Positions 1 through 64,000 of a stretch of DNA of 64,000 nucleotides are shown piece by piece. Location: positions 32,001-96,000 of the forward strand of contig JBEKYR010000013.1 of the NCBI GenBank assembly GCA_049510745.1, read 5' to 3'. The notes under the pieces were generated by a model. The model saw only the letters and a program-made list of their open reading frames with translations, was not told where the DNA came from and searched no databases. The position numbers and the translations under genes are program-made. Source of the stretch: Verrucomicrobiota bacterium. Its GTDB lineage: Bacteria > Verrucomicrobiota > Verrucomicrobiia > Limisphaerales > Palsa-1400. Every line of letters begins with the position of its first letter. Position 1 is the stretch's first letter.

Positions 1-11
1 CGGACGAATAT

Positions 12-890
12 ATGAAGCTGCCATACGCATCGAGGACAAAGGGGTTCACGCTCATTGAATTGCTGGTGGTGATCGCCATCATCGCCATCCTGGCCGCGAT
101 TCTGCTGCCGGCTCTGGCCAGCGCCAAACAGAGCGCGCTGGTGACCTATTGCATGAACAACAAGAAACAATTGTTGACAGCATGGGTCATGTACGCCGGC
201 GAAGGGCGCGACGTATTGGCCGACAACCACGACTACAACGACTTTAACGTCTATGAGGGGGGCGGAAACACTTTTGTGCCGGGCATTTCGACCCCCGCCT
301 GGGCTGAAGGCACAATGACCTGGGACACCAGTTCGGAGAACACCAACACGCTCTACTTGACTGATCCGCGCGCCTCTTTGCTTGGGAATTACATCGGCAA
401 ATCGACTAAAATCTTCTGGTGCCCCGCGGACATCTTCTTAAGCTCGCAGCAGCGGCCGCTCGGCTGGCCCAACCGCTGCCGCAGCGTCTGCATGTCGGGA
501 TTTACCGGGCCGGGCCAGAAATGGTCTTTCGAGGGATGGACCAAAACCAATAGCGTCGCGAAAATGAGCCAGTTCGCCAATCCCGGACCGGCCAGTTCGT
601 GGGTGTTCATGGATGAGCATCCCGACAGCATTGATGACTGCCAGCTTTATGTGAATCCGTCCGATGCCGATGGCACAATCTCAGACGGGGTGTTCACCGA
701 ATTGCCGGCCAGCTACCACAATAAGGCGTGCGGGCTTGCGTTCGCGGACGGTCATGCTGAATGTCACAAATGGCTGGAGGGGTCAACGTGCCCTCCTGTG
801 CAGTATATTCAATATGTGCATTCAGTCAATGTTGGGAAGACGAGCAGGGACCTCATGTGGCTGGCGCAAAGAACACCGCACGCGCCGTGA
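12..890 (+). CDS. Prepilin-type N-terminal cleavage/methylation domain protein with C-terminal H-X9-DG motif (PVC-type pilin-like protein)
   Basis: [25 protein letters not shown] at the N-terminus; [13 protein letters not shown] near the C-terminus. Confidence 0.9.
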
Positions 891-936
891 TTTCGGCCGC
901 CCGTTTAATGCTGGGAAAGCCGCCTGTGCCTTTTTT

Positions 937-2367
937 ATGACCAACTTGTCCGTCCTCAAACGCGGCGGAGCGCGGATTTCCGGCTTTTTTCTCCTCCTCC
1001 TGGCTTGCGGCAATGGTTTCGGGCAGAATGGCAAAGTGGAGGTTTCCCCGCCCGATTGGCTGCGCAGCGGGGTCGTCTATGAAATCTATCCCCGGGACTT
1101 TTCCAAGGAAGGCAATTTCAACGGCGTGACCGCCCGGCTGGACGACCTCAAATCGCTGGGCGTCAACATTCTTTGGCTCATGCCCATTCACCCCATCGGC
1201 GAAAAACTGCGCAAGGGCTGTTGCGGCAGCCCCTACGCGGTCAAAGATTATTACGCCATCAACCCGGATTACGGCACCGAGGCGGACCTGAAACGGCTGA
1301 TCTCCGAGGCCCACCGGCGCGGCCTCAAAGTCATCATGGACTTGGTGCCCAACCACACCGCCTGGGACAGTGTGCTGATGAAGCATCCGGAGTTCTACAA
1401 ACAGGACGCCAACGGGAACATCCAGCCGCCCGTCGCCGCGTGGTCGGACGTGGCCGGCCTCAATTACGCCAACGCCGACCTGCGCCGTTACATGATCGCC
1501 ATGTTCAAATACTGGATTGATCCCGCCGGCTTCAACTTCGACGGATTCCGCTGCGACGTGGCGGAAATGGTGCCGACGGCTTTTTGGGAGGAGGCGCGCG
1601 CGGAAATGCTCAAGGTCAAACCCGACATTATCCTCCTGGCCGAAGCGAGCAAACCCGAATTGATGGTCAAGGCGTTTGACATTGATTACGGCTGGCCGCT
1701 GTTGCACGTGCTGAACAACGTTCTTTTGCAAGGGGCGCCCGCCTCCGCTGTGCGCACTTCGTGGGAGGAATCACGCCGGCAGTTTCCCCAGGGAACGCTG
1801 CACCTGCGCATCAGCGACGACCATGACGAGCCTCGCGCCATCGCGCGCTACGGCCTGGAAGGCGCGCTGGCCGCCTCCGCCCTCATGTTCACGCTCGATG
1901 GCGTGCCCTTGTTATACAACGGGATGGAAGTGGGAGACGCCACCGAATCCGGCGACCCGGCCCTCTTCGAGAAATTGCCCGTCTTCTGGCATCCCAAGGA
2001 CCGTCCGCCGTTGACCGGCATTTACAGCGAGTTGGCGGGCTTGCGCAAAGCCTACCCCGCCTTCCGCAATGACAGCGTCACCTGGCTGCGCAACTCCGAC
2101 GAGGCCAACGTCGTCAGCCTCCTGCGCCAGGATGACTCGGATGAATTTATTGTTGTCGTCAACTTTTCCAACCGCCCGGAAACCGCGCAAGTGCCGACAC
2201 CCGACGCCGCCTCCTTCAAGCCGGTGAAGATCTCCGGCCTGCCGGACGTTGCGGACGGCGGATTGGCCAATCTGCGCCTCAAGGGATTTGAATGGCGGAT
2301 TTATCATCGCTCCCTGCCGCGCCCGATCAAGGAAGCGCGCCAAAAAGGCCCGTCACAAACGGAGTAG
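937..2367 (+). CDS. Alpha-amylase family glycoside hydrolase (GH13), probably exported
   Basis: GH13 motifs YEIYPRDF, MDLVPNHT, DGFRCDVA, LAEA, DDHD; hydrophobic signal-like N-terminus; start placed at ATG 937 rather than the ORF-track 664, which overlaps the upstream gene. Confidence 0.9.
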   Translation: MTNLSVLKRGGARISGFFLLLLACGNGFGQNGKVEVSPPDWLRSGVVYEIYPRDFSKEGNFNGVTARLDDLKSLGVNILWLMPIHPIGEKLRKGCCGSPYAVKDYYAINPDYGTEADLKRLISEAHRRGLKVIMDLVPNHTAWDSVLMKHPEFYKQDANGNIQPPVAAWSDVAGLNYANADLRRYMIAMFKYWIDPAGFNFDGFRCDVAEMVPTAFWEEARAEMLKVKPDIILLAEASKPELMVKAFDIDYGWPLLHVLNNVLLQGAPASAVRTSWEESRRQFPQGTLHLRISDDHDEPRAIARYGLEGALAASALMFTLDGVPLLYNGMEVGDATESGDPALFEKLPVFWHPKDRPPLTGIYSELAGLRKAYPAFRNDSVTWLRNSDEANVVSLLRQDDSDEFIVVVNFSNRPETAQVPTPDAASFKPVKISGLPDVADGGLANLRLKGFEWRIYHRSLPRPIKEARQKGPSQTE

Positions 2368-2387
2368 GAGCCAGGCGGCCCGGCGCT

Positions 2388-2789
2388 CTACCGTGCCACT
2401 GATTGAACGCTGCCATCGGCCAGCAGAACCAACTCCGTCCCGTCCCGCATGTTCAGTCGCATGAGGACGGTTTGGGGGCCGGGATTTTCGGCGGTCAGCA
2501 TCACCTTGGCGTCCAATCCCCGGAAGGCGGCGACGTCCTCGGGTTTGAGAAAACCGCGCGCGACCAACTCGTCAACCCCAACGGAATTGGGGATGGGCTG
2601 TGCGGCGGCCCGCAATTGCCGGGTATAAGCCTGCGCCGCCGCCACAATGTGAATGCCATTGACCTTTGCGCGCGGAGAATTGGCGCCCGCCATATAATAG
2701 AGCAATCCCGCCGCCGCCATGATTGCGGCCGCCGCGCCGACGGCAATGGCAATGCGCCTGGCGGGAGAATCGGGATCACGCAATTTCAT
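2388..2789 (-). CDS. Small membrane-anchored hypothetical protein, pilin-like C-terminus (LLADGSVQ)
   Basis: N-terminal TM helix IAIAVGAAAAIMAAAGLLYYM; start at MKLRDP. Confidence 0.6.
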   Translation of the reverse strand: MKLRDPDSPARRIAIAVGAAAAIMAAAGLLYYMAGANSPRAKVNGIHIVAAAQAYTRQLRAAAQPIPNSVGVDELVARGFLKPEDVAAFRGLDAKVMLTAENPGPQTVLMRLNMRDGTELVLLADGSVQSVAR

Positions 2790-2899
2790 TTCAGCGCAAG
2801 ACGCTACTCCCCGGGCCGTCCTCGTGTCAATTCCAAGTGGGGCGCAAATCTGTTTTTGGGTATTGGCGCCCACCCTATGCCTCTCCCCCCCCTTTTGAG

Positions 2900-2991
2900 C
2901 CGTCACACCGTCACACTCGCTGGTGGAGAATGACTTACAAAAGGTCAACCCGTCACAAAAGCCGTCACAAAGCGTCCTACGACCCGTGACA
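2900..2991. repeat. Cluster of CCGTCACA direct repeats in a divergent intergenic region
   Basis: CGTCACA at 2901, 2909, 2951 and 2963, variant CCGTGACA at 2984, and another copy at 2351. Confidence 0.7.
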
Positions 2992-3060
2992 AAAGTGGAT
3001 TTGCGCCTTCCAAGTGCTTGCGCTTGTTTCACGGTGGCATTGCGGTTAAACTGGCCGACG

Positions 3061-4371
3061 ATGAAAGAAGTTCCTGAAAAAGCCGGCGCCGGGCGCGGAA
3101 CCGTGAAGGCCTCGCGCACATCGCCGGGCATCCTGCTGGCGGTGATGGCCGCCGTAGTGATCGTCGGCGGGGCGATTGCTTACAAGACATTCCAAAGCGC
3201 GCCGCCGCCCCAGCCGCCGCCCGCGGACAACGGCCCGGGGTATTCCCAGCCCGCAGCCCATTCCAATGTGCGGCCGATCATGCCGCGCGACGACATTCCC
3301 TCCGCGCCCGCCGCGACACCCGCCCCTGCCCCAACCCCCGTTGCCTCCCCTGCCCCGCCCGCTGCTCCAGCGTTTGAACCGGTGGTGGACGCCCATCAAT
3401 TGGTTTCGTCGCTGGCGGCGCTGGACGGCAAGCAGCCGATCACCGCCGAGCAGGCGCAGAAATGGAAGGAGAACCTGCAAAGGTTGATTCGCCAGGGGCC
3501 TTCCTCGGTGCCGGGCATCCAGGAATATCTGGCGCAAAATCAGGATGTCAATTATGCCGGCGTCAGCGGCGCGGGCGCGCTCGGTTTCAACTCGCTGCGC
3601 AGCGCCATGCTCGACGCCTTGGGCCAAATCGGCGGGGCGGAAGCCACGGCGGCCATGCTGCAAACGATGCAGAGTTCGATTTTTCCCTCGGACATCGCCA
3701 CGCTGGCCAAGTCGTTGGAGGCCCAGGCGCCCGGACAGTATCAGCAGGACATCCTCAACGCCGTGCGGCAACAACTCTCGCTCGCCGCGCTGGACCAGTT
3801 GGGCGGGGCGAACGTCGGACCCTTGTTTCAGGTTCTGGCCAACGCGGCGGCCAGTGGCGCGCCGATTACCGGGGACCTGGCCCAATACGCCGAGAAATGG
3901 CCCTATTACTCCGCCATCGCGCTGGCCACGCTGCCAAACAACGCGGGCGTGCCCGCGTTGATACAAATGGCGCAAGGCGCCCTGGGATCCAACCAGGCGG
4001 CGGCGGCGCAGGCGCTGGCCGAAATGTCACTGCAGAACTCCGACGCCTTGAACTCGCTGCTGAACCTGGCCAAGAACGGCCAGCTTTCCGACCCCGTCCT
4101 GGCGCAACTGGGGCCGTTTTTGGCGGGGCGCCAGTACCAATTGGGCCCGCCGGCGGACCCGATGGCGGGAGGCTACCAGACGTATCACATGGCCGGGGGC
4201 AACCAGGATTTCTCCTCCTACGACACCTTGAATATTTTGACGCCCGCGCAAATCAACCAGCGTCTCGCGCTGATTGACCAATTTATCCAGGCCGTCCCGT
4301 CCACCGACAGCGCCGCGCAAGAGGCGCTGCAACAACAGAAAAGTCTGCTGACGAGCAAACTGGCGAAGTAG
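3061..4371 (+). CDS. Hypothetical protein: single TM anchor, Pro/Ala-rich linker, alpha-helical (HEAT-like) C-terminal region
   Basis: Long ORF with TM segment ILLAVMAAVVIVGGAIAY, PAPAPTP linker and Ala/Leu/Gln-rich helical repeats. Confidence 0.75.
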   Translation: MKEVPEKAGAGRGTVKASRTSPGILLAVMAAVVIVGGAIAYKTFQSAPPPQPPPADNGPGYSQPAAHSNVRPIMPRDDIPSAPAATPAPAPTPVASPAPPAAPAFEPVVDAHQLVSSLAALDGKQPITAEQAQKWKENLQRLIRQGPSSVPGIQEYLAQNQDVNYAGVSGAGALGFNSLRSAMLDALGQIGGAEATAAMLQTMQSSIFPSDIATLAKSLEAQAPGQYQQDILNAVRQQLSLAALDQLGGANVGPLFQVLANAAASGAPITGDLAQYAEKWPYYSAIALATLPNNAGVPALIQMAQGALGSNQAAAAQALAEMSLQNSDALNSLLNLAKNGQLSDPVLAQLGPFLAGRQYQLGPPADPMAGGYQTYHMAGGNQDFSSYDTLNILTPAQINQRLALIDQFIQAVPSTDSAAQEALQQQKSLLTSKLAK

Positions 4372-4375
4372 GGTT

Positions 4376-7300
4376 CTACGAGCATCCCAGGCTCTCCCCG
4401 CAGTTGAGGCACTTGTAGCAGGCGCCGTTGCGCACGGCGACGTGGCCGCAGTTGGGACAGGTCGGGGCGTCGAGTTGAAAATGGGAGATGCTCTCGCTCA
4501 GGCTCGTCACGACGCGGCCGGCGGCCGGTTTGGCGTGCTCGCCGTTGCCCTGGCCGTTGGTGGCGCGCCCCGGTTGGAGCAGAATATCGGTGTCGTCGGA
4601 GAGCGGCAGGTCAGGGACCGGCCGGTTTATTTTTTTTTTGACCTCGTCCATCAGGCCGGGCATCGCCAACTCGGGCTGATTGCGGGCGCCGACGCTGGCC
4701 TCGCGGTAGCCGGAAATAAACTGAAGGGCAAGCCAGCGGAAAACATAGTCGATAATGGAGGAGGCATTGCGAATTTCCGGGTTCTTGGTGAAACCGGACG
4801 GCTCGAAGCGTTGGTGGGCGAATTTGCGCAACAACGCTTCGAGCGGCACACCGTATTGCAGAGCCAGACTGGTCAGCGTGCCGACACAGTCCATCAATCC
4901 CCCAATGGTCGATCCCTCCTTGGCCATGGTGATAAAAAGTTCTCCGGGCTGGCCGTCATCGAACAGCCCCACGGTCAAATACCCTTCGTGCCCGGCCACG
5001 TCGAACTTATGGGTGATGGCCGAGCGGGTTTCGGGCAGACGGCGGCGCAACGGCTGGCCGGCCTGCGCTTTGAGCCTTTCGACCTCGGCTTCCAGTTCCT
5101 TGAGACCCACGGTGGCGGAGGGGCCTTCGGCGCCGTCGTTGGTCTTCCGGGTGTTCAACGGCTGCGAGCGTTTGGAGCCGTCGCGGTAAATGGCGACGCA
5201 CTTGAGGCCCATTTTCCAGGCCTGGATATAGGCGTCTTTGATGTGTTCCACCGTGCATTCGTGCGGCAGGTTGACGGTCTTGGAAATGGCGCCGCTGATG
5301 AAGGGTTGGGCCGCCGCCATCATTTTCAGATGGGCCATGTAGCTGATGCTGCGCTGGCCGCGATACGGTTTGAAGGCGCAATCGAACACCGGCAGATGCC
5401 CGGCCTTCAAGCCGCTGCGGATCATCGCGCCGTTCTCCTGCACGTCCTCGATGGTGTCGAATTTCTCGATGTGGGCGGCAATGGCGGCCCGTTCGCGCTC
5501 GCTATAGCCCAGCCGGTTCAGGGCGTCCCCCACCCCGCGGTTGACGATTTTGAGCATGCCGCCGCCGGCCAGCAATTTATATTTGACCAACGCGATGTCC
5601 GGCTCGATCCCCGTCGTGTCGCAATCCATCAGGAAGGCAATGGTCCCGGTGGGCGCCAGCACGGTGACCTGGGCGTTGCGGTAGCCGAACTGCCGCCCAC
5701 TGGACAGCGCGCCGTCCCAGCACCGGCGGGCCTCGTCCTTGAGATAGGCGAATTCATCGCTGGGGTGGATGTCTTCCACCGCGTCGCGATGCAGGTGGAT
5801 GACGCCGAGAGTCGAGGCCACGTTATCCTTGGCCAGGGGTTTGGAGACATGGGCGCAACGGGCGTCGTGGTAGCCCTTGAAGGGCTGCATGACGCGGGCG
5901 ATTTGGGCGGATTGCTCGTAGGCGTGGCCGGTCATGATGGCGGTGACGGCCCCGGCCAGGGCGCGGCCCTCGTCGGAATCATAGGGCAGGCCGTAGCTCA
6001 TGATGAGCGAGCCGAGATTGGCGTAGCCGAGGCCAAGCGTGCGGAAAATGTGCGAGTTCTCCGCGATCTCCTTCGTGGGGTAGCTGGCGTTATCGACCAG
6101 AATCTCCTGGGCGGTGATAAAAATGCGGACTGCCGCCTTGAACCGTTCGATGTCGAACCTCCCGTCCTCGCGTTTGAATTTCATCAAGTTGAGCGAGGCC
6201 AGGTTGCAGGCGGTGTTGTTGATAAAGACGTATTCCGAGCAGGGATTGGTCGAGTGGATCGGCTCGGTGCCTTTGCAGGTGTGCCACTTTTGGATGGCCC
6301 CGTCGAATTGCAGGCCCGGATCCCCGCAAATCCACGTGCCTTCGGCAATTTTGCGCAGCAAGGTCGCGGCGTCCTTTTTCTGCAAGGGACTGCCGTCGGT
6401 CGAGCGGCGCGTCCACCATTCCTGGCCGTCGAGGGCGGCCTGCATGAACGCGTCGCTGGCGCGCACGGAGAGGTTTTCGTTTTGGTACATGACGCTGCCG
6501 TAGGCGTCGCCATTATAGGAGCCGTCGTAGCCCTGTTCGATCAAGGCCCAGGCTTTCTTCTCTTCTTTCTGTTTGGCGTCGATAAACTCCTCGATGTCTC
6601 CATGCCAGTCGCGCAAGGTGTTCATTTTGGCGGCGCGCCGCGTTTTGCCGCCGGATTTGACGACATTGGCGACCTGGTCATAGACCTTGAGGAACGAGAG
6701 AGGGCCGCTGGGCCGGCCGCCGCCGCTGAGTTTTTCGCGGCTGGAACGAATCGGGCTCAGATCGGTGCCCGTGCCGGAGCCGTATTTGAAGAGCATCGCT
6801 TCGCTGTGGGCCAGATGCATGATGCTCTCCATGTTGTCTTCGACCGATTGGATGAAGCAGGCGCTGCCCTGGGGATACTCATATTGGGTGGCGGCGCGCT
6901 CGGCCGCGCCCGTCTGGCGGTTGTAAAACCAATTGCCGCGCGCGGATTGGTTTCCGACATGGTATTGGGGGTAAAGGCCGACGTTGAACCAGACGGGCGA
7001 ATTGAAGGCGCCATATTGGTTGAGGCAAAGCCAGGTCAATTCGTCATAAAAGACTTCCCCTTTCGCCTTGTCAAAATAGTGATCGCGCACACCCCAATCG
7101 GCAATGGTGCGGCAAACCCGATGGATCAATTGGCGGACGGACGTTTCCCGTTCGCTGGTGTTCTGTTCGCCGTAAAAATACTTCGAAACAACCACTTTGG
7201 CGGCCAAAAGCGACCACGCTTTTGGGACTTCGACGTTTTCCTGTTTGAAAATGACCTGGCCGCGCTCATCGGTGATTTCCGCGGTGCGGCTTTCCCACTC

Positions 7301-7468
7301 GACCTGGTCGAAAGGTTTGACGGCCGGATCGCTAAAAAAGCGTTCCATCGGCAGCGACGTTGCGACTGGGGTTTGGGCTGGCCGGCCGCGGACGGCAGTC
7401 GAAGATTTGGAACGCCGCCGGTGGGAGGATTGAACGGCAGACTGGACTTGATCGCGTGCGTCAATCAT
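4376..7468 (-). CDS. nrdJ: Class II (adenosylcobalamin-dependent) ribonucleotide reductase with C-terminal TSCPD region
   Basis: FNSPVWFN, SACFI, TNPCSEY, APTGTI, ISKTVN, YRDGSK and terminal CPNC..CYKCLNCG..GCS; RBS GAAGGA upstream of ATG 7468. Confidence 0.96.
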   Translation of the reverse strand: MIDARDQVQSAVQSSHRRRSKSSTAVRGRPAQTPVATSLPMERFFSDPAVKPFDQVEWESRTAEITDERGQVIFKQENVEVPKAWSLLAAKVVVSKYFYGEQNTSERETSVRQLIHRVCRTIADWGVRDHYFDKAKGEVFYDELTWLCLNQYGAFNSPVWFNVGLYPQYHVGNQSARGNWFYNRQTGAAERAATQYEYPQGSACFIQSVEDNMESIMHLAHSEAMLFKYGSGTGTDLSPIRSSREKLSGGGRPSGPLSFLKVYDQVANVVKSGGKTRRAAKMNTLRDWHGDIEEFIDAKQKEEKKAWALIEQGYDGSYNGDAYGSVMYQNENLSVRASDAFMQAALDGQEWWTRRSTDGSPLQKKDAATLLRKIAEGTWICGDPGLQFDGAIQKWHTCKGTEPIHSTNPCSEYVFINNTACNLASLNLMKFKREDGRFDIERFKAAVRIFITAQEILVDNASYPTKEIAENSHIFRTLGLGYANLGSLIMSYGLPYDSDEGRALAGAVTAIMTGHAYEQSAQIARVMQPFKGYHDARCAHVSKPLAKDNVASTLGVIHLHRDAVEDIHPSDEFAYLKDEARRCWDGALSSGRQFGYRNAQVTVLAPTGTIAFLMDCDTTGIEPDIALVKYKLLAGGGMLKIVNRGVGDALNRLGYSERERAAIAAHIEKFDTIEDVQENGAMIRSGLKAGHLPVFDCAFKPYRGQRSISYMAHLKMMAAAQPFISGAISKTVNLPHECTVEHIKDAYIQAWKMGLKCVAIYRDGSKRSQPLNTRKTNDGAEGPSATVGLKELEAEVERLKAQAGQPLRRRLPETRSAITHKFDVAGHEGYLTVGLFDDGQPGELFITMAKEGSTIGGLMDCVGTLTSLALQYGVPLEALLRKFAHQRFEPSGFTKNPEIRNASSIIDYVFRWLALQFISGYREASVGARNQPELAMPGLMDEVKKKINRPVPDLPLSDDTDILLQPGRATNGQGNGEHAKPAAGRVVTSLSESISHFQLDAPTCPNCGHVAVRNGACYKCLNCGESLGCS

Positions 7469-7596
7469 GGCAATTCCTTCATTTGAATCTCTGGTTAAGC
7501 TTATCCGACAAAAATCTTTCAATCACCCTCCACCGGCCGGTGGCTACAAGACACGGTTCCACACCGCCAGCCCCATCCAGTAGGGAGTCCATTTCG

Positions 7597-7624
7597 AGCG
7601 TAACACCACATATAGTGGTTGCAA
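7597..7624 (-). promoter_or_regulatory. Putative sigma70 promoter of nrdJ with an NrdR box (7603-7618) filling the spacer
   Basis: ACACCACATATAGTGG fits the NrdR consensus acaCwAtATaTwGtg; the minus strand reads TTGCAA-N16-TACGCT with an extended -10 TG. Confidence 0.75.
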
Positions 7625-7900
7625 GCGTTTTTTTTCAAAAAGTTATTGCCATGTTTTTCACAGGAAAAAAGGCCGCTTTCCGCCCGAAAAAGGGCCATTT
7701 TGGCTGCCAAAAACCTCCCCCGCCAGCGGGCTGATCATCCAATCCCTCCCGGACACCTTGGCCGCAGTCGCATCGAGAAGTGGCTGGCCATGAACAGGCA
7801 GCGATTGTCAACGCTCTGGCCGAATCTCTCCAATCCTGAGGCCTGGATTTCTCAAAATCCACCCTCCCCATTTGAAATCAAACCTTTTGGAGGTTTTTGC

Positions 7901-7927
7901 TAAGTGTTTCCCCGTTTCTGCCGATAA
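7901..7927 (+). promoter_or_regulatory. Sigma28 (FliA) promoter of the chemotaxis operon
   Basis: TAAG-N15-GCCGATAA versus consensus TAAA-N15-GCCGATAA, about 190 bp upstream of cheW. Confidence 0.85.
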
Positions 7928-8114
7928 AGAAGGTGGCACTTGCAAATTGCGCTGCAAGCAGCGTTCTCGGATAGGACTCTGGGCCTGTCAGACGAAGGCG
8001 CGTTCGAGCCATTCGCCCTCCCGGAGGGTTTCAAGACTCGGAGGTGCCTTTTTTGCCCCCGGCCCACCCGAGCGAGCGTCGCAGACGCCCTTGCGCCGGA
8101 ACATAACGAGTACT

Positions 8115-8627
8115 ATGACAACGACATCGGAAGCAAATTCATCCACCCTTTTGGCCAAGCCGGGAAAGTACCTCACCTTCTTGCTGGGACACGAGTCCTA
8201 CGGGCTGCCCGTGCTCAAAGTTCGTGAGATCATCCGCCTGGTCGAAATCACGCCCGTTCCCCACATGCCCCCCTATGTCAAAGGCGTCATCAACCTGCGT
8301 GGAAAACTCGTGCCGGTGATGGACTTACGCATCCGATTCGATCTCGCCGCCCGCGACTTTACGGAGAGCACCTGCATTGTTGTTGCCCAGGTGAAATCCG
8401 CTTCCGGCGGGGCCGTCCACATGGGCTTTATCGTCGATGGAGTCGAGGAGGTCCTCAACCTCAACCAGGGGGACATTGAAAAAACGCCCGATTTTGGGAT
8501 AAAACTTTCCACGGAATACCTCCTCGGGATGGCCAATGTCAAAAACAAGGTCATCGCCTTGTTGGACATCGACCAGGTGGTCGATAAGGCCTCGCTCGAA
8601 AGGCTCAACGAAACCGCCGCCACTTAG
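8115..8627 (+). CDS. cheW: Chemotaxis coupling protein CheW
   Basis: [45 protein letters not shown]. Confidence 0.95.
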
Positions 8628-8646
8628 GACTCCAAACAAGAAAGTT

Positions 8647-10272
8647 ATGAAAAACTGGACCATCGCAAAAAGACTGGCCTCCACGCTCACCATCGTGACA
8701 GTCAGCATCATTCTGCTCGGACTTGCCTCCTGGCTGAAAACAGAACAAATCTCCGGCAATGTTGAGGAGATTGTCAACCAAAGCATGCCCGAACTTGCCC
8801 TGGCGGGGAATATCCGCTTTCAAGTCGTGCTTTTGCGGGTGACCAATCTCAAACACGCCCTGTACACTGATCCCGCCAAAAAAGACGCCTTGGAAAAGGA
8901 TGCCGAGGCGCAGGAACAACAGCTCTCCGAGCGGGTCCAGCAATACGATAAGTATGCAACAACTTTCGAGCAGCGCTCTCTCTACTCGCAAATGGGGCCT
9001 CTTTTGGAGAGCTACAAAAGCGAGACCCGGAAGCTTCGGGATGCCAGCCGGCAAAACAAAACCGAGGAGGTGCAAAAGTTCCTGCTTTCGGCGGGTCAAA
9101 TAGGCAATGAGTTTGTCAAGGTGGTCGAAAATTTGAGCAGTTTGAGCACCCTCCGCGTGGAGGCGAACGGTCGCGATGTCGTCCGGCTTATTTCCGCGTC
9201 CAAGTTGACCGTGCTGCTGTTTGTATTCCTGACCGTCGCGGTGAGCGTGGTTCTCGGAACGCTGACCACCCGAAGCATTTCAGGGGTTCTTCATCGGGCG
9301 GCTGACAAACTGTCCGCGGGAGCCGAACAAACGGCCGCCGCTTCGGGACAAGTCTCCGCCGCCAGCCAGATGCTGGCGGAGGGCGCCAGTGAACAAGCTG
9401 CCTCCCTCGAAGAAACCAGCGCCTCGCTTGAGGAAATTTCCAGCATGTCAAAGAGGAACGCAGAACACGCGCAAACGACCAAAGGCCTGGCCAACCTGGC
9501 CCGCGTCGCGGCCGACTCCGGCGCCAGCGACATGCAGAAGATGAGTCTGGCCATGCAAGACATCAAGTCCTCCAGCGATGACATCAGCAAAATCATCAAA
9601 ACAATAGATGAAATCGCCTTTCAAACGAACATCCTCGCCCTCAACGCGGCCGTCGAGGCGGCTCGAGCTGGCGAGGCCGGCATGGGCTTTGCCGTTGTGG
9701 CCGACGAGGTGCGTAACCTGGCGCAAAGGAGCGCCCAGGCCGCCAAGGAAACGGCGGCCAAGATCGAGACCGCCATCGCCAAGACCTCGCAAGGCGTGCA
9801 GATGAGCGAAAAGGTGGCGCAAAGTCTGGCGGAGATCGTCACCAATGCCCGCAAAGTCGATGAATTAGTCGCTGAAATCGCCACCGCTTCAAAAGAGCAG
9901 AATGACGGCGTCACCCAAGTGAACACAGCGGTGTCCCAGATGGACAAAGTCACCCAAAGCAACGCCGCCAGCGCCGAAGAAAGCGCCAGCGCGGCGCAGG
10001 AATTAAATGCGCAGACCCATGTGCTGCGCGGCGTGGTCGGCGAGTTGCTCACGTTGGTTGGGAGCGCAAATGAGCCAATATCCACTGGCGACGCGCCCGC
10101 TCCAAGGCCGGCGGCGGCCGACGCCCCAAGGAAGCCAGCCGTCGCGCCTATCAGAAAGACGTCCCAAAACGGCCAGGGACGGAAGTCACCCGCCGCGATT
10201 ATCTCGCTGGCGGCAGCCGACTCTCGCAAGAAATCCGAACTGCCGATGGAAGGCGACTTTACATCATTCTGA
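8647..10272 (+). CDS. Methyl-accepting chemotaxis protein with four-helix-bundle sensor and C-terminal pentapeptide DFTSF
   Basis: Two TM helices; [37 protein letters not shown] hairpin; xFxxF tether. Confidence 0.95.
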
Positions 10273-10402
10273 GTTCGACAAGTTTTATCCGCCCATGACG
10301 CCAAACAACAGATGTCCGGCAATGAGGCTAAATCGGGCTGCTCCGAGCCGCACAGAGGGTCACGAAGGCTGGCATCCGCAGTGTTGATCGAGACAAGCAC
10401 CC

Positions 10403-12580
10403 ATGAAAACAGAACTGTGCGCCAAACTGAAGAGGCTTGGTGACAAGATTGCCACCGAGTTGGTCTTCGCCGAGGCAGGCAAGGATCTTGGATTACTGCC
10501 CGTTAATAGCCTGCTGGGCCAGATTGAGGAGTTGATAGGCCGGGAGGAGTCAGCCGAGCTGCTGGCGCGCGCCACCAAAGAGGCGCGCCGGTGGGTCAAC
10601 GGCCTCTTCGATTCCACCGGCACGTTCAATATGCTTGTGCTCAAGCGTCTGGCAGAATGGGTGGAATGGTGGCAGACCTCCCTTTCCGCCTGTGAAGCCC
10701 AGGGCGCCCCGCCTCCCCTCCCCGCCGACTGGCAGAATGCCGCGGAGAGGCCGGTTGAGCTTGCATCATCCCCATCTGAGAAGGAGGAGCCGCTGTTGGA
10801 GCTGAACCTGGAGCAGGATGGCGAGTTGCTGAATGAATTCATCAACGAATCTCAAGAGCACCTGCAAAACATCGAACAAGGCGTGCTGGTGCTCGAACAG
10901 CATCCCACCGACGCCGACACCCTGCACTCCATCTTCCGCGCCTTTCACACCTTCAAGGGCGGCTCCGGCTTTCTGAATCTAACCGCGATTCAAACTCTGG
11001 CACATGAACTCGAGTCGTTGCTTGATCTGGCCCGGCACCAGAAGCTGGCCATCACGCCTTCTGTCATCAATCTGATATTGGAGGGTGGAGATACGCTCAG
11101 ACAATTCTGCAACGAGATGGCGGCCCAACTGGCTGGCAAAAAACCGCTCAGTCCAATTGTGGTGCCCACCCTCCGCTTGCTCGAGCGCATCCGTTCGGCA
11201 CTGGCTGGCGGGCCGGCCTCCATCGTCGTCCCAACCTCCTCCGCCGCCGCGTTGGAGCAGCCTCGTCCGGAAGCTGCAGCCATTGTGCCGTCCGAGGACG
11301 TTGAGTTGCCTTCAGCCCAACCGCCAGCGCCCAAGGCGCCCGCCACCGTCACGCCTGCGGCTGGCCCGGGAACCGGCGCCACAGCCAGAGCGAACCCTGC
11401 TGGAACCGTGGTCAAGGTGGACACGATGAAGCTGGATAGCCTGATGGACCTCGTGGGTGAAATGTTGATTGCACAATCGCTCGTGGTGCAGAACAGGGAT
11501 CTCAATTCCCTGCAGAATGAACAACTGACTCGTGACTTGGCGCATCTGGGCCGAATCAGCAAGGATTTGCAGCATACGGTCATGTCCCTGCGGATGGTGC
11601 CCATCCACGCCACCTTTCAGAAGATGAACCGCCTGGTGCGGGACCTATCCATGAAAGTCGGCAAGCAAATCGATCTCGTGACCGAAGGAGAGGATACAGA
11701 ACTGGACCGCACGATTGTGGAGGAGATCAGCGATCCTCTCGCCCACATGATTCGCAACTCGATTGATCATGGCATCGAAAAGCCGGCGTTTCGATTGCAA
11801 CGCGGCAAGCCGGCTCAGGGCACAGTTTCTCTCAGAGCTTTCCATCAAGGCGGAAATATCGTCATTGAGATCAAGGACAACGGCAACGGCCTGGATCGCA
11901 AAAAAATCCTTACCAAAGCCATTGAAAAAGGACTCGTAAAGCCCGATGAGCAGCCTCCTGACAGTGAACTGTTCAACCTGATCCTGAGCCCCGGCTTGTC
12001 CACGGCCGAGACAGTCACCGAACTCTCCGGCCGCGGCGTCGGCATGGATGTCGTCAGGCGTAACATCGAGAAGCTGCGCGGCAAGATAGAAATTCGATCC
12101 AACCCTGGGCAAGGTTCGACTTTCAGCATATTTCTGCCGCTGACGCTGGCCATCATTGATGGCTTGCTCGTTGGGGTTGGCCAGCACCGTTACATTGTGC
12201 CCACATTGCTGGTGCGCGAGTCATTCCGGCCCATGGCAAATATGATCCATACGCTGCACGAACGCGGCGAAATGATCAATTTGCGCGGCCGGCTGCATCC
12301 GCTGCTGCGGCTCTATGCACACTTGGGAGTCGAACCCGCCACGACCGATCCCATGCAGTCTATCGTCGTCGTGGTGGAAGCAGGCAGTGAAATCCGCTGT
12401 TTGCTGGTGGACAAACTGCTGGGCAAACACGAAGTGGTTATCAAGAGTCTTGGCGAAACCTTTCGCCGAAACAGATACCTGGCGGGCGCCGCCATTCTCG
12501 GCGACGGGCGCGTCGGCTTGATTCTTGATCCGCATGCTCTGGTGCAGATGGAATCGGCTTCGTTGGAGGCCGCAGCCTGA
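10403..12580 (+). CDS. cheA: Chemotaxis histidine kinase CheA with an N-terminal extension
   Basis: HPt motif FRAFHTFKG; HMIRNSIDHGIE; SGRGVGMDVV; C-terminal CheW-like domain. Confidence 0.96.
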   Translation: MKTELCAKLKRLGDKIATELVFAEAGKDLGLLPVNSLLGQIEELIGREESAELLARATKEARRWVNGLFDSTGTFNMLVLKRLAEWVEWWQTSLSACEAQGAPPPLPADWQNAAERPVELASSPSEKEEPLLELNLEQDGELLNEFINESQEHLQNIEQGVLVLEQHPTDADTLHSIFRAFHTFKGGSGFLNLTAIQTLAHELESLLDLARHQKLAITPSVINLILEGGDTLRQFCNEMAAQLAGKKPLSPIVVPTLRLLERIRSALAGGPASIVVPTSSAAALEQPRPEAAAIVPSEDVELPSAQPPAPKAPATVTPAAGPGTGATARANPAGTVVKVDTMKLDSLMDLVGEMLIAQSLVVQNRDLNSLQNEQLTRDLAHLGRISKDLQHTVMSLRMVPIHATFQKMNRLVRDLSMKVGKQIDLVTEGEDTELDRTIVEEISDPLAHMIRNSIDHGIEKPAFRLQRGKPAQGTVSLRAFHQGGNIVIEIKDNGNGLDRKKILTKAIEKGLVKPDEQPPDSELFNLILSPGLSTAETVTELSGRGVGMDVVRRNIEKLRGKIEIRSNPGQGSTFSIFLPLTLAIIDGLLVGVGQHRYIVPTLLVRESFRPMANMIHTLHERGEMINLRGRLHPLLRLYAHLGVEPATTDPMQSIVVVVEAGSEIRCLLVDKLLGKHEVVIKSLGETFRRNRYLAGAAILGDGRVGLILDPHALVQMESASLEAAA

Positions 12581-12606
12581 AGCCGCCTGCAACTTTTCAC
12601 CTGGCT

Positions 12607-13446
12607 ATGCCGCCGATTATGAAAGCAGATGCCGCGGAGGCGGAGGCTTGCCAGTACATCGCCAGACTCGTTTATGACCGATGCCGAATCCGGCTGCACG
12701 AGGGCAAGGATGCCCTCATCAAAGCCCGGCTGGGCAAACGCCTGCGCAAACAGGGGTTCGCCGGGCTGGCAGAATACTGTGATTTCCTGCGCGCCACGCG
12801 CGATGAAGAGGAAGTCACCAGAGTCATTGACGCGCTGACCACCAACTTCACCAATTTCCTTCGCGAAGCGGACCATTTCAAGTTTCTGGTCGAACAGGCG
12901 CTGCCTTCGGCGTTGCCCAAGGGCGAAAAAAAATTCCGCATTTGGAGCGCCGCGAGTTCTTCCGGCGAGGAACCCTACACCATCGCCTTCTATCTTTCCG
13001 AGCACTACCCGCCCGCCTTGGGCTGGGATTGGCGGATTGCCGCATCCGATATTTCCACCAAAGTGCTCGAAAAGGCGCGGCTGGGAATCTACCCGGTCGA
13101 ACAGTTGGACGCGGTGCCGAGGGATTGGTTGCGCAAATACTTCCAGAAGGGCGTCGGGCGCTGGGAGGGCTGTTGCCGCGTCAAATCCAGCATTACCGAA
13201 CGGGTCTCTTTCCGGCAGATCAACCTCATCAAGCCTTACAGTCATCCGCAGCCATTCGAGATCATTTTCTGCCGTAATGTCATGATTTATTTCGACCGCC
13301 CCACGCAGGAGCAACTGGTGAACCGGCTCTGCCATTTCCTGGCGCCCCAAGGCTACCTCCTCACCGGCCACTCGGAGAGCCTCAATGGTCTGAATCTTCC
13401 GCTGCGCTGCCTGCGGCCCAGCATTTACCAAAGGAGCCCGGCCTAG
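12607..13446 (+). CDS. cheR: Chemotaxis methyltransferase CheR
   Basis: TTNFTNFLRE, IWSAASSSGEEPYTIA, IFCRNVMIYFD. Confidence 0.96.
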   Translation: MPPIMKADAAEAEACQYIARLVYDRCRIRLHEGKDALIKARLGKRLRKQGFAGLAEYCDFLRATRDEEEVTRVIDALTTNFTNFLREADHFKFLVEQALPSALPKGEKKFRIWSAASSSGEEPYTIAFYLSEHYPPALGWDWRIAASDISTKVLEKARLGIYPVEQLDAVPRDWLRKYFQKGVGRWEGCCRVKSSITERVSFRQINLIKPYSHPQPFEIIFCRNVMIYFDRPTQEQLVNRLCHFLAPQGYLLTGHSESLNGLNLPLRCLRPSIYQRSPA

Positions 13447-13448
13447 CC

Positions 13449-13994
13449 ATGCTTTCCCCTTCCCTTGCGACAATGATGGGTTTTGAAAGGAACCTCGTCG
13501 TCGGCGTCGGCGGCTTGGCGGTTTCCAACAACCAAGCCATGATCCTGACGACCTATTCGCTGGGTTCCTGCCTGGGCGTCACGATTTACGATCCGGTCAG
13601 GCGCGCCGGCGGGTTGCTGCACGCCATGCTGCCGGATTCGTCGATCAATACCAGCAAAGCCAGCGAGCAACCCGCCATGTTTGTCGATACTGGGATGGGC
13701 GCCTTGTTTCGCGCCGCCTATGCGCTCAAGGCGGAAAAACGCCGGCTGCAAATCTGCGTGGCCGGCGGCGCCCAGTTCCTGGACCAAACCGGGGTCTTCA
13801 ACATCGGCCAGCGCAACTACGCCTGTCTGATCCAACTGCTCGACCAGCATGGTCTGTCGATTGATGCCAAGGATGTCGGAGGACTGGTCAGCCGAACCCT
13901 CCATCTCTATTTGAGCACGGGCGAGGTGCGCCTGAAGATCTCCGGCCAGAGCACAGAAACCATTCTGTTCAGAGGTTATGCAAACATTGGATAA
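13449..13994 (+). CDS. cheD: Chemoreceptor glutamine deamidase CheD
   Basis: TYSLGSCLGV, GLLHAMLP, DVGG..SRT. Confidence 0.93.
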   Translation: MLSPSLATMMGFERNLVVGVGGLAVSNNQAMILTTYSLGSCLGVTIYDPVRRAGGLLHAMLPDSSINTSKASEQPAMFVDTGMGALFRAAYALKAEKRRLQICVAGGAQFLDQTGVFNIGQRNYACLIQLLDQHGLSIDAKDVGGLVSRTLHLYLSTGEVRLKISGQSTETILFRGYANIG

Positions 13995-14826
13995 TTTCAT
14001 CAAAGAGATAAAAACGCTGCCCCCCGCCCCGCGGGTTCTCTCTCGGTTGCTCGTGCTTTTGAACCAGCCTGACGCCCACGCCAGCCAGATCGTCGAACTC
14101 ATCGCCTTCGATCCGGCGCTGACGGCCAAGGTTCTGCAGCGCTGCAACAACGCCGCTTCCGGCCTGGACCACTCCGTCTCCGACCTGGACGAAGCCGTCA
14201 CCCATGTGGGCTTCAACGTGATTTATCGGCTGGTGGCGATGGTCATCGGTGAAGGTCTCCTGGGCTCGGAGCAACCGGGCTACGGCATTGGCACGGGCGA
14301 ATTGTGGGAGCATTCGGTCACCACGGCCGTGGCCGCCAGGGTCATTGCCCGGAAACTGGGCGGCGAGGAGAATCTCGCTTTTACGGCCGCGCTGCTGCAT
14401 GACATCGGCAAACTGGTGCTCGGCGCATTTCTGGAGGGTTCCCGGCAGGCCGTGCTCAGGGAAACAGGCTCTTCGGCCCATTCATTTCTCGAAGCCGAAA
14501 AAGCGATTCTGGGCGTCGAACACGCGGAGATCGGCGGACGGGTGCTGGCGCAATGGAATTTCCCGGAGAATCTGGTCAGCGCCGTCTGGCATCATCACGA
14601 CCCGGCCCAAGCCCGGCCGCACGAGCAATTGGCCGCTTATGTTCATTTGGGCGACATCATCGCCCACTGTCTCGGACAGGCCCAAGGGTTCGATTCTTTC
14701 GCCGTGCGGCCCAGGGCGGAGGCGCTGGAAATCCTGGAGATCAGCCCGAAGGAGATTGACACGTTGGTCCTCGAATCAGACGCGGCCCTGAAACAATGCA
14801 ACGTGTTGACCCGGATAACGTTATGA
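13978..14826 (+). CDS. HDOD domain protein
   Basis: LPPAP, DPALTAKVL..CN, LWEHS, LLHDIGK, HAEIG..W.FP..HH. Confidence 0.93.
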   Translation: MQTLDNFIKEIKTLPPAPRVLSRLLVLLNQPDAHASQIVELIAFDPALTAKVLQRCNNAASGLDHSVSDLDEAVTHVGFNVIYRLVAMVIGEGLLGSEQPGYGIGTGELWEHSVTTAVAARVIARKLGGEENLAFTAALLHDIGKLVLGAFLEGSRQAVLRETGSSAHSFLEAEKAILGVEHAEIGGRVLAQWNFPENLVSAVWHHHDPAQARPHEQLAAYVHLGDIIAHCLGQAQGFDSFAVRPRAEALEILEISPKEIDTLVLESDAALKQCNVLTRITL

Positions 14827-15911
14827 ACGCCAGACCCATTCGCCTCTTGGTGGTCGATGACTCCGCGCTGGCGCGCAAAATCATCACCAGCAGTCTGGCT
14901 CCGTTTGCCGACATCGCAATTGCCGGCACAGCGGTGGACCCGTACATGGCACGGGACAAGATTCTGGAGCTCTCTCCCGACGTGGTTACGCTGGACGTTG
15001 AGATGCCGCGCATGGACGGCATTACGTTCCTCAAACTCATCATGAAACACCGTCCCATGCCGGTGATCATCATGAGTTCCCTCACCCAGGCGGGTTCCGT
15101 CAAGGCGATGGAAGCACTGCAAGCCGGCGCGGTGGATGTCATGGAAAAACCGGGCGGCGCCTATTCCGCCCACCTCGACGGCGCCCGTCTGGCCGAGAAG
15201 ATCAGGGCCGCCGCCAGCGCCAAGGTGCGGGCGCGCTCGGAAGAAACCACACTGTTCACCCGCCCCCGCCCAACACGGGAGATCAGGCCAGGCGCGGCCT
15301 GCCCCCGATCCTTTCCCGCACGCAAGATCATTCTGCTCGGAGCATCGACCGGCGGCACCGAGGCGCTGAAAACGGTGCTGACCTCCTTGCGGGGAAACCT
15401 GCCGGGCATCTGCATTGTGCAACACATTCCGGCATATTTCTCGAAGGCCTTCGCCGACCGGCTCAATCAAATCTGCCCGATGGAAGTTCGGGAAGCCAGC
15501 TACGGGGACATCGTCCGACCCGGTTTGGCTCTCATCGCCCCGGGCGGGCGGCATCTGCTGCTCAAATGGCGGGAGGGGCATTACGTCGTGGAATTAAACG
15601 ACGGTCCCCCTGTTAACCATCAGCGGCCATCTGTCGATATTATGTTTGAATCCGCCGTGAAGGCGGGGGCCGGGCCGCATACCGTGGCCGCACTGCTGAC
15701 GGGCATGGGCGCCGACGGCGCCGCCGGCCTATTGCAGTTGCGCGAGGCGGGGGCCGTCACCGCGGCTCAAGACGAAGAGACGTGCGTCGTCTTCGGAATG
15801 CCGCGGGAAGCCGTTCGGCTCGGCGCGGCGCAGCAGGTCCTGGCGCTGTCGCGCATCGGGCCGTTTTTGGAGCGGCAGAACTTGGAACAATTGCAGGAAA
15901 TTTATGAATGA
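14823..15911 (+). CDS. cheB: Chemotaxis response regulator methylesterase CheB
   Basis: REC domain (VVDDS, LDVEMP) plus GASTGG, VQHIP, PSVD, LTGMGADGA. Confidence 0.96.
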   Translation: MNARPIRLLVVDDSALARKIITSSLAPFADIAIAGTAVDPYMARDKILELSPDVVTLDVEMPRMDGITFLKLIMKHRPMPVIIMSSLTQAGSVKAMEALQAGAVDVMEKPGGAYSAHLDGARLAEKIRAAASAKVRARSEETTLFTRPRPTREIRPGAACPRSFPARKIILLGASTGGTEALKTVLTSLRGNLPGICIVQHIPAYFSKAFADRLNQICPMEVREASYGDIVRPGLALIAPGGRHLLLKWREGHYVVELNDGPPVNHQRPSVDIMFESAVKAGAGPHTVAALLTGMGADGAAGLLQLREAGAVTAAQDEETCVVFGMPREAVRLGAAQQVLALSRIGPFLERQNLEQLQEIYE

Positions 15912-16395
15912 CCAGATGGAACAAATTGACCGGTTGATACGGGAGGCGGTGAAAGAGGTCTTCCAGAGCATGTTGTCTATGGAGGTCAACCCCGAACCGC
16001 CCAGCCCGCTGGCCCCGGACCCCGACGGCCAGATTATTGGATCGGTCGGCTTCATTGGCGACGCCACCGGCATCATTTACCTTTATGCCGGCATCGGTTT
16101 TGCCCGGGTCATCACCAGCCGCCTGCTGGGCATTTCCGAGCGGGAAGTGGACACGGTGGAAATGGTCAACGACGCCATCGGCGAGTTGAGCAATATGGTG
16201 GTGGGCTACGTGAAGTCGCGGCTGTGCGACCGCGGATTGCCCTGCACGCTCACCATCCCCTCAGTGGTGCGCGGGCAGCAACTGAGTGTCGAAGGTTCGG
16301 CACAGGTCAAAGCCAGAGCGATCGGATTCCGCAACTGCAAGTACCATTTGTTGGCGGAAGTGCTGTTAAAAGACTCTTCAGCCAAAGAATCATGA
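15904..16395 (+). CDS. cheX: CheX-family phosphatase
   Basis: DAIGELSNMVVG motif and LTIPSVVRG. Confidence 0.9.
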   Translation: MNDQMEQIDRLIREAVKEVFQSMLSMEVNPEPPSPLAPDPDGQIIGSVGFIGDATGIIYLYAGIGFARVITSRLLGISEREVDTVEMVNDAIGELSNMVVGYVKSRLCDRGLPCTLTIPSVVRGQQLSVEGSAQVKARAIGFRNCKYHLLAEVLLKDSSAKES

Positions 16396-17516
16396 GAACC
16401 AAAATCTTAACCGTGGATGATAGCAAAACCATTCGCCTGATTGTGGCGAAGGCTTTCAAACCATTCGACTGCATGGTGCTGGAGGCGGACAATGGAGTCG
16501 TCGGCCTGGCCGTGGCCAGCCGCGAGAAACCCGACGTCATCCTCCTGGACTATACCATGCCCGTCATGGACGGCTTTGAGGTCTTGGCGCGGCTCCGTTC
16601 CGACCCGGACCTCAAAACCACGCCGGTGATCATGCTGACCTCCGAAGCGGGACGCGACACCGTCATCAAAATCGCCAAGCTCGGCGTGCGCGACTACCTG
16701 ATCAAGCCCTTCAAAGGTGAACTGCTCGTCGAGCGGGTCGGCCGTGTGGTGGACCTCAAGACCAAGACCGCCGCCGTGGAAAGAAACAAGCGGTTCGACG
16801 ATCCGATCAGCATCCTGGTGGTGGATGACAAGCCGGCCATCCCGGAGCAGATTCGCGCCGCCCTGGCCGACACGCCGTGGAAGGTGACGGGCGCCGACCA
16901 ACCCGGTCAGGCCATCGATAATTGCATGGAAAACGGGGTTGATCTGGTCTTGGCCAGCCTGTCTCTGCCCAATGACGGCGCTTTTGTGCTCTTTCAAAAT
17001 TTGCGCGGCTGCGCCAACACGGCGTCCATCCCGATCCTGGCGATGTGCGTGCGCACCGCCGCCGCCGAGCAGGCGCGCGCCCAACAATCCGGCTTTGCCG
17101 GGGTCATCACCAAGCCGATCGACCGCATCGAACTGAAGGCCAAAGTCTGCCGCACCCTCGGTCTGGAAACCTCCTACAAATACTTCCAGCAACGCAACGG
17201 CGCCCTGGCGCTGCTGCTGCCCAAGGATTTCCATCCGGGCATGGCCCACGAAGTCTCCACGCATTTGGACGGCCAGTTGGCCGGCACCGTGGATGCGGGC
17301 GGGGACAAGCTGATCATTGATCTCAATGCGGTGGAAACCGCCAGTCTGCCTGTCGTTGAACTGGTGCTCTCCGCCATTCAGGCGGCCAGCAAGTTGTCGC
17401 TCCGTTACGCGGTCGTCGGCTCGGCCGCGATCAAGAATCAGTGCCACAGTTATGAGGAAACTCAGTCCTGGTTGTTTGCCGACAACTTTGAACAGGCCCT
17501 GGCCCTTTTGAAATGA
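16392..17516 (+). CDS. Response regulator: REC + degenerate REC + STAS-like C-terminal domain
   Basis: REC1 has VDD, LLDYTMP, T and KP; REC2 has LASLSLP (no phospho-Asp); tail has KLIIDLNAVETAS. Confidence 0.85.
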   Translation: MRTKILTVDDSKTIRLIVAKAFKPFDCMVLEADNGVVGLAVASREKPDVILLDYTMPVMDGFEVLARLRSDPDLKTTPVIMLTSEAGRDTVIKIAKLGVRDYLIKPFKGELLVERVGRVVDLKTKTAAVERNKRFDDPISILVVDDKPAIPEQIRAALADTPWKVTGADQPGQAIDNCMENGVDLVLASLSLPNDGAFVLFQNLRGCANTASIPILAMCVRTAAAEQARAQQSGFAGVITKPIDRIELKAKVCRTLGLETSYKYFQQRNGALALLLPKDFHPGMAHEVSTHLDGQLAGTVDAGGDKLIIDLNAVETASLPVVELVLSAIQAASKLSLRYAVVGSAAIKNQCHSYEETQSWLFADNFEQALALLK

Positions 17517-18562
17517 ATACCGAATCCACACTTAAAGCCGAACTGGAAGTTTCGGCCGAGTTCGCCAAGCTGACGAAAATCCAAAAGCTGGCGGCCTTTC
17601 TCCTGATGTTGTCACCGGAAAATGCCGCCCACATCATGAAGTCCCTCGAAGAACATGAATTGGAGGACGTCTCCTCGGAAATGGTCAAACTCGGATCAGT
17701 CAACCAGGACTTGCAGCGCGAGATTCTGCGCGAGTTTTCCGGCGTCGCCGTCGAAGCCGCCACCGCCATCGTCGGCGGCGCGGACCGCGCCAAAGGTCTG
17801 CTCGAAAAATCGGTCGGCTTGTTCCGCGCCTCCGACATCATCGGCCGCGTCTCCCCCCACCGCGCCCCGGTGGAAGCGATGCAGCAAATTGTGGAGATGG
17901 ACGCCCGCCACATCTTCAGCCTGCTGCGCCACGAGCAAGTGCAAACCATCGTCCTGGTAACCAGTTACCTGAGCCAGGATAAGGCCTCTCAGCTTTTGGC
18001 CATGTTTCGTCCCGAAATTCGCGAGCAGGTCATCGAACGCCTGGCCACCATGGCCCCCACCTCCGTGCAAGTGGTGGAAAACGTCGCCGAGGCGCTGCAA
18101 AGCAAGTTCGGCAATAACCGCGCCCGCTCCCTCAGCCAGACGGGCGGAGTGCGGGTGGCCGCCCAGGTGCTCAACAGCTTGCCCCAAAACATCAGCAAAT
18201 CCATTCTCGTCTCCCTTTCCGAACGCAACGCTGAATTGGGCGAAGCCATCCGCAAAAAAATGTTCACCTTCGAGGAATTGGAACGGCTCGACACCCGCAC
18301 CCTTCAGATCATTCTCCAGTCCATTGACACACGCACGCTGGCCGTCGCCCTCAAGACCGCCAGCGAGCAAGTCAAGAAGCCTTTGCTCGCCTGCCTCTCC
18401 AAACGCGCGGCCGCCAATCTCCTTGAAGAGATTAGTTTCATGGGACCACTCCGGCTCACCGAGATTGACGCCGCCAGATCGCAAATCCTCGAAACCGTCC
18501 GGCGGCTCGACGCGGAGGGCGATATCAGCCTGGAGGAACTGCGCCAGAAGCCGCGCTATTAG
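17513..18562 (+). CDS. fliG: Flagellar motor switch protein FliG
   Basis: QKLAAFLL, EQVQTIVLV.SYL, GGVRVAAQVLN, KKMFTFEEL, SKRAA. Confidence 0.92.
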   Translation: MNTESTLKAELEVSAEFAKLTKIQKLAAFLLMLSPENAAHIMKSLEEHELEDVSSEMVKLGSVNQDLQREILREFSGVAVEAATAIVGGADRAKGLLEKSVGLFRASDIIGRVSPHRAPVEAMQQIVEMDARHIFSLLRHEQVQTIVLVTSYLSQDKASQLLAMFRPEIREQVIERLATMAPTSVQVVENVAEALQSKFGNNRARSLSQTGGVRVAAQVLNSLPQNISKSILVSLSERNAELGEAIRKKMFTFEELERLDTRTLQIILQSIDTRTLAVALKTASEQVKKPLLACLSKRAAANLLEEISFMGPLRLTEIDAARSQILETVRRLDAEGDISLEELRQKPRY

Positions 18563-18633
18563 CCAACCCACTGCCGCCCGCCCTTATGAACCCATCCCTC
18601 CCTTCCTAAAAGACTCTGCCGCCAAGGAGTATT

Positions 18634-19434
18634 ATGAGCACCAAAATCCTCACCATTGACGATGATAAAACCATTCGCCTGATTGTGGCGACGGCTTTCA
18701 AATCATACGATTGCATGGTGCTGGAGGCGGACAATGCTGTCGTGGGGCTGGAGACCGCCAGCCGTGAAAAACCGGACGTCATCCTCCTGGACTATACCAT
18801 GCCCGTCATGGACGGGCTTGAGGTCCTGGCGCGGCTCCGTTCCGACCCGGACCTCAAAGCCACACCGGTGATCATGCTGACCGCGAAAGCAGGACGCGAC
18901 ATCGTCCTCAAAGTCGCCCAGCTTGGCGTGCGCGACTACCTGATCAAGCCGTTCAGACGCGAATTGCTCGTCGAGCGGGTCGGTCGTGTGGTGTCCCTGA
19001 AGGCCAAGGCCGCCGCCGCCGAAAAAAACAAGCGGGCCGATGACCCGATCAACATCCTGGTGGTCGATGACAAACCCGCCATCCCGGACGAGATTCGCGC
19101 CGGCCTGGCCGATACGCCGTGGAAGGTGACGACTGCCGACCAGCCCGGACAGGCGCTCGACGACTGCAGGAAGAACGGGGTTGATGTGGTCTTGGCCAAC
19201 TTGTCGCTGCCCAACGACCAGGCTTTTACGCTCTTTCGAAATCTGCGCGGCTGCGCCAACACGGCGTCCATCCCGGTGCTGGGGATGAGCGCGCGCACCG
19301 CCGCCGCCGAGCAGGCGCGCGCCCAACAAACCGGCTTTGCCTTCGTGATCACCAAGCCGATCGACCCCGCCGAACTGAAGGCCAAAGTCTGCCACACCCT
19401 TGGCCTGGAAATATCGCCCAATAATACTAAATGA
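18634..19434 (+). CDS. Duplicated REC-REC response regulator lacking the STAS-like tail (truncated paralog of 16392-17516)
   Basis: Near-identical to the first copy up to CHTLGLE, then ends in ISPNNTK. Confidence 0.85.
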   Translation: MSTKILTIDDDKTIRLIVATAFKSYDCMVLEADNAVVGLETASREKPDVILLDYTMPVMDGLEVLARLRSDPDLKATPVIMLTAKAGRDIVLKVAQLGVRDYLIKPFRRELLVERVGRVVSLKAKAAAAEKNKRADDPINILVVDDKPAIPDEIRAGLADTPWKVTTADQPGQALDDCRKNGVDVVLANLSLPNDQAFTLFRNLRGCANTASIPVLGMSARTAAAEQARAQQTGFAFVITKPIDPAELKAKVCHTLGLEISPNNTK

Positions 19435-19435
19435 A

Positions 19436-19507
19436 CCTGGAGGAACCAGCCCGCAAGCCGCTTTATCAGTCAACCCGCCACCGCCTGCTCTTATGAACCC
19501 ATCCCTC
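19436..19507 (+). repeat. 72-bp diverged direct repeat of 18529-18600 (fliG 3' end, spacer and fliM start)
   Basis: cctggaggaac..aagccgc..caaccc..cttatgaacccatccctc is present at both places without gaps. Confidence 0.85.
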
Positions 19508-20542
19508 AATTCAACCGCGCTGGACCCCCCCGCTTCCGCCCCCGCGTCGAGCGAGGTCGTTTCGCAATCGGAAATCGAGCAACTTCTCGCACAAGTGGAG
19601 AGGGCGGACCCCTCGGCCACAGGCGCTGGCGCTGCCGTCCCCCTCAACCCGGCCGGGCCGGAGTTTGTGCGGCGGCACGCCTTCCCTGCTCTCTGCCTCT
19701 TTTCCTCGGCGGAATTGCGCTGGCTGCGGGTGCGGCACGAGGATTTCATTGTTTCGCTGGCCGCCCGGCTCTCGATCCATCTCGGGTTGGAAGTGGCTTT
19801 GCAGATGTCAAAGCTGGAGGCCGTCCCGTTCCAGAGATTTGCCGACGCCCTGTCCAACCCCACCTATCTGACGATGTTCAAACTGCCGCCGCTGGCGGGG
19901 ACTTGCCTGCTGGACATCCCCCCGCGGCTGGGCTTGTGCATGGTTGACAGAGAACTGGGCGGTCCCGCCCGGGCTCCGGACGAGACCCACCAGGTTGGCA
20001 AGATGGAATCGCGCCTGCTCTCCCGTATCGTGGAGATTATCGTCAACGAATGGTGCAGCACTTGGAGCGACCTCCTGGAGGTCCGGCCGACGGTGCTGGG
20101 CACCGAGAGCAACAGCCGCTTCGTCCACACCTCTTCCCCGGAAACCAGCATGCTCGTTGTCGGGGTGGAAGCGCGCCTTGCGGATACGGTCGAACAAATG
20201 CAATTCGCCTTTCCCCACCCCATGCTCGAACCTCTGACGCTAAAGCTCAACGCCGGGGTCAGCGGCGGCGACAAGCCGGACGCCGCCGTCAAGAGCGCGC
20301 CCGCCAAATGGAATTCTTTATTTGACGAACTCGAAATCCAGGTGAAAGCGGAACTGCCGGAGATTCCGATCCCCGCCGAGCAATTGGCCGGCCTGAAGCC
20401 CGGCGACGTTCTGACCCTCCCGCCCGCATTGATGAACCAGGTGCAATTGCGCCTGGCCAACCACCCGGGCTTCGTCGGAAGCCTGGGCGCCAGCAACCAG
20501 CGCCGCGCCATCAGGATCGAAAAATCGCTCAAGAGCAAATGA
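19493..20542 (+). CDS. fliM: Flagellar motor switch protein FliM
   Basis: CheY-binding motif VSQSEIEQLL, CheC-like middle domain (ELGG), C-terminal SpoA-like LKPGDVL. Confidence 0.88.
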   Translation: MNPSLNSTALDPPASAPASSEVVSQSEIEQLLAQVERADPSATGAGAAVPLNPAGPEFVRRHAFPALCLFSSAELRWLRVRHEDFIVSLAARLSIHLGLEVALQMSKLEAVPFQRFADALSNPTYLTMFKLPPLAGTCLLDIPPRLGLCMVDRELGGPARAPDETHQVGKMESRLLSRIVEIIVNEWCSTWSDLLEVRPTVLGTESNSRFVHTSSPETSMLVVGVEARLADTVEQMQFAFPHPMLEPLTLKLNAGVSGGDKPDAAVKSAPAKWNSLFDELEIQVKAELPEIPIPAEQLAGLKPGDVLTLPPALMNQVQLRLANHPGFVGSLGASNQRRAIRIEKSLKSK

Positions 20543-20627
20543 TCCCTGTCCCGCATGGAAGACGGGATGGACAAGTCACATTTGCGGTGAGATATTCAAT
20601 CAAAAGCGCCTGTCTTTGCAGGCAAAT

Positions 20628-20704
<77 letters not shown>

Positions 20705-20727
20705 TTTTTTGGCCCCCTTTTGGGTGT

Positions 20728-20751
20728 CCATCATACCACCCATCATACCAC
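20728..20751. repeat. Tandem 12-bp direct repeat (CCATCATACCAC) x2
   Basis: Perfect tandem copy starting 24 bp after the tRNA end. Confidence 0.8.
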
Positions 20752-21122
20752 TACTTTTGGCGGCCTCGGCTCGGAAGCAAAGCCGTATCGACGGCCTTAA
20801 AATGCATTATGAGCGCAGTCGCACAAACAAAAGTCGAACAGACCGATGCCCGGGAAGCGGAGAAAGAAAACCCCGCCAATCCCAACACGCCGTATTCATG
20901 CCAGGCAACGACCGCCAGCGCGAAGGCCGCCAGCGCCAGGGTGACGAACCCTAGCGCCACGATGGCGGCCGTCAGCAGCAGGGCGTTGAATAGCCCGAGG
21001 CGCTCTTCCTCCAATTCAACCACCAGCAGTTCCAGCCGGTTTTGTAAGATCGCCGGAATAGTGGCGGCCAACCGGCGCAGAGTCTCCAGCGCACCGAGTT
21101 GGACTGTTTTGTTTTCGTCCAT
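20751..21122 (-). CDS. YqjE-like (phage holin family) membrane protein, C-terminus probably truncated or replaced
   Basis: ILQNRLELLVVELEEER motif followed by TM helices; atypical tail running into the tRNA-proximal repeat. Confidence 0.65.
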   Translation of the reverse strand: MDENKTVQLGALETLRRLAATIPAILQNRLELLVVELEEERLGLFNALLLTAAIVALGFVTLALAAFALAVVAWHEYGVLGLAGFSFSASRASVCSTFVCATALIMHFKAVDTALLPSRGRQK

Positions 21123-21169
21123 GGTTTAGTTGCGGCGTCCTACTTTCATGAGTGTTCTGAGTTGAGGGT

Positions 21170-21850
21170 TTACGTCGATTTTATTAGAGGCGCATGCCCG
21201 CCTGGGCCCGCGTGGAGCGGGTCTGCTGCTGGCCTCCGCCAGACCGGCCAGGCGGTTGTCTCACCTTTGGCGGCCTTGGCGAACTGGGCGGGAAATTCGC
21301 GTTGGAGGAAGACCGTGATTTCGGGGCGGAGATTAAGCCCGCGAACTTGAAGCAGGTTGTCAAAGCTGCGTGTAATCGGTTGCGGCCGGCCTGCCTCCAG
21401 CGGACCCAGCAGAATTCTGTTATAAACGGCATCCCACGCGGGATCGACTCCATCGGTTGTCTGCCCAGAGCGACAGGCAAGGCGACGAAGGTCCTCTTCG
21501 ACGACGTTGATGGATGGACCTTGGCGAACAACGTGCGAGAAGAGACGGCCAAGTTCGACAGGGTCCTTCGCCGTCCGGCGCAAATCCTTGATGAATTCCC
21601 TCAAGAGTTGCTCAGCGAAATCCAACCCATTCCGGTATTCCTTGGGGTCGTGCTGCCGCAGATTCCGCAAAGCCTCTTGCCAGGCAGAAGAGTAGCGCGG
21701 GCGCCTGCGGAAGCTGCGGATCGATTTGGCTAGAGCCGAAACAAGGGCGCGCCGCAGGCGGACGTCGATTCTTTCGCGTAACAGTCCGGGTTGGCCGATG
21801 ATTCCGCGCGCGGATCGGTCGTTGCGGGTTGGAGGATCAGTGGTGTCCAT
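21170..21850 (-). CDS. Hypothetical protein
   Basis: 226-aa ORF co-oriented with its neighbours; no recognised motif. Confidence 0.5.
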   Translation of the reverse strand: MDTTDPPTRNDRSARGIIGQPGLLRERIDVRLRRALVSALAKSIRSFRRRPRYSSAWQEALRNLRQHDPKEYRNGLDFAEQLLREFIKDLRRTAKDPVELGRLFSHVVRQGPSINVVEEDLRRLACRSGQTTDGVDPAWDAVYNRILLGPLEAGRPQPITRSFDNLLQVRGLNLRPEITVFLQREFPAQFAKAAKGETTAWPVWRRPAADPLHAGPGGHAPLIKST

Positions 21851-21996
21851 AAACGTTCTGATTCGATTTGTGTTCCGGCAGCGATGCCGGCACCGGTAGT
21901 GTGGCTTGCATGATTCTTGTTTCGTTTGCGCATGTTTTTTGCTCCTCACTGCGGGTGTGAGAATTCTTTTTGTGAGAGTCTGGTGACACGCATCAT

Positions 21997-23115
21997 TCAG
22001 GCAGCCGCCTTTTCCAGTTCCGCCTCGGCCAACTCGGATTGGGCCGCGTCCCATTCCGCCAAGTTTTGCAGGACGGTAGCTGGGTCCTGGGATTTGTTGA
22101 CGACTTCCTCGCGGGAAATAATGCCCGCCTGAAATTTCTCCATCAGATTGCCGTCCAGTGTGACCATCCCGAACTTGGCGCCGGTCTGAATGTCCGATTG
22201 GATGCGGAAAGTCTTGTTGTCGCGTATGAGCGCGGCAATGGCCGGGGTGTTGATCATGATTTCATACGCGGCGACGCGCCCCGCCTGGTCAATGCGCGGG
22301 ATAAGCAACTGCGAAATGACCGCCTGCAGCACGGTGGAAAGCTGGATGCGGATGGTTTCCTGCTGGGTGATCGGGAAGGCGTTGACGAGACGATCGATCG
22401 TCTTGGCCGCCCCGGTGGTGTGGAGCGTGCCGAAGACCAAGTGGCCCGTTTCCGCCGCCGTGATGGCCGCTTCCATCGTTTCCAAGTCCCGCAATTCACC
22501 CACCAGAATCACGTCCGGGTCCTGCCGCAATGCCCGGCGCAAGGCCTCGGCAAAACTGGGCACGTCAACGTGGACTTCGCGCTGCGTCATGACAGCCCTT
22601 TTGGGCTTGTGATAGTATTCGATCGGGTCCTCGATGGTGATGATATGGACGTCGTCACGTTCCTCGTTGATGATGTTAATCATCGAGGCCAGGGTGGTGG
22701 TTTTGCCCGAACCGGTCGGGCCGGTGACGAGCACCAAGCCGCGCGGCTTGTGCAACAGAGTGTTGATGGTGTGCTGGGGCAGGCCGATTTCATCCAAGGT
22801 CAGCAGCTTGGTGGGGATCTGCCGCAGGACCAGGCCGAAGTTGCCCTTCTCCTTGAAAACGCTGACCCGGAACCGGGCTGCGTCGCCGAATGCAAAACCG
22901 AAGTCCGCCCCGCCTCCCTGGCGGACCTGTTGGATGTTTTCTTCGGAGGTAATGCTGCGCATGAGTTCATCGCAGTCTTGCGGGCGCAATGGCGGCCCCT
23001 CGACGCGTTGGAGAATGCCGTGGGTTCGGATAACCGGCGGAAAACCGGCGCGAACGTGCAAATCGGACGATCCCTCGGAGACCACCAACTGCAATAGATC
23101 AGACATGGCATACAT
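21997..23115 (-). CDS. pilT: Type IV pilus retraction ATPase PilT
   Basis: [50 protein letters not shown]. Confidence 0.95.
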
Positions 23116-23156
23116 AGATCAGCCTTTCATATTGTCAAAGTCATCGGTAACTTCAT

Positions 23157-25118
23157 TTAGTTTTTCATTCCCTCACTTTGCCCTTTGTCCGAAAACAGTC
23201 GCACCAGGGCTTCCTGAACGGCCGGGACATGCAGGTTTCCGAGGTGACCGCCGTCCGGATAAATCGTCAGATTTCTGCCGAAGGCGGAGCGAAACCAGGA
23301 AATGTCGGTCGCCGTGAGCAGAAAATCATCCTCGGATATCTGAACGCGGACTTTCGGATTATTGCGGAGTAACCCCGTGCTTTGGTCCAGGTCGGTGGCG
23401 GCCATGAGTTGCTCGCGATTTGTCACACGGCCAGTCTTGATCAAGTACGGAAGAACAAAGCGGTCCGTGTACTCTTCATAATCGATCTGCCGAATCTCGC
23501 GGTAGGACTCCTGGCGGAGAAATTTGTCCGGGTTCACCTTTAAGACGCCCAGGTTGTGCCGCCGCTGGCTGTCCTCGATGGCGGTCATGAGCGTGTAGCG
23601 GAACGCCAAACCGATCACAAAATCCGACTCGGTGCGCGTCAGGGGGATATTGCCTGAGACATCCAAGCCGTTGTCGGCAAAGTAAAGCGCCTTGTAAATG
23701 GCCACTTTCATCCGGTCGCGCCGTTCCGCGGCCGGCCAGGCCAGGGGCGCGTCGAACATTTCGTCCAGGCACCGCTCTGCGTGGGCCAGTTGCGGGGGCG
23801 GGTTGATGGCGACATAACGGTCAAAGGTCAGGCCGCCCAGTTGGCCGGCGGCTTCGCGCGCCGCAATCAGCAAGGTGAAATAGCCGCCGTGGGAAACACC
23901 GGTAAGTGAGGTTCCGGTAATCTTGTCGCCCTTCCATTTCCGCAGGTCCGCCAGGATCAATTTGAGCGCGTTCACCACGTCGTCGCAGTCCACCGGACCG
24001 TAACCCGGAACAGACATGGTTGAAGCGGATTCCATGAACTCCTTCTGGAATGGATTGGAGAAGGCCACCACGGAGTAGCCGTGCCGGTACAGCATGTCCG
24101 CATAAGCCACCGTGGATCGGTCCAAACGATAAGCCCCCAGCCCAGGGATATAACATGCCAGGGGAGCCGCCTTCTTCTGCATCCAGCAGGAGTAGGCCAG
24201 TTTCTTGCCAGTGGCCGGCACGCGTACTTTGCGCGTGACGGCCCTGTCCGCAAAATCGGGGATGACTGGTTTGAACAGTACTGCGTTCAGGGTGGGATTG
24301 GCTCGGGAATCGCTGTCGGAAGTTGGCCGGTAGTCATTGATCAACCGCTGGCGGTTCAACGAATACAAGGTGCGAGAGGCCTGGTATGGGTCCACCAGGG
24401 AATCAAGTTGGCGCTTGTAGTCCCGCGCCTCGCCGCTGACGTCATTGACCGTGATGCCGGGCCGAACGGTCATCGCCCAGACCTTGTCCGGATACGCTAA
24501 AGCCAGGTCGGAACTTATATCCATCGGCCAGTCAACAATTTTGCCCAAGGCGTCGCGGCCATTGCAGGGTCCGAGGATGGGAATAACAAGGTAGAACCCG
24601 GGACCGCAACCACAATACCCCAAGGTTTGGCCGAAATCTTCATCCGAGCGCCCGATTTTCCAATGAGTGGCTGGATCAAAAAAACCACCCAACCCGACAG
24701 TCGAGTTGGCTCCAAAACGCTTGGTTTCCTCCCATGCGCCATGCCACTTTCCTTGGAAACAACTGTTGAAGAACCTAACCGGGTAACTCAGGTTATGCCC
24801 GACATTGCTGATTCTGGTGCGAACCGGTTTTGGCACCACAAAATTATAGCCAAAACTTGCGGGATAAATCACTCCTCGGAACAGGCAATCGTTAAACGCC
24901 CAGGAGCATCGGTTGAACCCTTCGATTGGGTCGGGCACGACGTCGAAATACGGCATCTGCCCGGATTCCAGCTTGTCCGCCTTTCCATTTGGCGTGGTTC
25001 CCTGAGCCTTGAGAATGGCGGAATGCATGGTGAGGAATACCACCAACGCTAAAGCAGGCAGGCTGGACCAAGAACATTTTAGCTTGGACCCGACCAGGTA
25101 ATAGTAGTTGTTGGCCAT
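23157..25118 (-). CDS. MlaA/VacJ-family domain fused to an alpha/beta-hydrolase (lipase-like) domain
   Basis: DPIEGFNR, RFGANSTVGLGGFFDPA, EDFGQTLG, YLVIPILGP then IPGLG, GVSHGG (GxSxG), EDDFLL, GGHLGNL. Confidence 0.85.
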   Translation of the reverse strand: MANNYYYLVGSKLKCSWSSLPALALVVFLTMHSAILKAQGTTPNGKADKLESGQMPYFDVVPDPIEGFNRCSWAFNDCLFRGVIYPASFGYNFVVPKPVRTRISNVGHNLSYPVRFFNSCFQGKWHGAWEETKRFGANSTVGLGGFFDPATHWKIGRSDEDFGQTLGYCGCGPGFYLVIPILGPCNGRDALGKIVDWPMDISSDLALAYPDKVWAMTVRPGITVNDVSGEARDYKRQLDSLVDPYQASRTLYSLNRQRLINDYRPTSDSDSRANPTLNAVLFKPVIPDFADRAVTRKVRVPATGKKLAYSCWMQKKAAPLACYIPGLGAYRLDRSTVAYADMLYRHGYSVVAFSNPFQKEFMESASTMSVPGYGPVDCDDVVNALKLILADLRKWKGDKITGTSLTGVSHGGYFTLLIAAREAAGQLGGLTFDRYVAINPPPQLAHAERCLDEMFDAPLAWPAAERRDRMKVAIYKALYFADNGLDVSGNIPLTRTESDFVIGLAFRYTLMTAIEDSQRRHNLGVLKVNPDKFLRQESYREIRQIDYEEYTDRFVLPYLIKTGRVTNREQLMAATDLDQSTGLLRNNPKVRVQISEDDFLLTATDISWFRSAFGRNLTIYPDGGHLGNLHVPAVQEALVRLFSDKGQSEGMKN

Positions 25119-25147
25119 GTGGTTCCTAATATAAAAATAGCCCTGCT

Positions 25148-25897
25148 TCAAAAGAACCAAGTGAGTCCGACCATCCCCTTGATAGTGTTCACTCCCAGAT
25201 TTGGAGCGTGGAGACCGGCGCAGGACATGTGTAGGTATCCAGCCTCGAAGGTGAGAGCCAGGTTATCCCGGACGAACCAATGAGTGCCTACATTAGCCTG
25301 AAGATTAAACTCGAAAGTGCCGCTCTGGTCTGGCGGCCTAATCCCAGAGGCCGTCACCCCGGCGCCAACATCAGCGAACGGAACCCAGCGTGTGCCCGTG
25401 GCAAAGTTATAGCGCAAATGGGGCGTTAGTCCGACCAGTTCATCACTCCTCGGAGAGAACTGACCGCCACCGAAAAACTCCCCGCGGGCTTCCCAATTGC
25501 CGCCGTACCAATGCTCTTTACCCACTACATTGCCCAGCATGTGGCCATAAGAGAGGCTGAGCAAAGCCAAATCGTGAACTTGTTTGCCACCGAAGGCCTG
25601 CACGCCGAGGGCCACCCCCGTCTCAAGGCTAAATGTTCGCACATCAGACCGAAATCCCTCCCCAACTTCCCCTTGCCAGATGCTTTTCGGTTGGGGCGCA
25701 AATGCTCCCTCGTCTCCCGCGAGGACAAACCACGAGTTGCCCTCCTGCCGGACCAGTCTTCCCTGGGGGGCGAATGGCGCAGGCTGCGCGGGTGTTGGAT
25801 CGGTTGGTGGCGGCGTCAGTTCAACCTCGGCGCCCTTCGATAACGTGGCAAACGCACTCGCGATAACGACCATGATAGGTATGACGATTTTTTTCAT
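25148..25897 (-). CDS. PagL-like acyloxyacyl hydrolase outer-membrane beta-barrel
   Basis: Signal peptide; FEFNLQ, YLHMSCAG..PNLGVN (PagL HxSNA-like); terminal aromatic residues TWFF. Confidence 0.8.
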   Translation of the reverse strand: MKKIVIPIMVVIASAFATLSKGAEVELTPPPTDPTPAQPAPFAPQGRLVRQEGNSWFVLAGDEGAFAPQPKSIWQGEVGEGFRSDVRTFSLETGVALGVQAFGGKQVHDLALLSLSYGHMLGNVVGKEHWYGGNWEARGEFFGGGQFSPRSDELVGLTPHLRYNFATGTRWVPFADVGAGVTASGIRPPDQSGTFEFNLQANVGTHWFVRDNLALTFEAGYLHMSCAGLHAPNLGVNTIKGMVGLTWFF

Positions 25898-25994
25898 TCG
25901 TTCCGCGTGCGCGCCCCGCTCTTCACGGCGGATCTTGTGTTGCAGTTGACATTGCTTTGTTGCGGAACGCGGGTTGTCTTGTTGAATCAATAAT

Positions 25995-26207
25995 TCACTG
26001 GGGAACATGGTCTTCATTGTTTTTGTATCCTTTTGCATTGTTACGGTTGCGGATTTCCTCGGCGGATTGGTCGTGCCAGTCGAAACCAAGGCCAAGAGCA
26101 AAAGCGATTACCAGGAACATCACGTAGAGAGCGTTGATCGGATAGTGCGTACAACCGCTTGCGACGAGAGCAACTGCCAGAATCAAAATTGTGGATCTCA
26201 TCGTCAT
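25995..26207 (-). pseudogene. Short lipoprotein ORF, probably the 5' remnant of a larger lipoprotein gene
   Basis: Signal peptide with lipobox VASGC-THYPIN; ATGA-coupled to the upstream ORF; stops after 70 aa. Confidence 0.45.
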
Positions 26208-26467
26208 GGCTTTTCTCCATCCACCAAAAAATGCACGCCCCGCTCGCAGGCTGCCTGGTCCAGCTCCTCGCCATTCGTCGCCGGGTGCAGGGTATCGAAA
26301 TAGCGAAGCGCGCATCTAGGGCAGCAAAACACCACCGTGGGCTTCTCTTCACGAGGAATCCTGCAAAACCAGCGTCCGTCCACGATCTCTTTGTCACAGA
26401 CGAGGCATTTCTGCTGCGCGGTATCCGCATTTGACCGGGCGTTAGCTTGGAGGTTGGCAGCAGTCAT
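26204..26467 (-). CDS. Small Cys-rich, TRASH-like metal-binding protein
   Basis: CLVC...FCCPRC; ATGA overlaps with both neighbours. Confidence 0.7.
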   Translation of the reverse strand: MTAANLQANARSNADTAQQKCLVCDKEIVDGRWFCRIPREEKPTVVFCCPRCALRYFDTLHPATNGEELDQAACERGVHFLVDGEKP

Positions 26468-27072
26468 GATAATCGATTGAGCACTTCCCCCACGGAGAGC
26501 CGGACCTTGCGCGGCCAGTTTGTTCTGGCGAGCGCTATGGCGTCGGAATAACACAAGCAGTCCACCCCAGCCTCTGAAGCCAGGTGGCTTAAATAGATTT
26601 CCGCGGAAGACAACCGGGGCACAATCATTCCGCCCGTTTCCAGCAAGGCCAGCAAAGTAACCCGATGGGTTGTCTTGTGGAGCAACCGTTCTTCGATCCA
26701 TTTTGTCAATGCTTGGGGCAGTTCTCCTCCAGACAAAAGCGCGAAGAGTATGATGTCCGCCTTGGCGATGGCATCCGCAGCCACCTGGCGCATTTTGGGA
26801 TGCCAAAAGGACTTAAGACTCCACCAGGAGACTGAAAAAGTGAAGGAATGACCCAATTGCCGTGTGAGTTGTTCCTGCATGAGTTGCGCTCGCTTCCGGT
26901 TGAGGTCGTGCGCATAAACAGAAAAAAATTTTATGACAGGCTTCTGTATTTGAGACAAACGCCGGTGGCGAACTCGGGGCGGGTGAGCTTCTGGCACGGG
27001 CGTCTCGCAGCGCACGCTCAGCTTCGGGCCCCGTTCTCCCGCAATTCTTATTGGATATCGTTGAAGAGACAT
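26464..27072 (-). CDS. Hypothetical protein (start uncertain)
   Basis: Globular-looking alpha/beta C-terminal part; stop codon coupled to the next ATG. Confidence 0.55.
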   Translation of the reverse strand: MSLQRYPIRIAGERGPKLSVRCETPVPEAHPPRVRHRRLSQIQKPVIKFFSVYAHDLNRKRAQLMQEQLTRQLGHSFTFSVSWWSLKSFWHPKMRQVAADAIAKADIILFALLSGGELPQALTKWIEERLLHKTTHRVTLLALLETGGMIVPRLSSAEIYLSHLASEAGVDCLCYSDAIALARTNWPRKVRLSVGEVLNRLS

Positions 27073-27080
27073 AACTTTGG

Positions 27081-27377
27081 TTAAAGAATGTTGTGCCGTC
27101 TGATCATCCGGCGTCTAATGCGTGAGTTCAGAACGCGCGGATAGATAGGAACGGCGCTGTGAAGTCGTGGTTGGAATGGCGGGCCGTCCAGCCAACTAAT
27201 GGCGATCCGCCGAACGAGTTTCAGCGCCTCCGGCGCCCGCCGCATAAAAGTCCGTCTTGCTTGAGAGAGTTCAGTTGAATGGCTTGAATACAAATTGCCG
27301 TTGTCAAGGATGGACCCCCGGGATTCTAAAAATCCCGCGCCGAAATCCGGTTCATTCGTTTCAAGGATGGGTTTCAT
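27081..27377 (-). CDS. Small hypothetical protein
   Basis: 98-aa ORF from MKPILE, in operon orientation. Confidence 0.4.
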   Translation of the reverse strand: MKPILETNEPDFGAGFLESRGSILDNGNLYSSHSTELSQARRTFMRRAPEALKLVRRIAISWLDGPPFQPRLHSAVPIYPRVLNSRIRRRMIRRHNIL

Positions 27378-27481
27378 GTTAGTCAGTAATGGCCGCCCGG
27401 AGATTCTACCCAAGTCTGTCCGGCTTCGGAGCCGGCCGGACAGACCTGTCTGCTGGGTCGTCCTCGCGGGCCGCAAAAGGA

Positions 27482-27778
27482 TTAACGGCGGCGTCCCACG
27501 AGTATGCCGATGAGCAACGCGACGCCACAGGCGATGCCAATGGACTCATAAGGATGCTCGCGGATAGCGTGATCCGTGGTCTGGGCCGCTTTCACAGTTT
27601 TCTCTTTCAGCCGGTCGTAAGTGGCTTTGGCGGACTCCAGGGCCGAGGCCAAACGGCTGCGCACTTCGGTCAGGTTTTCGCTGTTCCCGTTCGCGGTAGC
27701 CTTGAGCAATTCCTCCGCGTCACGCAGAACCAGGTTGATGTCACTGGTTAGCTTTTGATTCGCTTCGTATGTTGTCAT
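27482..27778 (-). CDS. DUF883 / ElaB-YqjD family tail-anchored membrane protein
   Basis: DAEELLKAT, DHAIREHPYESIGIACGVALLIGILVGRR; RBS AAGGA. Confidence 0.92.
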   Translation of the reverse strand: MTTYEANQKLTSDINLVLRDAEELLKATANGNSENLTEVRSRLASALESAKATYDRLKEKTVKAAQTTDHAIREHPYESIGIACGVALLIGILVGRRR

Positions 27779-27834
27779 ATCGTTCCTTTCTTTGTTTTGC
27801 TTTTCCTGCTTTTTCCCATGTCATCACTGTTTAA

Positions 27835-27849
27835 TCAGGATTCGTGCCA
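27835..27849 (-). promoter_or_regulatory. Putative sigma54 promoter for the DUF883 operon
   Basis: TGGCAC-GAATC-CTGA; periodic array at 27920-27959. Confidence 0.6.
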
Positions 27850-28079
27850 AGGCGTTGGATTCGACGTAAGACGCTCATTTGCAATAAGATGATACTTTTT
27901 GTCTGGATTCTTAGGCGTGTCGGGATTTTGAACGTTCGAATTTCCGTGTTTTCAGTGATTGAAAATCCATCGCACTTATGACCAGATATGTTTTTAAGGT
28001 GTGTCAACTGGAAATCCCCCGCGGTTCTCGCTCCGCGCACGCTCAAATGGCGAGCGAGGTGCTCATAGGCGGCGATTAT

Positions 28080-28772
28080 TTACTTGTTCGTCGTGAGCGC
28101 GTCGGCGGATTTGCTCCAAGGTGAACGACGAAGATCCGAGGCAACCTCGGCAAAAATCCCGCCAAACGCTTGATTCCACCCCTCCATCAGCGCGGCGGCG
28201 CTTGGCGCGGTGACCGGTGTGCTGCGCGAATACTCCTGTTGAAGTATTGGTTTTGTCGGCACGCCGTTGCGGGCTTCAAAGAACACCAGGCGCATTGTCA
28301 CGACGGCGCACGGGTGCTCTGACCGTCGAAAGTCTCCATAGAACTGGGTCACGCTGATTTCAACGACGGTATTGGGCTTGAGGGCGCTGCCGGCGTCCAC
28401 CACCTCGCTGAAGCCGCCGGCTCTGCTCAACCATCCGCGCACCGGCGCCATCATCTCTTCCTCTGGCGGGTCCAGGAATTCCGCATACGGATCACGCACG
28501 TACGAGAACTCGCCTGTGCGATAGACCAGCGACCGCCCATCGAATGGCGGGGCGATTCGCAGGGATCTAATGCCCAGAACACGGTCGCCGGCGACGGCGC
28601 TACCAGAGGCGGTTGGCGGCGCGCCAAAGGTGAACGTTTGTTTGTGCAAAGGAGGTTTGGACAGGCAGCCCGACAACGAGAGGACGGCGGCAAGTATGGC
28701 CAAAATACTCACGATCCATCGATGAAAGGCGTGTGAAGTTTTCATAATGTTGGCGCCAGAGCAGGAATTCAT
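28080..28772 (-). CDS. PqiC-like ABC transport auxiliary lipoprotein
   Basis: Lipobox LSGC; LVYR..DPYAEF..P; follows an MCE gene (alternative start 28745). Confidence 0.85.
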   Translation of the reverse strand: MNSCSGANIMKTSHAFHRWIVSILAILAAVLSLSGCLSKPPLHKQTFTFGAPPTASGSAVAGDRVLGIRSLRIAPPFDGRSLVYRTGEFSYVRDPYAEFLDPPEEEMMAPVRGWLSRAGGFSEVVDAGSALKPNTVVEISVTQFYGDFRRSEHPCAVVTMRLVFFEARNGVPTKPILQQEYSRSTPVTAPSAAALMEGWNQAFGGIFAEVASDLRRSPWSKSADALTTNK

Positions 28773-29719
28773 GGTTTTGCCATTGGTTGAACGTTCTTTA
28801 CCGGGACAGGGGGTTTGCCGAGAATGAAGCCGGAGGGGTACTGTTTCAGCTCGAATAAAACATCGTCCGCCTCATGCAACGTGCGCGAAGCGTTGTGCAG
28901 TGTTTGATTCAATGCATCGAAATCAAGGTTCGCCAAGCCGGGCTCCAGCGCGCAGATCACCGCGTCGGCGTCATGTGTCAATTTTTCCAATTGCATTTTT
29001 TTCACAGTGTCGTCGGTGTGATCGAGGAAAGATTGGAGTTTTGCGTTGCTGCCCCGCAGTTCCGTCAACAGGGCGTTGGCATTGGTGCCCAGGCTTTCCA
29101 AGTCTATCCGCTCGACGCGGCCCAGCAAGCGGCCAACCGATTTGAGATCGACTTCAGCCAAATGATCCAAGGCGACCACATCAACCCGATCCAGCTTGTG
29201 CAACGCCTCGCGCATGGAAACGAGCAAATCCCCTATCAAACCCGGCGCCGAAGGAATATAGGTCTGCCGGGGCGTCCATGGAACTTTCAGCGGCGGGTTC
29301 TCAGCCGGGTTCAGAAACTCCAGCGACATAATGCAGGTGCCGGTAACCCCTAGCGCCTTGGGACAAACGCGCAAACCGTGTTCAATGGCCTTCTGGAGCC
29401 GCTCGTTGCGCTCCTTGCCTGGCGGCAAAATGGAAACATCATCGTTCATCTCGAAAACGACCACGACGTAACCCGGTGAGGCATCCTCGTATTCGTTCCA
29501 GGTAAATCCAATGCTGGTGACTTTGCCAACGCGCACGCCTCGAAGTTCAACGGCCGAACCGACTGAAAGCCCGCTCACATCGGTCGTGACATAGGTTTCG
29601 AACATGCTCGACTTTTTAAGGTTGCTCCATACACCGAACGCCAGCAGGCCAGTCACGACAAGGCCCACGCCAATGAAGGCAAACAGGCCGATTTTGAAAT
29701 TGTTTATTTTCGCGCTCAT
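28769..29719 (-). CDS. mlaD: MlaD/MCE family protein with helical C-terminal region
   Basis: N-terminal TM helix; VSGLSVGSAVELRGVRVGKV MCE motif. Confidence 0.9.
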   Translation of the reverse strand: MSAKINNFKIGLFAFIGVGLVVTGLLAFGVWSNLKKSSMFETYVTTDVSGLSVGSAVELRGVRVGKVTSIGFTWNEYEDASPGYVVVVFEMNDDVSILPPGKERNERLQKAIEHGLRVCPKALGVTGTCIMSLEFLNPAENPPLKVPWTPRQTYIPSAPGLIGDLLVSMREALHKLDRVDVVALDHLAEVDLKSVGRLLGRVERIDLESLGTNANALLTELRGSNAKLQSFLDHTDDTVKKMQLEKLTHDADAVICALEPGLANLDFDALNQTLHNASRTLHEADDVLFELKQYPSGFILGKPPVPVKNVQPMAKP

Positions 29720-29733
29720 AAGTATCTGGTTAG

Positions 29734-30513
29734 CTAGGCTCCCAGGGAGTGACTAGGATCAGGTTGACGGTTGAAGAAACGCCGAACCCACGGGTCGGCA
29801 GCCCCATCCCTGAGTTCGGCGGGCTTTCCTTCGGCGATGATCCCCTTGGCGTCGGAGCCAAGCATCACGACGCGGTCGGCGATGGAGTAAATGCTGGGCA
29901 ACTCGTGGCTCACAATCACGAAGGTAAAGCCGAAGTGGTGCAGGCTTGTAATCAAGAGATCGATCCCGGCAGAGGTAATCGGGTCCAGTCCGGCGGACGG
30001 TTCGTCCAGGAACAGAATTCTCGGGTCCAGCGCCATGGCGCGGGCGATGGCCGCCCGTTTCTGCATGCCGCCACTCAATTCGGCAGGCATTTTGTCCGCG
30101 GCGGCGCCCAGCCCGACCAGCCTCAGCCTGGCTAAAGCCGCCACTTCCTTCAACGGATCCGGCAGGTCGGAGAACTCCTCCAGCGGCAGCCGCACGTTCT
30201 CGAGGACCGTTAGGGAGCCGAACAGCGCGCCACTCTGATACATCACGCCAAATTTGCGCAACAGCGACAGCCTCTCTTTCCCCTGTGCTGCCACCATATT
30301 GCCGCCTTCGATCCAAACCTCGCCGGATAGGGGCGGATAAAGCCCGATCATTGCTTTCAACAGGGTGCTTTTGCCCGAACCCGATGCGCCCAGGATCACG
30401 AATACTTCGCCGCGCCGGACTTGAAAGTTTACGTTCTGAAGAATGACGTTGTCTCCATAACCGACAGTCAAGTCTTTGACGGAAATCGCGATGTCGTCAG
30501 GCGCATTCATCAT
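29734..30513 (-). CDS. mlaF: MlaF-family ABC ATPase
   Basis: GASGSGKS, LSGGMQKR, LFLDEPSAGLDP, VSHEL. Confidence 0.92.
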   Translation of the reverse strand: MMNAPDDIAISVKDLTVGYGDNVILQNVNFQVRRGEVFVILGASGSGKSTLLKAMIGLYPPLSGEVWIEGGNMVAAQGKERLSLLRKFGVMYQSGALFGSLTVLENVRLPLEEFSDLPDPLKEVAALARLRLVGLGAAADKMPAELSGGMQKRAAIARAMALDPRILFLDEPSAGLDPITSAGIDLLITSLHHFGFTFVIVSHELPSIYSIADRVVMLGSDAKGIIAEGKPAELRDGAADPWVRRFFNRQPDPSHSLGA

Positions 30514-31646
30514 TTGAGAAGGAAAGAAATTGCGGAAAAGAAGGCATCCGCCACGATGATGAGCAGCAGGCTGGTTACGACTGCCCGCGTGGTCGAAAGA
30601 CCGACGGCACTGGGTCCCTGTTGGGTGCGCAGGCCGTGCCAGCAACCCACGGCCGACACAATGAGGCCAAAGACAGCGCTCTTGGAGATCCCGGCCCCGA
30701 GATCGTTCAAGTGAACGCTGGAGGCCAATTGATGTAGTATAAGCGGAAGCGTAAAACCCAGTCCCAGCATGACGATCACGCCGCCGATCACCCCCATGAG
30801 GATCGAGTAAAAGGTGAGCAGCGGTGTCACGAAAACTCCCGCCAGGATTCGCGGCACTACCAAGAACGGGATGGGGTCCAGTCCGAAAGTCTGGAGCGCA
30901 TCCAGTTCCTCATTGATTTTCATGGTGCCGAGTACCGCGGCGAAGGATGAACCTGTCCGGCCCGCCAGCAGAATGGCCGTCATAAGCGGCCCCATGTCAC
31001 GAACCATCACCACCATGATGGTATTGGCGACGTAGAGTTGCGCGCCAAATTCGGCCAGGCGCCGCGCCGACTCGAAGGCGATAATGAATCCCAGGAGCAA
31101 GCTCATCAGCGAAACGATCGGCACGGCGTTGGCGCCGGCCAACTCAACGACGCGGCGTGTCTCCGCCCACCGGCTTCGTTTGGGGTGGAAAATGCTGACA
31201 GGCAGGCTGGCGATGATAGCGCCCAAAAAGACCATTTGCGCGTGGAAATCCCTGTTCATTTGCCTGACCCTCCGGCCCATTTTCTCCACGCAAGAGTCGC
31301 GCTTAATCGCCGGTTGCGGGTGGAACGCCTTGTCCTCCAACATGAGTTCGCGGAAGATTTTCTCCAAATCAGCTTCCAATCCAAGCACCGAGACGGTCGC
31401 CTGTGGCGTCATTCTTCCCATGTTGAGGTAGAGGAGCAAAGTCAGACCCGCGGCGTCGCAGAAGCCGAGGCCGCTGACATCCACTTGCAGTGTCTCAACT
31501 TTCGTCCCTGGCAATTCCTTCTCCAGAAGGCCCCAGCAACCCACGACTGTCTGCTCATTCAGGCGGCCACGAAGAACCACGCGAGCCCGACCATCGGGCC
31601 TCACTTCCACGTCGGTTTCCAGTTTGTTTTGTGTTGCGGTTGTCAT
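30510..31646 (-). CDS. mlaE: MlaE-family permease with N-terminal STAS domain
   Basis: DVSGLGFCDAAG STAS motif; RDMGPLMTAILLAGRTGS, GTMKINEELDAL, VGLSTTRAVV. Confidence 0.92.
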   Translation of the reverse strand: MTTATQNKLETDVEVRPDGRARVVLRGRLNEQTVVGCWGLLEKELPGTKVETLQVDVSGLGFCDAAGLTLLLYLNMGRMTPQATVSVLGLEADLEKIFRELMLEDKAFHPQPAIKRDSCVEKMGRRVRQMNRDFHAQMVFLGAIIASLPVSIFHPKRSRWAETRRVVELAGANAVPIVSLMSLLLGFIIAFESARRLAEFGAQLYVANTIMVVMVRDMGPLMTAILLAGRTGSSFAAVLGTMKINEELDALQTFGLDPIPFLVVPRILAGVFVTPLLTFYSILMGVIGGVIVMLGLGFTLPLILHQLASSVHLNDLGAGISKSAVFGLIVSAVGCWHGLRTQQGPSAVGLSTTRAVVTSLLLIIVADAFFSAISFLLK

Positions 31647-31654
31647 GATAACTC

Positions 31655-33802
31655 TTATCCCGCTTGCAACTGGATCAACTTCGTCGCAAACGGGACGGTT
31701 TCCTGGTAGAGTGCCAGGCGTGCTCGGATTTGCGCGGCGACATGGGCGTCGGTTACGATATCGATTTGCGCGGCAACGGCTTTTTCAAGCTCCGCCAGCG
31801 CGGAGGGCAGGTCCGGCAACGGGCGCTCACTTTTGCTTTCTACCCGGTCGGCGAGATTGAGGAGCAAATCAGCCAGCGTTACTTTGAATCGGGCCGATGC
31901 CGCGCGCAACGGCTCAGGCACCGCGAAGGGCCGCAAGTCAGGACGATGCTGGACGATTGCCAGCAGATGGAGAAATAACATCTGCACTGTGTTGTCGATG
32001 ACCATCAGACGGTCACGACGAGCCGCGTCAGACTCGAACTTTGAGCTTTCGTGCAACTGCTGAACGGATCCAAAATCCTGATAGACCTGCAAGCGCAAGG
32101 CATAGGCCTCGGTCAATTGAGGAGCATGGTCTTTATCTGTGTCGGGCAAACCAGAGAGTTTTGCCAGCGTGCGCAGGACGGACGCCAGTTTGGCGCGGGT
32201 TGTTTCCAATGCCCTGACTGGCCAGAGCCGGTCGTTGATGAATCCAAACACCAGGAGTCCCAGCGCGATGCCGATAAGACGGTCGCGCGCCACCCGCAGC
32301 TCGGTGTAAGTTCCGTAGGTTTGGAGGACGCACTTGCAAAAGGCCAGGCAAATCTGAATGCCGCAGTAGGAAATCCGCACGCTGCCGAAGTTGACGTAGG
32401 CGGCCAGGGCCATGACGGCGCCAAACGGAAACCAGAAGCCGCCCAGCGAGTCGAGGTGCGGGAAGATATACATCAGTGAGATGAATCCGAGAGCGCCCCC
32501 AACGGCTGCGCCGGCGAAGCGCAGGGTGCCTTTCTGCAGGCTCGCTCCCACCGTCGAGAGCGAGCAAAGGATGCAAGTAATGGTGGCGGTGTATATTCCC
32601 GGGTAAGCCGACATGGTAAAAATGAGATAGCAGATAAAACCGGCGAGCGCTCCTTTGACGGCAAAGTGAAGGTGTTCTGGATTGGTGAAGGCATCCGGCG
32701 CGAGGAACCCGCTTTTTTCCTGGTTGGGACCCGGCTTCAACTCCTCCGGCAATTCCCGGCCCGGAAAGGTGAACGGCATCAGCTCGGCAGCGCGTTCCAT
32801 TTCCGCGAGTGAAGGCAAGGCTTCCTGTCGCGTTACGGCTGCCGCCGTCGCCGTGCCGGTGATTTCCGGCGGCGCGTGATTCTTAATCGCTGCGCGCCAG
32901 CGGGCACATGCGTCAGCCAGGTTGCGCAAGCGTTGTTGCGTTGCTTCTGTCGCCGACGAAACTCCTTGCGCTTCGAGCATGGCCGCTGCCGTCACCAACC
33001 GGTCAACGACGATGAATTGCGCGCGCACCTCGGCGTGGTGTTTCTTGAGCCACGGCTCGACCGCGCCAGTCATCTTAAGCAGCCGGAGTGGTTCCGCCAC
33101 ACCCGCCAGGGCAAGTTGAGCCAGTGATGAAGGCTGGCGCTCGGGCGGTTCACCGATAGCCAACCGCCGCAGCAACCTTTCGACTGCGTCCAAGCGGTCA
33201 GTCAAACCGCGCTGGAGCACCGACCTTGAAGTTTCCGGATTGAGCAAGTATTGCACCGCCAGATTCACACTGAGTCCCAGTATCCACGCCCAACAATAGT
33301 AGAATGGGACGCGATTCAGGATTTCGATGTTGGAAACAGTGTCTGGAATCGTCATGCCAAAGCCAACGCAGAGAGCCACACCCAATCCGAGGATGGGGGG
33401 ATTGACCACCCGGATCATGAGCAACCCCAACATGATGAATGCTGGCACACACAGCACGCGGAGCCACGTCAGGTCGAGCGCGCACATATAATAAAGAAGG
33501 AGCAATCCGCACGTCGCAATCGCGCCAACGATTGCCAGAATTGTTCCCAGCAATGTGGTCGAGATGTCCTCTCGGGTGACCATGAACATCCCGATCATCA
33601 GCATGACCGGCTGTTTCAAATGAAAGGTCATGATCGGGATGGTGCAGGCGATACAGGCCAGTGTAATACGGAGCGTGGCCTGCCAGCGGCCCGGTGTCGG
33701 AGCGAATTCGCGGCGCAAGAACTCCACGAATTGAAAAGTCATCTGTTTTGGAATGGCGGCTGTCGCGGTCACAAGCGCTTGAATTCTATGGAATCGCCGC
33801 AC
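31655..33802 (-). CDS. FUSC/MdtO-like inner-membrane efflux subunit
   Basis: EFAPTPGRW, two TM clusters, AFTNPEHLHFAVKG, ARDRLIGI; start may be 33743. Confidence 0.85.
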   Translation of the reverse strand: MRRFHRIQALVTATAAIPKQMTFQFVEFLRREFAPTPGRWQATLRITLACIACTIPIMTFHLKQPVMLMIGMFMVTREDISTTLLGTILAIVGAIATCGLLLLYYMCALDLTWLRVLCVPAFIMLGLLMIRVVNPPILGLGVALCVGFGMTIPDTVSNIEILNRVPFYYCWAWILGLSVNLAVQYLLNPETSRSVLQRGLTDRLDAVERLLRRLAIGEPPERQPSSLAQLALAGVAEPLRLLKMTGAVEPWLKKHHAEVRAQFIVVDRLVTAAAMLEAQGVSSATEATQQRLRNLADACARWRAAIKNHAPPEITGTATAAAVTRQEALPSLAEMERAAELMPFTFPGRELPEELKPGPNQEKSGFLAPDAFTNPEHLHFAVKGALAGFICYLIFTMSAYPGIYTATITCILCSLSTVGASLQKGTLRFAGAAVGGALGFISLMYIFPHLDSLGGFWFPFGAVMALAAYVNFGSVRISYCGIQICLAFCKCVLQTYGTYTELRVARDRLIGIALGLLVFGFINDRLWPVRALETTRAKLASVLRTLAKLSGLPDTDKDHAPQLTEAYALRLQVYQDFGSVQQLHESSKFESDAARRDRLMVIDNTVQMLFLHLLAIVQHRPDLRPFAVPEPLRAASARFKVTLADLLLNLADRVESKSERPLPDLPSALAELEKAVAAQIDIVTDAHVAAQIRARLALYQETVPFATKLIQLQAG

Positions 33803-34922
33803 GGCTTGGTTGCGGCCCTGTGGCGGTGAGGGTCACGACGGCCGAGGCGCCGACGCGGAAGCTGTCGTCAGGGTCGTCCACCTGAACCCGTAGCGGAAAG
33901 CGTTGCGCCAAACGCACCCAGTCGAGGTTGCGGGGAACATTGGGCAAACCCATCGCGCTGCTTCCGTCTTCGGGAACGACGGCCCACGCCAAGCCGACGA
34001 CTTTGCCTTTGAATCTTTTCCCGCCTTTGAATTGCAGATAGATTTCCGCCCGGTCTCCTTCCTTGACGTGCTTGAGTTGCGTTTCGCGGAAATTGGCGAC
34101 GACATACCAAGTGCGCGTGTCCACAAGTGTAAACAAGTCCGCGCCAGCCCGCGCGAATGCACCCAGGGAAATGTTGAAATTCACCACTTTGCCGCTAAAC
34201 GGCGCTTTCACACGGCAGTATTCAAGATTCAATTCGGCGTCGTGGAGCTGCGCCTCGGCGGCGGCAATGCGCGCGTTCACGTCGCCCTCCTGACCGATGG
34301 CATCATTAGCGCGGAGACGCTCAACTTTTGCCTGTTCCACTGCGGCGGCCGCAGCGGCAAGCAGTTTCTGCGCCTCGCGGACCGCGGTGTCAGCCACGAG
34401 ACGGCGGGTGCGCGCCGCTTCGAGTTGATCGGCGGTGGCAAATTCCTTCACCAGCAGCGGTTCAAGCCGTTTGACGTGATCATCCGCCTCCTTGAGCTCC
34501 GCCTCGGCGCGCTCAACCGACGCTTCAGCAGCCAGACGCTGCGCTTCCGCCCGGGCAATTGAGGCGTTTGCCAATTGCAAGACTTTCTCCAAAACAGCCA
34601 CTTCCTTGTGGGCCAGGCTCAAGCCGGCTTTGGCGCGAGCCACGGCAATTTCGTAAGGACGCGGATCAATCACAAACAACAAATCCCCTTCCTTCACATA
34701 CTGATTGTCTTTGACATGCAATTCGACAATGTGGCCGCTGGCTTGCGGAGCCACACCGATAAAATTGGCCCGTAGCGTGGCATCGTCCGTCTGCGGATAG
34801 TTGTCATGCGACCAGATGGCCATAACCGCGACGACGACGAAGGCGATGATGATGACCAGACCGATTCGCTGACCAACGACTTTCAAATCGGGTTTAGTTG
34901 GAACAACAGGTTCTTCACGCAT
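33786..34922 (-). CDS. HlyD/MdtN-like membrane fusion protein
   Basis: PQTDDA, VKEGDLLFVIDPRPY, ANFRETQL, LDWVRLAQRFP. Confidence 0.92.
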   Translation of the reverse strand: MREEPVVPTKPDLKVVGQRIGLVIIIAFVVVAVMAIWSHDNYPQTDDATLRANFIGVAPQASGHIVELHVKDNQYVKEGDLLFVIDPRPYEIAVARAKAGLSLAHKEVAVLEKVLQLANASIARAEAQRLAAEASVERAEAELKEADDHVKRLEPLLVKEFATADQLEAARTRRLVADTAVREAQKLLAAAAAAVEQAKVERLRANDAIGQEGDVNARIAAAEAQLHDAELNLEYCRVKAPFSGKVVNFNISLGAFARAGADLFTLVDTRTWYVVANFRETQLKHVKEGDRAEIYLQFKGGKRFKGKVVGLAWAVVPEDGSSAMGLPNVPRNLDWVRLAQRFPLRVQVDDPDDSFRVGASAVVTLTATGPQPSRAAIP

Positions 34923-34926
34923 AATT

Positions 34927-35244
34927 TTAACTCCTAAAAAAAAGAAGCCAGGTGAGCAATGTGACCAGCCCCCAAAGACAAAAATAAACCAGCACACGCG
35001 GCCGCAAGTACGGCTCGATATTGACCTTGATGAAAACTTGATGGGCAACGAGTGTTCCGGCCACGCCCAAGGCCACGCAGAGCATCCATCCCGGAAAGAA
35101 CGAACCCAGCAAGTTAATGGATGGCGCGCCCCTGCAACCCGTCAAGAAAAGCAATATTAGCGTCGGCGTTATTCGCCCCAGTGTCTTGCCGGCGGAGCCA
35201 GGGCGGATGCCGGCGCGGATTTTGTCGGGCTTGATCAAGTTCAT
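34927..35244 (-). CDS. YtcA-family lipoprotein
   Basis: LTGCRGAPSINLLGSFFPGWMLC motif; lies upstream of an mdtN-like gene as in E. coli ytcA-mdtNOP. Confidence 0.85.
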   Translation of the reverse strand: MNLIKPDKIRAGIRPGSAGKTLGRITPTLILLFLTGCRGAPSINLLGSFFPGWMLCVALGVAGTLVAHQVFIKVNIEPYLRPRVLVYFCLWGLVTLLTWLLFFRS

Positions 35245-36776
35245 GGTTCGATGTTCCTGTTTCCAGATTTTCGTTGAAGCAGTTGCGGGCCAAGGTCGCC
35301 GGAAGCGAACGCCAGGGCGGCGGTGGATTCGAGCAGCGTCGCCCGCGTGTCGAGTTGCGTGTAGCGCGCTTGACTTAATTCGCGCCGCGCCGTCAGAACA
35401 TCCACGAGGCTGCTCAGTCCGTTTTGATAAGCTTCGAATGTCTGGTTATAGGATTTGTCCGACGCCTCAACCAGAGCCACTGCCACATCAAGTCGGCGGA
35501 TGGCCAGTTTCGTATCGGTGTAGTATAGCCAGACCTGGGAGATAGCCTTGTCGCGCAAGTCTTGGAGGTTGTGCTGCGCCGCCTCGCGATCGGATTTGGC
35601 CATTTCCAGTTTGCGCCTGCGCGCGCCACCGTCAAACAAAGACCAGCTCAACTCCAGCCCCACTCCCCAGGTTGCCTGTTGTGTCGATGCCCAGGGCAGC
35701 GAATTGCCCGCGACTCCCAACTGCGCCCGCTCGAATGCTCCACCAGCTTCACCCTTAAAAGACAGCGTGGGGTAATAAGCGGCGCGAGCGTGACGAATTT
35801 CCGCCTCCTTTTGGCGCACGATGGCCACTTGCGCCAGAAGCTCGGGGCGCTGCTCCAAGGTTCTGTCAATCAACTTTTCAACCGTGTCCTCAAGGTTGGT
35901 AGGGATGGGCAGTTTTGAGAAATCAACTACATGCAAAGGAACCGTGGGAGTAATGCCGATGCTTTCGGCAAGGATCACCTGCGCGTCGCGTTCTTTGGCC
36001 GATACATCTTCCATTTCGAAGGCCGCCTGGACCGCTTGTTGCCGTGCCAGCGACACGTCGGGAGCGGTGGCCAGCCCCAGCTTGAATCGTGTTTCCGCAG
36101 CCTCTTGGACTTTTAAGGCTGAGGCGAGGGAAGATTGCGCAACTTCAATGCGTCCACGAACTTTTGATAACTCGTAGAAAGCACTCTGCACCTTGAAAAC
36201 AATTTCTTGATGCCGCGCATTGAAACCGAGATTGGCCGCGAGCAACCGGTTCTTCGCTGCGCCCACGGCGGCCTTTCGCCGTCCGAAATCGAGCAAAACC
36301 CATTCCAGATCGGCCACTGGCTCTGCCTCCTGCGCTTTGACATCCTCGAATCCCCCTTTTGTTGGTGTCAGTGGCAGTGGAAGAGGCTCACGCGCATAAT
36401 CGCCTGATGCCCGCAGAGCAAGCAGTGGAAAATACTCGCTCTGGGCAAGTCCAACCGCTGAGGCTGCCTGCTTCGCGCTTTCCCAAGCAGCTTTCGTTTT
36501 TGGGTTCGCGCGTTCGGCAAGATCGATGAGTTCGGGAAGCTCGTAGTTTTTTTGAGCATCAGCTTCCGGTTGAGCCTTTACTTTGAGCACGCTGGCAAAC
36601 CCGGCCATGTCTGGCGGCTGCCACGGGCGTTCAGCCGAAACGGGAGCTTTGAGACCGTTGAGCACATCGGATGAATGGCCGGATGCCGCCGCCACATCAT
36701 CCGCTCCACAAACGTTCAGTCCGATGAGCATGGCGCAGAAGCCAGGCGCCAAGACCGTCTGCCATTTGGATTTCAT
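35241..36776 (-). CDS. TolC-family outer-membrane efflux protein
   Basis: Two OEP repeats (ANP..AQSEYFP; RPEL..AYYP; WSLFDGG; YQNGL..DVL). Confidence 0.92.
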   Translation of the reverse strand: MKSKWQTVLAPGFCAMLIGLNVCGADDVAAASGHSSDVLNGLKAPVSAERPWQPPDMAGFASVLKVKAQPEADAQKNYELPELIDLAERANPKTKAAWESAKQAASAVGLAQSEYFPLLALRASGDYAREPLPLPLTPTKGGFEDVKAQEAEPVADLEWVLLDFGRRKAAVGAAKNRLLAANLGFNARHQEIVFKVQSAFYELSKVRGRIEVAQSSLASALKVQEAAETRFKLGLATAPDVSLARQQAVQAAFEMEDVSAKERDAQVILAESIGITPTVPLHVVDFSKLPIPTNLEDTVEKLIDRTLEQRPELLAQVAIVRQKEAEIRHARAAYYPTLSFKGEAGGAFERAQLGVAGNSLPWASTQQATWGVGLELSWSLFDGGARRRKLEMAKSDREAAQHNLQDLRDKAISQVWLYYTDTKLAIRRLDVAVALVEASDKSYNQTFEAYQNGLSSLVDVLTARRELSQARYTQLDTRATLLESTAALAFASGDLGPQLLQRKSGNRNIEP

Positions 36777-36810
36777 GTTCTTGTCTCCATTTGCGGTGAA
36801 TGCATAGGGC

Positions 36811-37149
36811 TTACTGGAGAAAAGGTTGGAGTTTGGCCAAAATGGCCTCCTTGGTCGCGGTGCCAACGATGCGCAAGCAAGGATTGCCTCGGACAAAATA
36901 GAGCAGCGTTGGAACCGACTGAATCTCGTACCAAAGACTAAGGTCGAGACTGTCATCCGCGTTGACCTTGACCACTTTGACCTTTCCCGCGCAGGCGCTG
37001 GCTAGTTCTCGAAGCACGGAATCGAAGACCTGGCATGGCCGGCTCCAGGGCGCCCAGAACTCGACAAGGACCGGCTGGTTCGATTCCAAGACTTCCGCCT
37101 TGAAATCTTCGGCTGCGATTGGGAGCAGTGCTCCGTTTTGGGTGTTCAT
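36811..37149 (-). CDS. Thioredoxin-fold protein with SxxC (WSRPC) active site
   Basis: PVLVEFWAPWSRPC, VKVNAD, IQSVPTL. Confidence 0.88.
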   Translation of the reverse strand: MNTQNGALLPIAAEDFKAEVLESNQPVLVEFWAPWSRPCQVFDSVLRELASACAGKVKVVKVNADDSLDLSLWYEIQSVPTLLYFVRGNPCLRIVGTATKEAILAKLQPFLQ

Positions 37150-37183
37150 GTTTTCGGGTTTATTGAACATCACCAACCTATAC

Positions 37184-37198
37184 GCACAGGCTGTGCCA
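37184..37198 (-). promoter_or_regulatory. Putative sigma54 promoter for the thioredoxin-TolC-Mdt-Mla operon
   Basis: TGGCAC-AGCCT-GTGC (GG-N10-GC). Confidence 0.7.
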
Positions 37199-37445
37199 CG
37201 GTGGGGGCGAAAACGCAACACGCTCAGGGACACGGTTTTGCACACGGACTGGCCGGGTTCCGCCGGGGTCAGGAAATTGAAGGACCCGAAAAATCGTGCG
37301 GCATTTATGCATCCTCCTGCATCACCATTTCTTCACAGAACCCCGTATGAGTTTTCGTGCATTCGGAAATTCGTGTGCCATCTCCAGCACGATGTCCGGC
37401 AAGCAAGTCCTTGGGAATGATTAGCTTGCGCGCCGGTTTAGGTGT

Positions 37446-37460
37446 TGGCACGCGATCTGT
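37446..37460 (+). promoter_or_regulatory. Putative sigma54 promoter for the K+ channel gene
   Basis: TGGCAC-GCGAT-CTGT; periodic array at 37347-37374. Confidence 0.55.
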
Positions 37461-37495
37461 TTATGGAACCTCGATTACGGGATGAGGGAACGAAT

Positions 37496-38230
37496 ATGAT
37501 CAAATTTCAAGCTACTACTGCCAACGGGCGGCCGGGCTTCGCCAGGGACCGCAGGTTTGGCCTGCGGGTATCCGCCGTCGGGTTCCTTGCGGCCTTGGTA
37601 CTTATGCTGGTTGCTACGCCGTTCGTTCGGGGCTTGAAGCAAGGCCAGCTCTACGAAGCGGTGCTGTTTACGGTGGTGATGTGCATGGGCTTAATCGCCA
37701 GTGGTTCCTGCCCCAGGCTGGCTTTAGCGCTGGTGAGCTTCGCGCTCGCCGCTATATCGCTAAACCAACTCTGGCCCCGAGCCTGCCCAGCACTGACGTT
37801 TATTTTGCCGGCAATGGCAATTCTCGCTGTGGTAACAGCGTCCCTGTTGCGGTTTGTTCTTCGAGCCAAACAGGTCGATGCGGAGGTGCTTTGTGCCGGC
37901 ATTTCTGTTTATCTGATCTTGGGATTGCTCTGGGGTCTGGCCTACACGTTGGTGGCGCAAGTGAACCCCAACGCGTTCTCCTTCAGCACTCCCTCAGGAA
38001 CGGCGGCCACGATGAGCGGGTTCACTGCCATCTATTTCAGTTTCATAACCCTGGCGACGCTGGGGTACGGCGACATCACCCCCGCTGCGGACATCGCGCG
38101 GATGCTGGCTATGCTCGAGGCGATGACCGGCACGCTCTTCGTCGGTGTCATGATCGCCCGCCTGGTTTCTCTCTACGCCGCCTCGGGGCAGAGGCAGACG
38201 CCGGCCCACGACGAAGGCCAGAGCAACTAA
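37496..38230 (+). CDS. Potassium channel family protein (Ion_trans_2)
   Basis: YFSFITLATLGYGDITP selectivity filter; multiple TM helices. Confidence 0.9.
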   Translation: MIKFQATTANGRPGFARDRRFGLRVSAVGFLAALVLMLVATPFVRGLKQGQLYEAVLFTVVMCMGLIASGSCPRLALALVSFALAAISLNQLWPRACPALTFILPAMAILAVVTASLLRFVLRAKQVDAEVLCAGISVYLILGLLWGLAYTLVAQVNPNAFSFSTPSGTAATMSGFTAIYFSFITLATLGYGDITPAADIARMLAMLEAMTGTLFVGVMIARLVSLYAASGQRQTPAHDEGQSN

Positions 38231-39336
38231 AACTCAAGGAACTCAATCCTTGGGCGATCCGGGCTCCGAATCCCAACTTGTGGTTCACCGAATCGCTTTG
38301 CACAGATTTCGAGGAGAACGCTCGTCACCGTAAGGATCACTGGCCCAAGGACGAGTCCACTCCAGCCAAAGAGGAGGAGGCCGCCCAAGAGGGCGACGAA
38401 GATACTTACTGAGGGAACCCTCAGCCGGTCATGCACCATCACCGGATAGAGGAAATTCTCGATCGCGCGAACAAGCAGACTTCCCACAGCAGCCACGCCG
38501 AGAGCTTCCCCCCACCTGCCCTCCAGTCCGAGATACACCGCTGCCGGGAGCCAAAGGACAAAGGCATCTGCCACGGGCACGAATGCGAATACCGCCGCCA
38601 CTAAAGCCCAGAACCATGGAGAAGGAACCCCCAGCCACCAGTACATCAGCCCACCGAGCAAACCCTGGAGCGCGGAGAGCGCGAGCATGCCGTAGAGGGT
38701 CGCATGAATCGTGTCATTGACCCGGCTAAAGAGAGTGTTGGTCTCGCTTTCGCTCAAGGGCAAGAACGAACGGATGGTCTTGAGCACACGAAATCGATCG
38801 CGCAGAAAATAGAATAAAAAATACAACGTCAGGCAGACCTGAAGGGCCGCGATGGCTGATTCCTTTACCAACCTGGAGAGGACGGTCTTCAACCAGGTCG
38901 TGGCCATCGAGGCGTTCTCCGGCCGTTCAGCCAAAGCTAGAAAGTGAGCTAATTGCGGATGTTGGTCGCCAGACATGTGCCATTTGCCGGCGGCGATTTG
39001 TTTTTGAATGCTTTCCGGGACCGAGGTGGCTTGTTCCGCGAGCTTTTGGGCAAACCATGTCGCAGGGGCCACGACGAGCAATCCAATGATGACCAGAGAA
39101 AACGCCGCCGCCAGGTTCGGCCTTTTCACCCTTGCCTCGATCCAGCGATGCAACGGAGCGAAGACCGACGCCAGCGCACCAGCCCAGACCAGGGATGGAA
39201 TGCAAGGCTGGGCCAAGCGGTAGCATAAGTAGATGCCAACCGCCACGAGCAGTGCTAACGCAATCGCCCGAATGCGAGCGCGGGACCACCCTCCATTCTC
39301 GCCATTGGAGGTTTCGTTTGAACTGAGCTGTTTCAC
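38227..39336 (-). CDS. AI-2E family (PerM/YdiK-like) transporter
   Basis: LFYFLRD, LQGLLGG, GGLLLFGWSGLVLGPVI; GTG start. Confidence 0.88.
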   Translation of the reverse strand: MKQLSSNETSNGENGGWSRARIRAIALALLVAVGIYLCYRLAQPCIPSLVWAGALASVFAPLHRWIEARVKRPNLAAAFSLVIIGLLVVAPATWFAQKLAEQATSVPESIQKQIAAGKWHMSGDQHPQLAHFLALAERPENASMATTWLKTVLSRLVKESAIAALQVCLTLYFLFYFLRDRFRVLKTIRSFLPLSESETNTLFSRVNDTIHATLYGMLALSALQGLLGGLMYWWLGVPSPWFWALVAAVFAFVPVADAFVLWLPAAVYLGLEGRWGEALGVAAVGSLLVRAIENFLYPVMVHDRLRVPSVSIFVALLGGLLLFGWSGLVLGPVILTVTSVLLEICAKRFGEPQVGIRSPDRPRIEFLEF

Positions 39337-39409
39337 GTTGAGACGGACCCCGTGTGACCTTCGGAAGTCTCATTCTTACGATCAGTGCAGGTCGTCATTG
39401 AAGACCTAT

Positions 39410-39424
39410 ACATCTTCCGTGCCA
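39410..39424 (-). promoter_or_regulatory. Putative sigma54 promoter for the AI-2E gene
   Basis: TGGCAC-GGAAG-ATGT; periodic array at 39506-39533. Confidence 0.55.
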
Positions 39425-39537
39425 AGTGTGGAGAATTCGCCGTTTCCCTTGCAGGTGGGACAGTTATGCAGATTTCCTCCTTCGGAATGTCCCCACAGAA
39501 CTCCCGCGAGTTTTCGAGTGTTCAAAAAATCGCAGAG

Positions 39538-41133
39538 TCAGGATGGTGCGCGTTCGGGCCTCTTCAGGCCCCACTTGGTCATTCTTGAAAGCAAAGTAGT
39601 AGGCTTGACGCCCAGAAGCTCTGCTGCGCTATCTCGTCCGCTGATCTTCCAGTTGGCCGCTTCCAATGCCAGCACGAGGTTGTCACGTTCGAAGCGTTCA
39701 AGCTCGACTTCGGTGAGGAATTTGGGTTGCGCCACGCTGCCCGCCGGCGAATCGGTCCGAGGATTCGGTCGAGCCGTGGGCACCGCTTGGCCGGTGATAG
39801 GCAGGTCAAACTCCAAAGCCCCGCCGCGGGCCAGAATCACGGAGCGCTCAACCACGTTGCGCAATTCCCGCACATTGCCCGGCCAATCGTAACTCTGCAG
39901 CTTTGTGACTGCGGCCCTCGTCAGCCGGGGCTTGGCGCACTTCAATTCCTTGGCCGAGAGCTCGACAAAATGTTTGGCCAACAGTGGGATGTCATCCATT
40001 CGCTCCCGCAGCGGCGGAACCTGAATCGGAAACACGTTCAGCCGGTAATAGAGATCTTCCCGGAATCGGCCTGCGGCGGCGGCTTTCTTCAAATCCCGGT
40101 TGGTCGCGGCGACAATGCGCACATCGGCGCGGCGTGTCCGGTCGTCGCCGACCCGTTCATACCGCTTTTCCTGGAGTACGCGCAGCAGCTTATTTTGGAT
40201 ATCCAACGGAATTTCCCCCACCTCATCCAGGAAAATGGTGCCGCCCTCAGCCGTCTCGAAGCGTCCGGCGCGATCCTTAACCGCTCCCGTAAAAGAGCCT
40301 CGCACATGGCCAAAAAACTCGCTTTCGAACAGCTCCCGGGGAATGGAGGCGCAATTGACTCGGACCAGGGGTTTATCTTTGCGCCCGCTACGGCGGTGGA
40401 TTTCGTGGGCGACCAATTCTTTGCCCGTGCCGGTCTCGCCGAGAATGAGCACTGAAGCTTCCGTGGGAGCCACCATGTCAATTTGGCTGACCAGGTGTCG
40501 CAGACCAGAACTCTGGCCGACCAAATCGCCGAAGGCCTTGGCTTCCACCACCTCTTCCTGCAAATAGGTATTGTGCAATTCGAGCTGGGACTTGAGCACC
40601 TCGATTTCCTCGAATGCCCGGCGAGCCTTTTCTTCGCTCTCCCGCAGGGCTTGGTTGGAGGCCTGGAGTTCAGCGGTGCGTTCCTGCACTCGGAGTTCCA
40701 GCGTGTTGTGCGCGTTGCGCAGAGCTTCTTCCGCCTGGCGCAGCCGCAAATGCGTTCTGACCCGCGCCAGCACTTCCTCGGCCTCAAAGGGCTTGGTGAT
40801 GTAATCAATGCCCCCGGCCTCAAACCCTGTGACTTTCTGGCGCGTATCGCCAAAGGCGCTAATAAAAATAACCGGGATGCGGCTGCTCTTTTCGTCTGCC
40901 TTCAAGCGACGGCACACCTCATAGCCATCCATGCCGGGCATGCTGACGTCGAGCAGGATCAAGTCTGGAGTCCTGGCGGCTACGGATTCCAGCGCCAGGG
41001 CGCCGTCCTCTGCCGGTCGGACGTGATAGCCGTGCCGGGTCAGCAGTTCGGTCAGCAGACGCAGGCTGGCGGGGGTGTCATCCACCACCAGAATCTCTTC
41101 CCGCCCTGAAGTCGGTTTCTTGTCTTCGCTCAT
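39538..41133 (-). CDS. Sigma54-dependent enhancer-binding response regulator (REC, coiled coil, AAA+, HTH; FhlA-like C-terminus)
   Basis: VVDD/LLDVSMP REC; GETGTGKE, GSFTGA, FLDEVGE, WPGNVREL, AAELLGVKPTTL. Confidence 0.95.
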   Translation of the reverse strand: MSEDKKPTSGREEILVVDDTPASLRLLTELLTRHGYHVRPAEDGALALESVAARTPDLILLDVSMPGMDGYEVCRRLKADEKSSRIPVIFISAFGDTRQKVTGFEAGGIDYITKPFEAEEVLARVRTHLRLRQAEEALRNAHNTLELRVQERTAELQASNQALRESEEKARRAFEEIEVLKSQLELHNTYLQEEVVEAKAFGDLVGQSSGLRHLVSQIDMVAPTEASVLILGETGTGKELVAHEIHRRSGRKDKPLVRVNCASIPRELFESEFFGHVRGSFTGAVKDRAGRFETAEGGTIFLDEVGEIPLDIQNKLLRVLQEKRYERVGDDRTRRADVRIVAATNRDLKKAAAAGRFREDLYYRLNVFPIQVPPLRERMDDIPLLAKHFVELSAKELKCAKPRLTRAAVTKLQSYDWPGNVRELRNVVERSVILARGGALEFDLPITGQAVPTARPNPRTDSPAGSVAQPKFLTEVELERFERDNLVLALEAANWKISGRDSAAELLGVKPTTLLSRMTKWGLKRPERAPS

Positions 41134-44100
41134 AAGGTCTGTCCCTTTTTCAGCAATTTCAAAAGACGTTTGTAGCCAAGCTGTGTGGCCAGCGTGTTCA
41201 AGGCCCGGCCCAGTGAAGCATCCCGCTCGGTAACCTGCTCGATGATGGCATGCGTGCGAGCCGTGTCCAGTTCGATGACGGCCTGACGCAAATCCCGCAG
41301 CAGTTCCGCAGGGAGCGCGTCCAATTGCTCCGGACGCAGGGTAAGCTCCGGCGCCTTCGGCGTGCTCTCCTGAGGCGGTGCCTTTTCATAGATAAACTTC
41401 AGGCGCAGGTGCCGGGCCAAGGCTCCGAAGAGCTCCTGTTCCCGAATCGGTTTGCGCACGAGGTCGTCGCAACCGGCTGCCATAATGGGTTCTCTCTCTT
41501 CCTCCAAGGCGTGAGCCGTGAGGGCGATGATTTTGGTGTTGGCGCCGGCCTTGGTCGCCCGAATCCGCCGGGCGGCTTCCAACCCGTCCATCACCGGCAT
41601 GCGGATATCCATCCAAATCAGGTCTGGATGCCATTGCTCGAACAGTGCCACTGCCTCCTGTCCGTTGGCGGCCTCACGTAACTCAAAACCAAGCGGCTCC
41701 AAGAGCCTTCGCAGCAGGAGACGGTTCTCCGGCTGGTCTTCGGCAATCAGGAGCCGGTAACGGGGCTGCCCTTCGGCCAATCCCAAAATGCGCGGGTTCT
41801 TCAGCTCATCGCGCTCCGCCACCGACGGAAGGACGCGCACTGGAATCTCGAAATAAAACACCGATCCCTTGCCTGGCTTGCTGGTCACTCCAATCTGGCC
41901 TCCCATGATCTCAACGTATTGCTTGCAGATGGCCAACCCCAATCCAGTCCCGGCTTGCGCGGGAGCCTGGTCGCCCAATTGCACAAAGGGAAAGAAGATG
42001 CGCTTGCAATCCTCCTGGCTCATGCCGGGCCCGGAGTCCTCAACCTCAAATCGCACTTTGGCTTTTTCGGACCCGTGGATGCTGGCGAGCCTGGCGCGGA
42101 GCTTCACCCCGCCTGAATCCGTGTACTTGATCGCGTTGCCAAGCAGGTTCAGCAACACTTGGCGCAGTTTGCCTGCGTCCACAGCAACAAACCGGGGCAG
42201 ATCCGGGTCACGCTCCAAGGCGAAACGGAGGCCCTTTTCCACGGCCCCGACTCCCATTAGCGACTGCATTTCGTGCAGCAACTGGTTCAAGTCAACTTCG
42301 GACTCCTTCAGGGCCACCCGACCGGACTCGATCTTCGCCATGTCGAGGACATTGTTAATTAAGTTCAGCAGGTGCTCGCCGCTGCGGACGATGATATCCA
42401 GCGCCTCCCTCTGGTGCGGCGTCACGTCCGGACCGCTCTTGAGCAGTCGGGAAAAACCGAGCACGGCGTTGAGGGGGGTGCGCAACTCATGGCTCATGTT
42501 GGCCAGGAACGTACTCTTCGCGCGATTGGCCTCTTCGGCCCGGGCCTTGGCTTCCGCTAATTGTTCCGTCCGCTGCTTCACCAGATCTTCGAGGTGCTCT
42601 CGATGCTTGCGCAGCTCGTCCTCGGCGCGCTTGCGTTCGGTCACATCAATCGCCGTGCCGACGTATTCAACGAGTTCGCCGGTGTCGTCGAGGACTGGAT
42701 GGCCTAAGATATGGATGTCTCTTACCGTTCCGTCCGGCAGCACGGTCCTGTAATCTGCCATAAGGTCAGCCTTCTCGCGGAGTGATTTCTCCCAGTCCTT
42801 GGTGGCCCGGTCGTAATCTTGCGGATGGATTCGCTGCAGGAATCTTTCCAGAGCAGGCGGGTCCTCCTTGGGCTCGAATCCAAAAATCCGGTACATTTCC
42901 TTAGACCAGTAGTTCCGTTCAGCCGTGGCAGGGCTCCAAGCCCAACCGCCCATGTGGGCCAGCCGCTGCCCTTCCGCCAGATAAGCCTCGCTTCTCCGCA
43001 GTGCCTCCTCGGCGCGCTTGCGTTCGGTGATGTCGCGCGCCACATGGACGACCTGTGTAAGTTCACCGCTCGGGTCAAACAGGGGGTCAACGGAAACCGA
43101 AAACCAAGGACCTCCCTTTCGAGCCAGGACCTCCACTTCTTCATGCCTCCGAGATTGGCGCATTTTGGCGAGAGGGCACTCCGCAGGAGGCGTGGACGTC
43201 CCATGGATCAGATCGTAGCAGTGTCCCCCGACGATTTTATCAAACGGCAGCCCCAGGAACTGCGCCGCTGCATGGTTGGCTCGCAAGATACGGAAATCCT
43301 TGTCGAGCAGCAAAACCAAATCCTGCACCGCGTCAAAGGTAGCCTGCCACTGCGCGGCGGTATTGCGCACCTCTTCCTCCGCCCGCTTGCGCTCGGTGAT
43401 ATCACGCACGAGGGCCAAGTGGTAAGCCCGGCCTCCATATTCGAAATAATCCGCGCTGATCGCGACCGGGAATATACGGCCATCTCGGGTCCGGTGGCGG
43501 CTCTCGAAAGTGCGCGACCGCAGCGCCTTGAGGTTGCGCCAATGGTCGGACCATCGCTCCAGCGGGAACTCAGAGTCAATATCCGCTATGCCCAGGCCGA
43601 GCAGTTCCGCACGGGTATAACCGAGCAGGCGGCAGGCCTCCTCGTTGACGTACTGAAAACGCGCCGTGTCATCTATTAGAAAGGCGGCCTCCTGTCCTTT
43701 GTCCAAGGCGAAACTCAGCAGGGCGACTTCCTGCTCTGCCCGTTGGCGCGCGGCCCGAGAACGCAAGGCGACGATGCCGAACGCCAGGTCGGCAGCCAGT
43801 TCCTCCAGCAGCCGAGTCTCTTCCGACGTAAAAGCGCCGGGCTGTGCGGAGTAAATGTTAAGACCGCCGAAGACGTTGGCATGTTCGTCCTTGAGCGGCA
43901 GGCCGATAGCGGAACGAAAACCGTGCTGCAAAGCGCCTTCCCGCCAGGGCGCGCCTCGAGTATCGGTTGCGTAATCCTCAAGGCAGGAAGTTCTCCCGGT
44001 CCGGATGGCCGTTCCGCTAGGGCCGCGTCCCCACTCGGTGTCGGCCCAAGTAATGCCGAGGTTTGCGAGAGTCTCCTTCTCGGCTCCGATCCACGCGACA

Positions 44101-45317
44101 GGCCGCACGCTTTTGGCCTCGTCGTGTTCGGCATAGCCCACCCACGCCACGCGGTAACCCGCCTCCTGGCAGACGATCCGGCAGATTTCCTGGAGCAAAC
44201 TCTGCTCATCGGTGGCGCGCAGTAGTGTCTGGTTGCAGTTACTGATCGCCCGCAGTTCGCGATTCAAACGACGCAACGCCTCCTCCGCCCGCTTGCGCTC
44301 AGTGATGTCCGTCAGCATGGCGAAGGAGCCTGTGAAACGATGCCCGGCATCAAACATCGACGTGGCCGAAACATACATCCATACGGTGCTGCCATCCTTG
44401 CGGCGGTATCTCTGCTCATAGCGCTCGGTTAGCCCCTGGCGACGGGCTGATATCCTCGCTGACATCTCGGCATAGTCGTCCGCGAACAAGAACTCATGGA
44501 GCTTTCGGCCCACCATCTCCTGCGGTTGGTACCCAAGCATTTCCGCCATCCGCCGGTTCACCAACGTGGTGACGAATTGTTCATCGAGTTCCCAGATGCC
44601 TTCGGACGCCGTATCTACGAGCCGGCGGTACCGCTGCTCGCTTTGCCTAAGTTCCTCCTCCGCTTCTTTGCGCTCAGCGAGTTCCCGCGCAAGTCTTTGG
44701 TTGGCGTCCTCAAGGCGTTTGCCTGTCGCGCAGATTTCGTCAAAGGCGCGCGCGTTGGCAATAGCGGCCCCCATGTGGTCGGCGAATATCGCTGCCCAAG
44801 GCCGGCTAACTTCCGGCACAGACTCGCGGGTAAAGCCCACAATGGCTCCCAAAACCTCTCCTTTGAACCGGATAGGGCTGATCGCGAAGCAGCGGACACC
44901 CTCTTCGCGCAACCAATCAAAACCGGCGATGGAAATCGGCTGCTGGTCTGACTTCGTTACCAGTCCTTGCTGACCGCTGGCCACCGCCTCTCCAAGCGGG
45001 CAGAAATTCAGCGGCACGCGAGCATTGAGATCCTCGTACTCCCGCAACCCCTTTCCCTGAGGCAGAATCGATCTGCCTTTTCCCGCGACCAAATGAAGGC
45101 AGCGGGACTGGTCAGCACATTCAGACCGATATTTGCAGGTCATGCACAGGTCCCCTTTTTCGATCAGCCAGACCTGAGTAAATACATATTCCGTGCGCTC
45201 TGAGCCGTGTTCGACGATTTTCTTCAGGATCGGCTCCAGCGAGTGCTCCTGGGCAATCTCCAGGAGCAATTGCGCCGCCCGATGCGGATCAAATCGTGTG
45301 TCGCTGGTCGGTTCCAT
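41130..45317 (-). CDS. Hybrid sensor histidine kinase (Cys-rich GAF, PAS, GAF, 3xPAS, HisKA, HATPase, REC)
   Basis: Repeated DITERK motifs; FLANMSHELRTPLN, NAIKYT, GTGLGL, WMDIRMP; ATGA-coupled to the regulator; start placed at MEPTSD. Confidence 0.93.
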   Translation of the reverse strand: MEPTSDTRFDPHRAAQLLLEIAQEHSLEPILKKIVEHGSERTEYVFTQVWLIEKGDLCMTCKYRSECADQSRCLHLVAGKGRSILPQGKGLREYEDLNARVPLNFCPLGEAVASGQQGLVTKSDQQPISIAGFDWLREEGVRCFAISPIRFKGEVLGAIVGFTRESVPEVSRPWAAIFADHMGAAIANARAFDEICATGKRLEDANQRLARELAERKEAEEELRQSEQRYRRLVDTASEGIWELDEQFVTTLVNRRMAEMLGYQPQEMVGRKLHEFLFADDYAEMSARISARRQGLTERYEQRYRRKDGSTVWMYVSATSMFDAGHRFTGSFAMLTDITERKRAEEALRRLNRELRAISNCNQTLLRATDEQSLLQEICRIVCQEAGYRVAWVGYAEHDEAKSVRPVAWIGAEKETLANLGITWADTEWGRGPSGTAIRTGRTSCLEDYATDTRGAPWREGALQHGFRSAIGLPLKDEHANVFGGLNIYSAQPGAFTSEETRLLEELAADLAFGIVALRSRAARQRAEQEVALLSFALDKGQEAAFLIDDTARFQYVNEEACRLLGYTRAELLGLGIADIDSEFPLERWSDHWRNLKALRSRTFESRHRTRDGRIFPVAISADYFEYGGRAYHLALVRDITERKRAEEEVRNTAAQWQATFDAVQDLVLLLDKDFRILRANHAAAQFLGLPFDKIVGGHCYDLIHGTSTPPAECPLAKMRQSRRHEEVEVLARKGGPWFSVSVDPLFDPSGELTQVVHVARDITERKRAEEALRRSEAYLAEGQRLAHMGGWAWSPATAERNYWSKEMYRIFGFEPKEDPPALERFLQRIHPQDYDRATKDWEKSLREKADLMADYRTVLPDGTVRDIHILGHPVLDDTGELVEYVGTAIDVTERKRAEDELRKHREHLEDLVKQRTEQLAEAKARAEEANRAKSTFLANMSHELRTPLNAVLGFSRLLKSGPDVTPHQREALDIIVRSGEHLLNLINNVLDMAKIESGRVALKESEVDLNQLLHEMQSLMGVGAVEKGLRFALERDPDLPRFVAVDAGKLRQVLLNLLGNAIKYTDSGGVKLRARLASIHGSEKAKVRFEVEDSGPGMSQEDCKRIFFPFVQLGDQAPAQAGTGLGLAICKQYVEIMGGQIGVTSKPGKGSVFYFEIPVRVLPSVAERDELKNPRILGLAEGQPRYRLLIAEDQPENRLLLRRLLEPLGFELREAANGQEAVALFEQWHPDLIWMDIRMPVMDGLEAARRIRATKAGANTKIIALTAHALEEEREPIMAAGCDDLVRKPIREQELFGALARHLRLKFIYEKAPPQESTPKAPELTLRPEQLDALPAELLRDLRQAVIELDTARTHAIIEQVTERDASLGRALNTLATQLGYKRLLKLLKKGQTL

Positions 45318-45338
45318 AACTATTAATAACTTATTGCA

Positions 45339-45641
45339 CGGGAGCTTTTCGAAAGCGAGTTTTTTGGGCATGTGCGAGGGTCTTTCACCGGAGCCGTGAA
45401 GGACCCGGCCGGACGCTTTGAAACGGCGGAGGGCGGGACCATCTTCCTGGATGAGGTGGGGGAGATTCCCTTGGATGTCCAAAACAAGCTGCTGGGCATT
45501 CTCCAGGAAAGAAGTTACGAACGGGTCGGTGACGACCGGACGCGCCGCGCCGACGTGCGCATTGTGGCGGCGACCAACCGGGATCTGAAGAAAGCGGTGG
45601 CCGCGGGCCGATTCCGGGAAGATCTTTATTACCGGCTAAAC
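45339..45641 (+). pseudogene. 303-bp inverted partial copy of the AAA+ coding region of the sigma54 regulator (matches 40036-40338)
   Basis: Translates [19 protein letters not shown]...[10 protein letters not shown] with a few substitutions; lacks Walker A and the C-terminus. Confidence 0.85.
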
Positions 45642-45705
45642 GCGGCGATTTGCGTAACCAGCGGCGGCACCCGTTTCCCGGATAATTCCGATTGTGAAAG
45701 CCCCT

Positions 45706-47802
45706 TCACCGATTGGGCGAGCCCGGTGCATCCGTGTCCGCCGCGGCGATCAGCACCACCAGCGAACGAGGTCCGGCGCGATACGCTCGCCCCGCAACCA
45801 CAGGTGCGGCCGGCCAATCCTGGATATCGTCGGGGGATTCGAGTGACGTATCAATCCATCGGCGCCATGGATGGCCGGCGGCGTGCATTTCTGCCGGCAA
45901 CTCGAATTCGAGCGGTTCCCAGTAAGCGTTGAAGATGAGATGGAAAGACAGGTTTTCTTCGGGCAACGCCGCACTGAACGCCAGGCTGTGCGATTGCTCG
46001 CTCCAGTCAGGTTGGTGAAGCTTGACGCCATGCCAGGCCTTGCTGGCGGCTCGCAGGAGCTGGTTCAAACTCCGCCTTTGGCGCTCAGTGTCCATTTTGC
46101 GCAAAGCGCGGCGCGCAACCAAAAGTTCGACGAACCGATGGAGACCCGCGTGCTGCCGCACCAGGTTCCAGTCAAACCAACTGGTCTCATTATCCTGGCA
46201 GTAGGCGTTATTGTTTCCGCGCTGGCTGCGCCGCGCTTCGTCGCCCATCAAGAGCATGGGCACGCCCAGCGACAGGAGGGTCACGGCCAGAAGGTTCTTA
46301 ATCTGACGGTCCCGCAGCTTTTCGATGGCGGGGTCGTCGGTGGGGCCTTCCACACCGCAATTCCAACTGCGGTTATCATCGGCGCCGTCGCGATTGTTCT
46401 CGCCGTTGGGCTCGTTGTGCTTCTGGTTATAGGACACCAGGTCATTCAGGGTGAAGCCGTCGTGGCAGGTGACGAAGTTGACGCTTTGCTCGGCTTCCCG
46501 CTCTTTGTGCCCGTAGATCTCGGGACTGCCGATGAACCGGTCGGCCAACCGCTCGACGGAGCCATCTGCCCCCAAGAAGAAACTGCGCACATCGTCGCGG
46601 AAACGGCCGTTCCATTCCTTCCAACTGTCGCCAATGAAATTGCCGACTTGGTACAGGCCGGCGGCATCCCAAGCCTCCGCGATCAGTTTGGTTCCCCCCA
46701 AAACCGGCTCGGACTCGATGTCCCACAATACGGGAGGGTTGGGTAAGACTTGGCCTGAAGGGTCGCGGGCGAGGATGGAGGCGAGATCGAAGCGAAATCC
46801 ATCCACGTGCATCGTTTCCACCCAATAGCGGAGGCTGTCCACGATGAGCCGCCGAACGATGGGGTGGTTGGCGTTGAGCGTGTTGCCCGTGCCGCTGAAA
46901 TTGGCGTAACGGGCCGGGTCGGGTTCGAGGAGGTAATAAATGGAATTATCCAGTCCGCGCAGGCTTAGGGTGGGCCCCGTGTGGTCCCCCTCGGCGGTGT
47001 GGTTGAAAACCACGTCGAGAATGACTTCAAGGCCTTCACGGTGCAACGCCTTGACCATGTCCCTAAACTCGTCCACCGGGCCGAGCCTGTCCCGCCGCGA
47101 GCTGTAAGCCTGATGAGGCGCGAAGAAGGAAACGGGCGCGTAGCCCCAATAGTTGACCTTGCCCGGCGGACAGTCCTGGGGATCGAACTGAAAGACCGGC
47201 AGCAGCTCAACCGCCGTCACCCCGAGTTGTTTCAAATAGGGAATCTTCTCGATCAGACCGGCATACGTTCCACGCAGGTTTTCTTTGAGGCCGGAGCTCG
47301 GATGCCGGGTGAACCCGCGGACGTGCATCTCGTAAATGATGGTCCTGGAAGAGGGTCGTTTTAGCGGAGTGTCGCCTTCCCAATCGTAGGCGGAGGGATC
47401 CACCACGACGCTTTTCATTGCAGTGGCGCAGTTGTCTCCCGGATGGCAAGCGGCCTCGCGGGAATAGCTCCGAGGGACCACAACGCCGCGTCCATACGGG
47501 TCGAGCAGGACCTTTGTGGCATCAAAGCGCGTGCCGCTTGCGGGATCGAACTGTCCGCGCGCCCGGTAGCCGTAAAGCTGGCCCGGCTGTATTTCCGGAA
47601 CGAAGGCGTGCCAATAGTGATAGCTTCGGCTAACCACTGGATCCAGCGGGATCACGCGGGATGGTTGCGGATCGTCCTCCCGTTCAAAGAGCAACAACTC
47701 TATCGCCGCGGCGTTGCGTGAGAACACACTGAAATTAACGCCGCCAGCGACGATTGTGGCGCCCAGCGGCGAACTTCGTCCAGGGGTCACATTGGGGCGC
47801 AT
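45706..47802 (-). CDS. glgX: Glycogen debranching enzyme
   Basis: [52 protein letters not shown]. Confidence 0.95.
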
Positions 47803-47857
47803 CGAAGTGTGGGAGAAATATGATTTGTTTGCCCGGAGCGCCAACGGCTCCGCCGGG

Positions 47858-48055
47858 CTATTCGTTAAGCCCCCAATGCGGGTATGCCGCCCAGTCGGAG
47901 TGCTCCGACTCCCGAATAGGCAGAGGAACATGCCGCGGCTCTTGTAGTCTCGCTGGAATCAATTCCAGATAGTCCGGCGCGGGCCTGTCCGGCTCCGGCT
48001 CAACCATTTCATGAGCAATATCATCGAGAAATTTAAGAACTGTTTTTCCTTTCAT
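47858..48055 (-). CDS. Small hypothetical protein (65 aa)
   Basis: ORF MKGKTV...YPHWGLNE between rpiB and glgX, same strand. Confidence 0.4.
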   Translation of the reverse strand: MKGKTVLKFLDDIAHEMVEPEPDRPAPDYLELIPARLQEPRHVPLPIRESEHSDWAAYPHWGLNE

Positions 48056-48195
48056 AACTGGCGATTTCGCTGTTGTGCCGGAGTCATTTCTGACTGGTTT
48101 TCGGCGCTTGGCACGGACGTCTTGTCCGCGCAAATCTTCCGCGGATGATCGCCAGTTGAACTGTGTTCTCGTCTGTCATTGGATTCGCCATTTGG

Positions 48196-48645
48196 TTATT
48201 TCGCTTTCTCCAGAGCGGCGACTTTGCCGAGGCGCCGCAGGTGTCTTTCAGCCTGGCTGTACTCCGCCGCTAGAAAGGTCTGAACCAGGTCCCACGCGAC
48301 GGCTGGGCCGACAGTCCGGCCGCCCATGCACAGGACGTTCATGTGGTCGTCTTCAACTCCTTGCCGGGCGGAAAAGTGGTCGTGGATCAGGGAGGCACGG
48401 ACGCCTGGAATCTTGTTCGCGCAAACCGAAGCCCCAACGCCACTGCCGCAAATCGCGATACCGCGTGTCACCTGGCCGGACGCCACAGCGTTCGCGAGCG
48501 GAGTCACATAGTCCGGATAATCGTCGTCGGGTTTAAGTTTGTTGGCCCCGAAATCAACCACTTCGTGGCCCGCGCCATGGAGTTGGGCAACCAACTCTTC
48601 TTTCAGAGCAAAGCCTCCGTGGTCGGTGGCAATTCCTACTTTCAT
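48196..48645 (-). CDS. rpiB: Ribose-5-phosphate isomerase B
   Basis: ATDHGG, DDYPDY, CGSGVG..ANK, NVLCMG, RHLRR. Confidence 0.95.
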   Translation of the reverse strand: MKVGIATDHGGFALKEELVAQLHGAGHEVVDFGANKLKPDDDYPDYVTPLANAVASGQVTRGIAICGSGVGASVCANKIPGVRASLIHDHFSARQGVEDDHMNVLCMGGRTVGPAVAWDLVQTFLAAEYSQAERHLRRLGKVAALEKAK

Positions 48646-48648
48646 AAT

Positions 48649-49734
48649 CTAAGCGGCCCGCTTGAGCGCGTCACTCTTGGAGGCAATTACCGCGAGCAAT
48701 TCGTCCCAGGACTTCACGAAGGCTTTGGCCCCTTCAGTCTGGAGTTGAGCGGCCAGTGCTCCTACGTGGACACCGGCCTCGTTGAGTTGCTCCAGCACAC
48801 TCTCGCAATCGGCTCCATCGGCGGACATGATCGAGCCGAGTGCGCCGTGATCGGCCAGGGCCAGTAACGTGGCTTCCGGCATGGTGTTGACCGTGAACGG
48901 GGCCGCCAGCGCTTTGATATAGAGCACATCCGAGGCTTGAGGGTCCTTGGTGCCGGTGCTGGCCCAAAGCAGTCGTTGCGGTCGGGCACCCGCGTTAAAC
49001 GCGCGCTGCCAGCGAGGCGAGCCCAACAGCTCCAGGTAAACTTTGTAAGTGCGGTTGGCCATTGCGATCCCGAGCTGGTTGTTTAATGCCGCGGGGACTT
49101 TGCCGGCCACCGCGCCATCCCAACGGCTGACGAATACTGATGCGACCGAACCGACGTCCGGCTTGAGTCCCGCAGCGATGCGCCGCTCGACGCCGCGCAT
49201 GAAGGCGTCTGCCGCCGCGAGATATTGCTCGCGTGAAAACAGGAGCGTTACGTTTATGGGTACGCCGGCGAAGATCGCTTCTTCAATTGCGGGCAAGCTT
49301 TCTTTTGTCCCAGGAATCTTGATGAAAACGTTGGGCCGTGCTACGCGGGCGCACAATTCCTTGGCGGCGGCCAGTGTGCTGGCGGCGTCGTAGGCCAGGA
49401 CCGGTGACACTTCCAGGGAAACCCATCCATCCATTCCGTTGGTCTGGTCGAACGTCGGGCGGAAAAGATCCGCCGCCCGGCTGATGTCCTCGAGCGCCAG
49501 CTCGAAAAACAGCGGTTCACCGGATTTCCCTTGGGCGAGCCGGCCCCGAATCGCCGGATCATAAACCCCGCTGTTCTTGATGGCGTGGTCGAAAATGGTC
49601 GGATTGGAGGTCAGACCGGTGATGGAGAGCTCCTCAATGTAGCGCTTGAGCGTCCCCGTGTTGAGCAAGTCGCGGGTGATGTTGTCGAGCCAGAGGCTCT
49701 GGCCAAGATTGTGGAGTAGTTTGGTCGCTTTCAT
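48649..49734 (-). CDS. tal: Transaldolase
   Basis: GQSLWLD, TSNPTIF, IKIP, NVTLLFS, LWASTG, VNTMP. Confidence 0.95.
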   Translation of the reverse strand: MKATKLLHNLGQSLWLDNITRDLLNTGTLKRYIEELSITGLTSNPTIFDHAIKNSGVYDPAIRGRLAQGKSGEPLFFELALEDISRAADLFRPTFDQTNGMDGWVSLEVSPVLAYDAASTLAAAKELCARVARPNVFIKIPGTKESLPAIEEAIFAGVPINVTLLFSREQYLAAADAFMRGVERRIAAGLKPDVGSVASVFVSRWDGAVAGKVPAALNNQLGIAMANRTYKVYLELLGSPRWQRAFNAGARPQRLLWASTGTKDPQASDVLYIKALAAPFTVNTMPEATLLALADHGALGSIMSADGADCESVLEQLNEAGVHVGALAAQLQTEGAKAFVKSWDELLAVIASKSDALKRAA

Positions 49735-49747
49735 GTTTGTTCGTTTT

Positions 49748-51346
49748 TCAATGCACGGCCTCCTGGCTCTGGATCGCGGCATTTACTGCGGCCATCCGCC
49801 CGGAGGAAGTTGTCAGTTCACGAAGCCGCTCGAAAATTGAGGGCTTGAGCATCTCCTCCGTGGAGCGCCAGCGCCAATTGCCAGCGGCGATGCCAGGCAC
49901 GTTCATTCGGCCCTCCACACCCAGATTCAACAAGTCTTGCAGTGGAGCGATTGCGAGGCCCGACTTCGAGGACCACACCGACCGGATAAAGTCCCAGGCG
50001 ATTTCGCCACCCCCGCCGCCAGCCGTTCCCGCATAACTCCTGGCAGCCTGGCGAACATTTTCCGGTAGAAATTCAAACCAGGCCCGAGTGGTGGTATTGT
50101 CGTGCGTTCCCGTGTAGGCGACGGTGTTCGGGACGTAATTGTGGGGGAGATGCGGATTATGTGGACTGCCATCGAAGCCGAACTGGAACACTCGGATTCC
50201 GGGCAGCTCGAACTCATCGCGAAGCGCAACCACATCGGGAGTGATAATGCCGAGGTCTTCGGCAATGAACGGCAAGTGGCCCAACTCCGCGCGGACAGCC
50301 TCGAAGAAAGCAGCGCCGGGCCCCGGGACCCAATAACCACTTTCAGCGGTTTCAGCCGTCGGGGGAACGTGCCAGGCAGCGCAAAACGCTCGGAAGTGGT
50401 CGAGCCGAACCAAGTCCACATGGGCCAACAACGACTTCAGGCGGTCGATGCACCAACGATAACCAGAACGGCGAATTGCTTCCCAGTCATAGACCGGATT
50501 GCCCCAGAGCTGCCCTTTGGCACTGAAATAATCCGGGGGCACGCCGGCCACGAACAGCGGCCGGAGATCGGCATCGAGCTGGAACCACTCGGGGTTGGCC
50601 CAAACATCGCTGGAATCGAGCGACACGAAGAAAGGCAGATCCCCGATAAGGAACACGCCGCGTTCGTGGGCATACTCCTTCAAGCTGTTCCCCTGGCGGG
50701 ACAGCAAGAATTGCGCAAAGCGGCTTTCGTTGATCTCGCCGGCCAGGTCGTGACGTGCGTGCGCCATGGCGGAAGGACTGCGCCTAAGCAAGTCCTCTGG
50801 CCAGTCCAGGAGATTAGCGCCTCCCAAGCGTGCCTTTAAGGCACGAAAGAGCGCGTAGTCGTCAAGCCAGTGAGCCTCTTCCGAACAGAATCGCTCAAAG
50901 TCGGCGCTTAGCTCAGGGCGGTCGGAGGAGTTGAAATTGCGCCAGGCCTGGTCGAGCAATCGGTGCTTGAAAACAGTTACCGCGTCGAACTCAACCGCGC
51001 GCTTTGGGAGGCCTCCGCCTATTGCACAATCCCTTGGGCTGAGCAATCCGTCCTCGATTAGAAGGTCTGGGCTGACCAGCAGTGCATTGCCCGCAAAAGA
51101 GGACAGGCATGAGTAAGGCGAATTGCCATACCCAGTAGGCCCCAATGGCAGCGCCTGCCACCACCCCTGGCCGGCATCGTGGAGCCGGTCCACCCACGCA
51201 AAGGCCGCCGGCCCCACATCACCAATGCCGTAAGGCGACGGCAGCGAGGTCACATGCATCAACACACCGGAGGTACGACAGCCGGGCCTGAATGGCGGAA
51301 GCGCGACTTGATGTTCTGAGAGGAAGCTGTTCATGATATCGGGCAC
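49748..51346 (-). CDS. malQ: 4-alpha-glucanotransferase (GH77)
   Basis: SGVLMHVTSLP, GVPPDYFS..GQLWGNP, RLDHFR, AEDLG, TGTHDN. Confidence 0.95.
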   Translation of the reverse strand: MPDIMNSFLSEHQVALPPFRPGCRTSGVLMHVTSLPSPYGIGDVGPAAFAWVDRLHDAGQGWWQALPLGPTGYGNSPYSCLSSFAGNALLVSPDLLIEDGLLSPRDCAIGGGLPKRAVEFDAVTVFKHRLLDQAWRNFNSSDRPELSADFERFCSEEAHWLDDYALFRALKARLGGANLLDWPEDLLRRSPSAMAHARHDLAGEINESRFAQFLLSRQGNSLKEYAHERGVFLIGDLPFFVSLDSSDVWANPEWFQLDADLRPLFVAGVPPDYFSAKGQLWGNPVYDWEAIRRSGYRWCIDRLKSLLAHVDLVRLDHFRAFCAAWHVPPTAETAESGYWVPGPGAAFFEAVRAELGHLPFIAEDLGIITPDVVALRDEFELPGIRVFQFGFDGSPHNPHLPHNYVPNTVAYTGTHDNTTTRAWFEFLPENVRQAARSYAGTAGGGGGEIAWDFIRSVWSSKSGLAIAPLQDLLNLGVEGRMNVPGIAAGNWRWRSTEEMLKPSIFERLRELTTSSGRMAAVNAAIQSQEAVH

Positions 51347-53931
51347 GGTTGCACCTTCCAGATTTCGGTTGCGTACTGGGCGATGGTGCGGTCGCTGGAG
51401 AACTTCCCTGAGGCAGCCACGTTCAGGATCGCCTTGCTGGCCCAGGCCTCGGGCTCGCGGTACAAATCCACGAGCCGCTGATCCGCCTCGAGGTAGGATT
51501 TCAAGTCCGCCAGATGCATGTAGAAGTCACCGTGGGCCAGGAGCGCATCCAGGATGGGGGAGAAAATGCCCTGCTCTTTTGGGCTGAAATGGTTCGACGA
51601 GATCAAATCCAAGGCCAGCCGTGTTTCCGGTTCGTTCTCATAGTGCCAGCGCGGATTGTACCAGCCGCGCGTCTTAGCAACTTGCTCCGCCGTCAGGCCA
51701 AACAGGAAAAAGTTTTCCTCGCCGGCCTCCTGAACCATTTCGATGGTTGCCCCATCGCGTGTCCCAATCGTCAGAGCGCCATTCATCATGAATTTCATGT
51801 TGCTGGTGCCGCTGGCCTCGTAACCGGCGGTTGAAATTTGATTCGACACATCGCTGGCCGGGACGAGCCGTTCGGCCAAACTCACGCAGTACTCCGGCAA
51901 GAACACCACCTTGAGCCGGCCTCGCACCGCCGGGTCTGCGTCAATGACGGCGGCGAGATTGTTGATGAATTTGATGATGAGCTTGGCCAGGTGATAGGCG
52001 GGCGCCGCCTTGCCGGCGAAGAAGAACGTGCGTGGAGGCAGTTCGAGCTTGGGATTCGCGCTCAGGCGGTTGTAAAGCACGACCACGCGCAGCGCGTTGA
52101 GCAATTGCCGCTTGTATTCGTGGATGCGCTTGATCTGGCAATCGAAGATTGTGTCCGGATCAACGGCCTGCCCGGTGGTTGTCTTCAGCCAGTCGGCAAA
52201 TTTCACTTTGACTTGGCGCTTGGCGTTACGGAAGGACGCTTGAAACCCCGAATCGGCGGCCAAGGATTTGAGCCGGCGCAACTCATTGAGATCGACAATC
52301 CAGCGATCTCCGATGGCCTCGGTGATGGCACGCGCGAGCGGCGGGTTGGCCAGCAACAACCAACGCCGGGGTGTGACGCCGTTGGTCTTGTTGTTGAAGC
52401 GTTCAGGATAGATTTCGGCCAAATCTTTTACCGTAACCGTCCGCAGCAAGCCCGAATGAATCGCCGCCACGCCGTTGGTGCTGTGGGAGCCGACAATGGC
52501 AAGATTGGCCATGCGGACTTTCCGAAACGGCCCTTCTTCGATCAGGCTGACGTTTGCCACCCGCATTTCGTCCCCAGGGTAGCGCAACCGAACGTCATCC
52601 AGGAGCCGGCGGTTGATCTCGAAAATAATCTCCAAATGGCGCGGCAGCATGTCCTGAAACCACTGGACTGGCCATTTCTCGAGCGCTTCCGGAAGCAGGG
52701 TATGGTTGGTGTAAGCCAACACTTTCGTGGTTAACGCCCAAGCCTGGTCCCAGCCGAGATGCGCCTCATCCAGCAGTATCCGCATTAACTCCGGCACCGC
52801 CATCGAGGGATGGGTGTCATTGAGTTGGATCGCCACCTTCTCCGGTAGTTGGTTCCAGTCATCGTTCGTCTGCCGGAAACGCCGCACCAAGTCCCCCAGG
52901 GAACAGGCGACCAGAAAATATTCCTGTATAAAACGCAAGCCCTGGCCGAAGCTGGTCGAATCGTCCGGATAAAGCACGCGCGTGAGCGATTCGGCAGCCA
53001 AACTTGCGGCGACAGCGCTGACGAAATCACCGTGGCTGAACGCTCGAAAGTCAAAGGAATCAGGGGTAGTTGCGGCCCAGAGCCGGAGGGTGTTGATGGT
53101 CTTGCCGCCAAAGCCCACCACGGGCCTATCGTACGGCACACCGATTATCTTTGAAGGCCGCCCCGGAATGGGTAGCAAACTTCCGCCACGCACCTCAAAC
53201 GAGCAGTTCAACGGCACTTCGATTCTCTCCAGAGGGCGCGGCACCTCCCATGGGTCCGGATTGCGCAACCAATTATCCGGCTGTTCCTGTTGCCAGCCGC
53301 CCCTGATGGTCTGTTTAAAGATGCCATACTCATAGCGGAGCCCATAGCCCATCGCCGGGAGGGCCATGGTGGCCATGGAATCCAGAAAGCACGCCGCCAA
53401 ACGTCCCAGCCCGCCGTTGCCCAGGCCGGCGTCCGGCTCCTGGTCCAGGAGTTCCATTGGGTCGGTCTGCTCCCGCATGGCCGCCTGCCTAACGATCGGG
53501 TCAAGCAGAAGATTGGTAATATTATTGGCGAGTGAACGTCCGATCAGGTACTCCATCGAGAGATAGTAAACGCGCTTGGGGTTTCTCCGGGTGTAGTGCT
53601 GTTCGGTGCGAACCCAGCGTTGCGACAACAGGTCGCGCACGGAGCGCGCCAGCGCCTCGAAGCGTTCGCGAGACCCTGCGGCTTCGAGTGCAATGACATT
53701 GTCAAAAGCAAGATGTCGCTCATAGGAAGCGTTGGCGGAGCCTGCGAATTGAACCGGACCACAGGCGTACTGCTCCAGGAGTTCCGCCTCCGCCATTCGG
53801 TTAACCCCATTGTCAAGCGGGTGGACCTCGCCTGGCGAGCGCGGCGCTTTTGCCTGTGATCGATTAGGTTTGGGCAAGGGTTGATCGATCTGATTTCTTG
53901 GAGAGATCGGTTTCAGTATTGTGCTATCCAT
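51331..53931 (-). CDS. glgP: Glycogen/starch phosphorylase
   Basis: GLGNGGLGRLAAC, QLNDTHP, KRIHEYKRQ, EASGTSNMKF; RBS GAGGA. Confidence 0.96.
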   Translation of the reverse strand: MDSTILKPISPRNQIDQPLPKPNRSQAKAPRSPGEVHPLDNGVNRMAEAELLEQYACGPVQFAGSANASYERHLAFDNVIALEAAGSRERFEALARSVRDLLSQRWVRTEQHYTRRNPKRVYYLSMEYLIGRSLANNITNLLLDPIVRQAAMREQTDPMELLDQEPDAGLGNGGLGRLAACFLDSMATMALPAMGYGLRYEYGIFKQTIRGGWQQEQPDNWLRNPDPWEVPRPLERIEVPLNCSFEVRGGSLLPIPGRPSKIIGVPYDRPVVGFGGKTINTLRLWAATTPDSFDFRAFSHGDFVSAVAASLAAESLTRVLYPDDSTSFGQGLRFIQEYFLVACSLGDLVRRFRQTNDDWNQLPEKVAIQLNDTHPSMAVPELMRILLDEAHLGWDQAWALTTKVLAYTNHTLLPEALEKWPVQWFQDMLPRHLEIIFEINRRLLDDVRLRYPGDEMRVANVSLIEEGPFRKVRMANLAIVGSHSTNGVAAIHSGLLRTVTVKDLAEIYPERFNNKTNGVTPRRWLLLANPPLARAITEAIGDRWIVDLNELRRLKSLAADSGFQASFRNAKRQVKVKFADWLKTTTGQAVDPDTIFDCQIKRIHEYKRQLLNALRVVVLYNRLSANPKLELPPRTFFFAGKAAPAYHLAKLIIKFINNLAAVIDADPAVRGRLKVVFLPEYCVSLAERLVPASDVSNQISTAGYEASGTSNMKFMMNGALTIGTRDGATIEMVQEAGEENFFLFGLTAEQVAKTRGWYNPRWHYENEPETRLALDLISSNHFSPKEQGIFSPILDALLAHGDFYMHLADLKSYLEADQRLVDLYREPEAWASKAILNVAASGKFSSDRTIAQYATEIWKVQPCPIS

Positions 53932-53999
53932 ATCGTCCTCTTCAGTTTGTTTTTCGGTGAAAACGCGGGCTTGCGCTATGAGTGTGGAAGGAATGCTGA

Positions 54000-56435
54000 T
54001 CATCGGTTGCCTGGCCAGGTCCACCCATCCATCTCCGGCTTGTCTATGCCGTTCTCATAGGCGTAGGCCTGGCATTCGAGTTGCATGACGCGCAGCTTCT
54101 CCTTGGCGTGAGCGCCGGAGGCGCGCAGGGCCGGCACCCGATCAATTGCGTCCATCGCGATGGTGAAGCGATCAATCTGGTTTCGGATAGCCAGGTCGAG
54201 CGGAGTATTGATGTTGCCTTTCTCTTTGTAGCCGCGCACGTGCAAGTTCTTGTGATTCGTGCGCCGATAAGTAAGCCGGTGAATCAACCAGGGATAACCG
54301 TGGAAGTTGAAGATGATGGGTTTGTCCTCGGTGAACAGTGTATCGAAGTCCCGGTCGGACAGACCGTGCGGATGCTCGCTTGACGGGGTAAGCCGGAAGA
54401 GATCGACCACATTGATAAACCGGATCTTGAGGTTGGGGAAGTGCTCACGCAACAGGATGACGGCCGCGAGCGATTCTTTCGTGGGGATATCTCCGGCGGA
54501 GGCGATGACCACATCCGGCTCCGTTCCCTCGTCGTTGCTCGCCTGAGGCCAAATGCCAAGCCCTTTGGTGCAGTGAGCAATGGCATGGTCCATGGTCATG
54601 TATTGGAGATGCTTCTGTTTATCCGAAACGATCACGTTGATGTAGTTAGTGCTTTTTAGGCAGTGATCCGCGACGCAAAGGAGTGAGTTAGCGTCCGGTG
54701 GTAGATAGATGCGGCAAATCTCGGGACTCTTATTCACGACCAGATCGAGGAAGCCCGGATCCTGATGGGTGAAGCCGTTGTGGTCCTGGCGCCAGACCGT
54801 CGAGGTGATGAGAAGGTTCAGCGATGAAACCGGCGCCCGCCAGGACAACCCGCGGCAGCTCTCCAGCCATTTGGCGTGCTGATTGAACATCGAGTCAATC
54901 ACATGGACGAAAGACTCGTACGTGGAGAAAAACCCGTGACGTCCCGTGAGCAGATAACCTTCGAGCCAGCCTTCCAGCGTGTGCTCCGAAAGCAGTTCCA
55001 TGACCCGACCGTCTGGCGCCAGTTCGCCGCCATCGGCATCTTCGGGCCGGTAATCGGCCAGCCACAGTTTCTTGCTGGCTTCATAAATGGCATCCAGCTT
55101 GTTGGAAGCGGTTTCGTCGGGTCCGAAGACACGGAAGCTCTGCATGTTGTTGCGCATGATGTCCCGCAGGAAGCGTCCCAGGGGTCGCGTGTTCTCAGCC
55201 GTGGTCTGGCCTGGCGCGTCCACCTTGACCGCATAGTCCCGAAAATCGGGGAGACGGAGGGGCTTGCGGAGCAACCCGCCGTTCGCATGGGGATTGGCGC
55301 TCATGCGCCGGCAGCCTTCGGGCGCGAGGGCCTTGAGTTCCGGGATTAGCTTCCCGCTTTTATCGAACAGTTCCTCGGGCCGATAACTGCGTAGCCAAGC
55401 CTCCAACTGCTTCAAATGGGCCGGGTTTTCCCGCACGCCCGCCAACGGCACCTGGTGTGCTCGCCAAAAGCCTTCGACCTTATGGCCGTCCACTTCTTTG
55501 GGGCCTGTCCAGCCCTTGGGGCTGCGCAGAACGATCATGGGCCACCGGGCACGGGTCGCTTTGCCGCTGGCGCGGGCTTCTTGCTGAATGCGCCGGATTT
55601 CGAGCACACAGTTCTCGAGGGTTGCGGCCATCTTCTGGTGCATGTCTGCCGGGTCGCTGCCCTCCACGAAGTAAGGCGTCCAGCCATAGCCCACAAACAA
55701 GGATTCCAGTTCATCGTGCGAGATGCGGGAAAGCACGGTGGGATTGTTGATCTTATAGCCGTTGAGTTGCAGGATGGGCAGCACCGCGCCGTCGCGGATC
55801 GGATTCAGAAACTTGTCCGAATGCCAAGCCGCCGCCAGAGGACCCGTTTCGGATTCTCCATCGCCGACGACTACGGCCACGAGCAGGTCGGGATTATCAT
55901 AGGACGCGCCGAAGGCATGAGAGACGCTATAGCCCAACTCACCGCCCTCATGCATGGAGCCGGGTGTTTCCGGTGTGCAATGGCTGCCGATGCCGCCGGG
56001 GAAGGAAAATTCCTTGAAGAACTCGCGCATTCCTGCTTCGTCCTCGCCCTTGTTGGGATAAACCTCCGAATAGGTGCCCTCGAGGTAGCTCGGTGCCAAT
56101 ACGCCTGGCGCCCCGTGCCCCGGGCCGGCCAGGAAGATCGTGTTCAGATCATACTTTTTGATCAGCCGATTGAGGTGGACATAAATAAAACTCAAACCCG
56201 GACTTGTGCCCCAATGCCCGAGCAATCGCTGTTTGATATGGTCAATCGTAAGCGGTTGGCGCAGCAGCGGATTGGCCCGCAAATAAATCATCCCGGCGGC
56301 CAGGTAATTGCACGCCCGCCAGTAGGCGTCAATCTTGCTGAGTTCCTCTCTGGACATTGCTGGCGCCGGCGCCGGGCGTGCCTCGCCGCGCCGAGTTCTT
56401 TTTCGATCATCGATTACTGTTGCGGTTTCACTCAT
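54000..56435 (-). CDS. xfp: Phosphoketolase (Xfp/Xpk family)
   Basis: [40 protein letters not shown]. Confidence 0.96.
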
Positions 56436-56450
56436 ATTGATACTTCCTTG

Positions 56451-57689
56451 TTAAACGGTTTCAGTTGTTAGTTCTAATTCTCTGGGTGGAGACTTCCATC
56501 GCGCGTCCGAACGAATCACTTGCCGTGTCTCTCGCAGGATGGTCAAATCCTCCCTGCTTGAAATGACCAGGATCCGCCCGGGGGAGGTACGACTGGCGAT
56601 GTCCGCATCGGGCTTGCAGCGCCCATTGGCGGTGGTGTCGAGTTCCAACCCCAGATGGCCGAGGTTTTCGCAGACGAGCTCCCGGACCTGCGCGGAATTC
56701 TCGCCGACGCCAGCCGTGAAGACCAACCCATCAACCCCACCCAGCGTTGCGGCCATCGCGGCGATAGTTTGCACCAGCCGATGGATATAGACTTCCAAGG
56801 CCAGGCGAGCGTCAGGACTGTTTGATGCCTCCTTCAGAATTTGGCGCATGTCAGAAGAAATCCCGGAGAGACCAAGCAGGCCGGACTCGTAGTTCAACGC
56901 GTGGTCAAGTTGTTCCACAGTCAGCCCCTTGTGTCGCAAGAGGTAGAGCAGCACGCCCGGGTCCAGGCTGCCGCTGCGAGTGCCCATGACGACCCCTTCA
57001 AGCGGGGTGAAGCCCATGGACGTATCGACGCAAACGCCGTTGCGGACCGCTGAGACGGAGGCGCCATTGCCCAGATGAGCAATCACAATCCGAGCGCTGC
57101 TGCGACCCAGCATCGCCGCCGCGCGCCGGGAGCAGTAAGCGTGGCTCAAACCGTGAAAGCCGTAACGATAGATTCCCCACTTAGTTGTCCAGGTCCGGGG
57201 TATGGCGTAGGTCCGCGCCGCGGTCGGCAAAGTGGCGTGAAAGGCCGTGTCGAACACCGCTACCTGCGGTACTGAGGGCAAGACTCTTCCAATAGCGCAT
57301 ATCCCCTCAAGCCCGGCCATGTTATGCAGCGGCGCCAGATCACAGAGTTCATGAATGGCGTCTTGAACCTCCACGGTGATCCGCACGGCTGCTGTGAACC
57401 GCGTTCCCCCATGCACGATCCTGTGCCCAACCGCCGCAGGTTCGTCATTGCGCAGCAAGGGCGCGAGGGGGCCAGTGCGGAGGTCTGAAAGGATTCGCGA
57501 AAAGGCCTCGCCATGCTCCCGCAGATGCAATTCCTCCCGTATCTCAGGTTGGCCGGGATAGCGGAGCCTGAGCTGCGTTGGCTGGGTCGCCCAATCAATG
57601 CTGCCGTCGGCCAGAAGCAACTCCTGCTCCGCCTCGAACAGGCTGAACTTGAGACTGCTGGATCCGGAGTTGCAAACGCCGATTTTCAT
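56451..57689 (-). CDS. ackA: Acetate kinase
   Basis: NSGSSSLK, GHRIVHGG, FDTAFH, HLGNGAS, TSMGFTPLEG, FTAGVGEN. Confidence 0.96.
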   Translation of the reverse strand: MKIGVCNSGSSSLKFSLFEAEQELLLADGSIDWATQPTQLRLRYPGQPEIREELHLREHGEAFSRILSDLRTGPLAPLLRNDEPAAVGHRIVHGGTRFTAAVRITVEVQDAIHELCDLAPLHNMAGLEGICAIGRVLPSVPQVAVFDTAFHATLPTAARTYAIPRTWTTKWGIYRYGFHGLSHAYCSRRAAAMLGRSSARIVIAHLGNGASVSAVRNGVCVDTSMGFTPLEGVVMGTRSGSLDPGVLLYLLRHKGLTVEQLDHALNYESGLLGLSGISSDMRQILKEASNSPDARLALEVYIHRLVQTIAAMAATLGGVDGLVFTAGVGENSAQVRELVCENLGHLGLELDTTANGRCKPDADIASRTSPGRILVISSREDLTILRETRQVIRSDARWKSPPRELELTTETV

Positions 57690-57790
57690 GGATCATTTTC
57701 AGGAAGCGCCGTCATCCCACTTAGCAGTGAAGAGGAAGACGAACCGGCCAAAAACCAAAGCAGTATGAACATCTGTTTCTCCAGGGTCAT
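57686..57790 (-). CDS. 34-aa small ORF, ATGA-coupled at both ends
   Basis: MTLEKQMFILLWFLAGSSSSSLLSGMTALPENDP exactly fills the gap between the DUF5698 gene and ackA. Confidence 0.4.
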   Translation of the reverse strand: MTLEKQMFILLWFLAGSSSSSLLSGMTALPENDP

Positions 57791-58374
57791 GAGATGCCTC
57801 TTTTGAAGGATGCGAGCCTCTCTAAAGGAAAGAACCACGAACGCTTGCGCTGGCTGGCTTTCGGGGCTCCGCGTTCAGCAAAGTCCACCTGGCGGATGTC
57901 GTGGAGGATGAAGTCGCAGTGCTCATCAACGGTACTGGCAAGGCGAATCAACTTTTGTACGTCGCGCCGCGGAATTTCCACGCAGAGTATCGTCCGATCA
58001 CCCTCGCGGATATGTCCCTTGACTTCGGCCACTTGGTAGTTCCCGGCGCGCAAGACTTCGGCCAATTCTGGTCCTTTGGGGGTGAGGAGAAACACCAATT
58101 GCTTGCCAAAGGCCAGCCGTTGTTCGATGACCATTCCCAGGTAAGTCCCTATCGCGAACCCCAGCCCGTAGGCGATAGCATACACGGGCTGATTCACGTT
58201 CAGCAGGACCTTGGCGACGGCACAAATATAGACAACCGCCTCGAAGAACCCGAGAACTCCGGCGAACGCGCGCCGGCCTTGGATGACCGAGACCATGCGG
58301 ATGGTGTCCAAGGAAACGTCTGTGATCCGGGCCAGGACGATAAGGCAGAACGTTATGAGTACGGTAATGTTCAT
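57787..58374 (-). CDS. UPF0316/DUF5698-DUF2179 family membrane protein
   Basis: ARITDVSLDTIR, GFFE, AYGLGFAIGTYLG. Confidence 0.85.
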   Translation of the reverse strand: MNITVLITFCLIVLARITDVSLDTIRMVSVIQGRRAFAGVLGFFEAVVYICAVAKVLLNVNQPVYAIAYGLGFAIGTYLGMVIEQRLAFGKQLVFLLTPKGPELAEVLRAGNYQVAEVKGHIREGDRTILCVEIPRRDVQKLIRLASTVDEHCDFILHDIRQVDFAERGAPKASQRKRSWFFPLERLASFKRGIS

Positions 58375-59013
58375 TTAGCAATTTGGATTTATTCCAGTCA
58401 TGGCATCGGCGATGCCCCCGGACCTTTGCCGCAGGGAAAGGTGGTGTGCGGGCCAGGCGTCCATGGGCGTGACATCCGGGCCGGGATTGAACGTGAATCG
58501 GACGAGGTTTTTGAGGTTCAGGATCGAGATGCCTCCCTGCAACAACCGGAAGTGGACTGCAGGCGCGGAGAAGAGCATGTGCAGCCGTTGAAGCCGTTCC
58601 GCTTCCACTGCTACTTGGATTTCAGCCGCCAGAAATATTCGACTCCCGCCAGTCATTTCGACTTCCACATAGACTACGGCGAACTCGCCTGTCCGTTTCG
58701 GGCTTCGGCGTCGCTCCAGCCGCGCCGGGTCGTTCACGTGGCTTCGTTCTTGGAAATCGTCCTCGGGCAACTCGACCATATCCAAGATGTCGGTGGGCTG
58801 TTCCCACAGAGGGAGATCTTCGGCGATAAGGTCAACGCGGTTGACCCGCGCAGCGACGAAAGACGTCAGGGAATACTCGCCGGCAATGGTAATGACGTTG
58901 CCGGCAAAAACTCTTGAGGGCTGGATTTCCTTCAATATACGAGCTGCCAGGGCCGGATTGTCTTGGAAAAAAGCCCCGACCGAACCTCCCTGGGTATGAA
59001 TTAGAATTTTCAT
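58375..59013 (-). CDS. Hypothetical protein
   Basis: 212-aa ORF at the head of the operon, abutting the next gene. Confidence 0.7.
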   Translation of the reverse strand: MKILIHTQGGSVGAFFQDNPALAARILKEIQPSRVFAGNVITIAGEYSLTSFVAARVNRVDLIAEDLPLWEQPTDILDMVELPEDDFQERSHVNDPARLERRRSPKRTGEFAVVYVEVEMTGGSRIFLAAEIQVAVEAERLQRLHMLFSAPAVHFRLLQGGISILNLKNLVRFTFNPGPDVTPMDAWPAHHLSLRQRSGGIADAMTGINPNC

Positions 59014-59195
59014 GTTGTGAATTTTCTATCGTCGTTCAGTTCAACAAGCCTGTGTCCATTCCTCCCGTAATGCGACAGATGGCTCTCGATGTTCGCCAAA
59101 ATTCTTGGCCCATATTCATGAGGGCCGCTTTGGCGCTTGAGACTCGGCGCTTGTTCATATTGTTGAATGCAATTCGCATACAAAACCCGAATTGC

Positions 59196-59210
59196 GCAGG
59201 TAACATGCCA
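59196..59210 (-). promoter_or_regulatory. Putative sigma54 promoter for the ackA-xfp-glgP operon
   Basis: TGGCAT-GTTAC-CTGC; periodic array at 59281-59300. Confidence 0.7.
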
Positions 59211-59570
59211 ACTATCTCGGAAATGCAGAAGCTGCTGAGGTTGACATACTAACGACTCACAAGCGGCTCGCGGCTCAGGCTCGAAACTTCGAATGTTCGA
59301 AAAACAAAGTTTCTTGCGACTTCCTGGTATTGGACAGGCACGCCTCCGCCGGACATGAGCGGCCTGGCAGAACCGTATCACTGAGAACGCCACAAGGACT
59401 GCAGCGAGCGTTTCACTTGCGTCCGGAAATGGGCGCCTGCCTGCGTACACGAGGAACCGAACGAACGATTGTCTGTTTTTCGAGTCTTCGAAATTCCGAG
59501 CCTCAGCCTACGAGTCGGTTCTAAGCCGTTACCACTTGAAGCCCAGCACCTTATGCATTGCGAAGATAGC

Positions 59571-59585
59571 TGGCACGGCCATTGC
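59571..59585 (+). promoter_or_regulatory. Sigma54 promoter for the TetR-RND operon
   Basis: Consensus match TGGCAC-GGCCA-TTGC; periodic array at 59480-59499. Confidence 0.8.
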
Positions 59586-59600
59586 GTAAGTCAGCTTTGT

Positions 59601-60269
59601 ATGCGAATCGAGCAGAGCAGAGAAGCAGATTGGCCAACCAGCCCAACCGGGTGCCCCTTGGCCGCGCGGAACCGAGTGCTAGAGGTCGCCTGTGAAATGT
59701 TCGCCGAGGCCGGTTTTCACGGAACACACTTTCGGGAAATCTCCAAGCGCGCCGGGACCAATGTGGCTGGGATCTGTTACCACTTCCAGAGCAAGGAGGG
59801 ACTTTATCAGGCCGTGATGATGGAGGCTGGCCGGCGGCTTTCCGATCGCGACGAGGACTTCCTGGGGTCCTGTGCTCATTTGCCGGCTGAACAGAGGCTT
59901 TTAAGGCTCACCGAGTTGCTATTGCAAAAACTTAGCGCCAAGCGCGCCTGGATTGCCAAGCTTCTGACCAGGGAATTGATGGACCCAGCCTGCGGAGCGC
60001 ACACGTATGTGGCATCCGGGCTTGAGCGGGATTTTGTCCTGCTCCAGGCGGTGATGAGAGACCTGCTCGCTGCGGGCGCCAGCAGCGAAACCCTCCCGCT
60101 CCATGCGCTGAGCTTGATTGGTGAGTGTGTTCTTTACTGTTTAGCAGTAGAGAACCCGCACCACCCCTTGGTTCAGTTAGCCGCAAGTTTGCCAAATCGA
60201 GCGCACTTGGCCCGGTTTCTCACGGAGCGTTCGTTGGCGGTCCTCCAACGACAGATTTCAAACCTTTAG
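59601..60269 (+). CDS. TetR-family regulator (CecR/DUF1956-like C-terminus)
   Basis: VLEVACEMFAEAGFHGT..REI...YHFQSKEGLY HTH. Confidence 0.9.
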   Translation: MRIEQSREADWPTSPTGCPLAARNRVLEVACEMFAEAGFHGTHFREISKRAGTNVAGICYHFQSKEGLYQAVMMEAGRRLSDRDEDFLGSCAHLPAEQRLLRLTELLLQKLSAKRAWIAKLLTRELMDPACGAHTYVASGLERDFVLLQAVMRDLLAAGASSETLPLHALSLIGECVLYCLAVENPHHPLVQLAASLPNRAHLARFLTERSLAVLQRQISNL

Positions 60270-60281
60270 TGGCAATTGCAC

Positions 60282-61442
60282 ATGAAAAATCAAAGACAGC
60301 TTATGATCTATAACATTAATTCAAGGCTCCGCTTGGCGAGAGTCGGATGCAAAGGGCTGATGTTGCTATGCGTGGCGTTGGCGCTCGGCGGGTGCGGGAA
60401 GCCGGCGGCCAGACCGCCCGAGAAATCGTTGGTGCGCACCGCGATAGTCGAGTCGATGAACAGTGGCGGGTCCGACGGTGAGGCTTCTTACCTGGCACAG
60501 GTGAAGTTCGACCACGAAACGGACTTGAGCTTCAAAGTGGGGGGGATTTTGGTCGGCATCGGGCCGGCGGCCGGCACAGATTGGGACGAGGGGACGCCGG
60601 TGAAAGCCGGGATGGTCCTGGCCGAGTTGAAGCAGGCTGACTTCACTAATGCGTTGAACTCGGCTCGCGCTCGCGCGGAACTGGCGGGCAAGACTCTCGA
60701 GCGTTTTCGCAAGCTGCGCGGGACGGATGCCATTTCCCAGCAGGAGCTCGATGTGACTGAGGCGGACTGGCAAACTGCCCAGGCCCAACTGGACCAGGCG
60801 GAGCAGAATCTTCGGGATTCGCGGCTGGTGGCGTCCAAGCATGGAGTGGTGCTGGCTCGCTATGTTAATTCGGGCGTCACGGTGGCTCCCGGCCAGCGGG
60901 TGCTGCGCTTTGCCGACACCGGCCTGATGTCCGTCGAGTTGGGATTGCCGGATCGATTGGTAGGGCGGCTCGCCCCAGGCAAGGAAGTGGAGGTGGAGGT
61001 GTCGGGGTTAGAGGGCCTGCCGCCGTTTCGTGGTCGCGTTTCGGAGGTGGGAGTGGCGGCCAGCACCGAAGGCCGGTTGTTTCGCGTGGTGATCAAGGTG
61101 CCCAACCCGGAGGGCCTGCTGCGCTCAGGTATGACGGCGCGTATTCACGTCGGCGACACGCCGGCGGCGACCCCGGGCACGGTCTGCGTTCCGCTCTCGG
61201 CGCTGGTGACCCTGGCTCCGGATAGCCGTTCGGAAGCGAGCGGCCGAGCGCAGTTAGGGGTCTTTGTCGTCCAGGATGGCAAAACGGTGCAGCGAGCGGT
61301 CAAGACGGGCGATATTCGCAACAGTTCAATTCTCATTACCGAAGGGTTGCGGGCAGGTGAACAGGTAGTGACTGCGGGAGCGAGTTTTCTGTATGACGGC
61401 GCTCCCATCGAAGTCGCTACAGACAGTGTGGCCGCGAAGTAA
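60282..61442 (+). CDS. RND efflux periplasmic adaptor (lipoprotein)
   Basis: Lipobox LGGC; LSFKVGG, AISQQELD, LRSGMTA, GLRAGEQVVTAG. Confidence 0.92.
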   Translation: MKNQRQLMIYNINSRLRLARVGCKGLMLLCVALALGGCGKPAARPPEKSLVRTAIVESMNSGGSDGEASYLAQVKFDHETDLSFKVGGILVGIGPAAGTDWDEGTPVKAGMVLAELKQADFTNALNSARARAELAGKTLERFRKLRGTDAISQQELDVTEADWQTAQAQLDQAEQNLRDSRLVASKHGVVLARYVNSGVTVAPGQRVLRFADTGLMSVELGLPDRLVGRLAPGKEVEVEVSGLEGLPPFRGRVSEVGVAASTEGRLFRVVIKVPNPEGLLRSGMTARIHVGDTPAATPGTVCVPLSALVTLAPDSRSEASGRAQLGVFVVQDGKTVQRAVKTGDIRNSSILITEGLRAGEQVVTAGASFLYDGAPIEVATDSVAAK

Positions 61443-61465
61443 GCCCTGAAAGGAGAGACGTTCCA

Positions 61466-64000
61466 ATGTCTGAACCAGTCGAAAATAAAGTTGAGTCCGG
61501 TGATCTGGCCCAGTTTTTTGTCGAGCACCGGGAGGTGAGTTGGCTGGCCCTGATTGCGGTGTTGGTTTGGGGAGCCGTGGCTTATACCAAGCTAGGCCAG
61601 CAGGAGGACCCGACGATTCCCCAACGAACGGCGATGCTGGTCACGCAGTTCCCGGGCGCGACGGCCTCGAAAGTGGAGGAGTTGGTCTCCAAACCCATTG
61701 AGCGCAAGATCAGCGAGCTTAAGTCCATCGAGGAGATCAAGACGCAATCGCAGCCGGGCATCTCCACCATGACCATCAAACAGCTTCCCGCCTCAACGGC
61801 AACGATTGACCAGGAGTGGGACAAGGTACGGGCCAAACTTCAGGAGGTGCAGTTGCCTGAGGGGACGCGTCAGCCGTGGTTAAACACCGATTTCGGCAAC
61901 ACGATAACGCTGTTGTTCGGATTAGTCAGCCCTCCCATCACAGATGCCGAGTGCGTGGCGCGGGCCAATCTCCTGCGGCAGCGCCTGGCCGAGGTCCGGA
62001 GGGGTGCGCCCACAACCAATCATGCTGCGATGGCGGCATTCTTCCCATCATTGGGCGAGAATTACCTCGAGGTGCTCCGCGGCCGATTGGAAACAGCGGT
62101 CCGCGCGGCTGGTCTGGCCAAAGAAGTGCGCACGGTTCAAGGACATTCGTTTATTCTGGTTGATCTGGAAACCTCCGCCTGCCGGGCCGACCTGGAGCAA
62201 TTTACGGCCGATTTCGTCAGAAGGCTCACCGGCACCGACCGTGAATTGTGGCACCCCGATTTCACTCAACCGATCTTGCTGATGGGCGACGAGGACCCGC
62301 TGCCGCAAATTCGGGCCTCGGCTCCGCCGCGCTACAGCTATCGAACGCTCGAATTGCTGGCGCGCGATTTTGAGGATGCGCTCAAGCAAGTCGAGAGCGT
62401 CGGCAAAGTTACTAAAATCGGCATTGTGCAGGAAACGGTGTATCTGCTCTTTTCGGATGCCAATCTGGCCGGCTACGGGTTGACCCCGGAGATGGTCATA
62501 AGCTCGATTGCCGCCCGTAACGCGGTGATCCCCGGCGGCACGATGCGAACCGAAGGACGCAATTTCCCGGTGCAACTTTCCGGCGAATACAAAACCGAGA
62601 AGGACATGCTCGGCACCGTGGTGGGCCTGAGCCGCGAAGGCGCGCCGGTGTATCTGCGCGACATTTTTGACGTCCGCCGGATGTATGAGTCGCCCATCTC
62701 GTACAAAGTGGATATCCTCGGGCGGACGGGCACCAATGGGCCGCTGGACACGCGCTGGGCGGTGATGGTGGCCGTCGAGATGCGGGATGGTGAAATCATT
62801 CGCTATTTCAACCGGGACGTCATGAAAGTGGCAGATACCATGAAAGTCCGCATGCCCGAAGGCCTGGAGTTCCGGGTGCTCTCCGACCAACCCACAGCCG
62901 TCGAACACCGCATCCATCACTTCGTCCGATGCTTTGTGGAAGCGGTGGCCATCGTGATTATCGTGGGGTTGTTCCTGATGGATTGGCGTTCGGCGCTGGT
63001 GCTGGCCATAGCCGTTCCCCTGACCGTCGCCATGACGTTGGTGGGCATGCAACTGCTTCACATTCCCTTGCAACAAATCTCCATTGCCTCGCTCATTATC
63101 GCGCTGGGAATGCTGGTCGATGTGCCCGTGGTGGCCTCGGACGGCATCAACCGCGAGCTGCATCGGGGAGAGCCGCGGCTGCGCGCGGCCTGGCTTGGCC
63201 CGCTTCACCTGCGGCACCCGATGGTGTTCGGGACGTTGATCAACATCTTCGCGTTCCTGCCGTTGCTGCTGCTAACCGGGGACAAGGGTGAGTTTATGAA
63301 AAGTCTCCCGGTCGTGATCACCCTGGCTTTGCTTTCGGCGTTACTGGTGTCGGTCACCTTTACACCCCTGATCAGCTATTACGTCCTGCGAGGGCAAAAA
63401 GGGTTTGATGAAGGCGGCGAGGTCCGTTCTTTTTTCCTGTTCCGCTACGTGGACCAGGCGCTTGCCGCTGTCTTGCCACACTATCGCGCCGCACTCCAAG
63501 GAGCCCTCAAGCGCCCCTGGCTGGTCCTGGGCGTGGGTTATTCGCTGCTGGCTCTTAGCTGCCTCCTGGTTCCGCTGTTGGGCAGCCAGTTTTTCCCGCC
63601 GGCCGAGCGCAACCAGTTATTGGTGGATATCGAGCTGCCTTCCACCGACTCGCTGACCAGCATGAGGGCAACGCTGGATCAAGTGGTGGCCCTGATCAAA
63701 CGCCATGAGGAGGTCTCCAGCGCGGCGGTTTTCTCCGGCGGCACCGCTCCTCGCTTTTACTACAACATCGAACCAAAGGAACCGGCAAACTATCTCGCGC
63801 AGATTCTCATCAACACGCGGCACGAGGACGAGGTGAGAGGCTTGCTCCTGAAGCTGCGCCAGGAACTGGACCAATCGGTCCCCGGCGCGCGCTGCGTGGT
63901 CAAGCAGCTCGAACAGGGACCGCCGGTCGCGGAGCCGATTCAAATCCGCCTCAGCGGCGAGAACCTCGATAAGCTGCGGCTATTGGCCGATCAGACGGCA
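61466..64000 (+). CDS. RND efflux permease (AcrB/AcrD/AcrF family), cut off by the window end and absent from the ORF track
   Basis: RBS AAGGAG; MSEPVE...QEDPTIP...FPGATASKVEELV, IIALGMLVD, PRFYYN, LEQGPP; open to the last base. Confidence 0.92.
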   Translation, partial: MSEPVENKVESGDLAQFFVEHREVSWLALIAVLVWGAVAYTKLGQQEDPTIPQRTAMLVTQFPGATASKVEELVSKPIERKISELKSIEEIKTQSQPGISTMTIKQLPASTATIDQEWDKVRAKLQEVQLPEGTRQPWLNTDFGNTITLLFGLVSPPITDAECVARANLLRQRLAEVRRGAPTTNHAAMAAFFPSLGENYLEVLRGRLETAVRAAGLAKEVRTVQGHSFILVDLETSACRADLEQFTADFVRRLTGTDRELWHPDFTQPILLMGDEDPLPQIRASAPPRYSYRTLELLARDFEDALKQVESVGKVTKIGIVQETVYLLFSDANLAGYGLTPEMVISSIAARNAVIPGGTMRTEGRNFPVQLSGEYKTEKDMLGTVVGLSREGAPVYLRDIFDVRRMYESPISYKVDILGRTGTNGPLDTRWAVMVAVEMRDGEIIRYFNRDVMKVADTMKVRMPEGLEFRVLSDQPTAVEHRIHHFVRCFVEAVAIVIIVGLFLMDWRSALVLAIAVPLTVAMTLVGMQLLHIPLQQISIASLIIALGMLVDVPVVASDGINRELHRGEPRLRAAWLGPLHLRHPMVFGTLINIFAFLPLLLLTGDKGEFMKSLPVVITLALLSALLVSVTFTPLISYYVLRGQKGFDEGGEVRSFFLFRYVDQALAAVLPHYRAALQGALKRPWLVLGVGYSLLALSCLLVPLLGSQFFPPAERNQLLVDIELPSTDSLTSMRATLDQVVALIKRHEEVSSAAVFSGGTAPRFYYNIEPKEPANYLAQILINTRHEDEVRGLLLKLRQELDQSVPGARCVVKQLEQGPPVAEPIQIRLSGENLDKLRLLADQTA

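Follow-up and report, generated by a model that had tools for sequence, protein, structure and literature searches.

Six predicted sigma54 promoters in a 64,000-nucleotide stretch of the genome of an uncultured Verrucomicrobiota bacterium (hereafter the window) are each preceded by a patterned array of TCG-type units, which raises the questions of what protein reads these arrays and which genes answer to it. A sequence-only reading had taken the six to be one regulon under the sigma54 activator encoded at 39538..41133. As argued below, each array is very likely the upstream activator sequence, held in helical phase, of a sigma54 activator with an FhlA-type helix-turn-helix (HTH) domain, and the window's own activator would switch on the six promoters, here termed module A.

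Promoters, arrays and target operons

The TGGCAY-N5-NTGN elements are present at the positions and on the strands of the sequence-only reading in 6/6 cases, and each of the six quoted arrays occurs literally and only once, at the start given for it. The array-to-promoter distances also hold, at 71, 71, 72, 82, 71 and 72 bp for the promoters at 27849, 37198, 37446, 39424, 59210 and 59571, measured between the proximal palindrome's final G and the T that opens TGG. This T, formerly labelled '-24', corresponds to -26 by the usual convention. The elements lie upstream of genes, rpoN is present in the genome and the dyads are non-randomly positioned, as in enhancer-dependent sigma54 promoters. Canonical GC at -12 is found in 3/6 window promoters, the other three having GA, GT and GT, and is absent from 6/11 promoters of the wider island described below.

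The arrays had been described as repeats with an 8-bp period. Each is instead composed of a pair of CGA-N4-TCG palindromes at a spacing of 16 bp (17 bp at 37198, with steps of 8/9/8), and the apparent period arises from placing two 10-bp CG-N6-CG dyads at this spacing. A pure 8-bp tandem repeat was rejected, since the dyads are spaced 16, 17 and 18 bp apart in 16, 77 and 22 of the 115 metagenome matches listed. The TCG-N6-CGA element proposed earlier as the binding unit is the junction between dyads, with a length of 6, 7 or 8, while CG-N6-CG is constant. The predicted binding unit is the tandem CGA-N4-TCG.

The minus-strand element at 27835..27849 (GA at -12), with dyads CGGAAATTCG / CAAAATCCCG at 27921..27946 (minus), heads a DUF883 (ElaB/YqjD-type, by Pfam) gene at 27482..27778 (minus), hypothetical ORFs, and PagL-like, MlaA and PilT-like ATPase genes. 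At 37184..37198 (minus), with dyads CGATTTTTCG / CAATTTCCTG at 37270..37296 (minus), the first gene encodes a thioredoxin-family protein with a one-cysteine WSRPC motif (36811..37149, minus), followed by TolC-type OEP, HlyD, FUSC, MlaE-STAS, ABC ATPase, MlaD and auxiliary lipoprotein genes. The dyads TGAGTTTTCG / CGGAAATTCG at 37348..37373 (plus) have the top tandem score genome-wide and precede the element at 37446..37460 (plus; GT at -12), which heads an Ion_trans_2 (K+ channel-like) gene. An AI-2E family transporter gene follows the element at 39410..39424 (minus; GT at -12), whose dyads CGATTTTTTG / CGAAAACTCG at 39507..39532 (minus) lie 6 bp past the stop codon of the activator gene. The element at 59196..59210 (minus), with dyads TTGTTTTTCG / CGAAGTTTCG at 59282..59307 (minus), heads the operon 45706..59013 (minus; hypothetical, DUF5698, ackA, xfp, glgP, malQ, tal, rpiB and glgX), and that at 59571..59585 (plus), with dyads CTGTTTTTCG / CGAAATTCCG at 59473..59498 (plus), heads TetR/CecR, membrane-fusion protein and AcrB-type pump genes. 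In these last two arrays the distal half-site (TTGTTTTTCG and CTGTTTTTCG) is degenerate. Because their regions represent a single promoter region duplicated in inverted orientation, the six cases, though all real, amount to five independent ones.

The thioredoxin and DUF883 genes had been overlooked as the first genes of their units, and their position points to a redox or general-stress regulon. Thioredoxin homologues, found in 18 of the retrieved loci L028-L132, are by far the commonest shared target. The target genes suggest redox, low-oxygen or general stress, and we consider the chances about evenly balanced that redox, oxygen or general stress is also the signal.

Putative IHF-like sites with one mismatch lie at 27882..27894 (minus), between the enhancer and the 27849 promoter and scored against the IHF consensus, and at 37401..37413 (plus), in the spacer of the 37446 promoter. 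Sites with at most one mismatch occur in 5/11 island spacers vs 21/366 controls, which differ in composition, and the genome has two IHF/HU genes.

A site learned from other genomes

A hand-made dyad score separated the island poorly from background and was replaced by a palindromic matrix obtained by de novo EM from 38 promoters beside homologous activators, all in other genomes. For this training, 39/77 loci were dropped as lacking a promoter-like site near the activator start, and L054 and L055 were excluded as too close. The resulting consensus is ACGAaATTTCGT, with 20/31 confident 30-bp sites ending 65-72 bp before TGG; an identical consensus was recovered from 25 loci with close relatives excluded. 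The enrichment at sigma54 sites that the sequence-only reading had called for was borne out in a scan of the genome and its relatives. With the matrix at a fixed distance, the six window promoters rank 1, 2, 3, 5, 7 and 9 among the genome's 497 sigma54-like sites, and ranks 1-11 are taken by all 11 island promoters. When any distance is allowed, the top-scoring tandem site lies at 70-73 bp in 10/11 island promoters and at 82 bp in 1/11. For the six window promoters, the observed score was equalled or exceeded by 0, 0, 2, 3, 9 and 11 of 500 dinucleotide shuffles. A stricter matrix, trained with close relatives excluded and with distance free, places these promoters at ranks 1, 22, 31, 37, 53 and 125 of 497; here 59210 falls to 125 and 59571 to 37, and neither peaks at 71-72 bp any more. 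Elsewhere in the genome there are 91 strong tandem matches, scoring >14, counted irrespective of promoters.

Among relatives, 22/138 sigma54-like sites score at least 9, and 21 of these 22 stand at 68-74 or 81-82 bp. The exact pattern has 35 matches in 27 of 301 genomes of the order (reversed control, 0), with a total length of 101-105 in 29/35 when 87-119 was allowed. In an RNA search, 8 runs contained 5-12% of the words, the sequences being contigs of relatives only. Metagenomes yielded at least 115 unique matches after 6 duplicates of 121 were removed. Among the 115 listed, 79 have distances of 66-73 bp and 33 of 55-60 bp, and none lies at 61-64 or 75-82 bp. A complete activator with an FhlA-type HTH is found within 4 kb in 23/25 of the well-flanked matches listed (3 kb or more of sequence to either side), none of the 25 has an activator of another HTH type, and the FhlA-type pattern occurs in 1/662 control genome tiles. 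These counts overstate independence, because many of the metagenome and relative matches are orthologous promoters (cynA, or the island itself). The enhancer design is clade-wide, and lies beside a widespread, little-studied activator family in many phyla. Since it recurs next to this family across phyla, the tandem dyad is probably the binding site of the FhlA-type-HTH activators.

The activator, a neighbouring kinase and known systems

The activator at 39538..41133 (minus) consists of a receiver, an AAA+ domain (PF00158, 1e-71; GSFTGA variant) and an FhlA-type HTH (HTH_8), as in bacterial enhancer-binding proteins. By alignment, it has both parts of the FhlA-type signature, a three-residue insertion before the HTH and the recognition helix K-[PR]-[TS]-T-L-x-S-R-M, which is found neither in the genome's 11 other activators nor in NorR. 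It is thus alone among the 12 full-length sigma54 activators of the assembly in its DNA-binding end, although at 94% completeness another activator could be missing. The sequence-only assignment of the arrays to this protein stands, supported by this uniqueness and by the way in which the site tracks HTH type across phyla; the unit and the promoter set proposed with it do not. The arrays are very probably its upstream activator sites, making it the likely cognate regulator of module A.

The adjoining hybrid histidine kinase (41130..45317, minus; likely start codon, the ATG at 45317) carries an N-terminal GAF domain with CxxCx5Cx5C, a PAS, a second GAF, three more PAS-type regions, HisKA, HATPase and a receiver. 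Judged by their domains, the kinase and the activator together represent a four-cysteine-GAF activator split in two; CxxCx5Cx5C, which makes the domain a candidate Fe-S or metal redox sensor, occurs in 26/38 homologous GAFs. The kinase GAF has a confident structure model and is without a close solved relative: a sequence search against solved structures gave nothing significant, a fold search returned generic GAFs at 10-20% identity, and the Atlas matches are unnamed GAF clusters. Between glgX and the kinase (45333..45642, plus) lies a 310-bp piece, in inverted orientation, of the AAA domain of a paralogous activator, with 87% identity. The operon 45706..59013 shares its strand with the kinase-activator pair. 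A terminator scan of 45200-59700 was uninformative, with 12 found vs 16.5 expected and none between glgX and the kinase.

The site architecture had been said to match no described system. However, PexR of Myxococcus xanthus binds tandem CACCG-n6-CGGTG dyads, as shown by EMSA and mutagenesis, and shares the FhlA-type HTH, the CG-n6-CG core in tandem upstream of sigma54 promoters and a metal/redox-sensing GAF input (PMC12754779). Seven of the nine ahpC-pexR loci parsed have CGA-N4-TCG as one of their dyads, at 73-74 bp; L147 and L148 are without a PexR ORF or promoter parse. PexR differs in having three dyads with CAC/GTG flanks and 18- and 14-bp steps rather than two at 16-17 bp, a His/Cys/Asp GAF within a one-component protein, where here a four-cysteine GAF has been transferred to a kinase, and a small regulon (ahpC/katB) rather than one of 6-11 operons (PMC12754779). 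The window activator has a receiver in place of the GAF, other flanks and targets, and a separate branch, and is not a PexR ortholog; the tree resolves neither PexR nor FhlA as sister to its clade (support 82/2).

The Pseudomonas homologues, first guessed to be NitA, are CynF, which belongs to the same clade; a cynF-cynABDS locus (L109) is among the homologues. In the CynF-dependent cynA promoter of Pseudomonas pseudoalcaligenes CECT5344, the same tandem stands 58 bp ahead of the sigma54 site, with its dyads spaced by 17 bp (PMC6627978, Fig. S1), and no CynF binding site is marked in text passages of that paper or the Fig. S1 legend. CynF differs in its PAS inputs, cyanate signal and single operon (PMC6627978), and orthology finds no support in the island proteins scanned, which include no cyn genes. 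FhlA and HyfR share the HTH signature, and the half-site ACGAAAT/ATTTCGT lies within their published consensus CATTTCGTACGAAATG, whereas published FhlA sites are a tail-to-tail consensus or a 14-bp TGWC-N6-GWCA matrix (PMC4987338, PMC7658346). No tandem was found at E. coli hyc/hyp, and fdhF has one dyad only. The window activator scores 359 against NCBIfam FhlA (cut-off, 830) and is without formate-sensing domains, an FhlA-type site or hydrogenase targets, which sets it apart from FhlA orthologs.

Two further systems are similar in organisation. NmpRSTU of M. xanthus, which governs an oxygen-utilisation regulon, is a kinase-driven, autoregulated sigma54 activator system with paired sites at a preferred spacing and a USP target, but its site is GCGCA-N5-TGCGC, its sensor is different and its genes are not on a single island (PMC11841059). 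The low-oxygen-activated (lxa) locus of Burkholderia cenocepacia clusters co-regulated stress genes, with USPs, acetate kinase, an ATP-dependent Zn protease and storage-polymer turnover under one upstream motif, but this is an Fnr-like TGA-N6-TCA, and passages of the text contain no mention of sigma54 (PMC3721108). Within the mostly non-subscription literature covered, with the motif figures of PMC4641369, PMC6615313 and PMC12754779 outside its scope, the tandem dyad was not found as a clade motif; among the papers listed for the motif sequences, the one on PexR alone had a pertinent title.

Island history, alternative readings and a proposed mechanism

The proposed regulon of six promoters was too small: five more of the same design lie just outside the window, giving 11 in two modules. 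All 11 lie on a 57.5-kb stress-gene island bounded by a 67-bp direct repeat, 94% identical, of the 3' end of tRNA-Arg(TCT) (20628..20704, plus), whose 3' part and flank (20655-20721) recur at G000:C13:110262-110328. A direct repeat at both borders is the mark of a tRNA-integrated island; its composition is not atypical (GC 0.579 vs 0.603), and none of 14 PF00589 (tyrosine integrase) matches falls on this contig. The five module-B promoters have distinct flanks and adjoin the remnant of a second activator, reduced to its C-terminal end; the remnant is 70-76% identical to activators with module-B-flanked neighbouring promoters and 49% to the window activator. These promoters would have been built for this second family member, now mostly deleted.

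It is extremely unlikely that the island promoter regions were copied from one ancestor and have yet to diverge, with arrays and distances reflecting descent rather than current selection. The inverted duplicate at 59210/59571 and the duplicated DUF883, USP, BON and activator pieces fit such a history, but the array-promoter spacers of the other nine promoters show no visible similarity, DUF883 paralogues differ in array type, and the dyad pair with its phased distance recurs before unrelated genes in unrelated phyla. That the dyads bind another protein (the island TetR, a nucleoid protein or an activator that the incomplete assembly lacks), with the window activator acting elsewhere, we likewise consider very improbable. 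Module B illustrates how promoters may persist after loss of their cognate activator; against this stand the FhlA-type activators beside nearly all well-flanked metagenome matches, the array directly behind the activator stop codon, and the retention of module-A arrays with an orthologous activator in two relatives (G016 and G017).

Compatible with our preferred reading, and extending it, is a single working regulon of 11 promoters, in which the surviving activator recognises arrays of either spacing (16 or 17 bp) and took over module B once the cognate activator of that module had been lost; this is conceivable, if rather doubtful. The recognition helices of the two paralogues are nearly alike (KPTTLLSRM vs KPTTLVARI), module A already has a 17-bp array (37198) and a single matrix finds all 11. 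However, the base outside the core differs systematically (T in 16/24 module-A half-sites, G in 16/20 of module B), CG is intact in only 9/20 module-B half-sites, the deletion that removed most of the second activator also cut short the module-B FtsH, and no module B is present in the syntenic stretches retrieved from G016 and G017.

Tandem dimer sites at a set spacing are textbook material. In the preferred reading, that of an FhlA-type activator acting from the arrays, the four-cysteine-GAF/PAS kinase would phosphorylate the activator, two dimers of which would occupy the two palindromes, whose centres lie at about -102 and -118 relative to the predicted start. The bound dimers would nucleate the AAA+ ring, contacting promoter-bound sigma54-RNA polymerase through a short loop whose length would be kept in helical phase at about 58, 70 or 82 bp, probably with assistance from IHF/HU bending at some promoters, and so turn on module A. 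The 59210 promoter probably also drives the activator gene, an arrangement that would close a positive feedback loop. A broader proposal, tentative and in our estimate unlikely as a whole, is that a cross-phylum FhlA-type-HTH clade, including CynF and an unstudied four-cysteine-GAF family, shares an enhancer grammar, in which the CGA-N4-TCG core is fixed, flanks and 16-, 17- or 18-bp spacing encode the paralogue, and helical phase is kept. Here, a redox one-component activator would have become a two-component system by kinase-receiver insertion and taken over orphaned promoters, giving an 11-operon low-oxygen/dormancy island with positive feedback.

The site would provide a predictable binding sequence for a widespread activator clade, most members of which are without an assigned site, and CynF, in a culturable and genetically tractable Pseudomonas, offers an immediate test case. 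Regulons might then be read from the genomes of uncultured Verrucomicrobiota, Acidobacteriota, Nitrospirota and others. With two paralogues and two types of flank and spacing, the island represents a natural experiment on specificity, and may also inform how a one-component sensor turns into a two-component system.

Paired dyads upstream of the sigma54 promoters

There are six -24/-12 elements in the window, at 27849(-), 37198(-), 37446(+), 39424(-), 59210(-) and 59571(+), and both these and the array quoted for each by the sequence-only reading were found where that reading had placed them. Its description of the arrays as 8-bp-periodic stands for the repeat but not for the period: each array is parsed as a pair of CG-N6-CG dyads, with a spacing of 16 bp in five of the six and of 17 bp at 37198, and the apparent 8-bp period arises from the 16-bp spacing and is absent at other spacings.

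To avoid circularity, the motif was learned in other loci and not in the window. Of 79 loci with homologues of the window activator (39538-41133, minus strand), the two closest were excluded; a sigma54-like site lies near the start of the activator gene in 38 of the remaining 77, and an EM run on the upstream DNA of these 38 yielded the palindrome ACGAaATTTCGT. When the width was set to 30 the tandem was recovered, and 20 of its 31 confident sites have their ends 65-72 bp ahead of the TGG of the -24 element.

The regulon had been put at six promoters; all six are present (module A), but five more arrayed promoters lie on the same island beyond the window (module B; contig C13:98671, 100620, 105962, 107138 and 109093, the window being C13:32001-96000). 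For the window six, transcription starts are predicted near 27823, 37172, 37472, 39398, 59184 and 59597. Enrichment of the motif at sigma54 sites was borne out with the independent tandem matrix, by which these 11 promoters take ranks 1-11 of 497 sigma54-like sites in the genome (distance 70-74 or 81-83 bp). With the distance unconstrained, the best tandem site falls at 70-73 bp in ten of the 11 and at 82 bp in the other, and, out of 500 shuffles, 0-11 reached the observed score for the window six and 1-63 for the module-B five. The enrichment is less sharp with a stricter matrix, trained on the 25 loci left once 13 that were closest or labelled Verrucomicrobiota had been removed: it has an unchanged consensus, but the window six are spread over ranks 1, 22, 31, 37, 53 and 125, and 59210 and 59571 fail. 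The regions of these two promoters are inverted duplicates of one another, with a degenerate distal half-site in both. High-scoring tandem dyads also occur off the island, at C9:50464, C24:60475, C2:71673 and C34:35681. The -12 element has GA or GT instead of GC in six of the 11 promoters (27849, 37446, 39424, C13:98671, 100620 and 105962), and a non-GC -12 is preserved at the orthologues of window promoters in two relatives (G016 and G017).

The arrays are not restricted to this genome. In the stretches fetched from relatives, 22 of 138 sigma54-like sites, many of them orthologous, score at least 9, with distances of 68-74 bp in 17, 81-82 bp in four and 51 bp in one. Among 301 genomes of the order, the exact pattern with a free gap of 55-85 bp gives 35 matches in 27 genomes, 29 of them in a five-base length class, and the reversed control gives none. 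Metagenomes yielded at least 115 unique matches; among those listed, 79 lie at 66-73 bp and 33 at 55-60 bp, with single matches at 65, 74 and 83 bp and none at 61-64 or 75-82 bp, so that the two peaks are about 12 bp apart, near one helical turn. Many of these matches are cynA promoters and are therefore not independent events. Variant cores, CAA-N4-TTG and TGA-N4-TCA, have been found in unchanged tandem geometry at six comparison loci (L071, L072 and L073, of Nitrospira type, L090, L120 and L121), which suggests subfamily-specific readout. Taken as sequence evidence, the existence of paired-dyad arrays ahead of sigma54 promoters is well supported.

The activator and its characterised relatives

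The genome has a single rpoN; its sigma54 activators number 12 at full length, plus one fragment. The window activator, whose closest named homologues are in Verrucomicrobiota, the probable phylum of the genome, combines a receiver, a GSFTGA-bearing AAA+ domain and an HTH whose insertion and recognition helix are also found in E. coli FhlA and are missing from the other 11. Its proposed role as reader of the arrays is upheld as a prediction, since it carries the sole FhlA-type HTH among the 12 and since, among the metagenome matches listed, a complete activator with this HTH type is present at 23 of the 25 flanked by at least 3 kb on each side; no activator was detected at the other two.

Sigma54 promoters with tandem dyads at a set distance upstream are textbook knowledge. 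The site architecture had been called unlike any described system, which does not hold: in the available part of the source, PexR acts via a tandem CACCG-n6-CGGTG site validated by ChIP, EMSA and mutagenesis, and its core is common to the window dyads (PMC12754779). PexR-type proteins of ahpC-pexR loci have the same HTH as the window activator, and in seven of the nine such loci that were parsed, CGA-N4-TCG makes up one of the repeats, at 73-74 bp. Loci of the cynF-cynABDS type are also among the homologues; the CECT5344 cynA promoter has tandem dyads 17 bp apart, 58 bp before the sigma54 site, in Fig. S1 of PMC6627978, the legend of which, as available, marks no activator site. Published FhlA sites, in the portions available, share the half-site but differ in geometry (PMC4987338, PMC7658346). 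The window clade is supported at 100/99 in a tree whose topology does not settle its relation to PexR or FhlA. Within the literature text searched (figures and subscription papers lay outside its scope), no description was found of the CGA-N4-TCG tandem as a clade-wide or CynF site, nor of the four-cysteine-GAF family to which we return below.

A tRNA-bounded island with two modules

All 11 promoters lie within a 57.5-kb stretch, at whose borders 67 bp from the tRNA-Arg 3′ end are repeated; no tyrosine integrase was found on the contig. Module B heads genes for FtsH, two BON proteins, LigD parts, a rhomboid protein, two USPs, DUF883, a holin-like protein and a glycogen-binding protein. Its dyads are 17 bp apart in all five promoters and have G outside the core, where module A has T. 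A deletion has joined a truncated FtsH to the C-terminal part of another FhlA-type activator (C13:100173-100463, plus strand; L002:4173-4463), comprising the AAA lid end and an intact HTH. This remnant shares 70-76% identity with activators in six relatives (G008, G012, G014, G019, G001 and G002) and 49% with the window activator. Since several of these relatives' activators adjoin module-B-type arrays, site type tracks activator type. Module B has today either lost its regulator or come under the control of the activator that survives, and the remnant protein, if translated, could bind module-B sites without activation.

Other features of the region have been observed. Window 45333-45642 is an inverted 310-bp piece of a paralogous activator, of which G017 has a more extended copy at the equivalent position; stops are present in the main-activator copy of G017. 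Small, otherwise unrelated ORFs ending H/Y/F-W-G-[IL]-N-E-stop occur three times in the genome: on the island at C13:106030-106284 (+), directly after promoter 105962, and near C13:79858 (-), and elsewhere near C31:77964 (-); they also occur in L018, L025 and L054. Just outside the island lies a chemotaxis cluster (window 7872-20542; cheW, MCP, cheA, cheR, cheD, HDOD, cheB and cheX, with fliG and fliM), in which a receiver-gene stretch is duplicated (16367-17169 and 18607-19411, 86% identical).

Split sensor and predicted signal

Over residues 1 to ~193, the hybrid histidine kinase (41130-45317, minus strand) matches the GAF domain that its one-component GAF-AAA-HTH homologues carry; the remainder of these homologues is matched by the activator from residue 172 onward, the two halves meeting at the same NARAF(D/E)E junction. 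Judged from these matches, the pair is a one-component gene split by a PAS/kinase/receiver insertion; the identical split is found in G016, G017 and L054. The kinase N-terminal region is confidently predicted as a GAF fold (pLDDT 88), for which no close solved relative was found, and its CxxCx5Cx5C motif is preserved in 26 of 38 homologues.

We propose that a stress signal would act through the kinase to yield phosphorylated activator, that two activator dimers on the predicted dyad sites would permit AAA+ ring assembly, and that a short phased loop, aided by IHF or HU at some promoters, would lead to promoter opening. Such a scheme would be in line with the established bEBP model. IHF-like sites are present in five of 11 island spacers against 21 of 366 controls, which differ in composition. 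Because the kinase-activator genes lie downstream of glgX on the same strand, positive feedback from promoter 59210 is plausible.

The target most often shared with the homologous loci, in 18 of them, is a one-cysteine thioredoxin, the gene for which (36811-37149) is the first after promoter 37198. In Verrucomicrobiota, four-cysteine-GAF activators also usually have a WSxPC one-cysteine thioredoxin as their divergent partner (L056, L057, L059, L061, L062 and L065). Together with glycogen breakdown to acetate (phosphoketolase, acetate kinase), USPs and DUF883, the thioredoxin points to redox, low oxygen or general stress as the putative signal of the regulon, a theme that resembles those of the lxa locus (PMC3721108) and the NmpR regulon (PMC11841059), as far as the available parts of these sources describe them.
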